Assembly: GCA_000091205.1 (NCBI GenBank)
Contig: AP006495.2
DNA from: Cyanidioschyzon merolae
Lineage: Eukaryota
Length of the DNA stretch: 64,000 nucleotides
Direction: 5' to 3' (one strand)
The translations under genes were made by a program, and so were the position numbers. Of this stretch, positions 1 through 64,000 are shown one piece after another (position 1 is the stretch's first letter; each line of letters starts with the position of its first letter). The notes below the pieces were generated by a model that saw only the letters and a program-made list of their open reading frames with translations, made no database searches and was not told where the DNA came from.

Positions 1-700
1 GACGTGTAGCAGAACTGGTCTTCCTAGGATCCATGCCTAGTTCTAGGATTCTCGGTTGTGTCTTCCTGGTCGCTCTTCTGACTCTCGCAGAAGGGCATTC
101 ATTCTTCCACTCTCGTAAAAAGCATTCGCGACGCCCTCGAGAAAAGCTTAGCAAAATAAGCTGTACCATACTTCATCCCACAATCAGAGCCTCAACGCTT
201 CTCAGCTCCGTACTCGTCGCGTGCTCAAAGCACGCGTTCTTCCAATTTTCGATCTATCAGTCGCGAAGCAACTCGTGGCGCTGTGATTCGCTCTAGTCGT
301 TTGACAACGGCAAAAAGTCGACTTCGCCTCCCGCCAAGTCCTTCACAAGCTCATGGCGAAAGTTGACTAACCATGTCACGTCGAGTCATCGATTCTATTC
401 GAACCACAAACGTACCTCTCTTTGTTGCCAACGACCAAGCGGCATTCCTCAGCAGCATGACACTTCTGGCGTCGTACGCTCCCGAAGCCTTCTATCGCTT
501 CTGTTTTCGAGGGAGAAGGGTCTGGGCTCGGCCCTGAGCCATCGCCACGATAGCAACCCGTAGAGGGAGTCACAGCTTTGCATGAAGAGAGCGCAGACGG
601 GTCGGAATTTTACGGTTTGATCTCCCGTCTGGATTCTCCTTCCGTTGCTTGGTTCACCACGGACAGCATCGCGTGCCCAGAGTCCGACATCCCATGGAAC

Positions 701-740
701 AGCTTGCGCTTGCTTGCGCTTGCTTGCGCTCGCTTTTGCA
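701..740. repeat. short GCTTGC-type microsatellite (cttgcgcttgcttgcgcttgcttgcgctcgc)
   Basis: Directly visible hexamer-like tandem repeat, about 5 units. Confidence 0.6.
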
Positions 741-1635
741 GTGGACAGCGTACGCAACGAGGCATCGCGCCGAAGAAGCCCGTGATCGTCGGGTGCGGCA
801 TCGAGCGCGGAGACTGAGAACGGCATCTACGGAAACCTCTTACACTCGTCAAGGGCATGTAGCGCGCGTTCAAGTCAGCGTTCATGGTCCGCATGGCGGC
901 CGCCGGCCATGGCGACGTGGACGATATGTTAGAACGCATGTCGACAGCGGAGTGCATCTGTTTCGAATGACGCGCCGAGACTGTACGTACAGAAGATGAG
1001 AATGGCAAGCGAAGCGTTCATCGGAACTACAGTCTGTGCAGGAAAGGCGTGGACAACGGGCTGAAGCGACGAAATCTTGACTTGTACGGGGACGTCCATA
1101 TCCTTCGACTGCCGAGAGCGCAGCTGGAGCGACATGAGAGACGGGCGCATCTAAACTCGGAGGTGGGAGAGCAAAAGGAAGCAGCTGCATAAATATCCCG
1201 CAAAGGTTGGTGTTGATGACAATATGAAGGGACCCAAATTTTCGCGTATATGCCCAAGTAAGATGAAGCGACCCTTTCCATTTTTTATGACATGGTTGTA
1301 ATAGATGCCGGTCAGCTTTCTTCAGGATGCATTCCGAGACGGGGAGCTCCGGAAAAATTTTTGAACTTTCCAAATTTTGGAGAGAGCACAAAGCGCGCTC
1401 AATCAGACTGGATGGCATGCAGTAGAAAAACTGAGTCGAAAAACATGTATTCTATAAGGAGAATAAATCTTAATCGAACGAAAATCACACGATAATAGCA
1501 GATCATGTCAGTCTCGCGAACAGAGCGATGAAAACGAGAATTTACACAAAGCCTCCACAAGGATGCGCGCGAAAGTCTTCCTGCAACGCTGTGCGCACAG
1601 CCTACTATGCGAGCTTCAGCTCAATTTTCCGAGAC

Positions 1636-3441
1636 TCAGCGAAGTGCAAGTGCGATTTCCTGATCATCGAGTTGGCTGCCGATCTCTTCCTCGCTAGAAA
1701 TCACGTTTGCCGACTTGAAGGGACGCAGCGCGTCGCGTACGTGCTGCTCAGATCTGGGTAGACCGTAAACTCGAAAGGGCATCAGGTCATCCAGAGAGAA
1801 TCGCGGCACTCTTCTGACCTCATCAACAAAAAGTTCGAAGACAAAAGCGAATTCTGGGAGTGTTGTAATCGCTTGCAGCAACTCCAACGGAATCCTTTCC
1901 ATCAGATTTGGCATCATGTGTATCAGGCGCCCGAGTCTCATGCGACGAACTTGCTCTCTGTAAAAGTCAGAAAAAGAGAGATGAGACGCGTATGCTCCCA
2001 ATACGTAAAGCACGCCAGTCATGCCCGCGTACACAGGCTCCTCCGAGACCTCGCCGAAACTATGCAGTTCTGGACAGTGACTCGTGTATGCCCTATCCAA
2101 CTGGTTATGCAGCCAGGAGCTAACTGTTTTCATCCACTGAAGAGCCATCAATAGATTTGCAGCAGCGTTAGAAGCAACGAGTGCACCTGCATTAAGAACT
2201 GCCAATGATCGTGAGCTTAACGGGCGCCCAGTGTCGAAGAAAAACGTAAGAAGATGTCGCAGAATAAGCTCTAACGCTGCCGACCCAGAGTGACTCAAAA
2301 ACACAAAGAGTATGAATGGAACACGGCGACTCGTCGCAACTGGCATCACGTGTGCTTCAAATGCTACATATAGAGCATCTAGAAACGTATCAATCTGTTT
2401 TCTAGTTATCTGACTGCAAAACAAGAAAACTTCGTCTAAGCATGTGTCGAGTTTTTTGCTCAAAGACTCGGCAGATAGCTCCGCGATCGCAGGATCCACT
2501 AGTGTGGAGCTATCTTGCTCAATACTAGCTTCGGTCCTTTCCGAATCTCCAAGCTCAAACACGGAGAGATCATGATTGCCGTCGTCGCTCAAATGCTTTT
2601 CAACAAAAGACTCTGGGCTCGTCACCAGTCCTGTGGGGAAATCAAGCGCAGCCAAATATTCGAGTTCTAAAATCACCAGCCTTCGAAAGAGAAGGGAAAG
2701 CATCGCAGAAACACGCGTCTTTGCGTAGCTTAATGAGCAAAGCAGCATTCTTACGTACATGATGAACTGCTTCTCTGGACGGGAGGCATGCGGAAAGTAC
2801 TTTTCGAGATAAAATAGGTAACACTCTTCCGTTCGGGGTATCAGCGATATCAGGTTGCTAAGGACGTCATGCACAGTACCGCAGCCATCTTCCGACAAGG
2901 TTGGAAAACTCTGAACAAGGAAAGAAACCACCGGTTCTAGGTACTGAACGTCTTGCAGTACCAGACTCGTGACGAACCCCCGAAACGCAATTTTATTCGT
3001 CGTGGAACGGCAGACACCGGCCGTGAGCAAAGCGGCGATCACGCCGTCCCAGAAACCATTCGTTATTTTTGGTAGCACCCTGATAATGATCTCAAAGAAA
3101 AGTTCAAGTTCAGAGTCATCGGCCTTGGCGAGTCTCGCGGGAAGTGCGTCTCGAAGCTCAGCCAGAACAGTTGACTCGCCTAATAACCCAGTACCTTCCG
3201 AGCACGTTTGCTCGTTCAGGCATCGCTCGAGGTTCCTTACGGTTTCTTCTAGGCTAGATTGCGTGTTGGCGGAAGTTTCGACATCGTAGTCGTCTCTTGC
3301 CTCTGAGGCCAGTGTTGCAGCACACTCCATACGGCCGCTCGGGCACTGAAAAGCGGACTTCAACTCCCGGCCAGTCTGTACCAACACATATGCAGCGGCG
3401 TCGGGGCGAACATCGGCGGCTTGCATGGCAGCGCTGTCCAT
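1636..3441 (-). CDS. RNA polymerase I initiation factor RRN3/TIF-IA-like helical-repeat protein (the ORF runs to 3564 but starts GTG; first ATG at 3441)
   Basis: 601-aa uninterrupted ORF. Several segments align by eye to human RRN3: ECYLFYLEKYFPHASRPEKQ...MLSLLFRRLVILELE vs ECYVHNLLRISVYFPTLRHEILELIIEKL; VPFILFVFLSHSGSAALELILRHLL vs VQFFMFYLCSFKLGFAEAFLEHLW; C-terminal LDDLMPFRVYGLPRS vs LDTFFPFDPCVLKRS. Confidence 0.6.
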   Translation of the reverse strand: MDSAAMQAADVRPDAAAYVLVQTGRELKSAFQCPSGRMECAATLASEARDDYDVETSANTQSSLEETVRNLERCLNEQTCSEGTGLLGESTVLAELRDALPARLAKADDSELELFFEIIIRVLPKITNGFWDGVIAALLTAGVCRSTTNKIAFRGFVTSLVLQDVQYLEPVVSFLVQSFPTLSEDGCGTVHDVLSNLISLIPRTEECYLFYLEKYFPHASRPEKQFIMYVRMLLCSLSYAKTRVSAMLSLLFRRLVILELEYLAALDFPTGLVTSPESFVEKHLSDDGNHDLSVFELGDSERTEASIEQDSSTLVDPAIAELSAESLSKKLDTCLDEVFLFCSQITRKQIDTFLDALYVAFEAHVMPVATSRRVPFILFVFLSHSGSAALELILRHLLTFFFDTGRPLSSRSLAVLNAGALVASNAAANLLMALQWMKTVSSWLHNQLDRAYTSHCPELHSFGEVSEEPVYAGMTGVLYVLGAYASHLSFSDFYREQVRRMRLGRLIHMMPNLMERIPLELLQAITTLPEFAFVFELFVDEVRRVPRFSLDDLMPFRVYGLPRSEQHVRDALRPFKSANVISSEEEIGSQLDDQEIALALR

Positions 3442-4344
3442 TTTGTACAGCTTGAAACCCGATAAAAGTTCGTCACCGAAAGATGCTACAGAGAAGGCGT
3501 CGATCTCATTGGCTAATCTGGTATGTTTCTGCTTTCGCTGTCCCGCACTTCCGCACAAGGACACATGGTTTTCGAATGGACTGGGGAATGAATGTTTCCG
3601 ATGGTACCGTCAGTGGCGAGCGATGTGAAAGAGCGCTTGCTTTGATTTTGGAGCGTAACACTCAGAGCTCTTGACGCGTGCCTGAACTATAGTTGACAAG
3701 CTGGTATGTGTGCAGTCAAATTATCATTCCAGGTCGAAGCCGTAGCGTTTGATCTGATGCAATTCTTCCAAACGCCCGCAGGTAGGCGATGCGGAGTCTG
3801 GCCAGACTTTGAGTCCCTTTAGTGCGGTTAGCAGCAGCAGCAGCGAGTCAGGAAACGATAGAACTGGCGACATCTGGACCGTGCATCGCTACCGCCAGCT
3901 TTTCTGTTTGGTGGCATCTCAAACGAGCCCGTTGTTCGTACAAAATGGGTACGGAGACGTACAGAGCAGCAAATGTCGTCAGGGTGTGTTGCTTCGTTAC
4001 AGACTCGTTTTCCATGCACCGAAGGAAAACTTCTGCGAGTCGCGCGCTGTCTTCCGACGCTCTGTGAACTCTTTAGTCTTATTCCTTCGGCTTTGCAAAG
4101 CTGGATCAAACAAAACTGTATGGAATGCACCCAAGAGGCACTGGAAGCAATCCAAAACGAACCGCAAGCCTGCCGTCAATTCCGGAGATGTATGGTGCCA
4201 CTCGGTTTCCTCCGTTGCAGGAAATGCGCATTTCCTATGAGGTTCCATTCAGTTTGCCATCGTGCAGAGTCAAACGAGCAAAAAAGTTTCGTGACCCTTA
4301 GGTAAATTAAAATGCTCCTGTAGGCGCCTCCCATCCTTTTTTGA

Positions 4345-4680
4345 CTAAATGCCTCTTATCGGTTTCAGTTTCTCCACGTTCACTTGGGCCTGGAGAAGCT
4401 GTCCCACAAAGTTGGTTCGCTTCAGCTCAGCGGGTCTCTTCTTCAGCACCGCAAAGCCCCATATATCAATAGCAGCATTGAGGTCTCGCTCCACGATCCC
4501 CAAGCCTTTATTGATGCTGCTTGGACCGACCAGTGCAAGTCGTCCTCGACCTCGTGCCCTCTGTGCCAATTCCTTCTTTATCAGGTCTTCGTGTTTTTCC
4601 ATCGCCGAAACGCCCTGCTGGCTCTTCTTAAAGTCGACGTTCTGAAACGTACATCCCAGCTTACATATCCCATGAATTTT
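4345..4680 (-). pseudogene. C-terminal relic of a TnpB/Fanzor-like RuvC nuclease (zinc-finger remnant plus RuvC-III motif)
   Basis: The 85-aa ORF carries GIVERDLNAAIDIW, the D-x-D/RDxNAAxNI RuvC-III signature. The same frame upstream translates ...HGICKLGCTFQNVDFKK (a Cys-finger remnant) and then hits stops. No RuvC-I/II remain. Confidence 0.55.
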
Positions 4681-5847
4681 TCATTTCCTCAAATTGAACG
4701 CACTTCTTCGCGCCTCTAGGCGACGACCTGCCCGGAGACAGACGGACCTGCGGATGGACGACGATATGTGCCCCGGTGCGTTACATTGCGGTGCACGCTT
4801 CAGCGATTCGCCATGTGCAGCGATCATCACGTTTCACGAAAGGAAACACTCCTTCGATGCGGCTCAACCATGGACTGTACGAAGCAATGGAAAGCAGCGC
4901 TACCCCGATAGAATCGGCAAAGCCCGGGCGCGACGGGAAAGAGTGCATTGGCGTATTGTCCTATATAAAAGGATTCCGCCAGGCGTCAGGGAGTGTGTGT
5001 CTTGAATGACTCGACGAGGTGGCTGGTGCTCTTGTATGAGCCTTCTGCAACAGCGAAACGGAGACCTCGAAATGAGTCCGCTGCAGCTGGAATAGATGAT
5101 GATTTCCGAACTCTCCTTGAGTTTGGTGTTAGATATGAAGGGCGCCCTGTATGCGGATGCCCATGTACGATCCGGCTGTTTCGCGCGAAGGAGGTCTCGC
5201 CGGCTGAGCAACCGAACAGAAGCCCCTACGCCGCATACCGGCGGAGACGTTCCAGGAACTCTGCCGTTGCGATTTATGCGGAAGACGGACATGAATGAAA
5301 CAGGACTCTTTTTTGCGACTGTGTCGCAATGTCTCCAGGGCCGCACGAACGAGATGTCGACAAACAAAGACGACCGTGGTGGCTGCTATAGTCGCTTTTG
5401 TTTTCCGCAGAGTGCCTGTTGGGGCGCTTTTCTACGATTGACCGAAAACAGGCTTTAAGAATACCTGTTTACGCCGCGGAGCGAATGCACCCTATTCCAG
5501 CGTTTCTCAACCATGTGAGTTCTGTGGTATGAGTGACCTGAAGAGAGAATGCAGTACACCTTGCACTGTTCAGAAACGATATATACCCTACAGGCAACTC
5601 ATCTATGATCTATAGAACGCATTATACAGTGACGTCGAAGACCTTCTGCAATACATCGCCTCCGGGGTGGAGCACAATGCAGTTGCAAGGTCATAAACGA
5701 ATCCACTCTGCGCGCAATGCGGAGGCGTTTCCGAAGTTGTATATGTAGCGACATAGTTATTCCGTTTTCGATCGTACCCTGTTTACGATTCTTTCCCGGA
5801 ACCGAAAATTGTCGGCCTGCTACGTCCTAGACGGGTGCCACAAGTAT

Positions 5848-6213
5848 ATGTCCGTAGACCAGTCCACAGCCGAGCCTGGTGAGAAAGCTAATTTAGAAGA
5901 GTGGGCGGCATCTCGTGTGGAGGAGTTGCGGAAAGTGGTCGCAAGCGGCCAGGCCGCTGGTGTGTTTACGGCCGCCGAAGTCCTTCCCGCGCTCGACGTT
6001 GACAGGGCAGTTCGCGAACTGGAGCGCGTGCATGCCCGAACTCTGCGTCTGGAACAGGCAAAACACGCCGTTAGGGCTCAACGTGAAAGTCTTGCACTTT
6101 TGAAAGCAGAGTTCGCCCTCGAAGATATAAGAAGGACGGTTGAAAACCTGCACGGAAAATCTGAGCGTTTACAACGGTGTTACCATTTTATCGAACAAGG
6201 CTGGCATAATTAG
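5848..6213 (+). CDS. small coiled-coil hypothetical protein (ORF from TTG at 5809; first ATG at 5848)
   Basis: 121-aa ORF with heptad-like, charged coiled-coil composition (EELRKVVASGQ...LRLEQAKHAVRAQRESLALLKAEFALEDIRRTVENL). No recognisable family. Confidence 0.3.
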   Translation: MSVDQSTAEPGEKANLEEWAASRVEELRKVVASGQAAGVFTAAEVLPALDVDRAVRELERVHARTLRLEQAKHAVRAQRESLALLKAEFALEDIRRTVENLHGKSERLQRCYHFIEQGWHN

Positions 6214-7353
6214 AAGCCGCACAACAGCAAACTAAGTTGCAGTTTAAGTGCGGAGATCCTTGGCACTCTTTGAAGAGGCTCGCTTTGACAACGCGGGGCC
6301 TGGTGATGCTTTGCTTTACGATATAGAGGCTACACTGGGTCATCATGCGAATAATGTATTGGGGAACGTGAAAGCGAGCCGCATCTGATCTGGTTTCGTG
6401 CTGGAGGAGCCTCGTATTCGTTTGTTTGACTGTTTCTCGTCTGCTGGTGCCGTATCTCGCTCATGGACTTTTGCCGGAATAACGCGTGGATACTCTCGTT
6501 TGTTTTGCAAAGTCTTTAGCACACAGATTTTGCCTCAGGGTGCTGTGGTCACGCCTTAAAGTCTTTCATAAGCCTACTATCACAGAAGACGAGGTTTTGC
6601 ATTTGGAGCTCGTAGCACACGAGATGTAGCTGCCCAACAGCGTTGTCGCACAGTTGATCTGGTGCAAAACATTGCCGGACAGCATTGCAACTGGAGTGTG
6701 TGTGTGGGGGAGAGGGAGGTTCCACTTGGGCATCAGCGTGGCTGCGCATGCGGAAAGCATCTTCTTCACGGTTGCGTCACGAAACGCAATATCAAAGCAT
6801 CGTGCTTGAAAGCACCCTGTCTGCTGACACATCGGCTCGATTTCCTGGAACGAGTTATTTTGTGCACGAACAGGACTGGCCGGGGTGCTAGATGATGAAC
6901 TGTTTGGGATAAGGCAGAGCACAGCAGATTATCACTCGAGTGCAGCAGCGCTGCTGGAGCTTGCATCCCAGATGGCGACTCGATTGGTCCTCGCCTTCAT
7001 GGAGCTGCGCTTTGAGCGCCTCCAAAGCGTACATGGAAAGGAGCATACAAATATAGAGGTACACGGGCACTCAGGTACATTTTCATGCAAGAGCCGTCGT
7101 CGAGCGCGTTTCGGCTATTGTGTTTAGACAACCATTCCAAAGCCCAGCGACTGTGCCACCGGCCTCACGCAAACAGTGCTAGCGAGAGCGCGCCGTGCTC
7201 CACTGCTAGGCCAGATGAACGCGACAACTCTCAGAGAGCTTGCACCTGAGATCGGACGGCTACGCAGTGGGCAATGCACTTGGAGACTACAGGTACACAG
7301 GTGAGATCACTCGAGATCGCTCTGCTGCGTGCCTGGAGCTCGGCCTTCGAACA

Positions 7354-8125
7354 GGAGCGGTTTCGTTTCGGGGAACTTTCGCGTGCGCTATGTGAGTTCT
7401 AGGGCTCCTATGCTCGACTGAGGGTACGCTGACGGTATTTCGAGACGTCATGTATGCGAGTGCTCCTCAGGCGCAGCCGCGGTGGTATATATGCTGCAGC
7501 TTGGGTTGGCGCCGGCGCCCAGCTCAGCTAGGACGCCATGTTGGGAGAGATGCTGCGCCGAAGCGACACAGGATATGCTTTGTACAGTTTTGAGCAGAGG
7601 CAGAATGCCGTGTTGCAACAGACGCTTTACAGCAGCGAGGCGCAGTAGTCACCAGAAAACTGCGGCGCGCCCGCTGTTGTCTCTGGGCTGTGTTACCGGC
7701 CTGTGCGTTATCGCACCCGTGTGGTAACTGGCCCTTCCAAAGGGCACCTCGCGCTGGCCCTACTGAATCCAGACGTCCACGAGTGACTACGTATGCTCCA
7801 GAGAGACCAAGCTGTCCCGAAGAGATGGGATGGCGACGCTCGCTCACCGCGAACCTATCATCATATCACTCTGGTGCATGGAAGGCCTGCTGTCTCAGTG
7901 GCGTACTCCTTGACTGCGCACTTGGCCTGCTCAAGCCGTCGGATGCCTGTAAAACCTAATGGAATATTCGACGCTGTGCTTCGGAAAGGCAGCGCTGGCG
8001 TCCAATAGACCTCCGGCAGGGAGCTGGCGGTGCTGCTGATATTGATGCTGGTGTCGTTGTCTCGTGCAATAAACGCAGGCCGGGTAATGCTCTTTTTCTT
8101 GAACGAGCCATTTTCCGAGATACTT
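7354..8125. repeat. 772-bp dispersed direct repeat, copy 1 (99% identical to 27903..28674)
   Basis: Base-by-base comparison with copy 2 shows only about 8 substitutions over 772 bp and sharp boundaries (starts GGAGCGGTTTCGTTTCGG, ends CCGAGATACTT). It contains a TATA-like GGTGGTATATATGCTGCAGC. The ORFs inside it (e.g. 7482..7727) are composition artefacts repeated identically in copy 2. Confidence 0.9.
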
Positions 8126-8480
8126 ACCAGCAGTTTGAAATCCAGTTGCTCTCAAAATAGGTACAAGTGTCGAAACAGGTATCCGAGCAAGAGATGTTTT
8201 GTACGTGTTGAAGCTCATGCGGGAGATACTGATCATGACAATGTAAACGGCGTGTCTCACGAATAATCTGACAGTTTCCTTGCTGCTGTCAATTGATGTT
8301 CAAAAGAGCTTCGTTCTTCCTCAGCAAAAAAGTGTAGCCCTCAGGAAGCTCCTTCCAGACGTAACCACATAATAGCACTTCCCACAGCAGGACGATAAGT
8401 CCCCAGGGAAGAGAGTTGCAGAACGGTGCCTTTTTGGCGTACGCTCCGGGACGCCTGCAGCGTACGAAACGAGGCGCGAA

Positions 8481-9473
8481 ATGGCAGGGAAACAGACACG
8501 GGTCCCGAGAAAAGAGTTTTTTAGGAGAGCAGACCTGCTTCTTCATAGGCTGCGTTACGATCGAGTGAAGCTTCTGAATGAAATACCCTGGCAGCCCTAC
8601 AATCCGGACTACCAGCCGCGGAGGGATTGGCTCACCGTTGCTGCTCTGCTCCCATGTGCGCTCCTGGGCCGCTACGTTCTCGAGAGGCTAATTCTGAAAC
8701 CTTTTTTTGCAAAGTTCAGTGAAAGGGGTCGCAAATCTCCTCGTTTAGCGTCAAAGATGGCCGAGAACTGCTTTTACGCTCTTTTCTATATCTGCAGCCT
8801 GTGCGCGGGGTTGTATGTATATCGCTCGGAAAACTGGAGAGTATCCTTCTTTGATGGAGCCTGCATAAGCGCATTCTGGGAGCTGTATCCACCAATATCA
8901 ACAGTTTTTCGACTCTACTACCTTTCAGAGCTCTGCTACTACATCTCCAGTGTCATTTTTCTTCTGACGCACGATACGAAGAGGAAAGATTTTACTGAAA
9001 TGGTTGTACACCACTTGGCAACAATATCGCTTATCACATTGTCCTATATGTGGGGCTGGATGCGTCTAGGTTTGGTCATTCTCATGCTGCATGATGCGGG
9101 CGATATTCTACTGTACACTGCGAAAGTAGTGCATTATCTTGGCTTGTGGCCCTCGAATATAGTGCTTTTCGTGTGCTTTGCCATTGTATTCTATATTACA
9201 AGGCTATTCCTCTTCCCGCGAATCATTCTGTCGGTATCTACGGAGCCGTGGATTGAGGTTACCAGAGAGCCGCTCGCCAACAGAATTTGGGTTGCCTACT
9301 GGGGGTTCTATATCGTGCAATTGATTGGTTTCGCCCTTTTCCTGAATATACTTTTGTATCTTCACTGTTTTTGGTTCACACTCATTCTGAAGATGATGTA
9401 CCGTGAAGTACTGCACCCCGGAAACGCCAAGTACTCGAAAGGCGATATTCGCTCCGATGATGAAGCCGAGTAG
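8481..9473 (+). CDS. ceramide synthase, TLC/LAG1 family
   Basis: 330-aa multi-pass membrane protein starting at ATG. It carries the canonical Lag1p motif RKDFTEMVVHHLATISLITLSYMWGWMRLGLVILMLHDAGDILLYTAKVVHYLG (HH...HDxxD). Confidence 0.9.
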   Translation: MAGKQTRVPRKEFFRRADLLLHRLRYDRVKLLNEIPWQPYNPDYQPRRDWLTVAALLPCALLGRYVLERLILKPFFAKFSERGRKSPRLASKMAENCFYALFYICSLCAGLYVYRSENWRVSFFDGACISAFWELYPPISTVFRLYYLSELCYYISSVIFLLTHDTKRKDFTEMVVHHLATISLITLSYMWGWMRLGLVILMLHDAGDILLYTAKVVHYLGLWPSNIVLFVCFAIVFYITRLFLFPRIILSVSTEPWIEVTREPLANRIWVAYWGFYIVQLIGFALFLNILLYLHCFWFTLILKMMYREVLHPGNAKYSKGDIRSDDEAE

Positions 9474-10180
9474 TCGAGTTTCACCGGGCAGACCTTGTTC
9501 TCACCCGAAGAGTATCAGTTTTTGCATCTCGCAAAGAACATGCGGGGGACAGAACGATTGCTTCTCTTCGTCAGTATCAAGAATTTGCGATTTCTACGTG
9601 TCGTCGACATGCCAATCGTCTGCTGTTTCCTTAAAAAACAAAGCATTCTGCGCGTTAAAAATTGTGCGCATACGCTGGGGAAATATCTTAGCATCACAAT
9701 ACGATTCATGCTTGCACCGATGCAAGATCTTTTTTCATCTTGAAAGCTGTTCTGAGATGAAAAGGTTATTCAACGAGGACCGAGCGATCCCATGTAGTAA
9801 CGCCACCCGTGCGCTTCGCTTGCTCTTCTCCACAAGATGACCGCATACTGTGTAATCGGAAAGATGCCTGCAGTATGTGCAAGGCCAATCTAATCATTGC
9901 ATTATGAACCATGAGCGCTGTCGAGCCGCATGCATATCAACACCCTGTACGTCTGGAAGGCCAATCTGATCACAATGCAAAATCATCCAAATGCGCTTTT
10001 GGGCCGTATGCACATCAACAGGCACCCAGAGAATGCAGCAACAGATTGGTTCCATTAGCTGGGAACGTTTCGAGTCTAGCTGGAGAAGGTGCGCATGTAG
10101 AAATTAAATGACTGCAGAGCAACGACGCTCATGATTATTGATCCAGTTCAGACGTTGTTAGGCCTGATTTGGGTCTCCTC

Positions 10181-11332
10181 TCAGGTTGGAACCCACCCTA
10201 CCATGTAGACGACCTGGAAAGTTGCCCCGATCCAGTCATTGTAGTGATCTGAAACGGAAACCTGTCCGTCACCGCGAGCGTTTTCTATTTGCATGTTCGG
10301 GAGAGAGAATCGTTCGCGATATATTTTTGATGCCTGTTGTAAGACTTTGCGACTGAGCCATGATTGCCGCCCCGCTAGTGCATTGCTCTCAGCCATTTTT
10401 TGCAAATGTTTTATCAATGTCATCATATCTGGGTACGGTACAATCATCGTGTCGACGTCAATCGTGATCATTTCGAAACCAACCCGCGTGAGAAGTCGGG
10501 CTGTATCCTGGAATTCTACCATGGGGCTGGTATGGATCCCGACGCCGCCGAGGAGTGAGTCCTCAGCAAGTTGCAAGGAGACTCGGAGTTCGTGTAGAGT
10601 TTCACCACCGAGCATCGCGCCCAGAAAGACCCCTCCTGGTAGCAGTGCTGCACGAACCTGAGCGAGCATACCTGGCAAATCATTGATCCAATGCATTGCC
10701 ATGCATGAGATAGCAAGATCAAACGGCGCTTTCTCGAGATAACCTCCCTGCCATAGCGCCGGCAAGAATAATTCTTCATCCGCAGTTAGCTGTGTAGTGC
10801 GAAACGGTGTTTCTGACAGCGGAAGACGCTCTAGACCATGCTCCAACATAGCTGATGACAGCTCTACCTCTACGAGCAGCTCGAGACCAGAAACGATCTT
10901 GTTTCCAACCAAGGAACGCCGAACATATGACGCTCCAGCTCCCACGTCCAATACTCGCCGAAACGAGCAGCGAAAGTCTAGCAGTCTTTCACACAGACGT
11001 TTCGCTACTTCACTGCGTAGGTATTCATATTCTGAAAAGTCTGCCTCTTTAGCCGCCCACTGGCGCTGAAGGTATTTAACCTGACGATCGAAAACGCACG
11101 TCCCGGTGCTCGCACAACGAAGAGTGCCCCAGCGGTGCAATAACGACTTGGCCCGACTTGCCAAGCCCAGCGCTAATAGACCGCGTTGAAGGCGCGCCCC
11201 AAGCGACTTGTTCACCAACCTCGCACTCGCGCTGAGGCAAAACAGCATTCCTAAACGTGAGTGGCATATTCCTTGCGCACTCAACAACAACAAAAAATTC
11301 ACGTTCCATGCGTCGTTCCGAGAACCAAGCAT
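10181..11332 (-). CDS. class I SAM-dependent methyltransferase (NDUFAF5/BioC-like, Methyltransf_11 type), probable mitochondrial presequence
   Basis: 383 aa starting at ATG. SAM motif I is RVLDVGAGASYVRRSL, acidic motif II is LVEVELSSAM, motif III region is LAISCMAMHWINDLPG. The N-terminus is R/L/S-rich. Confidence 0.7.
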   Translation of the reverse strand: MLGSRNDAWNVNFLLLLSAQGICHSRLGMLFCLSASARLVNKSLGARLQRGLLALGLASRAKSLLHRWGTLRCASTGTCVFDRQVKYLQRQWAAKEADFSEYEYLRSEVAKRLCERLLDFRCSFRRVLDVGAGASYVRRSLVGNKIVSGLELLVEVELSSAMLEHGLERLPLSETPFRTTQLTADEELFLPALWQGGYLEKAPFDLAISCMAMHWINDLPGMLAQVRAALLPGGVFLGAMLGGETLHELRVSLQLAEDSLLGGVGIHTSPMVEFQDTARLLTRVGFEMITIDVDTMIVPYPDMMTLIKHLQKMAESNALAGRQSWLSRKVLQQASKIYRERFSLPNMQIENARGDGQVSVSDHYNDWIGATFQVVYMVGWVPT

Positions 11333-11787
11333 GCTGTGGCCAACTGCGATTCAGTGCATTCGGTTCTGGAGATGGTTGCCTTCGTGCGTTAGTTCGGCAA
11401 ATTCTGTTCCCTGAATATCGAAGCGACTCTTTCTAGATGCCTCTAGAGCAATAATCCACAATGTCCGTCTTTGCCGCCGACTTTATTCATGAGGATTCCC
11501 CAGGTGTCTGACACTGAGCACCGTTCCAGAGACGCAAAGTGGCACCTCGGCTAGCGCGTCTCTCATGGATCCGCGAAGGCGCTGCCCTGCTGTTCGTCCA
11601 CATGATTTTTAGTATTAGATACGAACGAATTGGATGGTGCTTGCGCTTGAAGTCACTGTGCTGGTAGACGTTGCGCTGAAACCCGTGTGGTCCTAAAACG
11701 GAACGTGTTTACCAAGGTAACGCTGGCATGCGTCCAAACATTCGGGTCTAGAGCCATTTGCACCAACACCAGCATTTGCGACCTTTT

Positions 11788-13093
11788 TCACTGACTGCTT
11801 CTTCCTCCACTCTCTATAGCTCGCACCTCCGGTTTTGAACGCGCGAGTCTCCCTTGTTCCTCTACCTCTGTTGTAAGCAGTCGAAGGACGTTGATGGCAG
11901 CGTTCAAGTCTCGATTTGGCTGCACCCGGCTTCTGTCAGAGCATTTCATGCACAGACGGAAGTAGCGATCTAAGTTTCGGTTGCTATGTTCATCTCCTGT
12001 ATTTTCAGCCTCGATGTGCGATTCGCAGCAGTAACATTTGGCTATTGTTAGGTGTTCCCATATGTCCAACAAAACTCCTTTTCCGGGTGCAGCCCTGTCG
12101 GACGTGACGGTCCGCTTCATCGCTCGATATAATCTCATGACTGGTACAGAATGATCCCCCGGATGCCCTCCTTTGTTTCCACGCGGGTTGCTGTGCACGA
12201 GGATCGCGGATTTGTTCTGGGCAAAATTCTCAGTGAGTAGCCCTTCCTTTCTACGCAAACGGGCAAGCGGATCCATTCGAGAGAGGACTTTTTGGAATGA
12301 TATGTTGTCCGTGATGAATCGGGTATCGAAAGGAAAACCAATGCCGAAGTACAAGCTCAGAAATTTCGGTCCTTCTGTACACAGGTCATGTCAAATGGTC
12401 ACGTATTCTTGAAGTGAAGCGAAAGCTCCAATGACCGAAGTCCGCTTCCATGATTCTTTACCCTAAAAACAAAAAATACTCTAGCGCCGTGGACCAAATC
12501 ACATGAGTGGAACCATGCTATTGTGAAATGCCTTTTCTTTTTCGTCAAAGAGAATGGAAGATCTGTTCTTCGCATGGAATCGATAAATCTTACAGCTGAA
12601 TTCCAGGGATCTTCCGGCATCAGCAGCTGAACAGGTCCTCAGGGAACGACGTTCAGTTTTCCCTTCCTACTATTCAGGGGGCGCGTTTCAGTGTCCACGA
12701 TTTGCCTTGAAACGGAAAGAGCCATGCTTGAACAATTTGCGATTTGAGCATACCACGCGTGAGGAGAAGAAAAGATTGAAGGTTTTTACATATGCGTTGG
12801 AGGATGCTATCGCTTCTTTTACGAATTCTTGCCCGAGCGCTTCGCAACTCACATTGATAAAGGTGAGGTGACGAACTCGAGAGAGGAAGCGTCGAAGGAG
12901 CCACTTCGAAAAGATGACCTGGAATCCTCAGAGTACTTGTGAACCCGTGAGTCCTTAGTGCTGCACATCCAATGTCGAGGATGCACATCGAAAAAGTGCG
13001 GAAAAAATAAGATGGCATAAACAAAGCGAGCGATCTAATGTTCGATTTACCTCTGACACGGACATCGCCATGTGCTCGCTGCGCGAATCTCAA
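11788..13093 (-). pseudogene. frameshifted TnpB/Fanzor-like RuvC nuclease relic (about 400 codons across three frames)
   Basis: C-terminal piece: GVLLDIWEH (RuvC-II Glu region), TIAKCYCCESH...LCMKCSDRS (CxxC...CxxC zinc finger), NRDLNAAINVLRL (RuvC-III). Upstream, in another frame, CILDIGCAALRTHG resembles RuvC-I GIDxG. The three ORFs 11788..12354, 12399..12620 and 12674..13093 are in three different frames. Confidence 0.65.
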
Positions 13094-13324
13094 GCGACGT
13101 CTTACAAAGCTCGGAAGCTCTTATCTGTCCAGAACATTGCACTCACAGCGCTTCCTCACTATAGTCGACAGTGCCGCTGCTCGTTTAGCGAGAGAGCGAG
13201 AGGAAAATCCTCCCGAAAACATATCACTTCCTAATTTCGGTCTGAAGCAACCGTTTTCGGACTGGTCTGGCAGTTTTTCAAAGAACACGCCATACTTGTC
13301 CCCGGAAATAGTCCGTTGGCTGCC

Positions 13325-14350
13325 ATGTTTACGCTCCAGTACTTGAACCCAGTGCGCGTCAAAGCATCTGTGCGGCAGGGGGGTGTAGCGGTTTGCCGCA
13401 GGGACCAGAGACGCGTGCGGCTTGTGCCTGCGATACATGCGCAACTCTTGCGGAACTTGAAGTATGCGATTCCTGACGAGAAATTCAAACAGTTTGCTAC
13501 CCGCTCCGGCGGGGAGTTTATCGGCTTTGAGGCGTATTTCGATGCGACGACTGGAGAACCGCTCGAAGTACCAGAGCGTTTTGTTCCTCAGGAGTACCGC
13601 GACTGGCACGTTCGTGTGTTCGGTCTCGATGAAAACTACTCAGAGGCTATTGATGGGGCCACGCTTTTTGGCAAAAGGCAGCTTATAGACGTGAAGGTTG
13701 GTTGCCAAGAAGATGCTGTGAGTGCAGAGGCAAAGCATATCACTATAGATCTCAGCAGAACGGATATGCATGCAGTATTCCCATGTGGATGCTTCTCAGC
13801 ACGTCTATCAGCGACCTCAGCACACGATGAGAAAGTTTTGTTCTCTTTAATATTTCGCGATTTGAAAGAGCTGCGTCGCATCCAAATCGAATTCACCGCG
13901 TTTCCGCTGGAGTCGAAGCACCCGTTTGGTCGGGAGATTGTCGTTCGGCGCGAAATGTATGATCAGCCGTTTAACGGGGGGGTTCAGCTCATCGGTTGCG
14001 GCGGCAAAGTTGAGAGCTTCGTTACATTTGAACGCCGGCTAGGTTCACCCCGCGGCCTGCGTCGTCGCATTTGCTCGCTAGACGATCACGTGTCTATGGA
14101 AACGATTCGGGATCTTGCAGGAGATACTCGACAAGAATTTAGAGAGGTACACTTTCTGAGCTTGCCGGCAAACATCAGCGTGCGTCGTTATGCGACGCGC
14201 GATGCAAGTACACTCGTCTATGAGGCTGCTGCTATGATCAGTGATCTCTCGACTGGGCCTGGTCCAGCGCTAGCGCTGGCAAGGAACTACGATGCAAGCA
14301 CTGGCCAATACAAGGGCTCAGAGCTTTTCATCGAATTCTTTGAGAACTAA
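13325..14350 (+). CDS. hypothetical protein (341 aa), no family recognised
   Basis: Long clean ORF (first ATG at 13325; the track ORF starts TTG at 13316) with normal amino-acid composition. Its last 23 bp overlap the 3' end of the convergent P5A-ATPase gene. Confidence 0.55.
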   Translation: MFTLQYLNPVRVKASVRQGGVAVCRRDQRRVRLVPAIHAQLLRNLKYAIPDEKFKQFATRSGGEFIGFEAYFDATTGEPLEVPERFVPQEYRDWHVRVFGLDENYSEAIDGATLFGKRQLIDVKVGCQEDAVSAEAKHITIDLSRTDMHAVFPCGCFSARLSATSAHDEKVLFSLIFRDLKELRRIQIEFTAFPLESKHPFGREIVVRREMYDQPFNGGVQLIGCGGKVESFVTFERRLGSPRGLRRRICSLDDHVSMETIRDLAGDTRQEFREVHFLSLPANISVRRYATRDASTLVYEAAAMISDLSTGPGPALALARNYDASTGQYKGSELFIEFFEN

Positions 14351-17300
14351 GCGTTGCGAGGTAATGCACAAGAATGTTCCAGATCCAAGCTGCGATAAAG
14401 TCGCCGCTCAGGAGAGCGAAAACAAGCCAACGAGCTTGCCAACTAGGCAACGCTGCGAGCTCCATGTACTGATTCAGTTCGGGCGACACTTCCAGACATG
14501 CAGCAAGCATTAGAAAAGCGCAAGCTAGAAGCGAATATAGCAGGGCCTTGTTCTTCGTTATGCTCTGCATGAATGGTTCGCCCTTGTAATTGACCAGAAA
14601 GACCGAGACCTGCTGCATCGTTGACAGAAGAAAAACGATCGTATTGAGGATATTTGGCGCAAATTCCCCCTTGAGATCCACTTCAAAGTCTGGAGGAAGG
14701 TATGCCTGCGACAGCGCTGTGCAGCATGCAAGCGCGAAGAGGTGAATCGCGAACTGACCCACAAGCGATATGAACAGACTTGGTGTAAACATGGAGCGAG
14801 GGGGACGCTGTGGCGCCAGCCGAGCAAGCGGTTTGCCGCGCGATACAAAATAAAATGCAATTGCGATCAGAATACCGGTAACCGTCATCTGCCGATCACC
14901 AAATTTGACTCCCTCCAAATAAAGCACACTGAGGCTGTACGCAGATATCAGGCAATTCAGAGCAAGAATTTGATACATTTGCAACGTTGTCACCAGCGTG
15001 CAGCGACCTTGTCGGATTATGTCCACACAACTAGCAATGCTCGCTCGCTTAGACGTAAAGGGCGAGGCGATTGATGCATCTCCCAACCGCACAATTGGCA
15101 TCTCGTTATCCAGTTCCAACAGAGAGCCCGACCTAGGTCCATGCGAGGATTCAGAACGTCTGTGGTCCCCATTGTGAGATCTTGTCGAAGTGCTTGCATG
15201 CGCTCGCAAACTGGCATTTGCGGCAGTGGACCCGAGCTGCGGATCCAATGACGGGCGACTCTGTGCAGAGGGCGATCCTAGAGTATCCTGCTTGGCGACG
15301 GATTGTAGCAGCGCCACGCCGACGTGCGCCTGCTTGAGGGCGCCCACGTCATTGGTCCCATCACCACACATTAGGCAGTACATTCCGGCATCCTTCAAGC
15401 TAGTGATAACGAGTTCTTTTTGCGAAGGGGTCATTCGGGCGAAAACTTGGACATATTGAAGCAGCTCCTTCAAGCTCGCGCCACGCATCCGATACTCGTT
15501 CAGCACGTCACCAGTCATCGCCAAATTGTATTCAGAGCCAAGCTTGGGCAACTCAGCAGCCTCAAATTTCCGACTATTTTCGATTTTCCCATGCATGGCG
15601 CGTGACGGCTTCACCCACACAAAATCGCTCGTTGCTGCTTCTCCCGGCCTCGTGCAGAGAATAAGATTCTTCTTCCTACGAGAGCAAATTCCAGTTTCAA
15701 GCGCGACATACAACGCGGTCATGAGCGAGTCACCTGTAATCATCGCCACTAGATGATTTGACTTGCGAAGGGCCTTAATTGCGCCACGGGAATCTGGTCT
15801 CGCAGGACACCGAAAGGCAGCAAAACCTGCAAATTGAAGCTCGCACTCGATCGCACCCCTGCTGAGCCGCCGTATCTCCGCATGGGTCATTTCGGCCGAC
15901 AACTCTTTCGTTGCGAGTGCAATCACGCGCATACCGTCCATCGCGAGTTGGCGATACTGCGCATCATAATCAGGGGGAACCTCCCTCAGGCAACCACGAA
16001 CTGACTCGGGAGATCCCTTGACGAGACTGAGAAGGTACGGTGTCCTGGTAGATTCTCCATCTGATACGGATACGGCTACACTCATCCGCTGAATGGTAGC
16101 ATCGAAACCGTGCCGCTGCAGTATCTGTATACGTGTTCCCCGACATGATCCCTCCCGCGCGTAGACTGTATTGTTGGCACCGAGGGTCCAACCGATTGCC
16201 CTGAAGGCAGCTGACTCGATGGGGTCACCGGAAACCTCTCCGCTCAGGGAAACCAGCGAGTTACAAGCAGCCAAAACCAGTATCGCATGTTTCGGCATGT
16301 TTTCCGCTGGGGTCAGCGAGTCCTGGCCAGTACACAAAAGTCCAGCAAAGTCAAGTCTGTCGACGGTTAGGGTTCCCGTCTTATCAAAAAGGCACACGTC
16401 GAGCATACCGGCGTACGGGATCCGGAACGGTTCTGTGCAGAAAATCCCCATCTTTGCGAGATCCGCAAGCGAGCCCTGAACTGCGAGAGAAAGCTGCATT
16501 GGGAGCTCAGGCGGGATCACCGACGTGATAATCAGCACGCAGTGCAACAACAGTTCATACCGAGATCTTGAAGGATCGCGCAGACCGTGGTGAAGCACGT
16601 ACGCCGAGGCTACTACCGCGAATACCAAAAGAAAAAGAATACAGAGAAAGCTCTCTCGGTTGTTCGCCGAAGCTGTCTGGCTGGAATACATAATCGTGCG
16701 CAACAGTTTTCCCTGTGCAGATCCGAACCCCGTGCGGAGAACGCAACCAACACAGTAATTGCCCGGTGGTGGAGGAATCGAGCCCCAGTCATTTCCTGGG
16801 GTTTCAGTTTGCAAGAGCATTGTCCCGCCGAAAAGGACATGCATCTTGTCCTTGGTTCGCGGTTGAAGTTCCGATCCATTGCTTCCAGCACTTCTGGCCG
16901 CTTCTGATTCCTCTATTCTAAGGGCTTCTTTCATCAGAGGAACAGATTCTCCAGTTAGCAGCGATTCGTTCACAACAACCTTTCCTGCCAGCAAAAGAAT
17001 ATCGCAAGGCACTGCTAAACCCTGGGGACTTGTGCCTAGGGCCACAAGGTCGAGCGGTACTAGCTTATCGGAGAGCACCCGCTTCCATTTGGCGTCCCTG
17101 TATGCGAGCAACGGGTACGGCTGGATGCGCATGTCGCGCAACTCTCGGAGGCTGCGCTGTCGTGATCGGACGACTGTTGCCTCGAAACTAAGCATCATAC
17201 CGAGCGTCATGAGAGAGTACTTCCACATTTCATCGAGACACCACAGAATGACACAGAAAACTTGGAAAGCGAAAAGCGGTGCTGTAAGCTGCTCCTTATA

Positions 17301-17843
17301 GAGCTCCCAGAAACTGGGCATAGGAATTTGCAACCTATTCTGGCCGTACTGTTCGAGCTTTGTAGAGACCTCCGCTGTGCTCAAGCCTTTCACACCCTCA
17401 TGGAGATAGAAGCTCAAGGGAAACTCATCCGGGTACCGCAGCTTGCAGAACCTATGCTCACCATCATCAAAGTAATAACGACGACACTGAAACTCGAAAA
17501 AAAACTTGTCATGCTCTTTTCGAAGTGCTACAATTTCTGGACGGCCACGATGAACCCGCGGCTCGACTAAGAGATGCGTACTTTGAACTAGGTCGCTCGT
17601 GACAAAATAGCCTATTCGACGATCAAAGTGCGCTGACCAAAAGCGGGCCAACCAGCACAAGATCTGTAGGATCACCGCCGCTCCCAGGCACAGAAGCGTG
17701 CTGAACGCACTCCATTGTTTTACCGCGAACAAAACTCCGAGTGTTACGTAGGCGACAAGAAAAGGTTGCACATCAAGACGTTGCCAAAAGCCGCGTTTTT
17801 TTAGCAGGGTAACGCGTGTGATCACTTTTCCGTCCGTTCTCAT
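14328..17843 (-). CDS. P5A-type cation-transporting ATPase (Spf1/ATP13A1 family)
   Basis: DKTGTLT phosphorylation motif (CLFDKTGTLTVDRL), GDGTNDVGALKQAHVGVAL hinge, P5 signature PPELPMQ. About 1170 aa from the ATG at 17843 (the track ORF extends to a TTG at 17960). Uninterrupted. Confidence 0.9.
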   Translation of the reverse strand: MRTDGKVITRVTLLKKRGFWQRLDVQPFLVAYVTLGVLFAVKQWSAFSTLLCLGAAVILQILCWLARFWSAHFDRRIGYFVTSDLVQSTHLLVEPRVHRGRPEIVALRKEHDKFFFEFQCRRYYFDDGEHRFCKLRYPDEFPLSFYLHEGVKGLSTAEVSTKLEQYGQNRLQIPMPSFWELYKEQLTAPLFAFQVFCVILWCLDEMWKYSLMTLGMMLSFEATVVRSRQRSLRELRDMRIQPYPLLAYRDAKWKRVLSDKLVPLDLVALGTSPQGLAVPCDILLLAGKVVVNESLLTGESVPLMKEALRIEESEAARSAGSNGSELQPRTKDKMHVLFGGTMLLQTETPGNDWGSIPPPPGNYCVGCVLRTGFGSAQGKLLRTIMYSSQTASANNRESFLCILFLLVFAVVASAYVLHHGLRDPSRSRYELLLHCVLIITSVIPPELPMQLSLAVQGSLADLAKMGIFCTEPFRIPYAGMLDVCLFDKTGTLTVDRLDFAGLLCTGQDSLTPAENMPKHAILVLAACNSLVSLSGEVSGDPIESAAFRAIGWTLGANNTVYAREGSCRGTRIQILQRHGFDATIQRMSVAVSVSDGESTRTPYLLSLVKGSPESVRGCLREVPPDYDAQYRQLAMDGMRVIALATKELSAEMTHAEIRRLSRGAIECELQFAGFAAFRCPARPDSRGAIKALRKSNHLVAMITGDSLMTALYVALETGICSRRKKNLILCTRPGEAATSDFVWVKPSRAMHGKIENSRKFEAAELPKLGSEYNLAMTGDVLNEYRMRGASLKELLQYVQVFARMTPSQKELVITSLKDAGMYCLMCGDGTNDVGALKQAHVGVALLQSVAKQDTLGSPSAQSRPSLDPQLGSTAANASLRAHASTSTRSHNGDHRRSESSHGPRSGSLLELDNEMPIVRLGDASIASPFTSKRASIASCVDIIRQGRCTLVTTLQMYQILALNCLISAYSLSVLYLEGVKFGDRQMTVTGILIAIAFYFVSRGKPLARLAPQRPPRSMFTPSLFISLVGQFAIHLFALACCTALSQAYLPPDFEVDLKGEFAPNILNTIVFLLSTMQQVSVFLVNYKGEPFMQSITKNKALLYSLLACAFLMLAACLEVSPELNQYMELAALPSWQARWLVFALLSGDFIAAWIWNILVHYLATLSSQRIR

Positions 17844-18379
17844 CGGGTGCAGTACAAGTACCGGGTCACGTTCTGCGAGGGATATACGCCGAGCGCCGTG
17901 TTTGTTGTTTACGAACTGTATTGCGCTTTGAGGGACGCGCCTGCAGCTGTTCCCGAACAACTCGGTATATCTGACAGTGTGCGCTTCTCATGGGAAACTG
18001 GTCAGTTTTGCTTGGAAAAGCAGCTCGTTTGGGTGAGTTTGTTCTTGTGCCCTCTGCTTTTCTTGCAGGCAGCCTGCTTTTATGGTCAAGAAGGAGCCCT
18101 AGTGAACGTACGGAAAAAACTGCAAATACGACGAGGACCTGAATGCGAGACAGCCGAGTTGCCAACACGCGACGCTGTGCAATCTTTTTGACGTTGATCA
18201 CGTGATAGAAACCTCATGTCTGGAGCTGACGGCTGCTCTGAGGGCTGAGCAGCGGCTACGGGGTCGCTCGGCAACCTAACGTAGAAAACACGCCGTGCGG
18301 AGCCGTTCTGAGAACTCTTGGCGTCCTACTGAAGGCTCACAGCTTGTAAAGCATTAGAATGATTAGATGAAAATAGTTT

Positions 18380-20500
18380 TTATGTGGAAGCCCCTGAGGG
18401 ATCGTTCGAAACGACGTTGCTGATTGGGAAACGAAAGTCCTCGCTTACCCCCATACTCCACATAAACTTTTCCTGTAGCGCGCGAGGGAATATTCGCTCA
18501 ATAGGAACCTCATGTCTTTTGCACCAAGCAACTGTTATTCGCGGATCTAAATAGTTGATCTTAGAGGTGCTCAACGACACCGTAGCGAGCGAATCCCTCG
18601 TTTTCAGGTCAGCCTCTAGGCGCCTGATTTTTTCCTGTGTTTGCGCTATTCCTCGTGTGATAGACGCGAGCCCCATGTTCACTACCTGTTTTTCTTTCGG
18701 TCGCTTTTCGGCCTCCTCGCGAATGCGCTTTCGCTCAGCGAGGGAGCAGTCCTCGGGAATCTCAACTACTGGCCGTCGCCAGCGTGTTACTTGTGCGCGG
18801 CTGTCTGGAGATGCCTGAGCCTTTCCTCGAGCCATTTTGAGCGCCTCAAGATACGCTCTGCTCTCCTCTAGCTTATCGCGCAGTCTTTCAAGCATTAACG
18901 AATGAGTCTTTGGAAGGGATCGCTGATGGTTACATAATACAGCTACATCTTTGTTCGCCTCATTGTAGAACAGAAGGCGCGAATGAATATCCGGTCCAGG
19001 GGTTTTCACGCTGTGCAAAAGCTTATCAAGGGTGTAAGATGCATTGTAGGTGCGAAAAACTTTCGCAGATAGGCCCGGCATTAGGCTTTTCAAATAGTCA
19101 TTAAGTTCCTCGACTTTCAGTTCGTCGAATACATTATCTGATACTCGTTTTCCTTTCAAGAACTCTCGCAGGCGATGAAAAACTAGCGCTTCGACTCGCA
19201 CTCTGTTAAAGTATCGCATCGAATCCTTGCCGAGAAAGTCGAGCTGCACTATATTAGGCTCTTGAAGGGTTATGTGTTCTACCCGCAGGGAGCAGCAACC
19301 AACAGTGTCCGCTTCGTCTTCTCCTTTCTCGTTCCCGACTCGGAGTGCAAGCTTATCAATAAGATACAGTGCGACGGATCTCTGCTGCGTGTGCCTATCA
19401 GCAGATTCTAATCCTTTCGTGTACTCATTGCGTATCTTCGTGATATGCTTGCTCAGCTGCTGCGCCTTCTCAAATTTTTCTTGATCGCTCATCGCCTTGA
19501 AGTGCGAAGACGCACTCAGCCAGACGTACTTGTACTCATCGGAGATTGGATCTCGCCAGCAAGCCAGCCACGTGACCCTCTGGTTGTGCACGATGGATCC
19601 CCAGTCATGGCCTTTAAATGGACACGGCGGAATAGGTGCGTCACGACCAAGATTCAGTGTGACATCCTCTGGGAATATGCGACGTTTGACTCGGCCCATT
19701 AGCGGATGGTCACCGCGCCCCAGGAAGAGACCCGGAGGCTCGACACGATAATTGGCCACTTTCTCCTTGCGTCCATCAACGATTGCAACCGTGTAATGCG
19801 CAACTCTTTGCGCTTCCGCTTCTCGTAACTCTTTCCGTTTGCTTGGAGGCATGCTTTGTTTTCGTTCTTTCAGCTCGTCGAGATACTCCCGGATACGGCT
19901 GAAGTCACAGTGTTCGAGTTTCACGATGCGCTTCCGTAAATCAACGGGCAAGGTCTTCCGAAAGTCGTCAAAAAAGTTTTTCCGAAATGTTTCCTTTTCT
20001 AAATAAACAGTTCCCAACTTCGACGCATAAAAGGTGGCCACTTCTTCGGCCTCGGGCGGGAGCGCTATTTCGCAGCCATCGTAGAGTAGAGGCCGTCCGT
20101 GCGGTTCATATTCCGGAGGGAATAAGACTCCGTTATGTTCGAGGCTGCACCACTTGATCGATTCATCTTCCGCTCTATGTTTAGTACTTGTTGCCTGCAA
20201 CTTTTTCGCCTTGCGGTGCTTTTCGGCTTTCATTCGTTCGCATTTCCTTTTCGGCGCTTTTCGACATGGTTCGACTTTGCCCTTCCTTCTACTGCACTCC
20301 TTCTTTCTTTCCGTACCAATAAGTAGAGCTAGAGGCAGTTCATCTTCCGAAAGTGCAGCTGAGGAAGACTTCTTGGCAACCTGTATCGACGGTGCGCCGA
20401 AGCCACCTTGTCTGGCAACTGAAACAACTCTCGGCACCGATTCTCCAGAGTTCCCAAGGAGTTCAGAAAGCGGTATCTCGTCAGGGTCCTGCTGATGCAT
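18380..20500 (-). CDS. TOP1: DNA topoisomerase I, eukaryotic type IB
   Basis: Core and catalytic region with active-site Tyr in [28 protein letters not shown] (human: [26 protein letters not shown]). Lys/Glu-rich N-terminal domain; [15 protein letters not shown] core start. First ATG at 20500 (the track ORF starts GTG at 20644). Confidence 0.93.
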   Translation of the reverse strand: [706 protein letters not shown]

Positions 20501-20650
20501 AAACAGAGCACTCACTGCCAGCAACGAACACTTTAAAAGACAAACGCTGCAGTCTGCAGTGTACACTAGTGACGAGAAACCCGCCCCAGACAAGAACTCT
20601 ACACCTGATGTGCAGACGCCTCCCAGTCTTTTCGGACCGGCCACCCATTG

Positions 20651-21910
20651 CTACTTCAAATTTTTCTCAGATAGTTCCACTTTGAGGAATTCTCTTACAA
20701 AATTCTTTCGTGTCCACTTTGGATGTCTTCTTTCCATCACCGCACAACTGATGTTAATCGGGGCGTTCAAGTCTGGGTTCACAAACTTCACACGATTCCT
20801 CCCGTTGGTTCTACTCACTAATGCGAGTAGCCCTCGAACTTTCGCCATCCTTTCCATTCGCTCTTCTATAAGCTCTCCGTACTTTTTTATATCCTCAGGG
20901 CTCCGCTGGCACTTTTCCATCTCGACTTTCTGAAGTGTAGACCCCTGCTCATGGTGCGTATAGGACGTTCGGAACTCATCTATCGGTATCGTAACGAAAC
21001 GCCTTGTGCACTCCTTGTACGTTGTTGTTGACGGAGCTGGCGAAGTCCCTTTTTTCGACACCCAGCGCCCTGCTCCGTATGCTACTACGAGCCTCTGACT
21101 TTCATCCTCCTTCAGGGCGCTTAACTAATTGAAAAAGTTCGCGAACACATGCTGCTTCCCGCAGTATAGATTCATTCGCAGACAGGCCCATCGAAACTTT
21201 GTATACTCTTTCCACAGCGCCTCGCAACGGGCAACGAGAACCCCCATGAACTCCCGAAAAGCTTTCAAGTCCGCTCCGCGGCTGGTCACCTCGCTCAAAA
21301 CTTCCAGGTGATACTTCATTCCTGCATTCCAAGTCTCGAATTTCTTACTTGTATTCATGATTCCCGATTCTCGATAGTATCTTGCTCTCGAGATTCTCAA
21401 AAGACGCATATCTTTCTGATGCAAGTTACCGTGAATGCCATCTTCCGCACGCTTGGATACAGCGATGGTTATGATATTCGTGTTCCCTGGGTCTGCGCCA
21501 ACGATAAAGACGTCATCCTGCACTTTCCGCGTTCCAAGATCCTCCCCCTTCTTTTCTACATCCTTCATCATGGGCGATTCCGAACGCATGATAGGACGAT
21601 ACGCCCTCAAGCGCTTGTAGTGTACACACATGGATATTCCATCGGTTTCGATCATCCCCGTGAATATTTTTTGCTCGCTCGTTTTGAGACGTTTCAAACC
21701 GAAGATATTCTTTCAATGAAATATCCGGTTTTCGCCCGTAAACTCGTTCTTGCTGTCATCGAACTCCCGACTGATCATTTCATGATGCTGTAAAGGACTC
21801 TGGAGTCGATTGTTACAAAATGCCACTTGATGTTGCACACCGGAACGACGTTGAAACAGTTCCCTTGAAGCGCAGCCTCCCATTCTACGACACTGCATTT
21901 GCTTCCACAC
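20651..21910 (-). pseudogene. TnpB/Fanzor-like RuvC nuclease relic, one reading frame with two in-frame stops and a degraded zinc finger
   Basis: ORFs 21713..21910, 21125..21697 and 20651..21061 are all in the same frame, separated by single stops (TAG at 21125-21127). RuvC-I is [18 protein letters not shown]. RuvC-II/TSK is IPIDEFRTSYTHH. Degenerate RuvC-III is NPDLNAPINI. The Zn-finger cysteines are lost. Confidence 0.65.
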
Positions 21911-24072
21911 CCTGCTCCATATCGGACTTGCGTTCCATTTCTCGATGCAGGAACACGAAATAGCGCATGAAGGGGGAAAAATATCTTCCTCTCATCTTTT
22001 TTCATGTCTGATACTTTTTTGCTGGATTGACAAGTCCCCAAATGGCATGGTGCTCTTGAATATCCTCACGGATTACAGAACCTCCATTCCTGCTCCTTCA
22101 GAAATCGTTCGAAGTCCATGATCATGTGGTTCTTCGGGTCCGTGAGGTTCTTGGTCGCCCCGTAGAAGCAAATGCGCGAGTCACCCTATGTTGAACGCCA
22201 TTCAAGCATTCAAAAGGGGCGATTTTCATGCAGGACGAGCACTCGAGAGTTTTCCTCGGCATTTCCCTGTACCAAGCATCAGGTGGCGAATGAAGCTCAC
22301 CCTGTAAAATCCTCCGAAGTCTCGCTGTGTTGATGTCCTTGACTTAGTGGTATGTCTCTCTCACAATATGCATCAGTTTTAAAGAAGCGTAAGGAACACT
22401 ACTGGAGCACGACTCGACACGGTTTCTGATGAACACTTGCATCTGTAGCTTCTGCGGACCCTTTTTATGTCCAAGAAGACTGGCTTTCGCAACGATCTCA
22501 TCCTTGCGTCGCCTTTCGTGTAGCTTTTGGCGTCCGGCCTCCAGTTTCTGCTTCTTACTCTTCACTTGCTGCTCTGGTCTCGGCACTGTTTTCCGTTTCT
22601 TGTCGAACTCGGCGGCTCCAGGTCCCCGGGATCCGCGACTTGCATCTCCATATCATTTCTTAGATTATTTATTTCTTCAAATGAACATATTTCGAACATA
22701 TCTGCGATAAACCGTGAAAAAGCATTTGATTACATTTACCTAGGGGTAGAACAGAATTGAGTCGATAGCGATGAATGCGTTCCAGGCACGTCAATGAAGC
22801 ACACCGTATCAAACTTATTTACTCTGCACAAGGCGCATGAATATCGTTCGCTTCTCACTCACTAACTCAAAGTTCGTTTGGACCCCGTATGCGATCCAAT
22901 CGTTTCCGCGTCTCCTCAGACTACGCAAGAAAAGGCGACAGCGTCCTGTCGTGGAGGTTCTTGGCACTCCGCCAGACTTCCGATGGAAGCCGGATATCTA
23001 CCAGCAGCGTATCGGAGTGGGATTTAGAAAGGTTTCCCACTCGAATACAACACTTAACGAACTGCATTTTATTTCAGAGACGCTCTGATGAAGCATGCCG
23101 TTATCCAAAATTGTCGGAGCGCTCCCACAAACGTCGGTGTGCAGATCGCGGAAACGTGACATACATCCAGTCGCTTTGCAGTGAAAGAAAACGGAGCTTG
23201 CTAGAGGTGCACATGGTAAGCCACGCTCGAGAGAGCATAGCAACGCACCGTCATGCCTCAATATACAAACCATGCTTTTATTGCTATATGCAACTCTGGC
23301 ACTCGCTGCTGTCTCGCCCGAGCCGCAGCAACTGCTGGCTGGCACCAATCTTGAGCGTGAATCTCCTGGTGGAACGTCATGCGGACTGGACGCAGCCGTC
23401 CAGCCAGTGTCCTTTTTACCGAAGCAATATCGGGTTTTGGCTGCGAAGTCTCCGCAGATCGACTGTCATATGCTCCTCATACAAAGACGAGGGAGCCTGC
23501 CTTTGGGCTTTCGCGATCGTCGCCCCGCTCCTCCAGAATGTACTTTGGAGCAGCTTTCGCCAGCTTGCACGGCCTGCTAGACCAAGACGGACGAAGAGTT
23601 CTACGTCCGTAGTTCGGGCCCGTACCATATGAACTGTGGCCTCGAACAGACGCCATTAAAAGAAGAAAAAGACCATTCGGGTCTCCATGCGATATCACAT
23701 ACGTCGCTGGGTCGGTGCAGTCTCTTTTTCAGAAGGGAATGCTGGTTTGCGGTTGACGATAAACCATAGCGTCTTTTCGAGAACCGAGGTTTCTCTCATT
23801 GATACAGGCTTCGTTGCTGCGTTCGAGAGCAGCTCATAGGTAAATTGATCCTCGCTTGGAGAAAATTTTCCAAACGAAATCCGTCCGCGAACAGCTTGCG
23901 AGCGATCTGTGATGTACTTTGCTATTCACTCCCCAAAATCTGCAATTCAGAAAAGAGATACAAGCTTGGCTTACATACGACTCAATGCCAACCATCTCCG
24001 CAATCAATCAGCTATCGCGATATCCGCGAAACAAACCAATAGACGCTACCGCCATTCAACTTGCATGCAGTC

Positions 24073-25758
24073 TCAAACTTGAGCTATAGCACAGCCATCT
24101 GCGCGGGGATCGCTGCCTCCCCAAAAGACGCCTGCATCTGCATCCCGCATTATGACCTGGCCGCGGCCAAAAGCCATCCGAGCAGGTCCTCGAACATCAC
24201 TCATTTTGATAGGATGCCCCAAATGCTGCAATTCAGAAGCCACATGCGGCAATATGCCCTGCTCCAGCAGAAGGGGAGCGTGCGCAATGTTCTCCGGCCG
24301 GAAGTTTCGGGACTCGATGAAAAAACGAGGCGCATCGAGGGCAGCTTGCGCATCCATTTTGCGATCCATCATATTCACGATGACCTGAAGATGACCTTGC
24401 GGTTGCATCATACCCCCCATGACCCCGAAAGCTGAGAACAGGCATCCAGACGAGGCATGCACTGCCATTCCTGGCATGAGCGTGTGATATGGACGACGGC
24501 ATGGCCCCAGAACGTTCGGGCTCCGTGAATCAAGACTGAAACCGAGACCGCGATTTTGGAGCGAGAAACCAAAACCTTCCGGAACAATGCCGGTACCGAA
24601 TCCCTTGCAAGTTGAGTTAACGAAGGAACATGCGTTTCCTTGTTCATCCACAACACAGAATTGGACAGTATCGGATCCAGCGAATCCGGCAGCGGATGAC
24701 GATTGTTGGCTGAGTTGGGCACGACCTTCGCGGAATATACGTCGCCAGGTTCTCATGGAATCGTCGGTAAAAAGTCTGCACACTGCTCCACAGTCTACTT
24801 GACCGCAACAACGACACGAGTCCGGTGCGTGTGATCGATCCGCTATGTAGGTGTCGGCCACTAGGAACCCGACGCGCATCGCCCGTATCAGCGCATCCAA
24901 CAAGGCAGCGTCTTGCCCGGCCGTGTGAAGGCTCTCGAGATCAATGCCATCCAAAATCTTAAGTGCTATCAATGTTGCGAGGCCTTGCGTTGGTGGCGGC
25001 ATCTCGTAGATCCGAACACCCCGGTATTCCGCCTGAAGCGGCTCTGCCTCTTCCGTGCGATGCGAACGCAAATCCTCATGGAGCATGGGCACCGAAGCTA
25101 AACTCGAAACGATCGCATCTGCTACTGGACCTTCGTAAAAGCCCGCTTTACCACGTTCCGCGATAAGTCGCAACGCTCGGCCTAAACCGGGGTTTCGGAA
25201 AACTTCACCGGCTCGCGGTGCTCTGCAGCGTTCCACGAGCAGCGCAGACCCGCCCGGGGACCTTTTCAGCAAGTCCACGCTGCTCCGCCACTGCAGCGCT
25301 GTCAGCGGGGACACTGGGAAACCGAACTCTGCAAGCTGTATAGCCGGGTCAAGAACTGACCTTATCGGAACAGATCCGCTACTGAAGCGATCAATCGCGT
25401 CACACCATAAAGCCGGTGCACCGGGTACGGTGACAGTTAGTGGTGACGCTGGGGCAAGCTCCTTCAGACCTGCTCTCTGCACGGCTTCCAGTGTTAAGGC
25501 TGCTGGCGAGCGTCCACAACCTAACAGTGCGGACACTTTCTTCTCTTTAGCGTCAAAATACAAAAGCAGGGCATCGCCGCCTATGCCTGTGGAGCACGGC
25601 TCCGTCACGGCGAGCGTCGCCGCAACGGCCACAGCCGCGTCTACCGCGGTCCCGCCTGCTGTGAGCACCTGAATCCCAGCCTGTGAGGCCAGCGGTTGAG
25701 AAGCGGCACACAAACCTCTCAAACTCAAGACGGGAGAACGCCGAGAGTGGAACTCCAT
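24073..25758 (-). CDS. GGT: gamma-glutamyltranspeptidase (Ntn-hydrolase)
   Basis: 561 aa starting at ATG. N-terminal GIGGDALLLYFD, autoprocessing/catalytic Thr region AGSDTVQFCVVDEQGNACSFVNS, C-terminal MGGMMQPQGH...GGSDPRADG. Typical GGT architecture. Its start sits only 21 bp downstream of the NDUFA9 stop. Confidence 0.85.
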   Translation of the reverse strand: MEFHSRRSPVLSLRGLCAASQPLASQAGIQVLTAGGTAVDAAVAVAATLAVTEPCSTGIGGDALLLYFDAKEKKVSALLGCGRSPAALTLEAVQRAGLKELAPASPLTVTVPGAPALWCDAIDRFSSGSVPIRSVLDPAIQLAEFGFPVSPLTALQWRSSVDLLKRSPGGSALLVERCRAPRAGEVFRNPGLGRALRLIAERGKAGFYEGPVADAIVSSLASVPMLHEDLRSHRTEEAEPLQAEYRGVRIYEMPPPTQGLATLIALKILDGIDLESLHTAGQDAALLDALIRAMRVGFLVADTYIADRSHAPDSCRCCGQVDCGAVCRLFTDDSMRTWRRIFREGRAQLSQQSSSAAGFAGSDTVQFCVVDEQGNACSFVNSTCKGFGTGIVPEGFGFSLQNRGLGFSLDSRSPNVLGPCRRPYHTLMPGMAVHASSGCLFSAFGVMGGMMQPQGHLQVIVNMMDRKMDAQAALDAPRFFIESRNFRPENIAHAPLLLEQGILPHVASELQHLGHPIKMSDVRGPARMAFGRGQVIMRDADAGVFWGGSDPRADGCAIAQV

Positions 25759-25779
25759 GCAGAGGCCCGCCAGTCTCGT

Positions 25780-26958
25780 CTAATCAACGTAAAAAAGCGA
25801 ACTCCGATCTCCACCCTTGCGATATTGGCGCAGCGTGTTACGACCGAGGTCGCTCAAAAGATCGTGCGGTATGATGTCCAGGTCATCAAATGTGCCCAGT
25901 GCTTCACGCTCCTCCCCTGATGATAATATGGAGCTGGCTATCACATCAGACGCCTCTCTGACGGCATCGCTCTCCGTAAAAAGCGGTGAAGGGTTCACCA
26001 AAGGTAGCCGCATTCCCGTGAGGCGCATGACGACTTTGGCAATAGGGAGGGGTAAGTTCAAAAGATTAAGCTCCCTTTTCGTAGAGTCTGCGACAAATTC
26101 TACTACTTCACGGCGGGTAAGCACCCGGGGACCGAATAGTTCGTACGTCTTCCCCGCAGTGGACTCGGGATTGCGCACACTCGATACAATTGCTCGGGCG
26201 ACATCGTCTACCCAAACTGGTTGAGTCCGGCTTTTTCCGCCTTGGACGACGGGAACAAACCCTAGCCTACTGAGCGAAGTAGCTATCCTCGCAAGAAAGC
26301 GATCTTCCATGCCCCAAATATCTGCTGGGCGGAAAATCGTCGCTCGCGGGAAAGCTTGTCGAACAAGCCGTTCGCCCTCGATCTTAGAGCGAGACCAGCG
26401 ATCTTCTGGATACTCCGAGTTCGCCTTACTGTAAGCAGGTAGAGCGGACACATGGATAAAGTGCTCTACCTGTTCGAGGCTTGCAAGACGCGCGATAGTC
26501 TCCGCAACACCAATATTCACGTCCTCGAGGGAGTAGTACCTCGTATCGTACCATTTTCCGATAAGGTTGATTACGACGTTCGAGCCCGCAATTGATCGAC
26601 GCAGGGAATTGATGTCCCGAGCTTCAATCTGAATAGGATTGATCTGACCTAGATCGCCCATAACCTTCAGATGTCGATTGTCCAGTTCGTCACCTCTCCA
26701 GGCAACAAAAACTGTGCTCCCAATGCGCCCCAACTGACTAACAACGTACCGTCCCAGAAAGCCCGTTGAACCAAAAACAGTAGCAATAATCCCGGAGACC
26801 GAGGAGCGTCCTCCAGTGCCCTCGGCTCGCAACACAGGCGAAACAAGTCGAGCTTTCTCGCTTAAGTTCGTTGGAGAGCTCATGTACCGCACTGCGCTAC
26901 CATTACGCTGCAGGCTGAGCCGCAGCAGCCGGACGGACGCAGCCCCACAGCTGTCCAT
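25780..26958 (-). CDS. NDUFA9: NADH dehydrogenase (ubiquinone) 1 alpha subcomplex subunit 9 (complex I 39-kDa, NAD-dependent epimerase fold), mitochondrial
   Basis: [33 protein letters not shown] and [35 protein letters not shown] align closely with human NDUFA9 ([30 protein letters not shown]..., [35 protein letters not shown]). N-terminal mitochondrial-type presequence. ATG start. Confidence 0.9.
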   Translation of the reverse strand: [392 protein letters not shown]

Positions 26959-27902
26959 GAGGCTTGAAACGCAGCAAACGAAGGTGTTTTCAGTATGGAC
27001 CGCCGCAACGACTGTAAAGTTTAGTCAGTTGGCACGTTGGTACGCTCTCTGCCAATGGCATACGGCGCCGCGGCTGGGATCACAGCTGCTCCTCGAGCAT
27101 CTGGGCGGCATTGTTTCCGGCCCGAACACCCATGAGCCAGCAATGCTGGTTGCGACAATAACCTCTGGAGATATATATAACAGAACTGCTCTAATGTGAG
27201 GCAGACAGTAAGATCTGGACCAACTATTGAAATAATCCTGCAGTGCCCAATTCGTTCGCCGGTAAGCTCTTCGGATGAGAACTATGAGTTGAAGCAGCTC
27301 TCCGAAACTTTCGGTAACATGTAGAACGGCTGGATGGAGAGGATGGATCACAGTCGTTGTACAGACTGTTATCGAATGGGTCCGAGAAATCCCAATCACA
27401 CAAATTCGCACCAAGGCTGTTAGAGAACAAGAGAACAGCAGCTCGCTTCCACAGTGATGCACAGCAAAAATTCAAGATCGATTAGCGTACGGAAAGCGAA
27501 CAGAACTTGTACACTCTAAAAGGAAGCTATCGATCAGGTTGCATCCTCTACTAAGTGAATTCACGCTTCACTTAAATGATTTCGCTATATACTGCTCAGC
27601 TGTTGGCATCATCCAGACAAGTTCTTTCAATTCGAAGTGAGCTCAAGCGCCTCTTCATTTGATGCTACAAGACGAGTTTGTGGTTCAAAGTTGGATTGTG
27701 AGACCTGTCGCCGTCGGGCTCCCCAACTACTTTGCAGCATTGAGTTGAGATTCTGTGATGAACCGTGGGCACAGATAAAATAACGGGCTTTTCATACGAG
27801 AGTCTTCAGCCGAGAACGGTCAGCACGACGAAGACTGTGCGAACGTTTACCAGGTACATCGATTCCCGCCGCATACATGGTCTGTCTCTATAAATCGGAG
27901 TT

Positions 27903-28674
27903 GGAGCGGTTTCGTTTCGGGGAACTTTCGCGTGCGCTATGTGAGTTCTAGGGCTCCTATGCTCGACTGAGGGTGCGCTGACGGTATTTCGAGACGTCAT
28001 GTATGCGAGTGCTCCTCAGGCGCAGCCGCGGTGGTATATATGCTGCAGCTTGGGTTGGCGCCGGCGCCCAGCTCAGCTAGGACGCCATGTTGGGAGAGAT
28101 GCTGCGCCGAAGCGACACAGGATATGCTTTGTACAGTTTTGAGCAGAGGCAGAATGCCGTGTTGCAACAGACGCTTTACAGCAGCGAGGCGCAGTAGTCA
28201 CCAGAAAACTGCGGCGCGCCCGCTGTTGTCTCTGGGCTGTGTTACCGGCCTGTGCGTTATCGCACCCGTGTGGTAACTGGCCCTTCCAAAGGGCACCTCG
28301 CGCTGGCCCTAATGAATCCAGACGTCCACGAGCGACTACGTATGCTTCAGAGAGACCAAGCTGTCCCGAAGAGATGGGATGGCGACGCTCGCTCCCCGCG
28401 AACCTATCATCATATCACTCTGGTGCATGGAAGGCCTGCTGTCTCAGTGGCGTACTCCTTGACTGCGCACTTGGCCTGCTCAAGCCGTCGGATGCCTGTA
28501 AAACCTAATGGAATATTCGACGCTGTGCTTTGGAAAGGCAGCGCTGGCGTCCAATAGACCTCCGGCAGGGAGCTGGCGGTGCTGCTGATATTGATGCTGG
28601 TGTCGTTGTCTCGTGCAATAAACGCAGGTCAGGTAATGCTCTTTTTCTTGAACGAGCCATTTTCCGAGATACTT
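27903..28674. repeat. 772-bp dispersed direct repeat, copy 2 (99% identical to 7354..8125)
   Basis: See copy 1. Constant offset of 20549 bp with no indels; substitutions only (e.g. CTTCGG vs CTTTGG, GGCCGGG vs GGTCAGG). Confidence 0.9.
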
Positions 28675-29079
28675 TCGAAAGCACGCACGCGGGCAGGACA
28701 CCGGCGAACTCTATTCGGCTGTATAGCAGATCAAATCTGATCTCCTGAGGACAGATAAGGTGCGAGGAAAGTGCGATGATGCCGATTTCGCTAGGGTTTC
28801 ATTCCACTGAAAGAGCCTCCAAAATCTTTGAAAATCGTTGCACTCTGTGTTAATATAAAATTCGATTCAGGAAAAAAATGCGAACACAAAGGTACCAGTT
28901 GCTCCTGTTAACAGAAAATTGTGTGCACCTGAGCTACGAGAAACTGAGGTGTTTAGTTCTGAGCCGATTTTTCATGCAAACGAAGAAGAAATATCCTAGA
29001 AACGGTGTCTATAGCTCCTTAGATGCTCTCCTCAAGGATATCCTCCATACTGTTTTAAGGGCTAGCTAAATAAAGACTA

Positions 29080-30180
29080 TCATTTCGATCTCTTGTAGAT
29101 GCTCTGCAACAGAAATCTGAGGGCCTCCACCGGGAAGTCCGCATCCAGGGCTTCAAGTTTGCGTTGAATTCGGGCATAACTTTCCTGATCATAGGTTTGA
29201 AATCGTTGCGGTAAACCAAGCTCGCGGTAGAGCGCCTTGATGCGAGCCACGCTATCGGAATCCTGTTTGCCATACGAACAGCGCAGCATTTCCCGCTGGG
29301 CAGGAGAGCAGCACTTTAGTGCTTCGACGATCAGCCAAGTACACTTTCTTTCTTCAATGTCTGTTCCAACCTTTCCTGTCACCACAGGATCCCCAAAGCA
29401 GTCCAGAAAATCATCCTGTGCCTGAAAGTAAGCACCCATCTCGAGCAGGATTTCCTTCGCTTGCTGGTAATACAACGAGTTCCGGATGCCCGCCAGACGC
29501 ATTCCAAGTGCCACGGGAAGATAAAAACTGTAAATTGCGGTCTTGAAGCGATAGATTCGGAGAAGGTTCTGCTCAGTAAACTTTTCGAGCATAGCGTCGG
29601 ATCCGGTGCTCGATTCGAGGTCTAACATCTGTCCGACTTCTGTGCTGTATGTCGTATCGAGAAAGAGTTCAACAAGGTCCAGATAAAGTTCGGGATCACT
29701 TTCACGGGCCCGAAACCTCCTGCGGAGCAGACGATAGATTTGTGCCTCTATCAGCAGGCAGTCGTTCACGGAACTTAAACCAATATGGTCCAACAAATAG
29801 TAGCACGGACGGCCGCGGCGGGTCTTGCTCCCGTCCATAACGTCATCAGCGACCAGAAAAAAAGCTTGGAGCCACTCGACGCACCAGCCAAGTAGCAACG
29901 CATCCTGACGCTCCTGTTCCGAGAGCGCTTCGAAGGTCTCGCAGCGGCGTGCTGCTCGATACGCTTCCAGAACCGCGAGACCTCGGTTCAGCTTACCGTG
30001 CGGAACATTGTAGTCCAAGCAAAACTTCACTCTTTCAAGGATGTTATCCGGGAGCTGAAAGTCCCCTGAACTGAGATCAGAAAGAATCTCTTCCCGTATC
30101 TTTGCATAAGCTGCCAAGAACGCCTCCCGCTTCTCCATAGGAACTGCAGTCTCAAGGGCGGCACCGGGAGTGCGCTGCAT
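29080..30180 (-). CDS. FPPS: farnesyl diphosphate synthase (short-chain trans-prenyltransferase)
   Basis: FARM LVADDVMDGSKTRRGRPCYY and SARM GAYFQAQDDFLDCFGDPVVTGKVGTDIEERKCTWLIVEAL match the FPPS consensus (LVADDIMDSSLTRRGQ / [31 protein letters not shown]). The track ORF starts TTG at 30291; the in-frame ATGs are 30180 and 30138 (MEKRE..., which gives about 352 aa, like cytosolic FPPS). Confidence 0.9.
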   Translation of the reverse strand: MQRTPGAALETAVPMEKREAFLAAYAKIREEILSDLSSGDFQLPDNILERVKFCLDYNVPHGKLNRGLAVLEAYRAARRCETFEALSEQERQDALLLGWCVEWLQAFFLVADDVMDGSKTRRGRPCYYLLDHIGLSSVNDCLLIEAQIYRLLRRRFRARESDPELYLDLVELFLDTTYSTEVGQMLDLESSTGSDAMLEKFTEQNLLRIYRFKTAIYSFYLPVALGMRLAGIRNSLYYQQAKEILLEMGAYFQAQDDFLDCFGDPVVTGKVGTDIEERKCTWLIVEALKCCSPAQREMLRCSYGKQDSDSVARIKALYRELGLPQRFQTYDQESYARIQRKLEALDADFPVEALRFLLQSIYKRSK

Positions 30181-30232
30181 CCGCCGCACACGCTTCCGAA
30201 CAACGGTTGAACTTCCGAGGCTCCACACCGAA

Positions 30233-32449
30233 ATGTCGCACTGTTTCGTACCATCCACTTTTCTGTGGACTGTAAACGTGCGAAATTGCAAAACTGTTCC
30301 TCAAAGACAAACTTTGCAGAAAGCGTTCGGCAGCCGTGTTTTCCGACTACGGCCGGGAGCGTTAGCAAGGCTGCGCTGCCTGGACACAGTCCCTGTGACG
30401 TTGAACACAATATCAACCCCTGAAGACGGAGATGCAACCCCTCGGGATTCCATACGGGAGACTTTTCCCCTTGTGGCCGTCGTCGGCCATGACTTAGTTA
30501 AGCTGGCCTTGCTGCTTGCGGCTGTGAACCCAAAGGTTGGAGGTGTCCTGATATCCGGTGGACGGGGCACTGCCAAGTCAGTGCTGGCCAGAGCAGTGCA
30601 AGCGCTGCTTCCTCCGATAGAGGTTGTCTTGGGATCACCGTACAATGAGGTGCCCCGTGGAGACTTGCCTGAAAGCAAAAGAGCAATCATTCCAGCACCA
30701 TTTGTACAAGTGCCCCTAAATGCAACGGAGGATCGACTGGTGGGGTCCATCGACATAGAGCGCTCTATGAAACTGGGGGAATCTGTTTTCCAACCTGGTG
30801 TCCTAGCTAGGGCCCACCGAGGTATCCTCTATGTTGATGACATCAATCTGCTGGATGAGAGCATTGCTAACCTGCTGCTTTCGGTTGTATCTGAAGGTCG
30901 CGTGCTGGTGGAAAGAGAAGGCATCTCTCTCGGCTATCCCTGTGAACCTCTTCTGATAGCAACTTTTAACCCAGATGAAGGCCCTATCCGTCCACACTTG
31001 GCAGATCGCATGGCAGCTATTGTGAACGCAGATTCTCCACCGCTCTCTATCGAGGAACGCATACGGGCTGTAGATGCCGTTACCGAGTTTTACCGTAACC
31101 CTCGTGAATTTGTACGCAAGTACGAACAGGAGATGGATGAGCTCCGACAGCGCATTATATTCGCACGGGAAGAGTATCGCGACGTGGTCATCGCTCGTAA
31201 GCAGGTAGAATATCTATGTGAAGAGTCCATTCGAGGTGCCGTCCAGGGCCATCGGGCCGAAATCTTCGCCGCCGAACTGGCTCGTGCGAATGCTGCCTTC
31301 GAAGGACGCCTCCGTGTCAATGAACAAGACCTTCGTATCGCAGTTCGCCTAGCCATATTCCCCCGAGCAAAGGTCTTCTATCGCGACAACAATGATGAGG
31401 AAAATGTATCCCAGAAGCGCCCGCCTCCACCACCCCCACCGCCATCAAATGAGCAGGATGGTGAAGAGAAGGAAGATGAATCGGAGCAAGAACAAGAAGA
31501 GGAGGATGAGAATGAGATCGAAGAGGCTCCGCAGGTACCCGAAGAGTTCATGTTTGATCCCGAAGGCGTCCCCATCGATCCGGAGCTGTTGAATATTGCA
31601 CAGGGGCAGCAGAAGCAGGGCCGCAGCGGCGGTCGAGGTATCATATTTTCCGACGAGCGAGGGCGCTACGTCAAGGCGATGTTTCCGCGCGGGAAAGTGA
31701 AGCGTGTGGCTATCGATGCTACCATACGCTCTGCGGCCCCCTACCAAAGAATGAGGCGCGCACGCCATGCTCAGGAAAATGGAAGAAGGGTCTTCATTGA
31801 GCCTCCAGATCTTCGAGCCAAGCGTATGGCCAGGAAAGCGGGAGCTTTGGTCCTTTTCGTGGTGGATGCTTCGGGGTCCATGGCCTTAAATCGAATGAGC
31901 TCCGCCAAAGGAGCAGCGATTCGACTGCTCGCAGAGGCGTACCAGTCCAGGGATCAAATCGCCTTGATAACCTTTGGAGGGGAGTGTGCAAGCGTGCTGC
32001 TACCACCGACGCGCTCGGTTAGCATGGCAAAACGACGTCTGGAGACCATGCCATGTGGCGGAGGCTCACCGTTGGCACACGCGCTGACTGTCGCGGCTCG
32101 CGTAGGCGTTAACGCGATGAAAAGTGGAGATATCGGACGTTGTGTGCTAGTGCTCGTTTCCGACGGTCGGGCAAACATTCCCTTGAAAGTTTCTTTGGGC
32201 GAAAAGCTTGAACAGAAACCCACAAAAGAGGAACTGAAGAATGAAGTACTGGACTTGGCGAAGAAGATACGCGGTATTAACGGTTTCAGCATTCTGGTCA
32301 TTGATAGCGAGAACAAATTTGTGAGCACGGGTCTCGCAAAGGAACTGGCACAAGCAGCGGGAGGCACCTATCACTACATCCCACGAGCAACAGATGCTGC
32401 TGTCGCTGGTGTCGCCGCAGACGCAATCAAACAGATGCGGCAGCTGTAG
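30233..32449 (+). CDS. chlD: magnesium-chelatase subunit D (ChlD) with N-terminal presequence, AAA+ module, acidic/polyproline linker and C-terminal vWA/MIDAS domain
   Basis: AAA+ N-domain VVGHDLVKLALLLAAVNPKVGGVLISGGRGTAKSVLARA. Linker QKRPPPPPPPPSNEQDGEEKEDESEQEQEEEDENEIEE. vWA LVLFVVDASGSMALNRMSSAKGAAIRLLAEAYQSRDQIALITFGG. First ATG at 30233 (the track ORF begins GTG at 30170) gives about 75 aa of presequence, MSHCFVPSTF..., before the conserved core. Confidence 0.9.
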   Translation: MSHCFVPSTFLWTVNVRNCKTVPQRQTLQKAFGSRVFRLRPGALARLRCLDTVPVTLNTISTPEDGDATPRDSIRETFPLVAVVGHDLVKLALLLAAVNPKVGGVLISGGRGTAKSVLARAVQALLPPIEVVLGSPYNEVPRGDLPESKRAIIPAPFVQVPLNATEDRLVGSIDIERSMKLGESVFQPGVLARAHRGILYVDDINLLDESIANLLLSVVSEGRVLVEREGISLGYPCEPLLIATFNPDEGPIRPHLADRMAAIVNADSPPLSIEERIRAVDAVTEFYRNPREFVRKYEQEMDELRQRIIFAREEYRDVVIARKQVEYLCEESIRGAVQGHRAEIFAAELARANAAFEGRLRVNEQDLRIAVRLAIFPRAKVFYRDNNDEENVSQKRPPPPPPPPSNEQDGEEKEDESEQEQEEEDENEIEEAPQVPEEFMFDPEGVPIDPELLNIAQGQQKQGRSGGRGIIFSDERGRYVKAMFPRGKVKRVAIDATIRSAAPYQRMRRARHAQENGRRVFIEPPDLRAKRMARKAGALVLFVVDASGSMALNRMSSAKGAAIRLLAEAYQSRDQIALITFGGECASVLLPPTRSVSMAKRRLETMPCGGGSPLAHALTVAARVGVNAMKSGDIGRCVLVLVSDGRANIPLKVSLGEKLEQKPTKEELKNEVLDLAKKIRGINGFSILVIDSENKFVSTGLAKELAQAAGGTYHYIPRATDAAVAGVAADAIKQMRQL

Positions 32450-33439
32450 CGCTTGTCAATCGTCTAACGAGCGGAACGCCTAGGAAGAGCTAAATGTGCA
32501 GTGCACACAGGAATCCACCTTCAGAAATCGGGTGCTTTGCACCGGCTACAGTACTGTAAGCAATGTTCCTGTACATGCGATCATTAACGCCTGAGTCGAA
32601 TCCCTATAAACCGCGTCAAAAACAAAGACTTGGCAAGATACGCTCGTCCAGAATTGATCCGCATCGCCGGTTGGGAAGCATTTGTTTCGGAATGCTAGGC
32701 ATAGCCCAGTTTCTTTGAAGCACTGCACTTTAGGGCGGAGCGCTATCGAGAGAATAGATACATTTCGAGAGAAAGGTTCAAGAGTTTCTCGTTACCGGCT
32801 TGGGAAGCTACAGGTAAGTGCGTGGTGAGTAAGAGCTGAATCATGCGTCAAAGATCCATCTGGTTGTTTGCTTTCATGAACAGATGCTCCAGTCAGCGCT
32901 CTGTTTCTTCATAGAACCGTGAAACCCCTGAGCAAACGAGACCAGCACAAATAAGTGTTCGATGCAAGGAGGGCAGCTTGATGCATCTTGATCGTCCTGA
33001 TAGCGCCTTTTGACTAAACCATTTGTGCTGAAGCCATCCCGGCGCGCCAGATGAATTGTGCTCGAGTTCATTATCATTCTTCCTGGATCAGAGAGTTGTG
33101 GGTGGAAACCACCCCTGTAGGCTGCGGCTCAGCGGTGTAGTGGTAACTCGAGACCCTAGCGAGCTTACAGCTGTTGTTTATCAACCAAAGTTTCGCTAAG
33201 GGGGTGCATCACTGGGGCTATCAAGTAGCTAACTGGAGAAAGGCGAAGATCGGGTAAGTTATTTCCGCAAAAAAATTCTACACCCGTGTCGTAGTGAAAC
33301 GGAGCACCGAGTTGCTCGTAATGTTCGAGCAATTCGAGATTGTACGAACTTTTATAAACGCTCGAATTCGACATTCGAAATGCAGCAATTAGGGCTTACG
33401 GATTCAAACCTCTTTTAGGAATGTTCTCTCATCTTTAGA

Positions 33440-34650
33440 GAGCAACTACCACAATCCTTTAACGCTGGTATTCGTTACGTAGATGTCTTCGAGATGATTC
33501 GCGACGCCCTCTAACAATGGTACGTAAACTAACCGATACCATTGCTTAAATCGTAAGTACATGCCTCCACTCTTCACCTTTCCTTACATGTACGATGTTG
33601 TTATCTCGCATACTTCAGTTTTCCGATCTTTCTATTCCAAGCCAACTTGTTGGCTCAACGGTACGTCTATCTGGATTCAATGCGAAATCTATCAACGTTG
33701 TCGTTTGACAGCATTTTCACATGCTCAAGCCAAAAGTTTACTGAACGTACATATGAAGCAATATTTTCTATTCGAGAGATGAATCATCCTCTCTGTCCAG
33801 CCATTGACGAAATACCGCTCGAATGCAGCAGCATGATACCTCTTACGGGTATAACTCCAAGGGCTCCCATCTCTTCAGATTGCTTGGAAGCGTTTCGGAC
33901 CTTGACTTCACTCATTGCATAGATTCGTTTCCAGTGAAGAGTGCATCATCGCTTTGCAGTCCGGGAGCTTCGATGACCTGGTGTATCTCAAAAAATGTCC
34001 TCCATTCGGGTTTGCAATTCGGTACTCGTTTCACCATGCGCAACAATGTGTTACGCAAAATCTCCCATCGAATTTTTTTCAGATAACAAAACGATTACAT
34101 TGACCATGGATCCCAGAATTCGGAATGGATAATGGCTTTCGGGAAAGCGTCCATCATAAAGCACCCACAGTTAAGTTCCATTACTCATAATTCTTCTATG
34201 ATATACTGGTCGTTTCGAATGTTATATAGTGCACGAGTGCCTGTTTTGAGCACACGCCATAACGCTTATGCCACTGAAGCAGATGCTACACGTAGACAGA
34301 ACGGCTTTGGCATACCAGTGAGGGCGTCGGCTTGAGGCGTGGTTCATCGGACACGGAGTCGGAGTACTTAATCATCCTGGGAGCCTGCGATAGCGCGAAG
34401 CGATATACTAGGCGTCCACTGCGACCAGGGCGACGCCCAGGCGCAGAATCCTTCTCCTAGTCCCAGAATGAATTGCGGTGCGGACGAGTTGCACAGGTCT
34501 CGCCACAGCACCTGCCACTGGAGGAAACATGAAGCACTAGCCCGGCAGACTCGTCCGGCTAGCGGACCTTCCGCCTAGAAGGTAAACTTTTGAAGATACG
34601 TAAACTTCCCGCTTTTGAATGATTACTATCAAGGTCGAAAGAAACTGTTA
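33440..34650. repeat. ~1.3-kb diverged dispersed element, copy A (5' module with TCGCGACGCCCTC, 3' module with conserved GCGGACGAGTTGC...CAGACTCGTCC stem)
   Basis: Alignable by eye along its length to 48490..49800 at roughly 75-80% identity. Shared blocks: CTGGTATTC, GGGAAAGCGTCCA, TACTGGTCGTTTCGAATG/TACCGGTCGTTTCGTAGG, CTGGGAGCCTGC, GCGAAGCGATAT, CCCGGCAGACTCGTCC, CCGCCTAGRAGGTAAAC. Confidence 0.7.
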
Positions 34651-35670
34651 TCGAGTTGCTAGCTAGTGGTTAGTTTCTGTTCTTTCATCCTCCAGCGAAT
34701 GGAACAGCATGCGGTTTCGTGCACAGCGGACGATGCTCACGTCGTGGGGATTGATCAGCAGAGGACCCATAGTCGTAGTTCAAGATACTGGGAGGGAAAA
34801 CGGAGAAGGACTTCAAGGGTAGCATTATATACTTGTCAAAGACGTGTACCATGCGAAGAAGAAAGTGTTTGCGCGAATAGTGCGGCGCTCTGATGGGGAA
34901 GTGCGGTGCGAGTTGGAGAACACCTAACCATAAAAAAGTCTCACCACCGGGAGGGGCACGGCGAGGCTGTATGCAAAGAGAACGAAGATAGAGCGTGAGA
35001 GTTAAGTAAGGACACCCGCTTGTGCTTGAAATGCGGGGAACGCAACGAGAAGCAGCGAAACCAGGACGTTGATGCGACCATGTTCAACCTTTGACTGCTG
35101 AAACGGAGCTGAGGGGACAGAATAGAACTCCATGTTTTAAAGCCGGAGAACGGGGGCAGTAGAATAGGAAGCGTTTGCTAAGAAAGCCAGCAAAGTATGA
35201 GGTTGGATTACTTCGGAAAGAGGCCCCGATACATGTACGCAGCCCGTGCTACGTTCGCGTACCCGTTCCATGTTATTCCCACGCAGGTATAGATAGCGGT
35301 GTCCAAGAGGAGTCCAGCATAGCTACACTATTTGAATATTCTGATGTTGTAGCGTGCATGGTGTACAATTTACAGGACTGTTTCATCAATGGATTTCAGT
35401 CAGTCGCATACAGCTTCAGATACGCAGTTTCTGGCCGCGGATGAACAGCCGCTCGGAAGCGCTTCACAAATGAAAGCGCAGAAGTCTCAAAGGAACAGGA
35501 TAATCTTTCAACAGCCGTAACTTCCACGCGAGGGGCCGTCTTTTCACATTGGATTAGTCCTTGAATGAGGAGGGGCTTCGGAAGCGCAACCTGCTTCCGC
35601 CTTGTGCAGTGACACATGCACACACGAAGACTACACCGATTGCATCGGCCGAAAGGGAGATCTTTCCCTA

Positions 35671-38316
35671 CTACGAGAGGTCGAATCCGAAATTTTGGGT
35701 AATAGCATACTTCAGCTTCTCCCGCATGGCCTCTCGAGTCGAATATGGGGGGAGTTTGAGCAGATTCATGCACGTGGAGGCCGTGGGATACCGTGATGCG
35801 TCGTCACCAGCTTTTTGAATGCAAAACGGGGGGTTCAGATACTGAAACCCGAGCAGGGGTGCTCTTGGCGAGCTTGTCACGAATTGGAGAAGGGCTGCTC
35901 GCTCTGAGTCCGATAGATCTTCTTGCACAACTTGCCAAAACAGTTCAACCGTTCCCGAGTTCTCGGAGTATCCACCTGAGTATGTTACGTTGCTGCGCAA
36001 GTTGTCAATGTCAATCTTGCCAGAGCAATCGCCTGAGATCAACTCACGAAGCTCCCATTCATTGAACATCTGAATCCATTCTCTCTCGATGACATCGAAG
36101 AAACCGCTCATAAAGGCTGTCGTCTGTGCTTTGATCTGCCGATTCAGCCTATAGTCAGCTACGCGATGCATGTACTCCAGCCGATTGTCCCAAGTCACTG
36201 GAATGGAACTCCCTCCAGGAATCAGCTCCTTCTCAACTGCTTCCCCGAATTCATTGTCGACAACAGTAAATGTCAGACAAAGGTCTCCAAACGAGTTAGG
36301 ATCAGCATGCCGAAGAAATTTCAGATTTCGATGCAGCTCCGGATCCAGAGAACGCAAATCGTTAAGATCATTACTTATACCCAACAGTTTGCGTAAGAAG
36401 AATGATGCTATCGGGAGATCTACCAAGATCGCATCGTAGAGCGCCTTGCCCAGAATACGCCCAAGAAAAGAAAACTGTTCCAAATGATTCGACGGTGCGA
36501 TGACACTCGAGGCCGGATTAGGGAAAAGCTCCCCACCATCTGTTGCCTTAAATAGACCATAATGGGTCGGCGAGAATGCGAATCGAATCAGTTGATGCAT
36601 GAACTCTTTGAAGACACCACCTCCATCAACACCGGCCTCCTCAAGGCCGTACTCGTCCACGAATTTAACTCGAATATTCTCACGAAGTCTGGATCCCAGA
36701 GAGTTCAGTTGCGCAAAAGCATCCTCGACGATAAAGTTACGCCGTATAGTGATCCAAATCCCATTCATACCGAAGAAAGACTGACCTCCGCCGGCTCGCG
36801 CCTTTTCCTGTGCTATGCATCCGTGGAAGATGCGCACGCGCGTCTCAAAAGAGATGGAGAAGGGAGCCATTCGCAGCAGCGGCATACCGCTATTTTTCCG
36901 AACAGATTCACGCACGAACAGCTCCGGTGCCTTGCGTGCAGCCTGAACTTCCCAGAGCGACTCACGTTGTACTGTAAAGGGTCGCCTTGCATCCCTTGCC
37001 CATAGCGCTAGCAACAAGCGACTAGACGCCTGTAGAACGTCAGCCGCGGCCAAGTCCCATTTGTTCCGGCCAGTCGGGCGGGCACCTGTGCTTGTTGTGT
37101 AGAGTCTCCAAAACAGCTGTTCTTTCAACTCATTGATTATCTCCAGAACAAAGGACAGATTGGTCGCAGAGTAAAAGTCATCGTCGTCCATCACTAAGGT
37201 TGATACGCGGAAGGACTCACAGAAGAGTCGAAGCAAGGCCCCCGATGAAGAAATCATGAGCGAATGCCACATTTGACGGAGGTAGTCTCGGGAATGAGAG
37301 AATGCAAGGACAGCGCATACGCGGTGGTTCATAGCATCGTGCTTCTCCAATAGTTCCGCAAAACGCCTCCAGTTTTCCGGATCCCATTCGAGTGCGTGCA
37401 TCAAACTTTTGAGGAAAACGTCGCTCTGAGTTAGTTTTGAAGCGAGCTCGTCCAACGGACCGACCCGATCGACGACAAAGCTCAGCAAGAAAACGTGGTG
37501 TTTCGAGGATGGAAGCGACAGAGTGAGATCGCATATTCTGCGTATTGCACTCTTGCTAAGCGTAACTCCATGTTCTGCAATCAGTTTCGCTAAGCTTTCG
37601 CTGAACAAGTGCGCAGTGGCTGGCATGTCTATGTCATCACTAGTCATCACCAGTGTCGGTGCATCTATGAGGAACCTCCCGAACTCAGCGGATGGTCCAC
37701 ATATACGGCATATTTCCTTTGCAGATTCGCCAGTTGTGCGGCCTCGCATAAGCGCAAGGATGGTATTAGCGAACCGCTGCACGGCTGTAGCACAGCGTCG
37801 AGCATTTTCAAGAAGGAAGGCTTCATCGCCGAGCGCAGCAGCCGATATGAAAATATGGCCTTTTAAAGCTATCGAAACATAAGTACTGCGCACGAGTTCG
37901 CCGATAAGGCCTCGGTGTTCGTACCAGTGTAGCCGTGCCTTGTCATGCTGAGCTTTCGAAAGCTGGACAAGGAAACAGAGCGCACGCACAAATCGTACCG
38001 CCGCGTGCGTGTCGTATGGCAGCGGCCCCTCACTCTGAGCAAGATTCGCGACGCGTTCCACCAACTCCGCTTCTATTATTTTAGAAAGCCGTCTGCACTC
38101 GAAGTACTGCCGTGCCAGTGATTGGATGGCCACAGCTGACCTCTCTTGAGCGCGCTGGGCAGCCCGACGTTCACGCTCCAGACGGGCCTTTAAAAGAATG
38201 CTCTCTCTCGAGGGAGCAACGTTAGATGCGCCACGGAGCGAGATAGCGCTTCTTCCCCCTGTGTCAAACAGCTTCGAAGCAGTGGCTCTCCTCGACGAGA
38301 ACTCACTCTGCATCAT
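35671..38316 (-). CDS. HECT-type E3 ubiquitin ligase with N-terminal IQ motif (UBE3B/UBE3C, plant UPL6/7-like)
   Basis: IQ motif AVAIQSLARQYFECRRL near the N-terminus. C-terminal HECT lobe with catalytic Cys, ...RYPTASTCMNLLKLPPYSTREAMREKLKYAITQNFGFDLS. 880 aa uninterrupted. In-frame ATGs at 38316/38313 (the track ORF begins TTG at 38328). Confidence 0.9.
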   Translation of the reverse strand: MMQSEFSSRRATASKLFDTGGRSAISLRGASNVAPSRESILLKARLERERRAAQRAQERSAVAIQSLARQYFECRRLSKIIEAELVERVANLAQSEGPLPYDTHAAVRFVRALCFLVQLSKAQHDKARLHWYEHRGLIGELVRSTYVSIALKGHIFISAAALGDEAFLLENARRCATAVQRFANTILALMRGRTTGESAKEICRICGPSAEFGRFLIDAPTLVMTSDDIDMPATAHLFSESLAKLIAEHGVTLSKSAIRRICDLTLSLPSSKHHVFLLSFVVDRVGPLDELASKLTQSDVFLKSLMHALEWDPENWRRFAELLEKHDAMNHRVCAVLAFSHSRDYLRQMWHSLMISSSGALLRLFCESFRVSTLVMDDDDFYSATNLSFVLEIINELKEQLFWRLYTTSTGARPTGRNKWDLAAADVLQASSRLLLALWARDARRPFTVQRESLWEVQAARKAPELFVRESVRKNSGMPLLRMAPFSISFETRVRIFHGCIAQEKARAGGGQSFFGMNGIWITIRRNFIVEDAFAQLNSLGSRLRENIRVKFVDEYGLEEAGVDGGGVFKEFMHQLIRFAFSPTHYGLFKATDGGELFPNPASSVIAPSNHLEQFSFLGRILGKALYDAILVDLPIASFFLRKLLGISNDLNDLRSLDPELHRNLKFLRHADPNSFGDLCLTFTVVDNEFGEAVEKELIPGGSSIPVTWDNRLEYMHRVADYRLNRQIKAQTTAFMSGFFDVIEREWIQMFNEWELRELISGDCSGKIDIDNLRSNVTYSGGYSENSGTVELFWQVVQEDLSDSERAALLQFVTSSPRAPLLGFQYLNPPFCIQKAGDDASRYPTASTCMNLLKLPPYSTREAMREKLKYAITQNFGFDLS

Positions 38317-39059
38317 ACAACACAGCAAACAAAGCGTGTACGTTTACGAAAACGGTCGTTGAAATACAGAACGCAGGCAGAAAGATTGATGTCATTCGGC
38401 CGCAACGCCAGAGTTTTCCGGATCTATCTCGACACCGTAAAACTTGCAGACCTCACCGTAGGCTCCCCGAGAGCTGCATACTCGTCAGAGACAGCTCCGA
38501 GGACATGTAGACATAAGCCTGGTGTATAAGTCCACCTGCCGTAGCGCTTATTTTAAGTGATTTGAGAGCTTCACTCTCGTTTGGCAAGGCTTCGTTGACA
38601 AGTTAGCATAAACCTTTTGCTGACCACGACGTTTCAGAGCGAAAGCCCGGGCGGCTACAGGGTTGCAGCCTCTTTAGTGAATGCTTCGCTGACTTTTTGT
38701 CATAAAGCTCTTGATTTGAGCTGCTTTTCTGAGGACGCGGTTGAAGTAGGCAGCGGTTAAGCAGCAGCAGCAGCCCAGATGGGCCTTTACATCTAACTTA
38801 TGCTTCGAGCACGCTTTTTGAGTGCGTTATTCTAGCCACCAGCGGCGTTCTTCCGCAAAGTTTCCGCAAAACGAAGAAAATTTAGAGCTGCTGTTACTCG
38901 ACCAAGTGTTACCTCTCTTTTAAGCTACGATATTTGCGGCTTTCAGTGCACAGTGCACACTACATCAGTCTCAGACTGAAATGAAACACTGAACTGAACG
39001 CTCTGATCCTGCGTATCGATTTTCAGAACTTTGTTTAGGTGTCCAAACTCCATTTTCGA

Positions 39060-39450
39060 ATTGCGGCAGTAAGTGCTTTTGTATTCACATGTAGTTTCAC
39101 AGTTCTCTGTCCTATTTTCGACTTTACTCGGTCGAGTCCTTGCTGTCGAAATTTGTTAGGTCACTGGTATCAAGAAGAGTCGCGACGCCCTCGAACACCT
39201 GGTTCGTAACGCGATCAGTATAGGTATTCAATTCTCACATATAGGCCTCGACTGTTCTTCTTTCCTTCTAGCATACGTAAAAGTCTTAATCGTAATTTTT
39301 TTTCGATCCTTCTTCTCCATGTCGACTCGTGAGCTCGGCAACTCTCGCTGCTTGATTTAAAAGTAAAAGTACTTTAGACCGTCGGATTAAGATTGTTCAC
39401 AAACTCGTGCCTTACGCTCACAGAACTCGGCTTGCCAGTTGATCATTTCC
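39060..39450. repeat. partial copy (5' module) of the ~1.3-kb dispersed element
   Basis: Contains CACTGGTATCAAGAAGAGTCGCGACGCCCTCGAACACCTGGTTCGTAA and CCTCGACTGTTCTTCTTTCCTTCTAGCATACG, matching copy A at 33469..33600. A further partial copy is at about 90..300 (TCGCGACGCCCTC at 126..138). Confidence 0.55.
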
Positions 39451-41790
39451 ATTCGAAAGGAAATCTTCCGCATTCTGTGGCCATCAGTCATACGCTATTC
39501 CACAGTACCACAATAACTCGTAAACGATGTGCTCCCAGAGGCTCCCTTTTCCCCTGTTTGCAAGGAAACGGGCAATGTCTTCGGGCTTTCACCATCGTAG
39601 AGATCGCTTCCAGTAGAGTGCGTCTCCGCATTTTCACGACGCGTGCGTACATCGACGGAAATTGCTCGACTTGTTCTGAAGCTTGGTTTTCCTTCCGGTG
39701 CATGTTGCATCATTGACTGCACCGCGTTCTACAGATTCTTTGTCGAATGGAACAGAACGCACAGGTGTGTGCAGCGGGCAGAGTAGGCGCCGAAGAGATC
39801 GCCCAGAACATGCCCCACGGCCGATAGGTCCGACATTACGGCCAAATATATTGGAGTGCATTGAGTGGAGCCTTCCGAGCCCGTCACAGTCATGTTCCGA
39901 GAGATGGTGCGATCTTTCAGACGCCATATGAGGGCGCCCGGAAGGGACTGCTTGATTGGTATATTCGAACAGCTAACCACAGTCAAGCATCACAGCAGCG
40001 AAAGGCGCACCGAGATCGTATGCGAAGGAGATGGAAACAGCACGCGAGGCGTCGAACGCGACTTCCGCATGCTCATGAAATGGGCAGAAAACACCATGAA
40101 GCGCTGGACTCTGGTATTCAACTCCGCCACTAGCATCCCTGAACTGCTACCGTGGAAGCTGAAGTGACTGGAGAAACCGTATCATTTGAAGCATGAGCAA
40201 AAATAGAGGAAAAGGAAGCACTCAAAGTTAATGTCTGCAAAGTGGGCGTCGATGACGGTGGGAAGACACCCAAACTTAAGACGCACGCCCATGTTAGGGG
40301 AACGCTGCCATTCAATCCGGAAACCGGTGTAAATGATATATTCGCCGTCAATTGAAGAAGACATATCATGAATGGCGCAAAACACTCTTTAGACAGTTTT
40401 CCGGATCTTGGCGCGCAATCCGCGTTTGTGACACAGAACAATAAATCGAAATTGCGAGATTAAATTGTTCAGATAATGGCAGTGAAATTCGGATGCCTAA
40501 TTTTAATTTTGAGATAGTTGCGCTCATTATCGAATACATTTTATGTTATTCACTGAATGAAGCGCATCTTCTTGACATCAAAGTGCAATTTATGCAGCGT
40601 TTTCAAGATGACCTTGCGGCGAAGTGTGCAACAAAGGGCACAGGGCTTTTAAATCATTCAGTAGAGATTTCCTTCTACGTTCGGTTTTAAAAGCGTCGTA
40701 GTCGGTTCAGTGTAGAAATCTTCAGCTGCGCTGCATATTATCGAACAAGTCCTTTCTAAGCTTCATTACATCTTCAGATAGCATCAGAGCGATCTTTCTT
40801 ACTTACAACATCTGCGCCTCGGAACTTTTCCCGGTTGGTGACGAAACAAACAAGTGAGTTTCCGAGTTTGCCTGATATTCACTTCGGCGGGAGACGGCTC
40901 TTCATTTACTTTTGGCTGTATAGGCAGATATCGCTGTCTTGGAAGTATCCTTTCCAAGATCGTGCACCGAACACTTCGACAGCTGAAGTTCGATTCAAGA
41001 ATATCTTTGAAAGGGGTGAAACATGTATTTCCCTAGCGCACTGATCGTATTTTGCCGGACTTCCATGCCCACGCTTATACGATCCCCTTGTCAAGAGAGC
41101 GTTGATCCTGTGAAGTGGTCCGAAGAGATAGCACTTGCCGTTTTACCCACAGGCGAATTTGCTAGGAAATTTCACATCTTCGGTCCACAGAAAATATCAA
41201 ACTCGCCTAAGGCTGCTTTCACCTTTCGGGACCACCTCGCTCTATCCGAGAGATATTGCACTCAGGAGATATTGGTCGCCATAAAACGTTGCTTCGAGTA
41301 CTGAAAGTCCCGTCATCCACGCTTTTCTAATCTTTGATTGAACGACATTTTTTTCTTTCTGTCTCTTATCGAAACGCAGAAAAACTGCTGTTTACAATGG
41401 TCACCTATGCAGGTTGGAGCTTTTTGGGAGCTTCTCTCTGTCTCAATACTGAGCCCTCCACGAAAGCTCTGCGTTTCAAACGGTCCTGGAGCTGTGCGGT
41501 GCCGTGCGCGAATCGTAGGCTCAAGCCGACGCCCTCTGTGGAACGGCAACGCGGTTCTGTCTCCGTTCAGCGACCGCACCGGCGCTACGGCGCAATTGCG
41601 GTCGCTCTCGGCAGGTTCGGCACACGATAGGACGTATCAAACGACCAGAATATCCGAGAAGAAGTATAGGAAATGTAAATTGGAGGTAGGGGTTTGATGG
41701 ATACTTCACCGCGCACTGAAAAAACACACAAAAAAAGTAAGCAAAGAAAAAGCGCACAGTCGGAGAATTCTTGCCTACCTAAACATTTTG

Positions 41791-42879
41791 TCACTTTAAA
41801 AATCTGCGCGAATCGCACGGCACCTTCGCACGGTCTAAAATTGGATGTATCGACTTTCGCCAGAGTGCAGGGAATAGCAACAAAATGATCATTGTTGGAT
41901 AGCCTGCAGGGAGTTGTGGACTTTCTACTGTTGAAACGAGTAAATGATACGGCCTATCGGCATGTCGATGATGGTCCGCATGACGCTGCAATTTGAACAA
42001 GATATAATTTGTTAGGCGATGTGAGGAATTCCAACTGTGACAGTTGGAAACAGGCTCATAAATCTTCTCACCATTCGGAAGGACGTTAATGACAGCTCTC
42101 TCGAGCCCGTAATGCTCAATGTAGTTGACCATTTCAAGAAGGGTTATAGCCGTGAAACAATGGAGCAAGAAAAGGCAACATGCTCGGAGGCCGTAGAGGA
42201 AAAATATTGTCAGAAACCAAAGAACAGAGCAAGCGAAATATCTAAGTATCCGATTCTCAACGCAGAAAGTTTGAAAGCCTCGCTTCGCTAATCTCTCTCT
42301 TTCTATTTTCCAAGCGCTGCGAAAGGATCCGACGACTGTACGGGGGAAGAACGCATAGAATGATTCGCCATAGCGGGCCGTTGCGGGATCCTCTGGCGTT
42401 GCAACTCGCCTGTGGTGTCCGTAAAGATGCTCAATATAAAAATGTCCATAACACACAGAAACCAAGATTGCCTTCCCAAGCGCTACTTCAGCAGCGTTTC
42501 GTTTGTGAAAAAGTTCGTGGCTCACATTCACCCCTTGCGCAGCCAAAAGGCCCGCAGTTAGACCAAGGCCAATAAAAGATGAAACGCTCAGATCCACTCC
42601 TTCGCTTGCTAGCCTTGCTGCCCAGAAGAGAAAGGACCATTGCACGGCCGGCCATACGTACAGCACAACCCTGTACGCCAACTTATGGCGTCCACTATGT
42701 AGTTCGGCATCACACGGGTTCTCTTCGTCGAGGCCAAGAACAGCATCTAAAGCCGGTATGAGCACAAAAGCGAGGAATATCGACGCGAACGCTGTTGACC
42801 ACTTCTTGAAAATGAAACTCGTAAAAGAAACAAGGGGCACAATGTAAGCAACACTATACACTAAGGCTGTTGCTGTCAT
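41791..42879 (-). CDS. integral-membrane non-haem di-iron hydroxylase of the AlkB alkane-1-monooxygenase type (FA_desaturase superfamily)
   Basis: All four AlkB signature boxes are present: HELFHK (Hist-1), EHLYGHHRRVATPEDP (Hist-2), NYIEHYGLER (HYG motif), LQRHADHHRHADRPYH (Hist-3). Multiple N-terminal TM helices. 362 aa starting at ATG. Confidence 0.8.
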   Translation of the reverse strand: MTATALVYSVAYIVPLVSFTSFIFKKWSTAFASIFLAFVLIPALDAVLGLDEENPCDAELHSGRHKLAYRVVLYVWPAVQWSFLFWAARLASEGVDLSVSSFIGLGLTAGLLAAQGVNVSHELFHKRNAAEVALGKAILVSVCYGHFYIEHLYGHHRRVATPEDPATARYGESFYAFFPRTVVGSFRSAWKIERERLAKRGFQTFCVENRILRYFACSVLWFLTIFFLYGLRACCLFLLHCFTAITLLEMVNYIEHYGLERAVINVLPNGEKIYEPVSNCHSWNSSHRLTNYILFKLQRHADHHRHADRPYHLLVSTVESPQLPAGYPTMIILLLFPALWRKSIHPILDRAKVPCDSRRFLK

Positions 42880-43514
42880 AGGAACGTCTGCCGAAAACTA
42901 CGCTTACAGCGGCGAACGCTTCGGCGTCCGTGACGTGTACAAATCGGTTCTGACGCTTTATTTTCTTTCATCTCAATTGTATTCCACCGCAGCAGGGTAA
43001 TGCATGTTTTTTCGTGGTTTATGGCAGATGTGTTCAATGTACTTTCATTTGGAGAGAAAAAATCAAAGTGTAAGTTATGGTCACGGAAGTCGGTGATCCT
43101 GGCGGACCGCCATCACCAGCTGCCGAAATGAAAACGAAAAATCTTCTTCTTACTCGCTACACAGCGGAGAAGAGCAAGTGGGGAGGCAGAAGAAGAGGAG
43201 ATAGATAAGAAAACTGTTTGCCCCACGTGACGAAAACGAGACTGAAGTAGTGCAGAGGGTGCTATTGCTAGGAATTCGTTAGAAGGTGAGCTCCACCTTC
43301 GTCAATGGACGCAAGGAGTCCTTGAACCGAGTCTTCAACGCTTCCATAAATATGCGACAGCGCTCGGTGCTGAATACGAGACCCGCGTAGCTGGTGCGAG
43401 CCATCTTTGTGGAGGCAGCCGCTCACGGTCGAATTTTACGAGAAGAAGCTGGAACCGATAGTAGGGAGCCAGCAAAAAGGCCGGGAGGCGGCCGTGATTG
43501 GCTATTATTTTACC

Positions 43515-43826
43515 CTACGACGTTGTGACGCTCTTTCGCTCCGTGAGCACTTGCAGGAACTTCAGCCAAGAGCCGCGATTCACACAGCCCGTAGCCACCC
43601 ACAAACCCTCTCTCAGAATAGAAAAGGAATGGGTCCCCGAACTTGGGGCGTAAAGCTCAAGTTTGGGGATTTCCAATACTATTAACATCATCTTTTGCTG
43701 GCTTTTTCGGCGACTGCTCCTCTTTCCTACGCTCTCCATTGTAAGCAGTCGAACGATGTTGAGAGCAGCGTAGAGTGCATACATGGCCTTTAGCGGCTGT
43801 TGTTCACGCATTTTATGTATGAGCAA
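43515..43826 (-). pseudogene. fourth TnpB/Fanzor-like RuvC-III relic, same family as 11788..13093
   Basis: Encodes ...AMYALYAALNIVRLLTMES. The nucleotide block TTGTAAGCAGTCGAACGATGTTGAGAGCAGCGT matches 11875..11910 (TTGTAAGCAGTCGAAGGACGTTGATGGCAGCGT, which encodes RDLNAAINVLRLLT), and the flanks CTTTTTC..GACTGCT..CCTC also match. Confidence 0.55.
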
Positions 43827-45008
43827 ATTTTACGATCTACGCTTCGTGTGTCATTGTCATTTGTTTATGTAACAGGTCTGTGCGGCCTTCGCATTGGTGA
43901 CATTTGGCCGTGGTCATATTTTTCCGCATGACCATAACACCCAATCGAACGCTGAGGGCCAGCCAGTGGCACATGAACGCATGCTGCATCGCTCGGCAGA
44001 TGCCCTTGACGAGTGCAGAAGGCTCGGCTCGATGTTCTCCTCCGATTCAGCGTGCGCTGCTGTACCCTACGTCCACGGGCCTCTTGTAGGCGATCCCCTG
44101 GTACATGCTCTGTTGGCTGCGCGCGCAAACGCACGCTGTTCCACTCGTTGAGGAGTTTGTCGAACGCGAGTTTTCTAGAATGAAACATTTTCGTGAAACA
44201 AAATCCAGGCTCGAGATCAAGTCGGGAAATTTCGATTCGTCGCCTTCCGCTTCGTGCACAGAAATGACGCCCTCTCTACGAGAGGCGATTGTTGCGGCAA
44301 CTAAAGTCCGAGTCCAAGGCACTTTTCGTTGCAAAAAAAGACGGAGAGCCGATGGGAACTAATTCCTTAGGGATATTATGACGCCGGCGAACGCCAGGTC
44401 GCCGATGACTGCGAAATGAGGAGAATATGTCTTTTGGACGAAATCGACTATTTGGCGTGTTACATAGAGTGAACGTTGGGTATGGGCTTGTTAACAAGTT
44501 TTCAATCGTCGACGTCGTGTTTCTCTTGTCGGAAAGCCAGTAGCGTAAATGCTGCACCTACGAGTCGACATAAAGAAGAATGATCAAAGAACTGAAGCAT
44601 GCATAACGTGAATACGCTGTATATAAGGAATGCAGAAGACTGGAGGCTCGCACGTAAGCATTGAATAACGAAACTGGTTATTTTACGAATACCTCCTTGG
44701 GGGCGTCGGGAATTAGCATGGTGTCAGTGAAGTGACGGGTTCCACGGCAAAATTTTGGAACGGCCGCTCGGAAACGACAACCGAGAATCCTAGGCCTACC
44801 TAAGATTCTGTATACCCTTATTGCTGTGCTCTTAATGTCGAGACTGTACATCATAAAAATTCGATAAAGGAATAAGAAAAACGAACAGACCGTCCAGTCC
44901 AGTGTTCTATTTTAATTTGACACGCATGCGGCCGTCCCAAGCGCAGCGTAACCACGTTGCTAGACCTCGGGCAGTATTTTTGCACATAGTCATAACAAGA
45001 GGAACACT

Positions 45009-46841
45009 ATGGAACTGAGCTCAGGGAACACGATCGAAACGGTGACGAGTGATCAGGATCTCAGGAATGAGACAGTGGGCTCGGATGATGGATCTGTCTT
45101 GAGCAAAAACGAGCTAAAGCGGCGTATGAAGGCGCAGCGCCTTGCTGCAGAGCGCGAACTGCGGCAGTCGAGCCGAGTTCAGCAACATCAGGCGGCTGCA
45201 CGCGATGCTTCCTCAGGAAACCAGGAAGCGGACGAAGAACTGATGACGTCCCAGCAGTATTTTAGCCACCGATGTCGAGTTGTCGAGCACTTTCGCTCCA
45301 GCGGAGAGGATCCCTACCCCCATAAGTTCTACGTGACGTGCAGCGTACCGCAGTTCATCGCCAAGTACTCATACTTGGGTGTAGGTGAGCGCCTCGATGG
45401 GGAAGAGGCTTTGGCAGGTCGCATTCGCTCGCGGCGCTTGTCTGGTTCGCGATTATTTTTTTACGATATTTTCGCTGATGGAACTAAAGTGCAAGTCATG
45501 GCCGACGCACGGTTGGATACTGCAGGCAATTTTGCCACTGTGCACAGTGCACTTCGCCGCGGGGACATCATAGGTGTCCGCGGCTATCCAGGACGAACGA
45601 AAACAGGTGAACTTAGTATCTTTCCCGTCGAGACGAGGCTGCTGTCACCGTGTCTACACATGCTGCCGAAACCGCACCAGATGCTAAGCGATCCAGAAAC
45701 ACGCTATCGCCAACGTTATTTGGACCTCATCGTGAACCGCGAGGTTCGCCCGATATTTGAACTCAGAGCAAATGTCATTCGCTTCATCCGCAAATTCCTG
45801 GACGAACGTGGTTTTCTCGAAGTCGAGACGCCGATCATGAATGCTGTTGCAGGTGGCGCGAACGCGAGGCCGTTTGTGACCTTTCATAACGAGCTTGGGG
45901 TCAATATGTATCTTCGCGTTGCACCAGAGCTCTACCTGAAAGAGCTCGTGATCGGCGGCCTGGATCGAGTTTATGAGTTGGGCCGAAACTTTCGAAATGA
46001 GGGTATCGATATGACGCACAATCCGGAGTTTACAGCCTGTGAATTTTACGCTGCATATCTGGACTATAAGGATTTGATGGATCTGACAGAAGCGATGTTG
46101 AGCTTGTTAGTGAAGGAGCTGACTGGGCATCTGAAAATCAAGTATCATCCCGAAGGGAGGCATGCTCTGGAGAACGAGGTCGAGATCGATTTTACCCCAC
46201 CGTTCAAACGGATCTCCGTCATGGATGCTCTGCGCGAAGCGCTTCCGAGCGAGCTGCGACCGCTATTTCCCGAATCTGAGCAACTCGGTACAGACGAGTC
46301 GCGCTTCCGTTTGGAGACTATTTGCGAGCGAGTGGGTGTAGTTTGCCCGCCTCCGGTCACAGAAGCACGCCTGCTAGATAAGCTTTTCGGGGCGCTCGTG
46401 GAGCCGAAGTGCGTTTCGCCCACGTTCGTTTGCGACCATCCGGAAATCATGAGCCCACTCGCAAAATGGCACCGGAATCGACCCGGCCTCACGGAACGGT
46501 TTGAACTTTTCGTGAATGGGCGCGAACTCTGCAATGCATACACAGAACTTAACGATCCCTTTGTGCAGAGGGAACGATTCCTGAGCTCACAACGGGACGC
46601 GGACAAAGGCGACGCGGAAGCAATGGCGAAAGATGAAGATTTCTGTACGGCGCTGGAATATGCACTTCCGCCAACTGCTGGCTGGGGCATTGGTATCGAC
46701 AGACTCGTGATGCTGCTCGCCGATCAGAACAACATCAAGGAGGTCGTGCTTTTCCCGGCACTGCGACCGCGCCCTAACTCTGACGGCGACGAGGCAGCAG
46801 AACTGCGAGATCGCGTTCAAGACCTGAAAGTTAAAGAATAA
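45009..46841 (+). CDS. KARS: lysyl-tRNA synthetase, class II (eukaryotic type)
   Basis: 610 aa starting at ATG. Anticodon-binding OB region; class II motif 2 [20 protein letters not shown]; motif 3 [31 protein letters not shown]-terminal Lys-rich tRNA-binding extension typical of eukaryotic LysRS. Confidence 0.93.
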
Positions 46842-46928
46842 AGATCAACTTTTGGAATGCAGGTCAGTGAAGTAATTACTCCCAAATAAGAATAAAAAGG
46901 GACAGGTGCCATCTCACGGGCGCATAAT

Positions 46929-47376
46929 TTAAAGTTTGGGTCTTTTCCTTATCCCATCGGACTCAGAATTTGCGGACTCTTTCTGCAATTGCTTCCTTTT
47001 CCACTCACACATCTCAGGCTCTAGATACCAAGGTCGTTCCTGTCCGTCCAGCTCATTCGCCGACAATATAAAGATGTTAATGGAAGCTTTAAAGTCGTGA
47101 TTTCGTTGCTCCCAAATGTTTTCAACGTATTTCATGCATCGTTGGAAATAACGTTCTACGGTTCGCTTGGCAGTTTTCATCTTATTTGTATATGGCCTCG
47201 GTGCGCGCTTCGCAACAGTGACTCTTTACTCTGATCGGGTATTCCCATACATCCGTGAAATCTCCCCTGTCTCCGAAGGCTAACCAGTAGCGCGAGAAAG
47301 GTTGCTCCATCACTCGGTAGTTGCCTTTGACGGTCACGGAAGGCTTCAATCGATGACCTCTTCCATTTCTATACAA
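46929..47376 (-). CDS. candidate small two-exon gene (possible Cys-containing mitochondrial complex subunit, NDUFB9-like guess); the two ORF pieces are in different frames
   Basis: ORFs 47182..47376 (…YWLAFGDRGDFTDVWEYPIRVKSHCCEARTEAIYK) and 46929..47180 (MKTAKRTVERYFQRCMKYVENIWEQRNHDF…QERPWYLEPEMCEWKRKQLQ) are adjacent and offset by one frame. PWYLEPEMCEWKRK loosely resembles NDUFB9 YKVPEWCLDDWHPSEK. Confidence 0.25.
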
Positions 47377-48489
47377 AGTGCCGTACCGTGTGGTTACTGG
47401 CTCTCGCCCGGCAATCCCCTCGATCAGTATGCTATCCGCCTTACGCGAAAGCGCAAGCTGTTCGGTTCAAGAATTCACCAACTGCTTCTTTTCATGCCCT
47501 GGTGGCGTCCTTGATCGTGTTTAAACGCGAAGAATAAAATTAAAGTGTGCAAGTTAGCTCGTCCCCCGCCCTATGCTGTTTTCCGATCAGAACGCAAGAG
47601 GATTTATAAAATGCGACGTCATCCGTGATGTAACAAATGCCTTAGGGAAAATAGACATAGGAGAAAATCTCGAGAAATTTCGATCCGTAAATGATTCCTT
47701 CGTGGTAAGCGACATCGACTGTGAATCAAATCCGGATCTGAGGCCCTGTTCAATGTGAAACGATCAGACAAAAGCGAGTAGGGTGCATATCCGGGGAGAT
47801 ATCCTGTTGTTGTGGAATGTAGTTTCGGCGATGTTCACAAAGAGCAGCGGATTCGTCGTTCGGACGTATCTGACTATTTGGCGTGAGAATTTCGCTCATG
47901 TTTCAGCATGGTCTTGTGAGGAAGCCATCGTAAACCGACTTCGGATGCTTTTACTCGTCCGCGTGGTTGCGCGAGGCCCTACGTCCATAAGTTACCTTGA
48001 AACAGAAAAATCGAGAGCTTGAGGAATGCGTAATTTGAACATGCTACACGTCTGGAAAGGAGAAGACTGGAGGCTTGTTCGTTTGAATATGGATCATGAT
48101 ATCGGTTCTTTGCCGAATTTTGCTCGAGTGTGTCGCCAATCATTTTGATTACATTGATGGCAAGCATTCCAACTGCGCAGCATTGAAGAAGTCGATCCCA
48201 AAACGAGGCCCGAGAACCCCAATTTGCTAATGCATCAGGAATAACTTATCGCAGCAAATTGTATGCCACGTCTGTACATGTAAAAAAGTTTGAAAACGAG
48301 ATCGAAAGGTAGGAATAGATCGTGCAGCTCAAAGTCTTTCAATTCAGTTTTATTCAACATTCACTGCAGTGTGTGGCAGGGATTTGACGCCTGGAAGCAA
48401 GGTACCCTATAGACTGTTGACGAATTGCCTTTAGGATATACATTCTTTACTGAACAGTGAAAGGAGGACTGCATTCCCCCTTAAGGTCA

Positions 48490-49800
48490 GTCAAACCACA
48501 ATATTCAGATGGGTGAGGAATGCGGAATCAAAGGAATGAATGCTGTCCGCGCCAAAAACTGGTATTCTCGAAGACTGCTTGCAGTCAATAGTAGAAAACG
48601 ACACTTTGGACTCGCTACGGTAAGCAAAAGCGACGTTGGTAGCGGCAAATGGCTTTTCAGTTTCTCAACAACGCGTTCGTGTGGCCCTGAAAAAAACTGG
48701 ATACTGTCGCAAAAAGAAAGTCTTAGTTTATGCACGGCCATTTCCCACCGAGGTCGCAGCTAATTCAGCGTTCCAGGAACGTCGCTATCCGTATGAAGCA
48801 CAGGGACAAGGACGTCGGTTTGCTCTTTCAGTCGATGAGAATTGCTTCGGACGAAACGGTCAGAACGCATTCGGGTATTCGCGGAACGGGAGCCCGTTGT
48901 ACGAAAGACCGAACTGGAAGAGAACGACGACATACCACCTGGCCTAGCTGCAGGGGATGTATTTAACGGCCTCAGTTCGCTCGTAGGGAAGGTTCATACA
49001 ACAACACCGTATTTGCCAAATTATTGAAGTCTTTTCCTTGACGTCTGGTGACGTCCTTCTGTTCGACGACGTAGTGTTTCACCATTCCACTTGCAACTGA
49101 GCTTCTGCGGATTCTCTCTGGCCAGAACTGCTTTTCATTCCGCGGTGTACTTCGTGGTCGAACCCAGTCCAGCAAGTGTTTTCTGTTGTGAAACATAATG
49201 ATAGCTCCACTGGGCGAATGTTTTTGTTTGGAAAACCGTTTACATTGACGACGGATCCGAGGTTGCGGGACGAATACCGCCTTCCGGGAAAGCGTCCACC
49301 ATGCCGCACACTACCTCCAAGTGCCAATACCTGTACTCGGTTGTACCGGTCGTTTCGTAGGTACTAACGCTCGCCAACCCTGTCGTTATAATCAGCATCA
49401 AACGTCTATATCGCTTGTACAGATGCTGCACCGATACAGAAAGCCCTTGCCATATCTATGAGCGCGTCGGCTCGAGACGTGGTTCACTCGACATGAGGTC
49501 GGGACTCTTCAACTTTCTGGGAGCCTGCAAACTGCGCAGACAGACCTACAACCTGCGGCAGCACGAAGCGATATCCTAGGAGCCCATCGCAACCAGAGCG
49601 ACGCCCGGATGCAACCTACACGCTCCATTTCGCATAATAAACTGTGTTGCGGACGAGTTGCTCAGACCTCGCTGTAGCACCCGGCACCGAAGAGACATAC
49701 GCTTCGCAAGCCCGGCAGACTCGTCCAGTTCGCCGGACCTCCCGCCTAGGAGGTAAACATTCTAGAATACGACAGTGTTTTCCCGTCAACGCTGGCCGTA
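48490..49800. repeat. ~1.3-kb diverged dispersed element, copy B
   Basis: See copy A. The 3' module is 49443..49758 (AGCGCGTCGGCTCGAGACGTGGTTCA...CCGCCTAGGAGGTAAAC). The 5' module is a degraded TCGCGACG region at 48558..48650 (CTGGTATTCTCGAAGACTG...TACGGTAAGCAAAAGCGACG). Confidence 0.7.
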
Positions 49801-50066
49801 AAGAAAGAAAGATATTTTTCTATTTTGTTTGTTAAAGATTACTTGTGTTCCCTGATCAAGAAATTGCGATTGCGCGATACACATGAGTAGGACCGCACCT
49901 GCGACATGCGCTGGGTGCGTCGCATCGCTGGCAGTGCAAATTTGTCGCAAATAGTCCCCGAGATCGTTGCTCGTGTGTCGGCACCGCAGATGCATGGAGA
50001 AGCAATGGCGCTCCAGGCGCGCTTCGATGCTGGCGGCGGAATCCGAACGATCTGGACCATTCAATC

Positions 50067-51572
50067 ATGTATGGATGGTCATCGTGCGCCGTTGCACGAG
50101 CGACGGCACATCATATGGCACCTGCGGGTAGGCAGAAATGCAATTTTGACTGCATTGGTGCTCTTAAGCAAGCGCTCAAGCACGCAACCCTCAGGATAAA
50201 CGTCATGAACTCTGCGTTTATTCAACCCTCGGCACACTTATCGAGAACAACAAGTTCGGGTCAGCTAAACTTGCTGACTTCTCAAAGTCAGACGTTGGGT
50301 ACGAACTCTGGCTCACAGAGTGCGTGCCCAGCATCACCGAACTTGGGCACGGGGCCCAGCTATGCGCAGTGGACCCCTGGTTTGGTGACGCCGCCTCTGC
50401 AAGGACCCCCTAACCGAATTCACGCTGCATATTATCACGTGTACCATCATAGCAACCACTTGGCGAACAACATTGTCGCCCGATTGGGAACCCCGACGGC
50501 CACTGCGCTCAATTACTGGCAGCAACCGAGTTGTCCGTTTCTGAGCGGTCAGGAGCGACCGGCAGTACAGAGTGATCTCAGCTTTCTCAGCGGCAGCAAC
50601 TGCGAGGATGAGAACGGAGCGGGGTATCGATTGTTTGAGTCTGTTCTGGACCAGTTGGAAAACACGACTCAGCAAGCGCGAAACGCCTCAACGTTCTGGC
50701 TAACTAGTACCGACGCTGAGCATCCAGATCGAATGGACACTTTCGGAGCCGAAGAGCTCGAAGAACTGGAACAGCAACTTTATCAAGTACCACTAGCAGA
50801 GAGTGAGTACGGAGGGCTAGCTGCCCCAAGCGATAATTTCCTCAGTGCGAATCGTCGCGAGCTTTCACACCAAGAAAGGAGCGCCAGCGCGCCAGAGACG
50901 ATCCAGTGCTCCTCGGACATATACAGTTCAGATGAAGAAGCAACGAGCAGCGAGCATGACAGCGACATCTGCTATGCACAGTTTATGCCAGCTGGAGGCG
51001 CGACTGCAGCGCAAACGCTGAGCCCGCTCTCCGGGAGTAGTGCGGTCGGGACACTTGCCCAACAAGCTCTGCGTGAACACTCCACCGATAACCACCTGGG
51101 CGAGAGACATCTTTTCATAAGAGACAGTGATGTCGCTTTCTACATTGCTCTCACTTCACCGAATATTTCGAAGGCGAGATACACGGATATAATTGCTAAC
51201 ATGAAACGTCGAGGGGTTATCGACACGGGGAACACTGACTGGGAGAAAAAGCTAGTTCAAGTGCGTGCCTCCCGGCCAGTTCCAAAGCACCTGGCACGCG
51301 CAATGAGCGGGGAAAACGCCATCGCATGCGCAGAGCGTGCTGTTTTGGTGGCGAGCGCGCGAGAGAAGGATATTGAAGGGAAATCTGTTGTAACCGAGTG
51401 TGAGAAACTGAGCGCATGCATGACCGTTCCAACGGAGTGGATCGTGCCAGTGGACGCGTCTCGACGAAGAAAAAGTATATCGCTTGATCAGCTGCTGCCG
51501 AGTTTGAACCGAAAGGTCCATCAGTCTAATAACGTGTTGCTCTTCGTGCTACTGAAGAAGCAAGATGCCTAA
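50067..51572 (+). CDS. hypothetical protein with S/T/Q/P-rich low-complexity N-terminal half and a conserved-looking C-terminal domain
   Basis: 501-aa ORF from ATG. Acidic stretch EELEELEQQLYQ...SSDEEATSSEHDSD. The C-terminal 150 aa are of normal complexity (HLFIRDSDVAFYIALTSPNISKARYTDIIANMKRRGVIDTGNTDWEKK). No family recognised. Confidence 0.5.
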   Translation: MYGWSSCAVARATAHHMAPAGRQKCNFDCIGALKQALKHATLRINVMNSAFIQPSAHLSRTTSSGQLNLLTSQSQTLGTNSGSQSACPASPNLGTGPSYAQWTPGLVTPPLQGPPNRIHAAYYHVYHHSNHLANNIVARLGTPTATALNYWQQPSCPFLSGQERPAVQSDLSFLSGSNCEDENGAGYRLFESVLDQLENTTQQARNASTFWLTSTDAEHPDRMDTFGAEELEELEQQLYQVPLAESEYGGLAAPSDNFLSANRRELSHQERSASAPETIQCSSDIYSSDEEATSSEHDSDICYAQFMPAGGATAAQTLSPLSGSSAVGTLAQQALREHSTDNHLGERHLFIRDSDVAFYIALTSPNISKARYTDIIANMKRRGVIDTGNTDWEKKLVQVRASRPVPKHLARAMSGENAIACAERAVLVASAREKDIEGKSVVTECEKLSACMTVPTEWIVPVDASRRRKSISLDQLLPSLNRKVHQSNNVLLFVLLKKQDA

Positions 51573-52717
51573 AAATCGTGTAAATTCTACCGAACGGAGT
51601 CTAACCGCATGAATCCTCTGTGATTTCCATATACAATCCGAGCTGCGGGCTCCGGAGGCCAGCAGCTAAGAAGCGGACACCGGAGCGGGTACACTGGCAG
51701 ATTGAATCGTTCCGGGCAAAGCATACCGCGCTCTGACATAGACGCTCTTTACAAATGTAGGCTGCACGGTTGACGCGAATGCTTTAAAGACCGCAGACGT
51801 AAGCGGGTCGATTGTTGCTCATCTTCGCCGGATGCAAAGCAAGTCACTTTTTCAGAGCGAAGATATACGCTGGAAACGGAGACGCGGAGATATCATGACT
51901 ATGCTCGAATCAGTTTACTGCAGCCTGATCTCCGGTGGTGAACGTGAGTGTGAAATACTCATGGGAGCTGGTTGGGCGCAGCGAACGCGGCACACAGTCG
52001 CAGCTTGCTGAAATACTCGGCGCTCTGCACGGTTTGAATTGATGCGTGCCGCGCCCCGGTGTTTCGTCGAAATCGCTGTGCTGCATACAGAAAGATCAGC
52101 AGATTTGGTTGACAGGTTCACTGGGAAGAATGCGTTCGTCTCCAACATATGCTGTCGAGCACTGAATGTCGCGGCTGCCTTGTCGAAGCGGAAATGGAAA
52201 GATGGGAAACCCCCAAAATGGCACTCGCAGTTCGATGATCTACTCAATCCAGAGAGGGGGATCATCTTTTGCAGGGCCGCCTGCTCTGGAGCTTGCGTTC
52301 TGCGATCCGCAACATACAAATGTTGTGAAACGAGGTCGGCATGCCGGTTTTGGAGACTGCTGGCAGACTTGTGCATGAAAGCGCTGCATTTTGTGGCATT
52401 CTCTGCATTCCCTTGAGCGTCGCCGCGATTCATCGGTTCAACAAGAGAACAGGTCGCTCGCCTGACCCTTTTCAAGAAACATCTTGGAGAAGAACATACA
52501 TTAGACGTTGTCATTCGTCAGTTCTGGATGCGGCAGGCGGGCACTACTGCATATTTGCTCGGTGCACCAGTGGCCAGCAGCCCCACCAACTGATTTAGGG
52601 CAAGTTTGCCAGGTCATATAGTGATCCTCGCGCGAAGGCAAGAGTGCCGCCGCCGCGTGGGACTCTGCAGTTCCCAACTCGTTTTCCAGCAGCGTCTGAA
52701 AAAAATCCGTATTCTTC

Positions 52718-53437
52718 TCAGTCATCTTTCTTTCCTCGCATGGATTTTTGCTCATCATCGCTCGCACTGTCCTGGGCAATTGCCTCATCTGCGCTCGAGT
52801 CGCTGACGTTGCCCACGTCGCCGACGGGAGTCACATGCTGCGTCTCACCAGGCTGACTCCGGCTCTGAACTGCGGTGTCATCGATATGAGAGTCAGATCC
52901 TTGTCTCGCTGATGCCTGGTTTCGACTCGGGTCGAGCCCTAGAAGCTTGAGGAGAGGGTTCGGCTCCGATTTGAACGGCCGCTCCAGGGCACCGGTATCA
53001 CGATGCCCAAGAAGATGTATCTTGATGAGAGGGTCATCCAGCTGTCGAACAAAGCCCATAATAGCCTGAAGAATGAGCGGTGCAACAGAGCCCATCTTCC
53101 AGTGAAGAAAAACCAGCAACGCCGTCTGGAGGAACAGCTGCGAGCGCGTAGCGTCCAACAACGAAATGTCATATTCTTGTACCGTCAACCGTTGACGCAC
53201 ATTCGGGTCTGGAGTCGGGTTCTGCAACGTCGGCTTCAACGGAACCTCCAGCAGCCTACCATCTGCCTTCTTGATGACAAGTCTTCGTACAAAAGCGTTC
53301 AGCAGCAGCGCTGTGAGCAGAAAAGTTGCGTAGGCTGTTCGTGCGCCCAGAATAACGCGTTCATCTTTTTGATCAAGCTTATTCACCAGATGCATCACGA
53401 CGAAAAGCAACGCTATGTTTCGTATTTGTGCGTTCAT
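52718..53437 (-). CDS. PHO88/SND3-family ER membrane protein (SRP-independent targeting component)
   Basis: MNAQIRNIALLFVVMHLVNKLDQKDERVIL..., TVQEYDISLLD and KIHLLGHRDTGALERPFKS align with yeast Pho88 (MNPQVSNIIIMLVMMQLSRRIDMEDPTII..., TVRDYDLKEID, KIHLFGKPATGDLKRPFKA). 239 aa, ATG start, acidic Ser/Asp-rich tail. Confidence 0.85.
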   Translation of the reverse strand: MNAQIRNIALLFVVMHLVNKLDQKDERVILGARTAYATFLLTALLLNAFVRRLVIKKADGRLLEVPLKPTLQNPTPDPNVRQRLTVQEYDISLLDATRSQLFLQTALLVFLHWKMGSVAPLILQAIMGFVRQLDDPLIKIHLLGHRDTGALERPFKSEPNPLLKLLGLDPSRNQASARQGSDSHIDDTAVQSRSQPGETQHVTPVGDVGNVSDSSADEAIAQDSASDDEQKSMRGKKDD

Positions 53438-54469
53438 CTTGCCAGGGAATAAAGTTCGGTGACAGGAGTACAGTATACAAATGTTTAACTTATATTCGTC
53501 CCCGCCCGCTGATCAACACCGGGACGGCGATGATGCTGCGGGTGGCGGCGCGTGTGGTGCGCGGGGCTGCATATGCGGCTGCTGTAAAAGCGCAAGCTTG
53601 ATGCTCCGGCACCGTGCTCCACGTGCTTCTGCAAACGTTTTCTTCTCATGTGTGCGTGTGAATCATTCAGCGAACGCGTGGATGCGTAGAAGCGTCTTGC
53701 TATCGGGGCGGTGTCTTCTGGCATACCTTTGCCAGCAGATACGCTTTTTTTGTTCTGCCTCGGAATCACGAGCCAAAGGAATAAATCTCGCAAATTGGGG
53801 ACAGACTATGAAGGAACTTGATGCTGTCCGTACTAGATTGCGAACATGTGGCTTTGCTCGTAGAAATCAGTTACCCTACAGTGATCAAGTGAATGAACTA
53901 CCTGTCTCGTTGTCTTAATGATGGACGTTGTGTACTTAAACCTGAACTTATCAAACTCTGTCTACACCAGTGCCTTCTCGTCAGCGCATTTCCCACTATA
54001 GGTTCTCTAAGAGTTACCACCAAAGAGGCCACAGGATGCGAAGATTCCCCATCTTTGACATGAGCGGTGAGAAAGAGACACGGATCGGCCAGGGGCAAAG
54101 CTTGCATCGATGGGAGACCGCTGCGCGTTGAGCGTTGCGCTACGGATTTCGTTGTAAAAAGCGTACGCTTTTCTTTAAAGGGAAGCACGTTCGTCTTACT
54201 TGATGGGAGGTCATGCGAGGGAAATCGTAGAAGCGCATACGGATACTCAAAGGGAAGTAAACGGGTATTGATAAAGAACAGATATGCGAGAATTACGAAG
54301 ACTGCAGCCGCAGCGCCGATGCTGTCGATTTGCCAACGAAAACATCGCCAGACGGACAGAGTCGTTCAAAAAAACAGCCGTCGAAAGAGCACTTTGTAGC
54401 TTCTAAATCCCATTTTTTGTCCTGCTGTCAGACGATATCGCTCTGATTATTCAAAAGCGGTCACGGAGT

Positions 54470-54580
54470 ATGCGGCTGAGACAAGCTTTCAGCTGCACTT
54501 TGTGCCAGCGTACTACCCCTGGTTCAATCCATTCGAAGTCGTCTTCTCTGTTGTCACACGCAAATTTTGTTACACGCTTC
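54470..54580 (+). pseudogene. short relic of a Tc1/mariner/IS630-type DDE transposase (C-terminal catalytic-E region)
   Basis: One frame reads YSKAVTEYAAETSFQLHFVPAYYPWFNPFEVVFSVVTRKFCYTLP*. This matches the conserved L-P-P-Y-S-P-x-L-N-P-I-E-x-V-W-S-x-L-K-R block, which contains the catalytic Glu of the DDE triad. Stops lie on both sides. Confidence 0.35.
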
Positions 54581-57500
54581 CATGAAAGAGCCGTTGGCGT
54601 CTTGACGCTGTTCTTCGGTAATAAGTTGTTCAACGAGACTTTCTTTACCTAAACACGTTTTGAAATGCCCTAGTGCCTCCCTGTTTGTGCACGGGATGGA
54701 GCGGCAAATTGCATCTCGGTACAAGGGCGTGACCATAGCCGAATAAGTAACCAAGACGCTCTTATGGAATAGTCTATGTATGTACGGCTCGAGGATTTTC
54801 ATTCCCATTGTTCACCCATTATGTCCAGTTTCCGATGCAACAACGTGTGCATTATATAAAGAAAACATCCATGCGAATGTGCCTACTAAAAGAGAAACAG
54901 AAGATACCAAATGAAATAGGAGAGAAAGTCCCTTATGAAAAGAGGACGAACATGGAACGGAAGCGGAATCTCTAGGAGCGGAAGCATCAGTCTAAAATCA
55001 TTGTCAATGCCTCCTTACGAAAACACAGCGGTGAGAATATGCGGAAAGTATGTTGGAGAACCCCATTAAGGATCGCGTGGGTTTTTCAAAGAGAAATTCT
55101 CGCCCAGTTCTCATCTTCTTGGCGCATTTTATCAACTTGCTGTTTGCGAGAGTTCCGGATGCAGTGTTACCAGCCGTCCACATTTCTCTGGAAATTTCGA
55201 TCGTACCCTGGAGCGACAATACAGCTGATGCCTGGGACAAAGGGTTCAATACGGCCTGATCGCATGATAGGAGATTACACACAGGCTTCCCGAAATACCT
55301 CGACAAGACGGCGAGCCACGTTGGCGAGAGCGACATCTACAGCGCAATTTCAAAAGCATGCCAGACCAGTCTCAAAACCCATACGCGGATCTGCCTAGAG
55401 CGCTTCATGAGGCGCCCCTTTAGGCATTGTAACTGTTGCAACTTCACCTTACCTACCCAGAAAACTGGAGACTGATCGAAGAAGTTCTTCGGGTGTCGAT
55501 GGAGGCAAGCAATGAGGTGGAGATAACGGAAGAGATCGGAATGGCAGCAAGTCCGGAAGCAATGTTGAACCCAGAACGAGACGTGCTTCACTTCGTACCA
55601 GTCAATCTTGTTGCTCTAGGTCTCGAACAGACGTTCGTCATAACCAAAGAATGGTTGCAAAGTGATGTCTTCTTTTCCTCCATCTGGCGCGACAATCCTC
55701 AGCAGCGCCCTCGAGTGCAGAGCAGAATCCCTCCCAGAGTCCGAGCGCCATCGCTGTCTCAAGCCTCTATTGGATGTAGTGCCCGTAGACCAGATCAGGA
55801 CGGATTATATCGCCTTAGACACTATTGGATTGTATGGCCTCCTTAGTGTGCTACATATGGTCTCTGCGCGCACGTGCGAAGCATTCGGAAAACGCTGCAA
55901 TGGGCATTGACTTGTTCGATCAAGATATCTCGTTCACTGGGATGAAATGGAGTGAAGTTTATAGGTACGCTTGAGGCCCGCGGAATATCATTCTTCGTGC
56001 AGTTTGAGAAACTTATACCTTAACCGAGAAACGAGTATCGTTCCCAAACTTTTGAGGTCGATAGAGAGAAAAATCTCTTGATGAGTTTGGATCCCGGATT
56101 AACGAACAGTGTGGCTGTCGACGTACTTCTAAACCAAGAGGACGGAGCGAGAGTTTTGAACGATATGCAGATGAAGCTGGCCAAGTATTTTGAGGGCTCG
56201 CTATCACCGGAAGTCATGCATGGCAGGCACGAGGAGGCACACCAACGGACGGATTGAAGGCACCAGTACCAATCATGACGCTCCGAGTACCTTATTGAAC
56301 AGAACAAGATGATTTGCACGCTTCATCAAGAGCGTGCGTGTGCGTCCCAACGGTTGATGCGGACGACTCTGGAGGGCGCACGTGAGAGTGCGCTGGGGTC
56401 AGCAACACTTCGCGTTCAATGGAAGCAAGAAGCGTGCGTTCACCAACGTGTTCAATCGTTTGGAATTGTGGTTACCAGTCCGCTGTGTCGTGTAGTTGTA
56501 GAATGTGGCGCTGGAAGTGCTGTAACGTTCATATTCTGTACTCCTGCTCCTTTTGACGAGCGCGTAAAACAATTGCATCAATCGGTTCTGTACGATTCCT
56601 GTCGAAGCGTTCGGGGCGACATGTGCGCATCACGGGTTGGGATTCGGGTACAGAGTAAACGAGGTATAGAAGCAGGTGACGATCAGCAGTAAGACGCACG
56701 AGATGGTGCATGGTAAGAAGACCGAACGCCGGATGCCGAAGCAATCGACAATGAGAGGCTTCCTCCGACGTGACCGTACCATCAAGAATTCGTTCATGCA
56801 CTTTCTAAAATAGGACTTGAGCGCCTCAATCAATATACCGCAATGTCTCCTGCATCCGGAGCGTCCAGAGGCTTGCTGTTGAACGAGCTTTCGAGCGAGT
56901 TGCTTAGTACACAGCTTGGACATCAATCTGTAGTGATGAACAGCTCGCACCGGAAGAAATCAGCAGCAAGGAGAGAGGGTTGAACTTCCTCTGGAGCAGG
57001 GCTTTGGTATGTCGTGGTCAACAATCCGACAAGGCTGGAGCACAGCATCTATGCGCCCGGTATGATTTTCCCAGGAAACTGGTGAGCCATAAGGGCATCC
57101 AATGGGTCTATATTGCTCTATTTATCGCAGCATGAACGTAACCATTTCCGTGAATGCTTCCGCGCAGCACAAAGGCGGGCAGCGTCGCCGATGCTTCTCG
57201 CACTTCTGTGCGGACAGTGATCCCGATATCGCCGAATGCGCTGCTCGAAGCTTCCGGACTGGGACCAGTGCTTCCAGTTGCGAAAGCACGCTCATCTGTG
57301 CCTTCTGGGTCTACTCCGGGACCGTAGATTCCGGCGTTAAACTATTTGCCTCATAAATGCGTAGCATTTCGAGTGGCAATAAAATGACAAGCCAGTTGTA
57401 GCTTTTTCCACACTTTCAACGTCCTCCTCGCACGCGAGGACGGTTGCCTTCTGCTGCACCTCCTGCCAAGGTGCACGCTTGCGAGTGCGTCGCTTGTTTT

Positions 57501-58218
57501 AACGTCGTCGGAACAAAGTCGAGCAGGATTTTCATCAGACCAGCACCGAAAGAATACAGGGCTATTTAAGAACAATTCCGGGAACTGGTCTTTTGGCAAA
57601 CCGTGGTCGGAATGCCCGCCAGCTGCAAAAGTGTCCCGTGTTGAGGAAAGGATGGCACGCAGAATGCCACTTCGCCTTGACAGTGCGTTGTTTCGTTGTG
57701 CCAGGTGGATGCATTTTATTGGATACCACTGGATATACGACTGTTGTCGGAAGTTGGCCAAAATAATACCCCACTTCTTCTCCAAATATGATAACTTTCA
57801 GGCGCCGGAGACACATCTTCGTATTCCTTATACGGGTTTTACCCAACGACACAGGTTCTCTGGATGTCGAAGCTACACTGGATGCTGCTGGCGACGCCGG
57901 ACGCCCTGTCGCGTTCGTTGCACGTCGACATAATAGGCTACAATCATGTCTTAGGGATGCCCGAAAGACGTTCGCTCTTCGCGCCTCGCTGCGAAGGCCG
58001 TTTCAGCATCAGTGCGGATCGAGTCCGCATTGGTGAAAGGCACGAACAAGTATTGTCCAGTTTTGGCCCAAGCTTTCCCTGCGCTCGATTCCCCGTCGAG
58101 CGGTGGACAGCGAATGCGCGCATACTACGCTCTGAGTGGCCGCAATTTGGAAAACGTGTGTCGCTTCTGCATCGCTGAGTTTCCCTAGTTGCCTTCTTGA
58201 ACAGTTTGAAGTGAATCA

Positions 58219-59097
58219 ATGTGGCTCTACGCATGGTTTGAACGATTTTGGCTCCACTTTACGACGTCTTTCTCGCCGTTCACGCTTCACACTCTCTTTA
58301 CGTTCGCGATTCATGAGTTTGCGTACTGGGGCGTGTACCTGCCGTACGCGCTCATGGACAGAAGCAAGTTTTTCCGCCGCTGGAAGTTGCAGGAAAATAC
58401 TTACGGGTATTCTAGCTCAAGCAAACAGTCACAGAAGCTACCGAAAGAAGACGCGCAGAAGTTTTGGCGCTGTGTATTGTACGTAGCTGCGAACCACGTG
58501 TTCCTTGTGTTGCCGCTGATTCTGGTAACGCACCCATTGTTCGAGAAGCTCGGCACAACGCACGGTTTGCCGCTGCCGTCTCTAAGGGAGTTTATCGTGC
58601 AGATTCTCTTTTGCCTCTTTGTTGAGGATATGTGCTTCTACTGGGGTCATCGCGCGTTACATACTCCTTGGCTTTATCGATACATTCATGCTATTCATCA
58701 CCAGTACACAGCACCGTTCGGTGCGGTCGCGGAATTCGCCCATCCCATCGAAGTTATATTCCTCGGTATGTCCACTGTCGCCGGACCGCTCATTATAGGC
58801 CCGCACCTGCTCACGCTATGGGGCTATCTAATGGTGCGTTGCTGGCAGACGGTAGACTGCCACTCTGGGTACGATCTTCCATGGTCGCTGAATCGATGGT
58901 TTCCGCTGTACGGCGGTGCGCGTCAGCACGACCATCACCATAAGACTTATTCTGGCAATTATGCTTCAATGTTTATCCACATGGACTGGTTATTCGGAAC
59001 TGATAAGGCATGGAGGCTCTCGTTACAGAAGGCGAAAGCGAAACACGTTCGAGCTGTCGCTCAGGAGTTGGCTGTGAGTTTCAGTGCTGAGCGATAA
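58219..59097 (+). CDS. methylsterol monooxygenase / sterol desaturase family (ERG25/SMO-like)
   Basis: HRALHTPWLYRYIHAIHHQYTAPFGAVAEFAHPIEVIFLG matches plant SMO / yeast ERG25 HRxLHxxxLYKxxHxxHHEYxTPFGLxSEYAHPxE. Also HDHHHKTYSGNYAS. ATG start, 292 aa, four TM segments. Confidence 0.85.
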   Translation: MWLYAWFERFWLHFTTSFSPFTLHTLFTFAIHEFAYWGVYLPYALMDRSKFFRRWKLQENTYGYSSSSKQSQKLPKEDAQKFWRCVLYVAANHVFLVLPLILVTHPLFEKLGTTHGLPLPSLREFIVQILFCLFVEDMCFYWGHRALHTPWLYRYIHAIHHQYTAPFGAVAEFAHPIEVIFLGMSTVAGPLIIGPHLLTLWGYLMVRCWQTVDCHSGYDLPWSLNRWFPLYGGARQHDHHHKTYSGNYASMFIHMDWLFGTDKAWRLSLQKAKAKHVRAVAQELAVSFSAER

Positions 59098-62073
59098 CTA
59101 TAGGAGAGCAGACGAGTGATTGGTACGCAAGGCACTCGCATGAATGCGGTTGGAGGTTGGTCTTCTTGTACATTATATTGGAGCGAACAACTCTGCCGAG
59201 GTGACACCAAGCATCAAATATGAAAGTATCACCGATGAGCTTCCGGGCAGATACTGCTGAATCGGAAGATTGCATAAAGTAGGGACTCGTATCCAAGTGC
59301 ACCCAGACAGGTGATCAGCGTTACTGCCCAAGCGCCAACACGACCCAGCAACGAAAGCAGGAGCCCTCATTACGGGCCACTGGGGAAACGAATGTCAGCG
59401 AGGCACCGGTCCGCGCTTTCCAGACGCCTTGCGTGAACAATATCGACGGCATCCATCGCTTCGCGACGAGCGCCGACGTAGGCCCGGTGCGGTTAAGCAT
59501 GCAGCGCGGATACCCAGGGGCCAGCCCAGCACGCGTGATCAGTTCGTAAACTATATCTTTGCACCTGGAAATGTAACGTGCATTTGACCTGAAGTCGATT
59601 TATCGACAGTCTCTGCACCACGCGTCCAATGATCTTCGAATAGTATGCAAACGGAGCTTCTGAGATAGTTCTCCAACGCCAGAGCCTGGAGAGTGGTGCA
59701 TTGGCATTAGAAGCAGGATCGCATTTGCTTGGCTTCGAGAGAGAAGTAGCCGTTTAGCTTCGCTGTTGTGCACAGGTTTGTGTGGTTAAACCTTTCCACG
59801 TAAGAGCGTAGTGTCCAGCAATAAGGTTACGTTTCCTCGCGCAGTCCTAGTGCGGTGGAAGCTGGGGTATCTGCGTGTAAATTAGACACCGAGTTAAGGA
59901 CCCAACAGTCGTATGCGGAGCGCTAGCTTCACCATGCCTCCGCGAAGGCTTTCCGAACCTTTCTTGCACAAAGAATTGTAAGGTTCAGCGTGAACTGTCG
60001 TAAAATGCAGCGATTGGCAGGAAAGCGAAAGCGGTTCACGCTTTGATGTTGTCTGCTGCTCGTCGCCAGAGCAGAGAGCGCTATAATTTGCATTAGCGCG
60101 CACTGACAAACTCTGCTCGAAATATCAAACAAGTATGTGCTCCGGTTTAAGGTACAGCGCTCTGTTGCGAGACGCAAGACGCAAATTATAGGCTGCTTGT
60201 TGCAGCATGGTCACTGAATAGCGCGCTTTGGTGGTGGCCTCCCTCGTGAAAGCCGGCTCTGTTGTACAGGCGCGGCGTCAGTGCATTGGCGTTAGACAGC
60301 GCTCGGGGAGTGTCAGAGTGATATCGAGTGCTCGCCAACGGTTCTCCTCGGATGCATCAAGGTAACTGCATGAGCCAGGCGAAGCGACTTGCACTTCTCG
60401 CTACAGGCTCATACCTAGATCGACTTCTGGGACGCGATGTGGTAGGCGTACGCGACGTACCACAGGTTCGAGAAGGAATCCCGCCAAGCGAGGCACATAT
60501 AGCCACGTCTATCGTGCCGCTGTCGCACCTCAGCCCCATACTTGCAACACTTACAGGTAAGTAAAGATGCAGCCTCCTTCAGCATACCGCGGCGAATTCC
60601 ACCAACGTGCGACAATAATGGAACTGTTTCCGCCAAGCTTGCTCGACATACAAAGTCAATGTTCGGGTCGTTTCCGACTATCATGACCACTAGTCCTCGC
60701 ATGATCTTGCAGCGACTGCTTGATTCTTTCTCTCTTCTTTACGCTCATAAGCACGTCCGTCCCTCAATGCCCTCATGTTTCGTTACCAGCAGCTGAGGAT
60801 GTTCGTCGCAGCTTGCAAGCCCCGATTCCGCTGCTCGCAGCGGTTGTCAACGTATTCCATGCACACGCTGAGGTTGCCATGGACGCTCCGCTTGCCCCAA
60901 GGATCGTCTTGGCCCTCGGCCTCGGCGCACCTCTCGCAGCGGCGACACGTTACTATGGGTAGGTGTTCCCCAGCGTCCGCGATACCTCCTCCAGCTCCGA
61001 ACGCCGCACATTTGCGTACGGAGACTCGCCTCGTCGCGCGGCACACAACCATGACATGTACAGAAGGCTCTTCTCGATGCTATGCGACGTTTTCGCACCC
61101 GGTGCCGTACTCCGTGATCAGGGACTTTGTCTGAACTTTCTCCTCGACATGTGCGTTGGCCGCTGCACGCGCAATCGCACGCTGCCTTGTTCGAGAACTC
61201 ACCAGGTGATACGCGTCACGGCCTTGGTGACGTTCCAAATCGGTTTGCCCCGAGGAGAAGACGTTCGAATGTATCACAAGACTCCTCCACCGTTCTCCGC
61301 TGCTTCCGGCAAAGAGGCGGTTTTGTGCAACCGATGGTGTCCATGGAAGAAAACCAGTGCGGGAAGGAAGGGCCAGGCTGGCGATCGCGTCGAGCGATAC
61401 CGACTCCGCTGCGCTGCGGTTGTTCAAAGCGCTGCCGGAGTCTCGGCTCTGACAGACCACTGCCACGACTCAGGTTCGAGTCCAAGACCGTTTTCCGTGC
61501 AAGCAGAAGAGATGGGAGCCTTGGCGGGCCCCCGCCCAGGGTGGCTGCACGCGGCTGCTATTGAATGCCGTTTCGTCGATGGCGCCAAAGCGAGGACGCT
61601 TTATCTGTTGGACGGGATCGACCTTGTAAGGTGACGAGTGCAGGGAGCTCTCGGCGCGAGCCCGTGGAGAGGCTGACAACAAGCGGCGTCGCATTTCTCC
61701 TTGTCAACCCAGCTGTGCAGAACGCTGCGCCCTCCAGTCGTCCCGAAACACAAAGATGAGATATGTGAAGCACGCGTGATTTGAGCTTTCCATACGTAAG
61801 GACGGAGAAGAGTGGAAGCTGGTTCGTATGAGCTGGCTCGTGATGTCGGTTCCTATACGATGCCGTGCTCGAGGGCGTCGCGAACCATCGTCTTGATTCT
61901 CGTGATGCAACGAGCACTAGCGACAAAAGGTTGGCGGAGCCGCTCCGAAGCGACAACCGAGCATCCAAAACCTGGTCATGAATCCATACGCGCCCATTGC
62001 TACATTTAGGATGTCGAGTCTGTACATGTAGAGAAAGTCCAGGGAGAATCGAAATGTAAACAGAGCAGGTAGG

Positions 62074-62640
62074 TCAGTGTTCTTTTTTGTTATGATACGG
62101 ATATTGGCGGCGTTTCCAGAAAGACTCAGAGACCAAACGTTCAGGCACGCTGGAAACCATCAGTACATGCATCTCATCCCAGAACTTGGCACCTAGGGTG
62201 TGCTGAGGCCCGCCTATTATCTTTCCTTGCAGGTCTGAACCCGCGATCGGCGAACTACTCGGTTTCGGAATGCAGGATACGATTATGCGTGGCGCCAGGT
62301 TGGCATTTTGTCCCGCTCGCGAAAGCACTGTATCCTCCTCGACGAGTTTCGAGCTAGTATCGCACAAATGCTGTCCAATTTCATCCCGAATCTTCATCAA
62401 AAGCGCCATGGTCCCTGGCGAGGCGTCGACCAGCGATTCCTTGGTTCGGTGCAGCGGGCATTGATGAGTGGCGAGCACGCGTGCCCTTCCCTCCCAACAG
62501 GCACGCGTGTAGTTTGCTCGTACGGCGGGTTCGCTGAACACCCAGCGGTACCTTCGAGCAGACTCGAGCTCTGTTTTAAGGACCACGAAGTCTCGGAAAT
62601 GCTTCAATGATACAAATGAAAAAGTTAAAACATTTCGCAA
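62074..62640 (-). CDS. hypothetical protein, possible 2H-phosphoesterase-like (HxT/S motifs); may be one exon of a larger gene
   Basis: 188-aa ORF, but it begins at TTG; the first in-frame ATG leaves only about 110 aa. Motifs HRTK and QHTLGAKF weakly resemble the paired H-x-T-x of LigT/CPDase. Confidence 0.25.
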   Translation of the reverse strand: MRNVLTFSFVSLKHFRDFVVLKTELESARRYRWVFSEPAVRANYTRACWEGRARVLATHQCPLHRTKESLVDASPGTMALLMKIRDEIGQHLCDTSSKLVEEDTVLSRAGQNANLAPRIIVSCIPKPSSSPIAGSDLQGKIIGGPQHTLGAKFWDEMHVLMVSSVPERLVSESFWKRRQYPYHNKKEH

Positions 62641-63142
62641 CCATGATCAGTTACTTGCCCGAAGCGGCCTTGCTGGGAAAGGGAAAGCACGTCGATTTGG
62701 AAGCGGTTCCACTCGGTACGACATTCGCAGAAACCAGCGCTGTCTCGAAACGATGCCGCTGATGAACACTGCGTTCTATTGGCCGCATTCGTTCATGTCA
62801 TCGAGGCGCAGCTCTTCTTTTCCCAAGCAGATCGTAGGAACGCTATGAGTAGTCCAGTGCGTTACTCTCACGCTGGAATCCTCAGCAACCGTTGCTGCAT
62901 TCAAGTCACTGGTGTGCGCCGATCGTTAGTACTTCATCTATATGAAACCTAGCACACAAGCAAAATGCAGCACTACGAGGAACGAACATAACGCAAAACG
63001 CTCCACGAAATCCTTGGGTCGCGCAGCACCGACAAACGCTAGCTGCTCGCGCCCGACTCATGTCAGTAGCGCGACTCGCGTTCGCGTGCCCTGTTCTAAG
63101 CCATGCTCCTGAGACAGAACGACGTTGCTTCACCATGAGCCC

Positions 63143-64000
63143 TCATGATTTTTCATTTGTTCCTGAGAAAACAAAACCCGCAGAGTATCCGACTGCAAGG
63201 GTTCCCAGAATCACGGACAGCGAGATTGTCGTGCTAGCCTCGTACCCAAAGTATCCCAAGGCTAGTTTGGACCCAATGAAACCCAGTACCACAGCTAGGG
63301 TCTGTTCAATGTATCGGAAATTGCGGATGGCTTCCTGTATCACAAAGTACCAGCTTCTCAGGCCCACAATCGCCATCAAATTCGAAACATACACAACAAG
63401 CGGATCCCGTGAGATACCCAGGCACGCAGGTACCGAGTCCAGGGCGAATATGACATCCGTTAGCTCAACGCAGACCAGAACCAGCAAGAGCGGTGTCGCA
63501 GTGGTGGCACCATTCTTCAAACTAGTAAAAAATCGATCACCATCGTAGTCGTCTGAAACTGGAAGCAGTGCGGTCACTGCGCGGACGATGAAATTCTCGC
63601 GAATGCCCTCCTCGTTAGATTCATCGTCGGCCTCGGAGTCCTGGAAGCTGGACCAGAGCATACGTCCCGAAGAAATGAGCAAAATTGCAGCAAAAACGAG
63701 ACTGATTGTCCGAAAACGCTCCATCAGCGCAACACCTGTGAACACGAATATCGCTCGAAACACGGCCGCTCCGAGAATTCCATAGCTTAGAACTTTCTCC
63801 TGCAGGTTTTTCGGTACACGGAAGAAACGAAACAAGAGTAGAAATACGAACAGATTGTCGACTGATAGACTTTGTTCGACAACATATGCTGCCACGTATT
63901 CCATTCCTCGATCAGTGCCCTTCGTTCCGAAAAAAATGAGGCCAACAAGCAGACCTGCTGCCACAGAGATCGCGGTGCGCTGACGATCCCAGCTGGTCAC
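63143..64000 (-). CDS. TerC-family integral membrane protein (partial; N-terminus lies beyond the window end)
   Basis: EYVAAYVVEQSLSVDNLFVFLLLFRFFRVP carries the TerC E-x-SLSVDN motif. A second repeat is FALDSVPACLGISRDPLVVYVSNLMAIVGLR. Seven or more TM helices. The ORF runs to the window edge. Confidence 0.8.
   Translation of the reverse strand: MTSWDRQRTAISVAAGLLVGLIFFGTKGTDRGMEYVAAYVVEQSLSVDNLFVFLLLFRFFRVPKNLQEKVLSYGILGAAVFRAIFVFTGVALMERFRTISLVFAAILLISSGRMLWSSFQDSEADDESNEEGIRENFIVRAVTALLPVSDDYDGDRFFTSLKNGATTATPLLLVLVCVELTDVIFALDSVPACLGISRDPLVVYVSNLMAIVGLRSWYFVIQEAIRNFRYIEQTLAVVLGFIGSKLALGYFGYEASTTISLSVILGTLAVGYSAGFVFSGTNEKS

Follow-up and report, generated by a model that had tools for sequence, protein, structure and literature searches.

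Dead copies of two Fanzor-carrying transposon families on chromosome 13 of Cyanidioschyzon merolae

Transposon relics in the window

The window analysed here (the whole stretch of 64,000 nucleotides) comes from a red alga, Cyanidioschyzon merolae 10D, where it is part of chromosome 13. It contains the dead remains of DNA transposons from two old families, both of which carry Fanzor sequence. Four copies of CMe-1A (family A), three of TE-N2_CMe and seven of a 1.4-kb element (designated family B) were identified; these relics occupy approximately 25% of the window and, of the non-coding DNA in it, about 44%. A first-pass annotation had reported TnpB/Fanzor motifs at four minus-strand loci (4345..4680, 11788..13093, 20651..21910 and 43515..43826) and had interpreted them as decayed Fanzor remnants in an intron-poor algal chromosome. 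Fanzor-derived sequence is indeed present at all four (HMM, blastn and Pfam search of the consensus), and the host fits the description. The count of four was too low, and the loci do not form a single group, as the first and third belong to CMe-1A and the second and fourth to family B, an unrelated transposon family. There is no intact nuclease in the window; every copy is broken by stops and frameshifts, as had been stated, and the elements are non-functional today.

Among the CMe-1A copies, a 3' fragment at 4319..4680 (minus strand; the first annotated locus) corresponds to residues 612-727 of the CMe-1 protein with one in-frame stop. It is matched by a family HMM built from close homologues at 4348-4680 (E 3e-20), aligns over 4319-4661 with positions 2740-3085 of the CMe-1A consensus at 68% nucleotide identity (blastn) and is 47% identical to CMe-1 by tblastn. 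The near full-length copy at 20527..22760 (minus strand), which contains the third annotated locus, covers CMe-1 residues 10-734. It is without the 5' ~800 bp, matches consensus positions 800-3164 at 73-83% identity (blastn) and carries at least four frame changes and at least seven in-frame stops, yet the D/E/D residues can still be read as GADPG, IDEFRTS and NPDLNA, and the family HMM matches the third locus with E-values of 6e-97 and 1e-83. The string NPDLNAPINI at this locus is the RuvC-III block of family A. The same copy is orthologous in other strains. An internally deleted copy at 42959..43490 (plus strand) joins consensus positions 786-969 to 2840-3079 (blastn identities 71% and 66%; HMM matches at 43283-43387 and 43374-43682), while a very decayed copy at 55260..56879 (plus strand) spans CMe-1 residues ~142-689 with many stops and was recognised from collinear weak matches with two HMM profiles, a blastn identity of 59% and a tblastn match.

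TE-N2_CMe corresponds to the 635 bp at the 5' end of CMe-1A, a published relationship which is seen in the window too. One copy, at 34082..34685 (plus strand; blastn to consensus 2-636, 80%), is nested in a family-B copy, with CTCCCATCGAAT and CTCCAGCGAAT as its flanking junction sequences. Another lies at 49233..49868 (plus strand; consensus 8-651, 74%) and has a self-match to 34088-34590, and a fragment is present at 41520..41711 (minus strand; consensus 60-255, 77%).

The seven family-B copies are collinear, with 56-64% nucleotide identity, and a search of another 491 kb of C. merolae sequence gave a further 19 matches. B1 (4..1299, plus strand) has its 5' end cut by the window edge, while B2 (11679..13063, minus strand; the second annotated locus) runs from 5' to 3' inverted repeat. 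B3 (33282..35290, plus strand) is split into 33282-34077 and 34689-35290 by the nested TE-N2_CMe and was therefore already present when the latter inserted. B4 occupies 38964..40331 (plus strand) and B5 43606..44927 (minus strand). B6 (46877..48355, minus strand) represents a subtype whose deletion junction retains an extra ~100 nt, to which B7 (60600..62103, minus strand; matched by P0270) also belongs. The second and fourth annotated loci had been assigned to one family, in agreement with a stretch of ~1.2 kb in which 56% of their nucleotides are identical. At the fourth (43515-43826), the upstream YAALNIVRLL and basic tail are relic coding sequence, the motif LYAALNIVRLL lying at the 3' end of B5; the remainder of that locus is not.

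Family A and the published CMe-1A element

Judged by alignment, family A is the CMe-1A Fanzor1 transposon, the same element in the same genome, which was described from C. merolae by Bao and Jurka in 2013 (Mobile DNA 4:12, PMC3627910). CMe-1A is ~3.2 kb in length, is unclassified as to transposition type and has one ORF, encoding a 734-aa Fanzor1 protein. Both published sequences, that of the CMe-1 protein and the CMe-1A consensus of 3169 bp, align with the window copies and share motifs with them; nucleotide identity of the four copies to the consensus is 59-83% (blastn), and the published CMe-1 motif VNRDFNAAINI is matched by their translations. CMe-1A also appears to be the interspersed repeat noted in C. 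merolae by Nozaki et al. in 2007 (PMC1955436), which has 253 copies, a length of 3.2 kb and a WSV486-like ORF, because the two agree in copy number, in the link to WSSV and in a size of ~3.2 kb. Nothing essential distinguishes the window copies from published CMe-1A, except that all of them are broken whereas some copies elsewhere in C. merolae are intact (PMC3627910). An apparently intact 778-codon frame was located outside the window in the same species (at L011); that intact copies exist elsewhere had already been reported in 2013. Family A, and with it half of the present finding, is therefore already known.

The protein reconstructed from the third locus has 233 relatives, the best of which are intact and 69-75% identical, and a search of representative proteins with family A yielded 1446 clusters. 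A diversified family-A profile matched the solved Fanzor1 structures of Parasitella parasitica (9cf0, E 5.8e-20), Spizellomyces punctatus (8gkh, E 1.5e-11) and Guillardia theta (9cer, E 6e-6), aligning from REC to RuvC with the catalytic D/E/D matched; D314, E486 and D555 are invariant in the underlying alignment of 49 sequences. The RuvC-I (GADPG) and RuvC-II (IDEFRTS) blocks annotated at the third locus are those of family A. The C4 zinc finger is part of the Fanzor1 motif of Bao and Jurka (PMC3627910), and CxxC..CxxC is seen between RuvC-II and RuvC-III in those parts of the Parasitella and Spizellomyces proteins which the alignment covers, whereas none of 291 fetched proteins of the CMe-1 clade has it; the annotated finger holds for family B and not for family A. 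Structure prediction was unusable (pLDDT 34). Because CMe-1 is homologous to the solved Fanzor1 enzymes, it is predicted to be an RNA-guided RuvC endonuclease, which may have aided persistence of the element. Copies were inserted between genes, in many cases a short distance upstream of one, and have since decayed to about 60-83% identity with the consensus.

The 3' ends had been proposed as a place to look for a conserved omega-RNA. For the 160-nt 3' ends of the subfamily consensus sequences, folding z-scores were -2.7 and -4.0, which makes the fold moderately stable. RNAalifold gave no consensus structure for the 3' ends, their covariation was no better than that of shuffled alignments (87 of 500 shuffles scored as high) and there was no Rfam match. 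Beyond the moderately stable 3' fold, a conserved omega-RNA structure gained no support from these comparisons.

Structure and proposed origin of family B

A family-B consensus was built from 16 copies. It is bounded by 27-bp inverted repeats (24 of 27 positions matching). TA comes after the 3' end of 9 copies out of 14 and before the 5' end of 3 out of ~9 readable ones. The 5' half matched Pfam DDE_3 (38.5 bits against a cut-off of 28.6; E 1.3e-9; profile positions 3-102 of 146) and the IS630 model NF033545 (E 3.2e-19; positions 21-238 of 299), along with weak matches to HTH_33, HTH_Tnp_Tc3_2 and HTH_32, while the 3' half matched Pfam Cas12f1-like_TNB (32.9 bits against a cut-off of 26.3). 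Comparison of the tail with a Fanzor1 profile in hhalign gave a probability of 94.9% (E 5e-8). No direct match of the nuclease part to solved structures was obtained, and the tail scored 18.8 bits with the NCBIfam TnpB model, far under its cut-off of 100.

Family B is a fusion in which the helix-turn-helix and first two catalytic Asp residues of a transposase are followed by the last third of Fanzor, comprising the RuvC-II Glu, the C4 finger (CHRC...CMKC in the consensus) and the RuvC-III Asp. The N-terminal two-thirds of Fanzor are absent, and of the three RuvC residues the first D has been lost with them, leaving the E and the final D. The Fanzor tail begins ~30 codons past the second transposase Asp, and the fusion point falls at the same alignment place in the copies which span the junction. 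As the third residue of the transposase triad is absent, the element is non-autonomous. In B2 the order is 5' repeat, helix-turn-helix (CILDIGCAAL), partial DDE domain, Fanzor tail and 3' repeat; the string CILDIGCAAL, annotated as a RuvC-I motif, is the transposase helix-turn-helix, and the tail DIWEH..KCYCC..CMKC..NRDLNAAINVL is a true RuvC-II/zinc-finger/RuvC-III block. A search for an IS607-type partner, suggested with the original motifs, revealed no resolvase or recombinase domain when 19 ORFs from the window, each 200 aa or longer, were scanned with Pfam; the transposase partner in family B is an IS630/Tc1-mariner DDE enzyme.

Among its closest parallels are elements which combine mariner/Tc1 with Fanzor1, for example PUl-1 and PGv-1 (PMC3627910). 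Like these, family B is flanked by TA and ends in inverted repeats of ~25 bp, with a 5' IS630/mariner-type DDE transposase and a 3' Fanzor1-type C4 C-terminus in the same orientation; unlike them, it is an ancient, multi-copy, internally deleted 1.4-kb fusion without the third catalytic residue of the transposase or the N-terminal two-thirds of Fanzor. Pairwise comparison of the transposase part with PUl-1 gave no significant match. The RuvC-II/zinc-ribbon/RuvC-III (TNB) module is shared with Cas12f and with prokaryotic TnpB of IS200/IS605 and IS607, as reflected in the Cas12f1-like_TNB score above cut-off; family B differs from these in its eukaryotic context, in its NCBIfam TnpB score under cut-off and in that neither a Y1 nor a serine recombinase was observed as its partner. 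No published description of family B in C. merolae was found.

The parent of family B would have been a Tc1/mariner (IS630-like) transposon which had captured a Fanzor1 gene downstream of its DDE transposase gene; an internal deletion would have joined the transposase front to the last third of Fanzor. The 1.4-kb derivative would then have multiplied at TA sites, with a transposase provided in trans acting on its 27-bp inverted repeats, before decaying. Since only the last Fanzor third and a truncated transposase are carried, family B is taken to have spread as a non-autonomous deletion derivative; no intact parent (full mariner plus Fanzor) was found, so this origin is deduced from the consensus only.

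Alternative readings and relation to host genes

Two dead families with Fanzor1-type sequence, CMe-1A and the mariner-derived family B, very probably account for the relics in the window, given the homology, copy structure, shared junction, inverted repeats, TA flanks and decay which were directly observed. That the motifs are short chance similarities in non-coding DNA, without family-level homology, might be argued from the Pfam search of individual ORF fragments, which gave one match below cut-off (E 0.0024), and from a profile of close homologues alone, which found no solved relative. This has next to no probability in view of the family HMM scores at the third (6e-97 and 1e-83) and first (3e-20) loci, the 68-83% nucleotide identity to the published consensus, the three Fanzor1 structures matched by the diversified profile and the family-B consensus scores above Pfam cut-offs for two domains; chance similarity was ruled out on this evidence. 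Expression of the broken frames as a functional protein through introns or recoding is just as hard to credit. The frame from 21826 to 20654 at the third locus does have just two in-frame stops in 400 codons, but several frameshifts and further stops lie upstream of it, the remaining copies are much more damaged, introns occur in 0.5% of host genes (PMC1955436) and the differences between copies are as expected for neutral decay.

The second and fourth loci had been viewed as remnants of whole nucleases. That they are independently decayed complete Fanzor/TnpB genes with their own RuvC-I, as opposed to copies of a pre-deleted chimera, draws on the genuine C-terminal RuvC-II/zinc-finger/RuvC-III block and on the hydrophobic-D-x-G-like string CILDIGCAAL upstream, but is very unlikely: the upstream 235 consensus residues match IS630/DDE_3 transposases with a helix-turn-helix (E 3e-19 and 1.3e-9), no Fanzor N-terminal or RuvC-I match was found there, CILDIGCAAL lies ~340 residues before the RuvC-II Glu (against ~175 in CMe-1), a distance too great for RuvC-I, the inverted repeats are just 1.4 kb apart and the junction is common to the aligned copies spanning the fusion point. 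The form which multiplied held only the C-terminal third of Fanzor and a truncated transposase.

The topoisomerase I ATG (20500) follows 27 bp after the 3' end of the CMe-1A copy at 20527-22760, and this insertion is fixed in all sampled strains. The CMe-1A 3' ends are co-oriented with host genes and tens of bases from their start codons, a hint of targeted insertion or of promoter/5'-UTR donation. A stronger reading, in which the 3' ends were targeted to, or kept at, gene 5' ends and now serve as promoter or 5'-UTR sequence, is compatible with the two-family explanation but is on balance unlikely. In its favour, of the 30 unique 3' junctions which have an ORF of 200 aa or more close by, 22 share its orientation (P = 0.016), the first ATG is at a median of 66 bp from the junction (although translation may truly start downstream of the first in-frame ATG, so that the measured distances would be too short), the topoisomerase I insertion is fixed in the sampled strains and these repeats are stated to be transcribed (PMC1955436). 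On the other side, a preference for gene 5' ends is common among DNA transposons without exaptation, the strains are 99.5-100% identical so that constraint is not measurable, and only one of the four CMe-1A copies in the window adjoins a start codon.

The notion of a Fanzor family once highly active here is supported. What is new is put forward tentatively, at somewhat less than an even chance: family B would be an undescribed, abundant and non-autonomous Tc1/mariner-Fanzor chimera, the transposon share of the genome would be underestimated and CMe-1A 3' ends may target gene 5' ends or donate promoter or 5'-UTR sequence. Rough extrapolation from the local density suggests hundreds of family-B copies in C. 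merolae. The textbook figure for this genome is 0.7% transposons plus a 5% repeat. If the 25% seen in the window is typical, that figure would be a large underestimate for the 'simplest' eukaryotic genome, and much of the intergenic DNA of C. merolae would be ancient Fanzor-transposon debris.

Relics of a published Fanzor1 transposon

The four minus-strand loci that the first-pass annotation had attributed to a single family of decayed Fanzor nucleases (4345-4680, 11788-13093, 20651-21910 and 43515-43826) were found to be real and Fanzor-like in outline, and to belong to two families rather than one: the transposon CMe-1A (family A; 4345-4680 and 20651-21910) and a chimera of mariner/IS630 and Fanzor sequence (family B; the remaining two). 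The minus-strand frame at 20651-21910, which has NPDLNAPINI among its motifs, is interrupted by only two in-frame stops in approximately 430 codons. A reconstruction of 352 amino acids from this locus had 233 relatives (closest 69-75% identical), and an HMM built from these matched the minus strand at 20484-22185 (nearly full length) and 4348-4680 (E 3e-20), as well as two plus-strand positions absent from the first-pass list, 43283-43682 and the very decayed 55260-56879; no match was obtained at 11788-13093.

Alignment of the published 3169-bp CMe-1A consensus to the window identified a near full-length copy at 20532-22760 (minus strand; consensus 800-3164, 73-83% identity), a fragment at 4319-4661 (minus; 2740-3085, 68%), an internally deleted copy at 42959-43141 and 43255-43490 (plus; 786-969 and 2840-3079, 71% and 66%) and a very decayed copy at 56427-56641 (plus; 2532-2746, 59%). 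The related element TE-N2_CMe was located at 34082-34685 (plus; consensus 2-636, 80%) and 49233-49868 (plus; 8-651, 74%), with a fragment at 41520-41711 (minus; 60-255, 77%). When searched using tblastn with the CMe-1 protein, the copy at 20.5-22.7 kb was seen to span residues 10-734, broken by four or more frame changes and a minimum of seven stops. A functional gene split by introns was rejected as a reading.

Single ORF fragments gave nearly no matches to Pfam, intact family-A homologues were assigned no family by Pfam or NCBIfam (a precomputed match to PF26935, the domain of unknown function DUF8286, is weak), and searching the PDB with a profile drawn from close homologues brought no relevant match. 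An exhaustive search of representative proteins yielded 1446 clusters of relatives, and D, E and D were invariant in an alignment of 49 diverse members. It was only with this diversified profile that a PDB match was obtained, to the Fanzor1 enzymes of Parasitella (9cf0, E 5.8e-20), Spizellomyces (8gkh, 1.5e-11) and Guillardia (9cer, 6e-6); because the profile matches three solved Fanzor1 enzymes, family A is assigned to Fanzor1 on the basis of its sequence. An AlphaFold2 model from a shallow alignment was unusable (pLDDT 34).

Bao and Jurka (2013; PMC3627910) described one Fanzor1 family in C. merolae, CMe-1A, with approximately 150 copies at about 80% identity to an approximately 3-kb consensus, lacking inverted repeats, a few copies being still intact and the 5' 635 bp corresponding to a second element, TE-N2_CMe. 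The motifs of their supplementary CMe-1 protein are identical to those of the window. Nozaki et al. (2007; PMC1955436) had reported a transcribed 3.2-kb repeat in 253 copies with a truncated ORF resembling WSV486 of WSSV, which is among the viruses with Fanzor1 listed by Bao and Jurka (PMC3627910). The CxxC..CxxC zinc finger, part of the published Fanzor/TnpB motif, is missing from the whole CMe-1 clade (1446 clusters), having been present in none of 291 retrieved proteins; the corresponding region of CMe-1 has HH..C..C only.

A mariner-type element with a Fanzor tail

The locus at 11788-13093 was found (tblastx, tblastn and blastn) to be one of seven collinear copies of approximately 1.4 kb sharing 56-64% nucleotide identity, which nhmmer placed at 4-1299 (B1, plus), 11679-13063 (B2, minus), 33282-34077 and 34689-35290 (B3, plus), 38964-40331 (B4, plus), 43606-44927 (B5, minus), 46877-48355 (B6, minus) and 60600-62103 (B7, minus). 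The grouping of 11788-13093 with 43515-43826 in one family held, as the latter is the 3' end of B5. A TE-N2_CMe copy is nested within B3, which is therefore older than that insertion.

Majority consensus sequences were derived from 7, and later 16, family-B copies. The 3' part (..VIVGYGTGRGNGGGHRGEPSVLVKGMYRAMKR..VVDIWEHLTTAKCHRCEG..FRLCMKCVDN..QRNRDLNAAINILRLL) matched Pfam Cas12f1-like_TNB at 32.9 bits (cut-off 26.3) and a Fanzor1 profile with 94.9% probability; single-sequence PDB searches with this tail gave no match. The 5' part matched Pfam DDE_3 (38.5 bits, cut-off 28.6; profile positions 3-102 of 146) and the NCBIfam IS630 transposase model (E 3.2e-19; positions 21-238 of 299), with weak helix-turn-helix matches. 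It encodes transposase and not nuclease sequence, LFVAIDETAF and CFIMDNIAFHK being the first and second catalytic Asp motifs. The sequence CILDIGCAAL, previously taken for RuvC-I, sits in the helix-turn-helix of this transposase, so that assignment falls. A BLASTP comparison of the transposase part with the PUl-1 mariner transposase was not significant; the homology rests on the profile matches.

The Fanzor tail takes over approximately 30 codons past the second Asp, at the point where the transposase match stops, and the family-B copies that span this fusion point have the junction in common, B6 and B7 retaining approximately 100 nt more. The ends of the consensus are inverted repeats (TACATCCGTGTCAGATTAAAATGGAAC and TACACCCATGTCAGAATAAAATGGAAC, which agree in 24 of 27 positions), and in 9 of 14 copies the bases after the 3' end are TA. 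This makes family B a non-autonomous element of Tc1/mariner type, which would have been produced by internal deletion of a transposon bearing both a transposase and Fanzor1. Such a parent would share the arrangement of PUl-1 and PGv-1, in which Bao and Jurka (PMC3627910) reported transposase and Fanzor1 within one transposon; an IS607-type organisation was rejected. Protein searches for an intact parent or close intact relative recovered short decayed fragments only, one being the ORF at 11788-13093 itself and others matching window copies, and no published description of family B was found in a literature search. Contrary to the first-pass reading, family B never encoded a full nuclease in the form that was amplified.

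Element ends, insertion sites and the 3' RNA

Bao and Jurka (PMC3627910) could establish no target duplication for CMe-1A or TE-N2_CMe. At 33 unique CMe-1A 3' junctions in metagenome loci L005-L084, the ORF that follows (200 amino acids or more) was co-oriented in 22 and opposed in 8 (P = 0.016), and the median distance from the 3' end to the first ATG was 66 bp. The copy at 20527-22760 ends 27 bp ahead of the topoisomerase I start (20500, the start chosen by gene callers in other strains). Since a TTYGNTG-like motif is conserved in the flank just past the published consensus end in loci L005-L084, the element itself may run on, or a target preference may extend, approximately 7-10 nt further. 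Two CMe-1A subfamilies were distinguished by the terminal hairpin in the last 25 nt (CGTTTTTCTTTTGAAAGGCG and CGTCGTTCGACTTTCGAACGGCG). The TE-N2_CMe copy nested in B3 (within 34030-34740) lies between CTCCCATCGAAT and CTCCAGCGAAT. Since only one such site occurs at this point in other family-B copies, the pair resembles a target-site duplication of approximately 11 bp, seen in a single case.

For tests of a 3' RNA, the 3'-terminal 160 nt were aligned from 35 distinct CMe-1A copies. RNAalifold gave essentially no consensus structure across these ends (5 pairs, -1.9 kcal/mol). The two subfamily consensuses fold alike (z-scores -2.7 and -4.0), with terminal hairpins of differing sequence, and pairing holds for 84.5% of cells in the helices that they share, compared to 35-54% with partners slid. 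Covariation in these helices failed to stand out from column shuffles (87 of 500 as high), a weak test because the copies are decaying neutrally; Rfam and tRNA scans gave no match.

Genomic context and abundance

The window has a G+C content of approximately 51%, and each strand contains long ORFs free of interruptions, those of at least 200 amino acids making up about 44% of the window. They include eukaryotic housekeeping genes (RRN3, P5A-ATPase, topoisomerase I, a HECT ligase and a class II aminoacyl-tRNA synthetase) and the Mg-chelatase D subunit, which indicates a photosynthetic host. Two of the encoded proteins are identical to C. merolae 10D entries (XP_005537133.1 and BAM81102.1) from chromosome 13, which bears out the intron-poor algal context proposed earlier; a host other than a red alga was rejected as a reading. 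Four plus-strand ORFs of 223-501 amino acids had no Pfam domain: 13316-14350, 22889-23632 (called as a 247-amino acid gene in related strains), 50067-51572 and 60963-61634, the last of which is antisense within B7 and probably spurious. A 772-bp direct repeat with sharp edges (7354-8125 and 27903-28674; 99% identity, 20.5 kb apart) contained no long ORF and no Rfam or tRNA match, and 491 kb of other C. merolae loci yielded no third copy; related strains have the one at 27903-28674.

Annotated transposon relics occupy 25% of the window (approximately 15.9 kb in sum). The figures in the genome paper are 0.7% transposons and a 5% repeat, and no more than eight elements of class II; transposon debris in C. 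merolae intergenic DNA appears to be far above the published figures. A metagenome scan confirmed at least 397 family-A stretches, and 19 more family-B hits were found in 491 kb of family-A metagenome loci, a set with some redundancy. Among the 80 best family-A loci, from hot-spring metagenomes, one had a near full-length open frame. These 80 are taken as sampling the same species as the window, because syntenic contigs, from two of the same datasets and from others, are 99.5-100% identical to it: contigs L085-L091 (JGI Ga0078972, Ga0080006, Ga0504778 and Ga0504779) match 10D at that level over 21.7 kb (14073-35758). They carry the same insertions and are too alike to reveal empty sites or constraint on the relics.

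No copy in the window qualifies as a candidate enzyme, and the window offers little for nuclease discovery, since its Fanzor1 family was published in 2013 from the same genome and the copies here are all dead. The absence of the zinc finger from the CMe-1 clade bears on the choice of candidates for enzyme testing, and the possible target duplication of approximately 11 bp, the terminal hairpins and the apparent preference for gene 5' ends are leads on CMe-1A that its original authors left unsettled. Of modest use, too, is family B, the mariner-type element and the second here to bear Fanzor sequence, which illustrates how a fragment of a nuclease can ride passively in a non-autonomous transposon.

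Follow-up and report, generated by a model that had tools for sequence, protein, structure and literature searches.

A near-identical pair of intergenic direct repeats on chromosome 13 of Cyanidioschyzon merolae, a candidate for an old duplicate homogenized by gene conversion

Chromosome 13 of the red alga Cyanidioschyzon merolae 10D carries two direct copies of a 772-bp intergenic sequence, and on balance these probably go back to an old duplication of an intergenic module within the chromosome, with interlocus gene conversion keeping the copies near-identical. C. merolae serves as the simplest model of a photosynthetic eukaryote, with almost no redundancy and very few repeats, and in a genome so nearly repeat-free a non-coding pair that is 99% identical is unusual. 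Our search of the literature returned no description of the 772-bp repeat.

The Repeat Pair and Its Neighbors

The pair lies in a window of 64 kb, by which we mean the whole stretch of DNA that was analyzed. The features referred to below are the following, with strand given as + or −.

5809..6213, +: small conserved ORF of 121-134 aa, left neighbor of copy A
7354..8125, +: repeat copy A, between the small conserved ORF and LAG1, ending 355 bp before the LAG1 ATG
7486..7492, +: candidate TATA-like box TATATAT, the sole one in the repeat (28035-28041 in copy B)
7498-7529: GC-rich palindrome directly after TATATAT
7538..7648, +: 36-codon ORF starting at the first ATG past the TATA box, with the same sequence in A and B
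7731-7745 and 7970-8002: hairpin-like sequences, present in copy A
8068-8073, +: AATAAA, the sole one in the repeat, a candidate signal
8080..8082, +: repeat positions 727/729, with a CG or TA haplotype, next to the right flanks of A and B
8093-8097, +: T5 run after AATAAA, 28 bp before the right boundary
8481..9473, +: ceramide synthase LAG1 (BAM81092.1), right neighbor of copy A in both genera discussed here
25780..26958, −: NDUFA9-like NAD(P)-binding protein, conserved left neighbor of copy B, 5' end towards the repeat
27903..28674, +: repeat copy B, between the NDUFA9-like 5' end and the FPP synthase 3' end
29080..30180, −: farnesyl-diphosphate synthase (FPPS), right neighbor of copy B in both genera, 3' end towards the repeat

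Copies A and B are direct, exactly 772 bp each and 98.96% identical, with 8 substitutions (repeat positions 73, 410, 431, 445, 493, 629, 727 and 729) and 0 indels between them in 10D, and sequence comparison thereby bears out the earlier note, which had described a direct pair some 20.5 kb apart with about 8 substitutions and no indels. Homology ends abruptly on both sides and the flanks are unrelated: AACA and ACCA border copy A on the left and right, AGTT and TCGA border copy B, and there is no target-site duplication. The termini are GG...TT rather than TG..CA. The repeat ends GGAGCGGTTTCG... and ...CCGAGATACTT are non-complementary, and an inverted-repeat search returned only an internal palindrome; the 3' end reads ...GAGATACTT, with no A-rich or simple-repeat tail. 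The absence of target-site duplications, terminal inverted repeats and TG..CA ends next to unrelated flanks, as claimed earlier, was thus confirmed on both copies; the genes bracketed by the pair are likewise those listed before (ceramide synthase, methyltransferase, P5A-ATPase, TOP1, GGT and NDUFA9-like), and the TATA-like box and two hairpin-like sequences were found at the positions given above. From copy B it is 944 bp to the NDUFA9-like ATG and 405 bp to the FPPS stop. Exact sequence look-up of the NDUFA9-like protein gave no record, and remnants of LAG1, NDUFA9, FPPS or ORF134 as pseudogenes beside the opposite copy were sought and not found.

Neither blastn nor six-frame tblastn detected further relatives of the repeat in the window, where A and B are the sole high-identity pair and the other repeats are 65-75% identical; the earlier remark that the near-identity stands out therefore holds. 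A 24-mer scan across JGI metagenomes returned contexts A and B only, with no third, and among the matches listed for the 21 contigs recovered via the 36-aa ORF all were A, B or one A/B chimera. Independent public assemblies contain both copies with boundaries identical to those in 10D, and the A-to-B spacing is 20,549 bp in 3 independent assemblies (10D, Ga0078972_1001120 and Ga0504778_000162). Several short-read contigs break exactly at a boundary, one (L031) beginning at 27903 and another (L034) finishing at 8125, or else at 8096, within the repeat and 30 nt short of its right boundary, as a repeat with two contexts would cause in de Bruijn graph assembly. Since the same copies and spacing recur in independent assemblies and no third context turned up, the pair is not an artefact of assembly, nor is it a transposon present in many copies.

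Variants in Both Copies

Between A and B there are 8 differences in 10D, 1 in Ga0078972_1001120 and 0 in Ga0504778_000162, and across strains no site is diagnostic of A versus B. Repeat position 229 is polymorphic in both copies among environmental strains, and the CG/TA haplotype at 727/729 occurs with A-type flanks in some strains and with B-type flanks in others. Variants common to A and B that are found with both flank types point to ectopic gene conversion, and the 727/729 haplotype is the most reliable sign of it, its linkage to the flank being dependable because the two positions lie only 44-46 bp from unique sequence. The variant data come mostly from short-read metagenome contigs, which may mix copies and in which phase is secure only near the flanks; one contig (L030) is a chimera, A on the left and B on the right. 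The paralogues thus have variants in common and no fixed paralogue-specific differences, which is the pattern of concerted evolution.

Copy B has 6.5 segregating sites per kb as against 2.1-2.5 per kb in its flanks, an excess that speaks for conversion, and copy A has 18.1 as against 17.5 per kb in flanking intergenic DNA. Because the diversity of copy A equals that of its flanking intergenic DNA, purifying selection is not evident. The repeat is also a GC island (57% versus 43-53% in the flanks), and so is the repeat that we describe below from Cyanidiococcus (57-58% versus 45-50%); the GC enrichment of both pairs fits GC-biased conversion. Direct repeats are known to recombine in C. merolae 10D from marker pop-out (PMC13353863).

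A Pair at the Corresponding Sites in Cyanidiococcus

Cyanidiococcus yangmingshanensis (VWRR01000008.1) has a direct pair of its own, about 1.06-1.2 kb long and 94-99% identical, located as follows.

L035 8744-9940: Cyanidiococcus copy 1, between ORF121 and LAG1, ending 60 bp before the ATG
L039 11456-12512: Cyanidiococcus copy 2, starting 397 bp past the FPPS stop, before NDUFA9

The two copies lie 13.9 kb apart, have the same relative orientation as the C. merolae pair, differ by four 35-bp tandem units and form the only dispersed repeat in the about 35 kb examined, all of this in a single assembly. As can be seen, the pairs of both genera occupy the intergenic regions ORF121-LAG1 and NDUFA9-FPPS, and the order of the genes between the copies differs from one genus to the other. 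The small ORF to the left of copy A is also present in Cyanidiococcus and in a second Cyanidiococcus-like lineage (Lin2).

Between the genera the repeats do not resemble each other. Comparison by nhmmer, blastn at word size 7-9 and six-frame tblastn gave background only, as did k-mers and Smith-Waterman alignment against shuffled sequences, with no common motif or peptide. Copies are 94-99% identical within a genome and unalignable between genera, a pattern that may fit concerted evolution, in a comparison where orthology is judged by position and one lineage has no pair; position and orientation are the only grounds for homology of the two pairs. That lineage is Lin2, a sister to C. yangmingshanensis with 84% amino acid identity in LAG1 and in FPPS, in whose corresponding intergenic regions the pair is missing, and the same holds for a more distant species. 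With Lin2 taken into account, a single gain followed by a loss saves no steps over two separate gains.

A Proposed History and Its Closest Rivals

From these data we infer common ancestry of the two pairs, with a duplication that most likely predates the Cyanidioschyzon/Cyanidiococcus split. In both genera one copy lies just upstream of LAG1 and the other in the gap from the 5' end of the NDUFA9-like gene to the 3' end of FPPS; the end that is nearest LAG1 in the first copy faces, in the second, the FPPS stop about 400 bp away. Non-crossover ectopic recombination, that is, interlocus gene conversion, would then homogenize A and B. A crossover between the direct copies would instead delete about 20.5 kb with LAG1, P5A-ATPase, TOP1, GGT and the NDUFA9-like gene, a loss that in a haploid is presumably lethal, so that only conversion events would survive and A and B would persist and drift together. 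The repeat sequence could in this manner have turned over fully between the genera while remaining 94-99% identical inside each genome, and the pair would have been lost in the second Cyanidiococcus-like lineage. The earlier note had listed a gene-converted duplicate among its possibilities, and this is the one that gained ground, through the variants seen with both flank types, the strains with identical copies, the GC island and the positional pair in the sister genus.

Each genus might, on the other hand, have acquired its pair separately, through a recent duplication without function: a double-strand break in one intergenic region would have been mended with some 0.8-1.2 kb copied from a region nearby, by a template switch or by synthesis-dependent repair. 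That the sites coincide would then be due to chance, or to fragile or physically paired sites. Much of the above is compatible with such an origin: A and B differ by 1%, about the level of divergence between strains, repeat diversity equals that of the neutral flanks, no structure, coding or family signal was found, Lin2 and the outgroup have no pair, and the length of the ORF121-LAG1 intergenic region (2267 bp in C. merolae, while Cyanidiococcus has 1515 bp and Lin2 about 1400 bp) is compatible with an insertion in C. merolae. Against it, the orthologous regions, the orientation and the distance to the FPPS stop (405 versus 397 bp) recur despite the differing gene order, and with about 12 intergenic regions in 35 kb the chance that both pair and orientation match is below about 1%. 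Moreover, no A/B differences have become fixed although the duplication is older than the split between 10D and the environmental strains, and both pairs are GC islands. We consider independent duplication rather unlikely, and prefer the old, converted duplicate.

As to what the old, converted duplicate may do, we propose some local function, most plausibly as upstream regulatory or promoter DNA of LAG1, with the duplicate firing towards the FPPS 3' end, or alternatively as a fast-evolving non-coding transcription unit. A stronger version of this would have a functional two-copy non-coding locus, either a promoter-bearing or an lncRNA module, maintained throughout the Cyanidioschyzon/Cyanidiococcus clade and coupling two loci. 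Copy A would serve the 5' side of LAG1, and copy B would point into the FPPS 3' end, upstream of the NDUFA9-like/GGT tandem, so that, for example, LAG1-type regulation might drive a transcript at FPPS that is antisense or interfering. What selection favors would be A/B identity, upheld by conversion, rather than the primary sequence. We put this forward tentatively, as an unlikely extension.

Coding and RNA Tests

The repeat gave no sign of coding potential, in agreement with the earlier note. Its ORFs are ≤107 aa; Pfam searches of all of these and of the neighboring small ORFs gave nothing above threshold, eight of them looked up exactly in a protein collection had no match, and peptides from the C. 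merolae and Cyanidiococcus repeats are not similar. All 4 of the 4 A/B differences in an 89-aa ORF alter the amino acid. The 36-codon ORF at 7538..7648, which is the only repeat ORF called by others (metagenome gene callers annotated it as a gene) and in which both internal polymorphisms are synonymous, has no counterpart that we could find in the sister genus and is probably not a real gene.

The repeat could also be a duplicated, fast-evolving Pol II non-coding RNA gene, in which an RNA of about 0.58 kb would be set by the TATA box at 7486 on one side and the AATAAA at 8068 on the other, the copies being homogenized as RNA gene families often are and position being conserved where sequence is not. 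Exactly one TATA[AT]A and one AATAAA with T5 indeed share a strand, follow each other in the order expected and span most of the repeat between them, a layout whose chance we estimate roughly at about 1%. Variable sites number 2 in repeat positions 74-409 versus 11 in 410-755, the position of the pair is conserved in the sister genus, and some public contigs of transcript-like appearance enter or cross copy A, an appearance that is not usable as evidence of expression. The layout is, however, missing from the Cyanidiococcus repeat, and the repeat sequence is not conserved between genera. The Rfam covariance-model scan suggested in the earlier note gave no family match: at the gathering threshold nothing was found in the window or the Cyanidiococcus loci, permissive searches of both repeats gave best E values of 3.4 and 9.6 to irrelevant families, and tRNA, 7SL and 5S were absent from the Rfam results even at E≤10. 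ARAGORN found no tRNA in the window and six related loci. Neither strand folds better than shuffled controls (z = −0.18 for the + strand, +0.94 for the − strand), and a scan for bacterial-type promoters and terminators, which is irrelevant for a eukaryote, was empty. With neither a telomerase template nor a Pol III B box or tRNA-like part in addition, we judge an RNA gene to be unlikely.

Several specific identities were considered and rejected. Telomerase RNA was suggested by the candidate CMM123T on chromosome 13 (PMC1955436), and the template CCCCCCATT for the AATGGGGGG telomere repeat is absent from the window, with no circular permutation of it in the repeat. A Pol III B box was suggested by GGTTCGATGCC in the 35-bp tandem unit of Cyanidiococcus; the C. 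merolae repeat has none, and across the window the count is at chance level. Two 24-mers had no IMG/VR matches that would suggest a viral origin, and the mating-type region of C. merolae sits on chromosome 11.

Mobile-Element and Assembly Origins

A recently mobile non-autonomous element, as the earlier note had also considered, would be represented here by two surviving insertions of a MITE, SINE or solo LTR, and the discrete 772-bp unit with its sharp boundaries and unrelated flanks is what such an element would leave. It is found, however, in only two contexts in all data searched, and the many genomic copies of a SINE or MITE spectrum did not turn up, our copy survey of metagenome contigs giving contexts A and B only. 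A SINE is rejected for want of a Pol III head of tRNA, 7SL or 5S type, of a B box and of an A-rich tail, a MITE for want of terminal inverted repeats, a target-site duplication and dispersed copies of graded divergence, and a solo LTR by the GG...TT termini and, again, the missing target-site duplication. The repeat is unlike the dispersed repeats of the window, has no viral-contig or other mobile match, and shows no blastn or tblastn similarity to the repeat copies dispersed there, putative copies of the C. merolae 3.2-kb interspersed element. Very few transposons and no LTR elements are reported from C. merolae (PMC1955436). Mobility would, furthermore, not account for the pair at the corresponding sites of Cyanidiococcus, and we consider this reading highly improbable and close to refuted. 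An assembly duplication or collapsed repeat in the reference, for which near-identity alone would speak, is refuted by the presence of both copies at identical spacing in independent assemblies from other samples, by short-read contigs that break exactly at the repeat boundaries and by the 8 A/B differences in a finished reference.

Comparison with Known Systems

Were the pair indeed old and converted, it would offer a clean natural view of how ectopic recombination and GC-biased conversion proceed in a haploid and genetically tractable alga, and a candidate regulatory or non-coding element whose position is conserved. Around LAG1, FPPS and NDUFA9, targeting genes or recycling markers would also call for caution, as homologous recombination could pick the wrong copy. 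A neutral duplicate would be an ordinary by-product of break repair.

Within C. merolae, the nearest comparison is an interspersed element of about 3.2 kb with 253 copies and a truncated WSV486-like ORF, which is reported to be transcribed (Nozaki et al. 2007, PMC1955436). Both reside in the same genome and are non-coding or degenerate, whereas the 772-bp repeat has two copies rather than hundreds, at 99% rather than 65-75% identity. The candidate telomerase RNA genes CMM123T (chromosome 13) and CMP131T (PMC1955436) are hypothetical non-coding transcripts of a fast-evolving RNA class, one of them on the same chromosome, while the 772-bp repeat has no template. With syntenic lncRNA and promoter-associated loci the pair has in common a location and orientation conserved across genera and no alignable sequence; concerted evolution of two copies is not usual at such loci, however, and the 772-bp repeat is no more than a candidate for transcription.

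Low-copy dispersed or segmental duplicates that evolve in concert by interlocus gene conversion are known from yeast, Drosophila and human. The present pair resembles them in lying on one chromosome with sharp boundaries, common variants, no fixed paralogue-specific sites and GC enrichment, and differs from them in that the 772-bp unit is purely intergenic, without a gene or recognizable RNA. It is matched, moreover, in another genus by a pair of unrelated sequence at the two orthologous positions, which for non-coding duplicates is rarely documented. Conservation of position but not of sequence is known from the inverted repeats that flank the centromeres of Schizosaccharomyces pombe (imr) and of Candida species, and from the IR-L/IR-R boundary repeats of the S. 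pombe mating-type region. With these flanking repeats the 772-bp pair agrees in near-identity within the pair, fast turnover between species and a conserved position. The S. pombe and Candida repeats are inverted, however, and bracket a conserved functional domain, whereas the 772-bp copies are direct and the genes that they enclose differ between genera; what is conserved here is the immediate neighbors of each copy.

A near-identical direct repeat pair and its gene neighbourhood

The two copies of the 772-bp intergenic repeat, copy A (7354–8125) and copy B (27903–28674), are collinear and in direct orientation, with abrupt edges of similarity both in the repeat search and in a MAFFT alignment. 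Base-by-base comparison gave 8 substitutions and no indels over the 772 bp, the differences falling at repeat positions 73, 410, 431, 445, 493, 629, 727 and 729 (counted within the copy). The earlier note, which had described a near-identical direct pair with unrelated flanks and without target-site duplication, terminal inverted repeats or TG..CA ends, is thereby borne out: the flanks of A and B bear no relation to each other and none of these three features was found at either copy. Also as claimed, such near-identity is unusual here, the other repeats of the window being 65–75% identical, and sensitive blastn together with six-frame tblastn revealed no further relative of the repeat within the 64 kb.

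Gene order was established from Pfam matches and from gene calls on public contigs. We take the window to be part of chromosome 13, going by the CMM gene prefix.

Features around the two copies
1636–3564, minus strand: RRN3 (Pfam and gene calls)
About 4325–5615: diverged dispersed repeat, between RRN3 and the small conserved ORF
5809–6213, plus strand: small conserved ORF (ORF121), left neighbour of copy A
Right of copy A, in this order: LAG1, a ceramide synthase (plus); methyltransferase (minus); ORF of unknown function (plus); P5A-ATPase (minus); TOP1 (minus)
After TOP1: two small ORFs; gamma-glutamyltranspeptidase, GGT (minus); NDUFA9-like protein (minus); copy B
Right of copy B: farnesyl-diphosphate synthase, FPPS (minus); Mg-chelatase ChlD (plus); HECT ligase (35671–38328, minus)

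Copy A thus has a 3′ gene end on its left and on its right the 5′ end of LAG1, whose ATG lies 355 bp downstream; copy B is placed between the 5′ end of the NDUFA9-like gene (944 bp) and the 3′ end of FPPS (405 bp). The 330-aa ORF at 8481–9473 is identical to BAM81092.1/XP_005537128.1, "similar to longevity assurance protein LAG1", of C. merolae strain 10D, and the bracketed genes named before (ceramide synthase, methyltransferase, P5A-ATPase, TOP1, GGT and NDUFA9) return as the same list from Pfam and the gene calls.

In tandem, the NDUFA9-like stop codon comes 21 bp before the GGT start codon (25758–25780, minus strand), a tight spacing that recurs in two related lineages, Lin2 (22 bp, L040) and Sp3 (30 bp, L042). 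As 21 bp leaves no space for a separate promoter or terminator, the two genes may share a dicistronic transcript, or GGT may have its promoter within the upstream coding region. The start codons of FPPS and ChlD are divergent and about 53 bp apart (30180–30234; 97 bp in Cyanidiococcus), the gap being an extremely short bidirectional promoter region. The last 23 bp (14328–14350) of the ORF of unknown function (341–344 aa, 13316–14350, plus) also form the 3′ end of the P5A-ATPase ORF (14328–17960, minus); gene calls on environmental contigs and for Lin2 show this overlap too.

Two genomic contexts and no known class

Two long contigs, Ga0078972_1001120 (104 kb) and Ga0504778_000162 (42.5 kb), each hold both copies at the 20,549-bp spacing of the window, so that an assembly duplication, which had been considered, is excluded. 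Among public contigs encoding an identical LAG1, many begin at 8096, 30 nt inside the right boundary, as contigs of a k=31 graph do at a repeat with two exits, and others begin at 8003; contig L031 begins exactly at 27903 and L034 ends exactly at 8125. A mid-repeat 24-mer, compared with all JGI metagenome contigs, gave four matching stretches, all in context A or B, and a 36-codon ORF of the repeat, which gene callers had annotated in 21 public contigs, lies at every place listed in A, in B or in one chimera with the A left and B right flanks (L030). The JGI metagenome and public contigs thus argue strongly against a multicopy element, and the many genomic copies that would mark a common interspersed repeat did not appear in either survey. 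L030 (JGI 3300057138, Ga0506606_000614) runs from the left flank of copy A, across one repeat, into the B right flank; it is most likely an assembly chimera, though pop-out of the 20.5-kb interval would produce this junction as well.

The repeat has none of the defining features that were tested for MITEs, SINEs, solo LTRs, Rfam families, telomerase RNA and protein genes. In the covariance-model scan that the earlier note had called for, no Rfam family reached the gathering threshold anywhere in the window, and hits within the repeat at E ≤ 10 were noise; no tRNA or tmRNA genes were found, and on neither strand does the minimum free energy depart from that of dinucleotide shuffles (z = −0.18 and +0.94). 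The absence of coding potential likewise stands: the ORFs of the repeat measure at most 107 aa, with no Pfam match above threshold and no synonymous bias, and in the 89-aa ORF all four A/B differences alter the amino acid. Candidate telomerase RNAs on chromosomes 13 and 16 have been proposed from a CCCCCCAUU template (Nozaki et al. 2007, PMC1955436); CCCCCCATT is absent from the window and no circular permutation of it occurs in the repeat. A viral origin was rejected, two 24-mers having no match in IMG/VR. C. merolae is reported to lack LTR elements and to have 26 elements of the non-LTR type, 8 of class II and one 3.2-kb element in 253 copies (Nozaki et al. 2007, PMC1955436), and a transposon was rejected on the grounds that the repeat is unlike every dispersed copy in the window. 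The proposed recently mobile non-autonomous element is accordingly judged very unlikely, no tested defining feature of a MITE, SINE or solo LTR and, in the contigs surveyed, two contexts only having been found.

The diverged dispersed repeats of the window (4325–5615; 43365–43490; 48407–49008; 34088–34590 versus 49233–49761; 958–1169 versus 11820–12031), whose copies show 65–73% identity, are probably the 253-copy interspersed element. Many public contigs, some of 42–104 kb, end at 5486–5608, just right of one dispersed-repeat copy.

Probable concerted evolution of the two copies

All copies were taken from public contigs and each was labelled by its own flanks. Across strains the repeat has 15 variable sites, read from metagenome assemblies in which variants deep in the repeat cannot be phased and chimeric paths such as L030 occur, and none of the 15 distinguishes A from B. 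The linked positions 727/729, CG in copy A and TA in copy B of 10D, read TA beside the A right flank in L020–L022, and L012, L025, L027 and L031 have CG beside that of B; this linkage should hold even in short-read assemblies, because unique sequence is only 44–46 bp away. Position 229 varies in both copies, and A/B mismatches number 0 in Ga0504778_000162, 1 in Ga0078972_1001120 and 8 in 10D. Copy B carries 6.5 segregating sites per kb versus 2.1–2.5 in its own flanks, an excess that is expected if variants come in from the other copy. Of the origins first suggested, the gene-converted duplicate is the one upheld, with variants common to both flank types and no A/B-diagnostic site: the pair is genuine, an intergenic duplicate whose two copies evolve in concert, and probably old.

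That direct repeats on one chromosome recombine in strain 10D is known from experiments in which a marker popped out (PMC13353863). If A and B crossed over in a haploid, TOP1, P5A-ATPase, LAG1 and other genes would be lost, so that survivors would be non-crossover events only. The GC content of the repeat is 57% versus 43–53% in the flanks in C. merolae, and 57–58% versus 45–50% in Cyanidiococcus, and GC islands in both pairs fit long-running GC-biased conversion.

Equivalent spacers in related lineages and origin of the pair

Relatives found through LAG1 and FPPS homologues comprise three lineages: Cyanidiococcus yangmingshanensis (GCA_013995675.1; LAG1 80% and FPPS 75% amino acid identity to C. 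merolae), the Cyanidiococcus-like Lin2 (GCA_041825655.1 and JGI contigs; 79% and 74%, with either protein 84% identical to that of C. yangmingshanensis) and the more distant Sp3 (ERZ1300892 NODE_14; 54% and 59%). Intergenic DNA gave no alignment between C. merolae and any of the three, nor between C. yangmingshanensis and Lin2.

In C. yangmingshanensis a repeat is common to the ORF121–LAG1 and FPPS–NDUFA9 spacers (L035 8744–9940 and L039 11456–12512). Its copies are direct, lie 13.9 kb apart in record coordinates and agree at 99% across 711 bp and at 94% across 497 bp; it is the sole dispersed repeat in the approximately 35 kb examined. The LAG1-proximal end, 60 bp before the ATG, matches the FPPS-facing end of the other copy, 397 bp from the stop codon (405 bp in C. 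merolae), and relative orientation is equal in the two genera. A 35-bp tandem array differs between the copies by four units (8.3 units, L035 9304–9594, versus 4.3, L039 11802–11952). Within its unit, GGTTCGATGCC agrees at every position with the Pol III B-box consensus GGTTCGANNCC; a search for tRNA-like structures came up empty, and the agreement is probably due to chance.

Comparison of window positions 1636–38328 with L035/L039 (Cyanidiococcus), L036/L041 (Lin2) and L038/L042 (Sp3) shows the adjacent blocks RRN3–ORF121–LAG1–methyltransferase–P5A/TOP1 and GGT–NDUFA9–FPPS–ChlD–HECT in swapped order, with no inversion, in Cyanidiococcus and Lin2 versus C. merolae, the order in Sp3 being C. 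merolae-like. The repeats lie off the swap breakpoints, and the genes between the copies differ between C. merolae and Cyanidiococcus; what is conserved is the immediate neighbourhood of each copy, not the bracketed domain. In Lin2 and Sp3 the pair is missing, and the two spacers retain no similarity to each other.

The simplest account covering all observations, and the one towards which we cautiously lean, is a duplication older than the Cyanidioschyzon/Cyanidiococcus split, the copies of which would have been homogenised since by ectopic conversion, with the pair in Lin2 either lost or freed from conversion. Separate recent duplications, one in each genus and both joining these two spacers, take the same number of tree steps, but need an unexplained coincidence of site and orientation; with about a dozen intergenic regions in the 35 kb of Cyanidiococcus, we estimate the probability of landing by chance on the orthologous spacer pair in the same orientation at below ~1%, and consider such a double event rather unlikely. 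We found no description of this repeat in the literature searched.

Possible function and comparison with known systems

Copy A is as diverse as neighbouring intergenic DNA (18.1 versus 17.5 per kb), which speaks against strong constraint; yet variable sites number 2 in repeat positions 74–409 versus 11 in 410–755. The plus strand of the C. merolae repeat has one TATA box, the TATA-like element remarked on before (7486), and one AATAAA plus T5 (8068–8097), enclosing about 0.58 kb, a layout absent from the Cyanidiococcus repeat; several public contigs resembling transcript assemblies (from RNA or DNA samples) enter or cross copy A. As the Cyanidiococcus repeat ends just 60 bp short of the LAG1 start codon, it must hold the LAG1 core promoter or 5′ UTR, and the twin copy would by inference have the same sequence aimed into the 3′ end of FPPS. 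From these sequence features a regulatory role or non-coding transcription is plausible; that the pair is a functional, positionally conserved non-coding module we judge unlikely. The first ATG downstream of the TATA-like element, in GCCATG context, opens the 36-codon ORF (7538–7648; 28087–28197 in B), whose sequence does not differ between A and B; just two polymorphisms fall within it, at repeat positions 208 and 229, both of them third-position and synonymous, and no counterpart was found in the Cyanidiococcus repeat.

Centromere-flanking and boundary repeat pairs of fission yeast and Candida are conserved in position without being conserved in sequence. The present pair resembles them in this, as it does syntenic lncRNA loci, likewise kept in position without sequence conservation; unlike the yeast pairs, however, that of C. 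merolae is direct and brackets no conserved domain. The pair behaves as do paralogous segments under interlocus gene conversion, and is a fresh case of this known evolutionary phenomenon.

Follow-up and report, generated by a model that had tools for sequence, protein, structure and literature searches.

Copies A, B and D in the window (the whole stretch of 64,000 nucleotides analysed here) are very probably decayed insertions of TE-N2_CMe, which we read as a non-autonomous non-LTR retroposon dependent on a LINE. The sequence-only reading had presented A and B as an unclassified element, but sequence comparison places them in this catalogued Repbase repeat and not in a new family: the ~646-nt family consensus matches the published 5′ region of CMe-1A at 93.5% identity over 630 nt, and copies A, B and D show 79.8%, 76.8% and 79.8% identity to the same region (for D, over the part that it covers). 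TE-N2_CMe has been described as the 5′ region of CMe-1A, present in ~70 copies, with its class given as unknown and with TSDs that could not be determined (Bao & Jurka 2013, Mob DNA 4:12, PMC3627910). Nothing essential differs between that repeat and the family studied here, which share the organism, a similar length (635 vs. ~646 bp) and the absence of TIRs, none of which were found when the element was searched for them. The present analysis adds TSDs to the description of TE-N2_CMe, together with an A-rich tail and, on the opposite strand, homology to a LINE. One motif-anchored metagenome scan yielded 71 matches, all of them true relatives (71/71), which collapsed to 37 distinct copies, including 15 distinct full copies; as the copies were collected via a motif inside the element, estimates of conservation near that motif are biased.

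The window was assigned to chromosome 13 of Cyanidioschyzon merolae 10D. Its LysRS is an exact match to BAM81103.1, and the desaturase protein is also exact for this strain.

The homology of copies A and B (nhmmer E=4e-60) and their shared orientation were confirmed, but the 1.3-kb extent and the 75–80% identity first given for them were both too high. Similarity is limited to 34072–34687 vs. 49217–49856, i.e., ~620–640 nt, with a measured identity of 61–66%, and the upstream ~630–730 nt of the supposed 1.3-kb copies do not align between A and B. On the B side this upstream part is what remains of a decayed transposase of the DDE_3/IS630-Tc1-mariner type (Pfam DDE_3 E=4e-5); it matches window positions 4808–5616 on the minus strand and gave no match in a word-indexed protein search. 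The Tc1/mariner-like transposon beside B was also considered as the source of the element, which would then be its 3′ part. This was rejected: the module is missing from the paralogous remnant at 4808–5616, neither A nor D has the transposase, and no C-like sequence resumes past B.

Copy A (34072–34687, minus strand, which is its sense strand; E=3e-196 with an nhmmer profile of the 15 copies) is a full-length short retroposon of the TE-N2_CMe type, 85–89% identical to the family consensus. Its boundaries were set from the 15-copy alignment, and it is flanked by a degraded TSD, CCATCGAAT / CCAGCGAAT. The A-rich 3′ tail (CTGAAAAAAAT on the minus strand) occupies 34072–34082, and a ~100-nt non-coding head without LINE homology, beginning TGAAAGAACAGAAAC... 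on the minus strand, occupies 34590–34687. Copy B (49217–49856, minus strand, nhmmer E=7e-168) is an older copy of the same type, 73–75% identical to the consensus, and adjoins the unrelated Tc1/mariner-like remnant. Copy D (41516–41804, plus strand, nhmmer E=6e-69) belongs to a short class of ~290 nt; it carries four extra nucleotides (TAGG) before its start CTCAAGCCGACGCCC at 41520, ends in ...GTCACTTTAAAAATC, and lies between the two halves of an exact 11-nt TSD, TGCGCGAATCG, at 41505–41515 on the left and 41805–41815 on the right.

The orientation first assigned to the element has to be reversed, as three features place the functional strand opposite to the one originally read: the RT open reading frame, the A-rich tail and U-G pairs that are specific to one strand. 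On this strand the element consists of the ~100-nt non-coding head, C-terminal ORF2 codons, a 3′ UTR and the A-rich tail. Its LINE-homologous part corresponds to the last ~40 ORF2 codons and the ~450-nt 3′ UTR of an APE-type LINE that resides in the same genome. Model positions ~61–540 align, on the element's sense strand, to LINE copies bearing RVT_1 and CCHC domains; in the long copies, RVT_1 (E=6e-20) and a CCHC knuckle lie opposite to the strand first read. The LINE relatives encode an APE endonuclease and an RT, and the LINE consensus ORF is open over 748 codons, through the hairpin region discussed below to its stop. The C-terminal ORF2 motif reads CYLLGRRS in the LINE consensus and VYLLGGRS in the short-element consensus, and the LLGG block is kept in APE-LINE relatives at 31–35% identity. 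Homology to the LINE copies stops directly after GAAGGTA, and the ~100-nt head was seen only joined to short elements. The shared tail of the element is only ~65–70% identical to the sampled LINE family, so that its exact partner is probably another LINE; a second LINE family (P0015/L076) was set aside as partner, its 3′ end being lost at a contig end. Substitutions among LINE copies showed no codon-phase bias, the RT domain included, which is what neutral decay after insertion would produce. As first noted, no ORF is common to A and B, tblastx showing stops in every frame; coding capacity is absent from the copies and the consensus head, with stops in all frames, and the relic ORF2 tail amounts to ~30 codons. 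The size classes are discrete: one of ~646 nt, one of ~300 nt whose start falls exactly on CTCGAGCCGACGCCC, and that of the LINE itself, which measures several kb. The ~300-nt class with its single sharp 5′ end is newly defined here.

The ends of the copies bear the marks of retroposition. Every full copy ends in ...GTCAT(C/T)GAAAAAAA(T) on the LINE-sense strand, and at least eight independent short-class copies share an identical 5′ end. With mismatched flanks as controls, exact TSDs of 9–13 nt were found in four of nine short-class copies (control 4.8±0.8, maximum 8), and TSDs of 11–13 nt, with one mismatch allowed, in 3/15 long-class copies (control 7.8±1.3). TSD length varies across copies from 7 to 13 bp, and a few untemplated bases occur at the 5′ junction. 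Most copies, copy B included, are without a recognisable TSD, as is expected at 25% decay, and the TSD evidence comes from about eight copies. The A-rich tail, the TSDs and the discrete 5′ ends are therefore read together as those of a non-autonomous non-LTR retroposon.

These same ends bear on whether TE-N2_CMe could instead be a non-autonomous DNA-type derivative, that is, the 5′ module of the Fanzor1 element CMe-1A moved at the DNA level, which we consider improbable. The 5′ 635 bp of CMe-1A are ~95% identical to TE-N2_CMe, a similarity that speaks for such an origin, and CMe-1A itself is a Fanzor1-bearing unit amplified to ~150 copies by a mechanism that was left open (PMC3627910), so that a DNA-level route is conceivable for some copies. 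A Fanzor unit directly follows the short element at two loci (L052 and L030), and no TSD was found around the one complete TE-N2 plus Fanzor composite, in L052. The A-rich end, the variable-length TSDs, the extra 5′ nucleotides and the homology to the ORF2 C-terminus and 3′ UTR of a LINE nevertheless argue against it, as does the absence of TIRs; with no TIRs and a TSD length varying from 7 to 13, the element does not qualify as a MITE or TIR transposon either. Moreover, Fanzor sits in a discrete unit that has hairpin-forming ends of its own. This unit is also present directly after a LINE tail, in the opposite orientation, and it occurs in the window with TE-N2 absent, which suggests juxtaposition and not a common origin.

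The idea that the copies are solo LTRs of an LTR retrotransposon, prompted by sharp ends, a length of ~640 bp, a ...CA 3′ end in the orientation first read and some loci with two copies, adjacent or several kb apart, has a negligible probability. No gag, integrase or LTR-type RT stands beside any copy, and host genes lie between paired copies. The TSDs are variable at 7–13 bp vs. 4–6 bp for LTRs, a TG start is absent, the RT beside the long copies is antisense and of the non-LTR type, and no LTR elements were found in this genome by Nozaki et al. (2007, PMC1955436).

The description "SINE-like" holds in a loose sense (dispersed, non-coding, retroposed and LINE-dependent), but not for a Pol III origin, as no Rfam, tRNA, 5S or 7SL match was obtained. 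A true SINE, in which a Pol III head from a tRNA, 5S or 7SL gene precedes the LINE tail, would be a special case of the retroposon reading and is unlikely here. The head-plus-LINE-tail build and the discrete 5′ ends are in line with it, and a partial A-box-like string (C..AGTGG) was seen by eye 12–22 nt into the ~300-nt class. On the other hand, a B box was not recognisable, ARAGORN found no tRNA, Rfam gave no match for the element or its head at E<=1 on either strand, and 646 nt including a 540-nt LINE part resembles a LINE deletion derivative more.

A conserved long-range RNA stem was the central claim of the sequence-only reading. On that view the element is a structured non-coding RNA, or carries an RNA domain as part of a mobile element, with a stem GGACGAGT/ACTCGTCC kept by selection on pairing. 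This we regard as very improbable. The two mutually complementary arms are present as described and identical in both copies, spanning 34482–34556 in A and 49651–49726 in B (arms at 49651–49658 and 49719–49726). The loop between them, said to have diverged almost completely, measures 59–60 nt and is 67–68% identical (40/59), at or above the average of the whole element. Across the 15 independent full copies, 82.1% of cells are paired vs. 82.3% in shuffles, with 21 uncompensated broken cells vs. one double change, and related LINE copies lack the claimed stem sequence. Single-sequence folds gave z = -0.8 and -1.0, and the missing Rfam matches weigh in the same direction. By our own estimate, any 640-nt sequence should contain about one chance 8-bp inverted repeat within 100 nt, and a 65%-identical alignment of 600 nt should contain exact runs of 13–14 nt.

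The positions of the arms relative to the LINE reading frame offer another account of their conservation. The 5′ arm in A (GGACGAGT, 34482–34489, plus strand) comes shortly after the relic ORF2 stop codon on the LINE-sense strand, and the 3′ arm (ACTCGTCC, 34549–34556, plus strand) is the antisense of the relic ORF2 codons P-D-E-S (CCG GAC GAG TCT). The nearby terminal hairpin ACCTTC-CGCCTA-GAAGGT (34566–34583, plus strand) is the antisense of the (Y)LLGGR codons, a conserved C-terminal motif of ORF2. Copies A and B differ in this hairpin by one double change, which could favour selection on structure; read in the relic ORF2 frame, however, the double change amounts to a pair of third-position changes, CTT>CTC and GGA>GGG, both synonymous, and the pair test of the hairpin was marginal only. 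The sequence-only reading had itself named two outcomes that would speak against a structured RNA, and both were found: the conserved segments belong to a less-decayed part of a protein-coding transposable element, the 3′ arm and the hairpin being relics of the ORF2 C-terminus, and covariation was lacking once more copies were aligned. A second long-range pairing tested for compensatory change received no support, a scan of viral contigs with the stem pattern gave no match, and no telomerase-RNA template motif was present in the window. The structured-RNA reading of the element is thus not supported.

One local helix did survive testing, in the shared 3′ UTR and on the LINE-sense strand. This 8-bp helix (A3 columns 51–54 and 57–60 with 87–94) is paired in 82.3% of cells, a level that none of 500 shuffles reached (73.5±1.4), with 24 double-change cells vs. 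8.2, giving the candidate helix moderate covariation support; RNAalifold over the whole shared 3′ region gave only -2.2 kcal/mol. In copy A the candidate stem-loop lies at 34250–34286 on the minus strand, its arms at 34279–34286 (GCAUCUGC) and 34250–34257 (GCGUGUGC) forming seven of eight pairs, and in copy D the helix is perfect, pairing GCGACCGC (41570–41577) with GCGGTCGC (41598–41605).

A mechanism consistent with these features can be proposed for the retroposon. The short elements would be transcribed from the minus strand, relative to copy A, with transcripts expected to start on the LINE-sense strand at TGAAAGAACAG... and CTCGAGCCGACGCCC. The LINE-derived 3′ region may then be recognised in trans by the LINE ORF2 protein, with its endonuclease and reverse transcriptase, and target-primed reverse transcription would place a copy in nicked DNA, after which the inserted copies would decay neutrally. 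The blocks that gave the appearance of a long-range stem are stretches of this ancestry that have decayed less, one stem arm and the terminal hairpin being relic ORF2 codons, and not sequences maintained by RNA pairing.

LINE/SINE pairs with a common 3′ tail that are mobilised in trans include eel UnaL2/UnaSINE1 and the CR1- or L2-partnered SINEs. The element resembles them in being non-coding with a LINE 3′ end and in its candidate stem-loop in the shared 3′ UTR, but unlike them it has no head for which derivation from a Pol III gene was found, and its share of LINE sequence, relic ORF2 codons included, is unusually large at ~540 nt. Comparable too are LINE deletion derivatives such as RIME/ingi and NARTc/L1Tc in trypanosomatids and HAL1, derived from L1. 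RIME, NARTc and HAL1 are likewise short non-autonomous elements formed from LINE ends and bearing the TSD and tail signatures of the parent; the likeness seen here is in the LINE 3′ end and these signatures, and would extend to the ~100-nt head if that corresponded to the 5′ end of the partner LINE. HAL1 is also cited by Bao & Jurka 2013 (PMC3627910). In C. merolae, 26 class I elements have been reported, and all retroelements were of the non-LTR type (Nozaki et al. 2007, PMC1955436), which the parent LINE, with RVT_1, CCHC and APE-bearing relatives, fits. That survey counted RT-bearing elements only, and short non-autonomous derivatives were not described there.

As first stated, the finding carries little weight, being a decayed pair of copies of a Repbase repeat with a proposed RNA structure that is not real. 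More is gained from the class that can now be proposed for a family of "classification unknown", namely a retroposon that lies on the opposite strand, depends on a LINE and has TSDs, in a minimal eukaryotic model said to be nearly transposon-free. As the 635 bp of TE-N2, on our reading a LINE-tail retroposon, are the 5′ end of CMe-1A, in antisense, a speculative and rather doubtful proposal can be added: that a TnpB/Fanzor nuclease gene spread through this minimal genome in connection with the LINE machinery, or with LINE or retroposon ends as landing sites, the 3′-UTR stem-loop then being what the RT recognises. For promoter and UTR annotation in C. merolae, it is useful that the intergenic "ORF-poor blocks" consist partly of old retroposons and Fanzor units. 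Finally, one insertion of the ~300-nt class supplies the stop codon of a host gene.

The sequence-only reading had described copies A (33440..34650) and B (48490..49800) as homologous along some 1.3 kb at 75-80% identity. Self-comparison of the window limited the similarity to about 34088-34590 and 49233-49761 (65.5% identity), while a 15-copy profile set the units at 34072-34687 and 49217-49856, with an element-wide identity of 61-66%; upstream of this core, the supposed 1.3-kb copies matched no better than chance when aligned globally. The upstream half of the claimed copy B (48406-49217, plus strand) is a decayed DDE_3/IS630-Tc1-mariner-type transposase (Pfam DDE_3, E=4e-5, under the gathering cut-off; HTH_Tnp_IS630 weak) and is unrelated to the repeat. 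Its likewise decayed paralogue, ~67% identical to it, lies on the opposite strand at 4808-5616; the minus-strand stretch 4321-4662 goes with this pair, and a Fanzor-like C-terminus fragment comes after the remnant at 4808-5616. Such an arrangement of transposase and Fanzor-like sequence is known for Mariner-type Fanzor1 carriers. As the reading had stated, two motifs are identical in A and B, and no common reading frame was found between the copies. A window search with the A+B profile identified a third, partial copy on the other strand at about 41518-41711 (copy D).

In order to sample further copies, public metagenomes were used. Contigs matching the window at 99.3-99.5% identity code for the same LysRS, so the genome is present in these data. 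Exact protein matches assign it to Cyanidioschyzon merolae 10D, and the window to chromosome 13. The scan was anchored on one motif that A, B and D all conserve, chosen away from the claimed stem so as not to pre-select that structure; the copy set is thus ascertained by a motif internal to the element. All 71 loci recovered were true relatives, and collapsing at 97% identity left 37 distinct copies, 15 of them full copies with both ends sharp. About ten short copies all end at one identical base, and about twelve copies lie within longer repeats (5.5 kb or more, 82-91% identical among themselves). In L024:843-1879, L031:1783-2820, L035:4176-5212 and L073:6021-7057 a LINE-type 3' fragment is followed, after a gap of 4-5 nt, by a full short element in the same orientation. 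These records represent a single locus recovered from several samples, with a head-to-tail insertion that is either nested or adjacent.

The element was already catalogued: over 630 nt the short-family consensus is 93.5% identical, in the orientation of the sequence-only reading, to CMe-1A of Additional file 2 (PMC3627910). CMe-1A is a Fanzor1 element of 3169 bp with ~150 copies and TSDs not determined, and its 5' 635 bp are 95% identical to TE-N2_CMe, a family of 635 bp and ~70 copies without TIRs and of unknown class (Bao & Jurka 2013, PMC3627910). No later classification of TE-N2_CMe was found in the literature searched; a class and a strand are added here.

The long copies encode a non-LTR reverse transcriptase on the strand opposite to that of the sequence-only reading (RVT_1, E=5.8e-20; motifs KTPGIDGI, FxDFxKAxDxVPH and FADG, with a CCHC knuckle after the RT). 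An eight-copy LINE consensus has an uninterrupted ORF of 748 codons that spans RT, CCHC and ...CYLLGRRSSESDAHTGPVLSAP... before its stop; a 3' UTR of ~450 nt with an A-rich end comes next. The closest full-length relatives (31-35% identity) carry an N-terminal APE endonuclease (PF03372) and RVT_1, and extend past the CCHC through a conserved LLGG block aligned with YLLG(G/R)RS; the named distant matches are of Jockey/CR1 type, and the top solved structures are R2 and L1 ORF2 proteins. L076:6001-8608 holds another LINE family from this organism, diverged from the first (RT identity 51% at the protein level and 65% at the DNA level), whose 3' end runs off the contig. The sampled LINE family is ~65-70% identical to the tail of the short family.

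The short-family consensus (646 nt) starts in LINE sense with TGAAAGAACAGAAAC and ends in ...GTCATCGGAAAAAAA. Its head of ~100 nt has stops in every frame, shows no homology to the LINE and no Rfam match, and was seen only joined to short elements. After the head, VYLLGGRSREPDESAGLVLHAP...stop represents a relic ORF2 C-terminus, followed by the 3' UTR. Given this relic, the terminal hairpin (34566..34583 in A) reads as DNA for (Y)LLGGR and the 3' arm of the claimed stem as DNA for P-D-E-S, while the 5' arm lies just past the relic stop codon. The lone "compensatory" change between the A and B hairpins is CTT>CTC plus GGA>GGG, two synonymous third-position changes in the relic frame.

The reading had proposed a long-range RNA stem kept by selection, with conserved arms around a diverged loop. 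That pattern is absent, since identity over the 59-60 nt between the arms, at 67-68%, equals or exceeds that of the whole element. In the 15-copy alignment the stem was paired in 82.1% of cells vs 82.3% with partners shuffled, with 21 cells unpaired and one changed on both sides, and in 7 of 15 copies the outermost pair is broken; LINE copies carry different, non-pairing sequence at these positions. The proposal is therefore not upheld: covariation is lacking, and the 3' arm and the hairpin are relics of a protein-coding TE. Another candidate long-range pairing, GGGCGTCG/CGACGCCC, behaved alike (89.2% vs 89.5% shuffled, 15 copies), and the terminal hairpin was marginal (86.5% vs 85.0%; 61 of 500 shuffles as high). 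Single-sequence folds were not unusually stable (z = -0.8 and -1.0), and neither Rfam at gathering thresholds nor ARAGORN returned anything in the window.

Target-primed reverse transcription by a LINE enzyme working on non-autonomous RNA is marked by TSDs of variable length, an A-rich tail, extra nucleotides on the 5' side, discrete 5' ends and a 3' end in common with the LINE. In the 646-nt class, 3 of 15 copies are flanked by repeats of 11-13 nt when one mismatch is allowed (mismatched-flank controls 7.8±1.3), namely CAGC[G/A]TATGTCGA at L037, ACCCGAGGT[G/A]AT at L032 and GTC[C/G]AATCGAT at L033; at copy A the repeat is a degraded 9-mer. In the ~300-nt class, exact repeats of 9-13 nt flank 4 of 9 copies (controls 4.8±0.8, maximum 8), and at least eight independent copies start exactly at CTCGAGCCGACGCCC, with 0-7 extra nt before it. 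Copy D is a textbook case of retroposition: its TSD TGCGCGAATCG (41505-41515 and 41805-41815) is followed on the left by four extra bases and the element (41520-41804), which ends in ...GTCACTTTAAAAATC. The short elements would thus be copied by a LINE enzyme through target-primed reverse transcription. Copy D sits in the 3' end of a fatty-acid-desaturase/alkane-hydroxylase-like ORF (41791-42879, minus strand), whose end (41791-41815) takes its last four codons (RFLK) and stop from the copy D tail; read across the site without the insertion, it would be about 10 codons longer.

The ~300-nt 3' region common to all classes was aligned in LINE sense for 29 copies. Its overall consensus fold is weak, and one 8-bp helix is kept via two-sided changes in three subfamilies (82.3% paired vs 73.5±1.4, a level reached by 0 of 500 shuffles; 24 cells with double changes vs 8.2; covariation score 0.36 vs 0.20, well over all slid controls). 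It includes many U-G pairs, which would be C-A mismatches on the opposite strand. Covariation in the alignment lends this putative helix moderate support, since no more than two or three subfamily splits account for the changes, and it is a plausible candidate recognition element for the reverse transcriptase.

A CMe-1A-type Fanzor1 (TnpB-like) unit without the TE-N2 part occupies 20559-22760 on the minus strand, immediately upstream of the gene for topoisomerase I. It has no Pfam match at E<0.01, matches the published CMe-1 Fanzor1 protein, and is 64% identical along 376 aa to the ORF of L052 (RuvC-like motifs). Fanzor units with discrete ends were found at L038:8743-11564, L052:3033-5550, L008, L060, L020 and L030, and each end can form a small hairpin (start GCGCTC-GGT-GAGCGC, end CGTTCGA-CTT-TCGAACG). 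The start directly follows the A-rich LINE tail, in the same sense, in at least three diverged copies, and the T-rich TE-N2 head end, antisense, in L052 and L030; the unit may prefer A/T-rich retroposon ends as landing sites. No TSD surrounds the one complete TE-N2+Fanzor composite.

Elsewhere in the window, a 772-bp direct repeat (7354-8125 and 27903-28674) is 99% identical across a spacing of 20 kb; neither copy has a convincing ORF, and the repeat is a recent non-coding duplication. Finally, past the head end of copy A, 34688-34735 shares at least 45 nt of near-identical flank, TCCTCCA[G/T]CGAATGGAACAGCATGCGGTTTCGTGCACAGCGG, with a diverged copy at L046 (~5320-5369), the two elements differing more than their common flank; possible explanations are a segmental duplication, gene conversion and a head-extended variant.

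Follow-up and report, generated by a model that had tools for sequence, protein, structure and literature searches.

AlkB is generally seen as an enzyme with which bacteria degrade alkanes, and orphan alkB genes are carried by many bacteria that do not degrade alkanes. In the cryo-EM structure of FtAlkBG, the active site consists of nine histidines and Glu271, the substrate tunnel is restricted at Ile54 (Trp55 in the AlkB of Pseudomonas oleovorans), and six arginines dock the rubredoxin (PMC10113152). Small or medium-sized residues at this gate position have been associated with enzymes that accept chains of more than about C13 (PMC10113152).

We analyzed a window of 64 kb, the whole stretch of Cyanidioschyzon merolae DNA under study, in which an earlier note had singled out an AlkB-type gene as a candidate for horizontal transfer. 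We suggest instead, with a probability of about 0.7, that it is a functional nuclear AlkB gene that was not recently acquired, and that it belongs to a red-algal orthologue group that the common ancestor of red algae most likely possessed and that has been inherited vertically since then. The gene is already present in the public annotation of C. merolae 10D, on an 867-kb chromosome record, where its product (BAM81102.1 / XP_005537138.1) is described as "similar to alkane hydroxylase". A full-text literature search retrieved no paper on the C. merolae gene or on a red-algal AlkB and no functional study, and the main text of a survey of horizontal gene transfer in Cyanidiales (PMC6629376) mentions neither alkane hydroxylase, desaturase nor hydroxylase. 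What may be new is a conserved red-algal AlkB lineage without a linked rubredoxin. The features discussed below are listed in Table 1.

Table 1. Position of the AlkB gene, its motifs and its surroundings, numbered from the first nucleotide of the window
Feature	Position	Strand	Remarks
AlkB-family integral-membrane diiron monooxygenase CDS	41791..42879	-	362 aa; 100% identity to BAM81102.1 / XP_005537138.1
His box 1, HELFHK	42502..42519	-	Residues 121-126; H121 and H125 correspond to FtAlkB H137 and H141 (Fe1 ligands)
His box 2, EHLYGHHRR	42406..42432	-	Residues 150-158; H151, H155 and H156 correspond to FtAlkB H167, H171 and H172
NYIEHYGL motif	42103..42126	-	Residues 252-259; E255 and H256 correspond to FtAlkB E271 and H272 (Fe2 ligands)
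His box 3, LQRHADHH	41968..41991	-	Residues 297-304; H300, H303 and H304 correspond to FtAlkB H311, H314 and H315
Ala37 codon, substrate-tunnel gate position	42769..42771	-	Corresponds to Trp55 of P. oleovorans AlkB and Ile54 of FtAlkB
HECT-domain ubiquitin ligase	35671..38328	-	Neighbour; context
Class-II lysyl-tRNA synthetase (LysRS)	45009..46841	+	Neighbour; context
PF04116 gene	58219-59097		Separate from the AlkB gene
Remnant of the ancestral AlkB neighbourhood	8481..20500	.	Part of the cyanidiophyte block kept in the C. merolae window
TLC-domain gene	8481-9473	+	Remnant of the ancestral AlkB neighbourhood
P5A-ATPase	14328-17843	-	Remnant of the ancestral AlkB neighbourhood
Topoisomerase I	18380-20500	-	Remnant of the ancestral AlkB neighbourhood
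RRN3	1636-3441	-	Accompanies the remnant of the ancestral AlkB neighbourhood

The gene, its metal site and its predicted fold

The open reading frame begins with an ATG codon that is preceded by an in-frame stop eight codons upstream and by several further stops within the 300 nt before it, so that an N-terminal extension is impossible without an intron. Its sole Pfam match was PF00487 (FA_desaturase, 5.6e-33); the Pfam scan yielded no match to PF04116, which we take to be the FA_hydroxylase family holding the sterol-desaturase and CrtZ-type enzymes, and no family was matched in the NCBIfam scan. A phmmer search against all PDB sequences returned two AlkB chains as the only matches at E <= 1 (8f6t_A, 4.1e-72; 8sbb_A, 8e-64), with alignments spanning essentially the whole protein. 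The PF00487 assignment and the match to 8f6t_A bear out the view of the earlier note that this is a bacterial-type AlkB rather than a sterol-desaturase or carotene-hydroxylase variant, and the four motifs on which that view was based could all be read from the translation.

The residues of the C. merolae protein were mapped onto FtAlkB through a HMMER alignment, with the list of ligands taken from the published structure (PMC10113152). All ten diiron ligands of FtAlkB are conserved one-to-one, and the four signature motifs (HELxHK, EHxxGHH, NYxEHYG and LQRHxDHH) are all present. The nine histidines and the glutamate are also invariant in an alignment of 106 homologues and in an alignment of the 16 sequences of the red-algal clade. 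The AlphaFold2 model, computed with the 106-sequence alignment as input (pLDDT 95.4, pTM 0.93), contains six transmembrane helices (residues 5-23, 27-48, 67-92, 99-124, 210-229 and 231-256). Foldseek matched this model to 8F6T (TM 0.90, rmsd 1.8 A) and to 8SBB (8sbb_A, TM 0.87), and the next match had a TM value of only 0.40. By the measure of sequence and predicted fold, the C. merolae protein is thus confirmed as a true member of the AlkB family, and every feature of this family accessible to sequence analysis was found except a linked redox partner.

Orthologues and origin of the red-algal AlkB gene

The gene lies between a HECT-domain ubiquitin ligase and a lysyl-tRNA synthetase, as previously noted, and the genes farther out in the window encode ChlD, a polyprenyl synthase, Pho88, a gamma-glutamyl transpeptidase, topoisomerase I, a P5A-ATPase, RRN3, a TLC-domain protein and others. 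It is therefore embedded in eukaryotic nuclear DNA. The expectation that its composition would match that of its neighbours held in part: synonymous-codon choice was unremarkable among the long ORFs of the window (z = -0.46 against the 15 others, rank 6/16), but GC3 was the lowest of the 16 (0.467; 0.547 +/- 0.026 in the others, z = -3.1), and overall GC (0.473) was below that of the named neighbour genes (0.51-0.54) and of the other long ORFs (0.476-0.568). As a sign of foreign origin, composition is thus a weak and ambiguous signal. A scan for bacterial promoters and terminators around the gene gave counts at chance level.

A horizontal transfer restricted to C. merolae is not supported by the search of related algae. 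Orthologues were found in Cyanidiococcus yangmingshanensis (71% identity), in the cyanidiophyte assembly GCA_041825655.1 (66%) and in Cyanidium caldarium (53%), in each case on a large contig and surrounded by eukaryotic genes. Others are present in Porphyridium purpureum (41%), on a 2.4-Mb contig beside SAPS, RING, RlmN and EMP70 genes, and in Pyropia vietnamensis, among eukaryotic genes of a 1.09-Mb contig. The orthologues therefore span at least three red-algal classes, and the homologues from outside the cyanidiophytes carry extensions of 35-130 aa. The clade also includes a six-member group of metagenome proteins, one of which is encoded on a probably red-algal contig (L002) together with a plant-type monofunctional FTHFS. 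Among named sequences, this FTHFS was best matched by those of two florideophytes, Chondrus (70%) and Agarophyton (68%), with green algae next in rank; the six-member group is therefore eukaryotic and, in all probability, red-algal.

The three closest orthologues are also syntenic. The order RETICULATA-like, RPL3, CRT-like, glutaredoxin, PRPP synthase, AlkB and, farther on, P5A-ATPase and topoisomerase I was found in Cyanidiococcus, GCA_041825655.1 and Cyanidium, and in Cyanidium the block additionally holds the TLC gene, two genes away from AlkB, and RRN3. In that genome, the TLC, P5A-ATPase, topoisomerase I and RRN3 genes all lie within about 10 kb downstream of AlkB. The C. merolae window retains half of the shared block. 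Since these four genes are still present there, the AlkB neighbourhood is the same one, and the shift of only 21-32 kb corresponds to a local rearrangement. Synteny thus firmly establishes that the gene is ancestral at least to Cyanidiales and Cyanidioschyzonales. The reading frame is intact in all four cyanidiophyte orthologues, in which every metal ligand is invariant. Pairwise comparison of these four sequences gave pS values of 0.75-0.83 and pN values of 0.16-0.35; synonymous sites are saturated in all pairs, which limits the statement on dN/dS to pN << pS. These values indicate that the gene is maintained by purifying selection.

The relationships between the cyanidiophyte sequences and those of the other red algae were assessed with neighbour-joining (NJ) trees, based on Kimura or gamma distances, and with a maximum-likelihood (ML) quartet test. 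In the NJ tree of 217 sequences and 351 columns, Cyanidiophyceae, Porphyridium, Pyropia and eight metagenome proteins formed a clade with a bootstrap value of 0.80-0.83. With 384 sequences, including 32 named bacterial and archaeal genomes, the red clade obtained a value of 0.71 and Cyanidiophyceae one of 0.98. Within the clade, Cyanidiophyceae were separated from a node joining the Porphyridium group to the Pyropia group plus the six-member metagenome group, a topology that mirrors red-algal phylogeny. For the ML quartets we used a BLOSUM62-derived rate matrix with four gamma categories and combined a cyanidiophyte, another red alga, a non-red sequence and an outgroup (Acinetobacter or Alcanivorax AlkB). 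The 40 non-red sequences comprised the 24 most similar to the red algae and 16 chosen ones, among them sequences adjacent to the red clade in the NJ trees, the proteins from protist transcriptomes, Sericytochromatia and a Promethearchaeota MAG. The grouping of the two red-algal sequences was the best in 462 of the 480 quartets (96%), with a weight above 0.95 in 383 of them (80%).

One alternative is that at least two independent ancient transfers from bacteria took place, one into the ancestor of Cyanidiales and Cyanidioschyzonales and the other into an ancestor of the other red algae, and that the red clade is an artefact of long branches. Support for this clade in the NJ analysis decreased to 0.65 with gamma distances (alpha = 0.5) and to 0.32 when the fastest third of the columns was removed; moreover, the red-algal sequences share only two clade-specific signature columns. 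When the other red alga in the quartets was replaced by eight equally divergent non-red sequences, as a control for long-branch attraction, grouping with the cyanidiophyte was still best in 193/320 cases (60%). Galdieria is apparently absent from the AlkB match lists. However, the quartet signal for the red grouping is clearly above this baseline, high as the baseline is, the internal topology follows the species tree, and the Porphyridium protein, used as a query, retrieved Cyanidiophyceae as its best named matches. We therefore consider separate transfers improbable, and a single gene ancestral to red algae as a whole is the most probable interpretation and is moderately well supported, although several bacterial proteins (44-47%) are nearer in raw score to the C. 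merolae protein than that of Porphyridium (41%).

A recent transfer of a bacterial alkB gene into the Cyanidioschyzon lineage is much less plausible still, and we regard it as very unlikely. The family is overwhelmingly bacterial, the best 120 matches to the C. merolae protein are mostly prokaryotic or metagenomic, and the low GC3 value would also fit a foreign gene. However, the syntenic orthologues of the three other cyanidiophytes contradict such an event, as does the grouping of the Porphyridium and Pyropia homologues with the cyanidiophytes, and codon choice is native-like. The saturation of synonymous sites among the cyanidiophyte orthologues also argues against it. A scan of GTDB species genomes revealed neither a genome with more than 46% identity to the C. 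merolae protein nor a coherent donor phylum; the best matches were scattered over Calditrichaceae, a Promethearchaeota MAG, Leptospira, Myxococcota, Alphaproteobacteria, Gammaproteobacteria, Actinomycetota and Bacteroidota, and no group placed next to the red clade in the 384-sequence tree had a bootstrap value above 0.07. Thus, the transfer proposed in the earlier note largely gives way to membership in a wider eukaryotic clade (NJ values of 0.65-0.83; quartets 96% versus 60%).

Bacterial contamination or a chimeric assembly, for which nothing speaks but the bacterial look of the family and which had already been judged unlikely, is very unlikely, as the identical protein is recorded on seven contigs of up to 867 kb from several sources, variants differing by one to three residues occur in environmental metagenomes, eukaryotic genes flank the gene on both sides, and three other independently assembled genomes contain syntenic orthologues.

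A cyanobacterial or endosymbiotic origin finds no specific support: the matches from Sericytochromatia and Blackallbacteria (44%) have no special relationship to the red clade, and the quartets with these sequences gave a weight of 1.0 to the red grouping. Given that almost all other AlkBs are prokaryotic, an ancient bacterial transfer before the red-algal radiation may well be the ultimate origin, being the natural way to account for such a gene in a eukaryote. Under the preferred reading, that of a gene inherited from a red-algal ancestor, the gene would since have descended vertically, with its surroundings rearranged locally in C. merolae and with some lineages probably losing it.

Electron delivery, location and candidate substrates

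Enzymes of the FA_desaturase superfamily receive electrons from cytochrome b5 in the endoplasmic reticulum (ER) and from ferredoxin in the plastid. A motif scan of the 64-kb window detected no rubredoxin or cytochrome b5 motif, and neither protein was found among the Pfam-annotated neighbours at five other red-algal loci. Many bacterial alkB genes are likewise devoid of a linked rubredoxin or reductase (PMC8918992), so the lack of an AlkG/AlkT linkage does not disqualify the red-algal protein from membership in the AlkB family. Cytochrome b5 (ER) or ferredoxin (plastid) are possible donors by analogy with the superfamily (PMC8918992), and electrons probably come from a small redox protein encoded elsewhere (cytochrome b5, ferredoxin or rubredoxin) rather than from a dedicated AlkG. 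Two of the six positions that hold the AlkG-docking arginines of FtAlkB are basic in the C. merolae protein (R127 and K199). These positions proved to be uninformative as a test of partner type, since they also vary among bacterial AlkBs.

The earlier note suggested a possible plastid or ER location. None of the five Cyanidiophyceae proteins has an N-terminal presequence, and the first transmembrane helix begins near residue 5. A classical plastid transit peptide is disfavoured by these features, which fit better with signal anchoring in the ER or endomembrane system; the enzyme is thus probably located in the ER or another endomembrane, where, by analogy with the superfamily, cytochrome b5 would be the donor.

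By sequence and model, the C. merolae AlkB has six transmembrane helices and a diiron centre held by nine histidines and one glutamate, and a hydrophobic tunnel open to the membrane would offer the terminal methyl group of a long aliphatic chain to this centre. As in FtAlkB (PMC10113152), the chain would enter laterally out of the membrane and undergo an O2-dependent, two-electron terminal hydroxylation. The gate position is occupied by Ala37 in C. merolae, by A, V, T, S or I in the red clade and by V, A, L, T or I in other homologues. Ala37 would thus correspond to a long-chain-permissive gate, within the range of the long-chain alkane hydroxylases, and the enzyme may catalyze the omega-hydroxylation of long aliphatic chains (> about C13).

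Endogenous alka(e)nes of C15-C17 would be the most obvious candidate substrates, since fatty acid photodecarboxylase (FAP) gives rise to such compounds in red algae, as reported for the enzymes of Galdieria and Chondrus (bioRxiv 10.1101/2020.06.23.166330). However, these two algae, in which FAP has been demonstrated, are not among the AlkB matches, though their proteomes are in the database (their FTHFS was matched), so that a simple coupling of FAP and AlkB fits poorly and the link to FAP-derived hydrocarbons is speculative. [quoted passage not shown] If true, it would imply an internal pathway of hydrocarbon turnover or signalling in a photosynthetic eukaryote.

It is also conceivable, although on balance unlikely, that the real substrate is not a free alkane at all but a fatty acyl or sphingoid chain attacked at its omega-end, or a methyl group of an isoprenoid or carotenoid. 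Orphan alkB genes in bacteria that do not degrade alkanes are consistent with such a role, as are the nearest relatives, P0007 and P0013, whose contigs carry no alk operon, and an acidic hot spring presumably offers no obvious external source of alkanes. The TLC-domain gene downstream of AlkB in Cyanidium is of the ceramide-synthase type and would fit such a role, but gene adjacency is weak functional evidence in eukaryotes. Moreover, in its metal site and predicted fold the protein matches alkane-oxidising AlkB, and the gate residue is of a kind found in long-chain alkane hydroxylases.

Comparison with known systems

The conserved and constrained red-algal AlkB lineage would imply that terminal C-H hydroxylation of long aliphatic chains has an endogenous use in eukaryotes and that electrons are delivered in a manner unlike the AlkG/AlkT paradigm. 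Since C. merolae is genetically tractable, the function of the gene is directly testable. The main outcome of this analysis is nevertheless a corrective one, in that the AlkB gene is a signal neither of recent horizontal transfer nor of contamination.

Three groups of enzymes can be compared with the C. merolae protein. The eukaryotic FA_desaturase enzymes (the fatty-acid desaturases of ER and plastid and the cyanobacterial-type CrtR) share with it the PF00487 domain and a diiron chemistry based on histidine boxes, but the C. merolae protein has the AlkB-specific NYxEHYG motif, the ninth histidine, and a sequence and predicted fold specific to AlkB. Several protist transcriptomes, as well as metatranscriptomes of marine eukaryotes, also contain loosely related AlkB-like genes, a hint that AlkBs may occur in eukaryotes more widely than has been appreciated.

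The nearest relatives outside the red algae are the orphan bacterial alkB products from Calditrichaceae, Leptospira, Myxococcota, Bacteroidota MAGs and others, which are about 350 aa long and 41-47% identical to the C. merolae protein. P0007 and P0013, the closest non-red proteins and the two whose contigs were examined, are similarly free of a rubredoxin fusion and of a surrounding alk operon. The orphan genes differ in their prokaryotic context, a dense bacterial one for P0007 and P0013, and in their position outside the red-algal group in the ML quartets.

The bacterial AlkBs of known function or structure, those of Fontimonas thermophila (FtAlkB/FtAlkBG; 8F6T, 8SBB) and Pseudomonas putida GPo1, resemble the C. 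merolae protein over the whole catalytic core (37% identity), with six transmembrane helices, nine histidines and a glutamate, the four motifs and a predicted fold at TM 0.90. In contrast to the bacterial genes, the C. merolae gene is nuclear, and neither a rubredoxin nor a reductase is fused or linked to it; its protein has non-basic residues at four of the six positions where FtAlkB has arginines that dock AlkG, and the gate residue is an alanine where GPo1 has a tryptophan and FtAlkB an isoleucine. Finally, the C. merolae protein falls within a red-algal clade that has no close bacterial sister.

Homologues beyond the red-algal clade

AlkB-like proteins from the transcriptomes of four unrelated phagotrophic protists (P0033 from Gefionella, P0137 from Rhodelphis marinus, P0163 from Colponema and P0047 from Cafeteria) were found to be each other's nearest or near-nearest neighbours, with 50–53% identity among the four. 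No sequence in the 384-sequence alignment exceeded 57% identity to any of them, and they formed a loose cluster in the NJ tree (bootstrap values of at most 0.31). The Rhodelphis protein was located outside the red-algal clade. These proteins may correspond to true eukaryotic genes, or their source may be bacteria, as yet uncharacterised, that live as prey or symbionts of the protists.

A further group of homologues (P0053, P0058, P0202, P0214, P0215 and P0189) is longer at the N-terminus by about 100 aa; this extension starts with the conserved motif MPL[VIF]E..A[ST].[DS][TS]AC[IV]STAPVF and contains additional hydrophobic segments. This group adjoined the red clade in the NJ tree, in an unsupported placement. 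At least one member of the group, P0189, is of eukaryotic metatranscriptome provenance (Tara).

The AlkB homologue of a Promethearchaeota (Asgard archaeon) MAG, with 43% identity to the C. merolae protein, ranked second among the matches in GTDB species genomes. ML quartets placed it outside the red-algal grouping, and it could be either the product of mis-binning or a genuine archaeal AlkB.

Galdieria and Chondrus in the AlkB searches

The proteomes of Galdieria and Chondrus are present in the searched database, as the FTHFS proteins of both were retrieved, yet neither alga contributed an AlkB to the best 120 matches listed for either AlkB query. This suggests lineage-specific loss of AlkB. 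The red algae with demonstrated FAP activity are these same two (bioRxiv 10.1101/2020.06.23.166330).

Surroundings of the C. merolae gene

In Cyanidium, AlkB is followed downstream, after about 1 kb, by a TLC-domain gene with the same orientation; in C. merolae, the distance between AlkB and the TLC-domain orthologue is 32 kb. The spacer between the HECT ligase gene and AlkB seems long, given the compactness of the C. merolae genome, and a search of it for ORFs and tRNAs revealed no ORF of more than 119 aa and no tRNA. It may be a trace of the rearrangement that separated AlkB from the genes of its ancestral neighbourhood; alternatively, a non-coding or intron-containing gene may be concealed there. 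AlkB is not the sole membrane diiron enzyme gene of the window, a second being an ORF that matches PF04116, the sterol-desaturase/C4-methyl-oxidase/CrtZ-type family.

Locations of the features discussed
Feature	Sequence	Position	Strand	Details
Cys355 codon of C. merolae AlkB	window	41815-41817		columns ~596-600 of AlkB alignment A1
HECT-AlkB spacer	window	38329-41790		3.4 kb
TLC-domain (ceramide-synthase-type) gene, C. merolae orthologue	window	8481-9473	+	
TLC-domain (ceramide-synthase-type) gene, Cyanidium	L090	12018-12995	same as AlkB	
PF04116 FA_hydroxylase gene	window	58219-59097	+	292-aa ORF; Pfam match 1.7e-27
AlkB homologue, Promethearchaeota MAG	L007	6001-7026		WJMJ01000079.1, 172-kb contig

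C-terminal tail and fold matches

The C-terminal tail of AlkB is variable in alignment A1, apart from a recurrent cysteine, Cys355 in C. merolae, with a tail cysteine at or near this position in 9 of the 16 sequences of the red-algal clade. Lipidation and a redox function are possible roles for this residue.

The third-best PDB fold match of the AlphaFold2 model of C. merolae AlkB (m064b05f3d16c) was a weak one (TM 0.40, E 0.027), to 8xqw_M, the M chain of the Ycf2-FtsHi chloroplast import-motor complex from Chlamydomonas. This match suggests that the Ycf2-FtsHi complex has a membrane subunit of the desaturase/AlkB superfamily.
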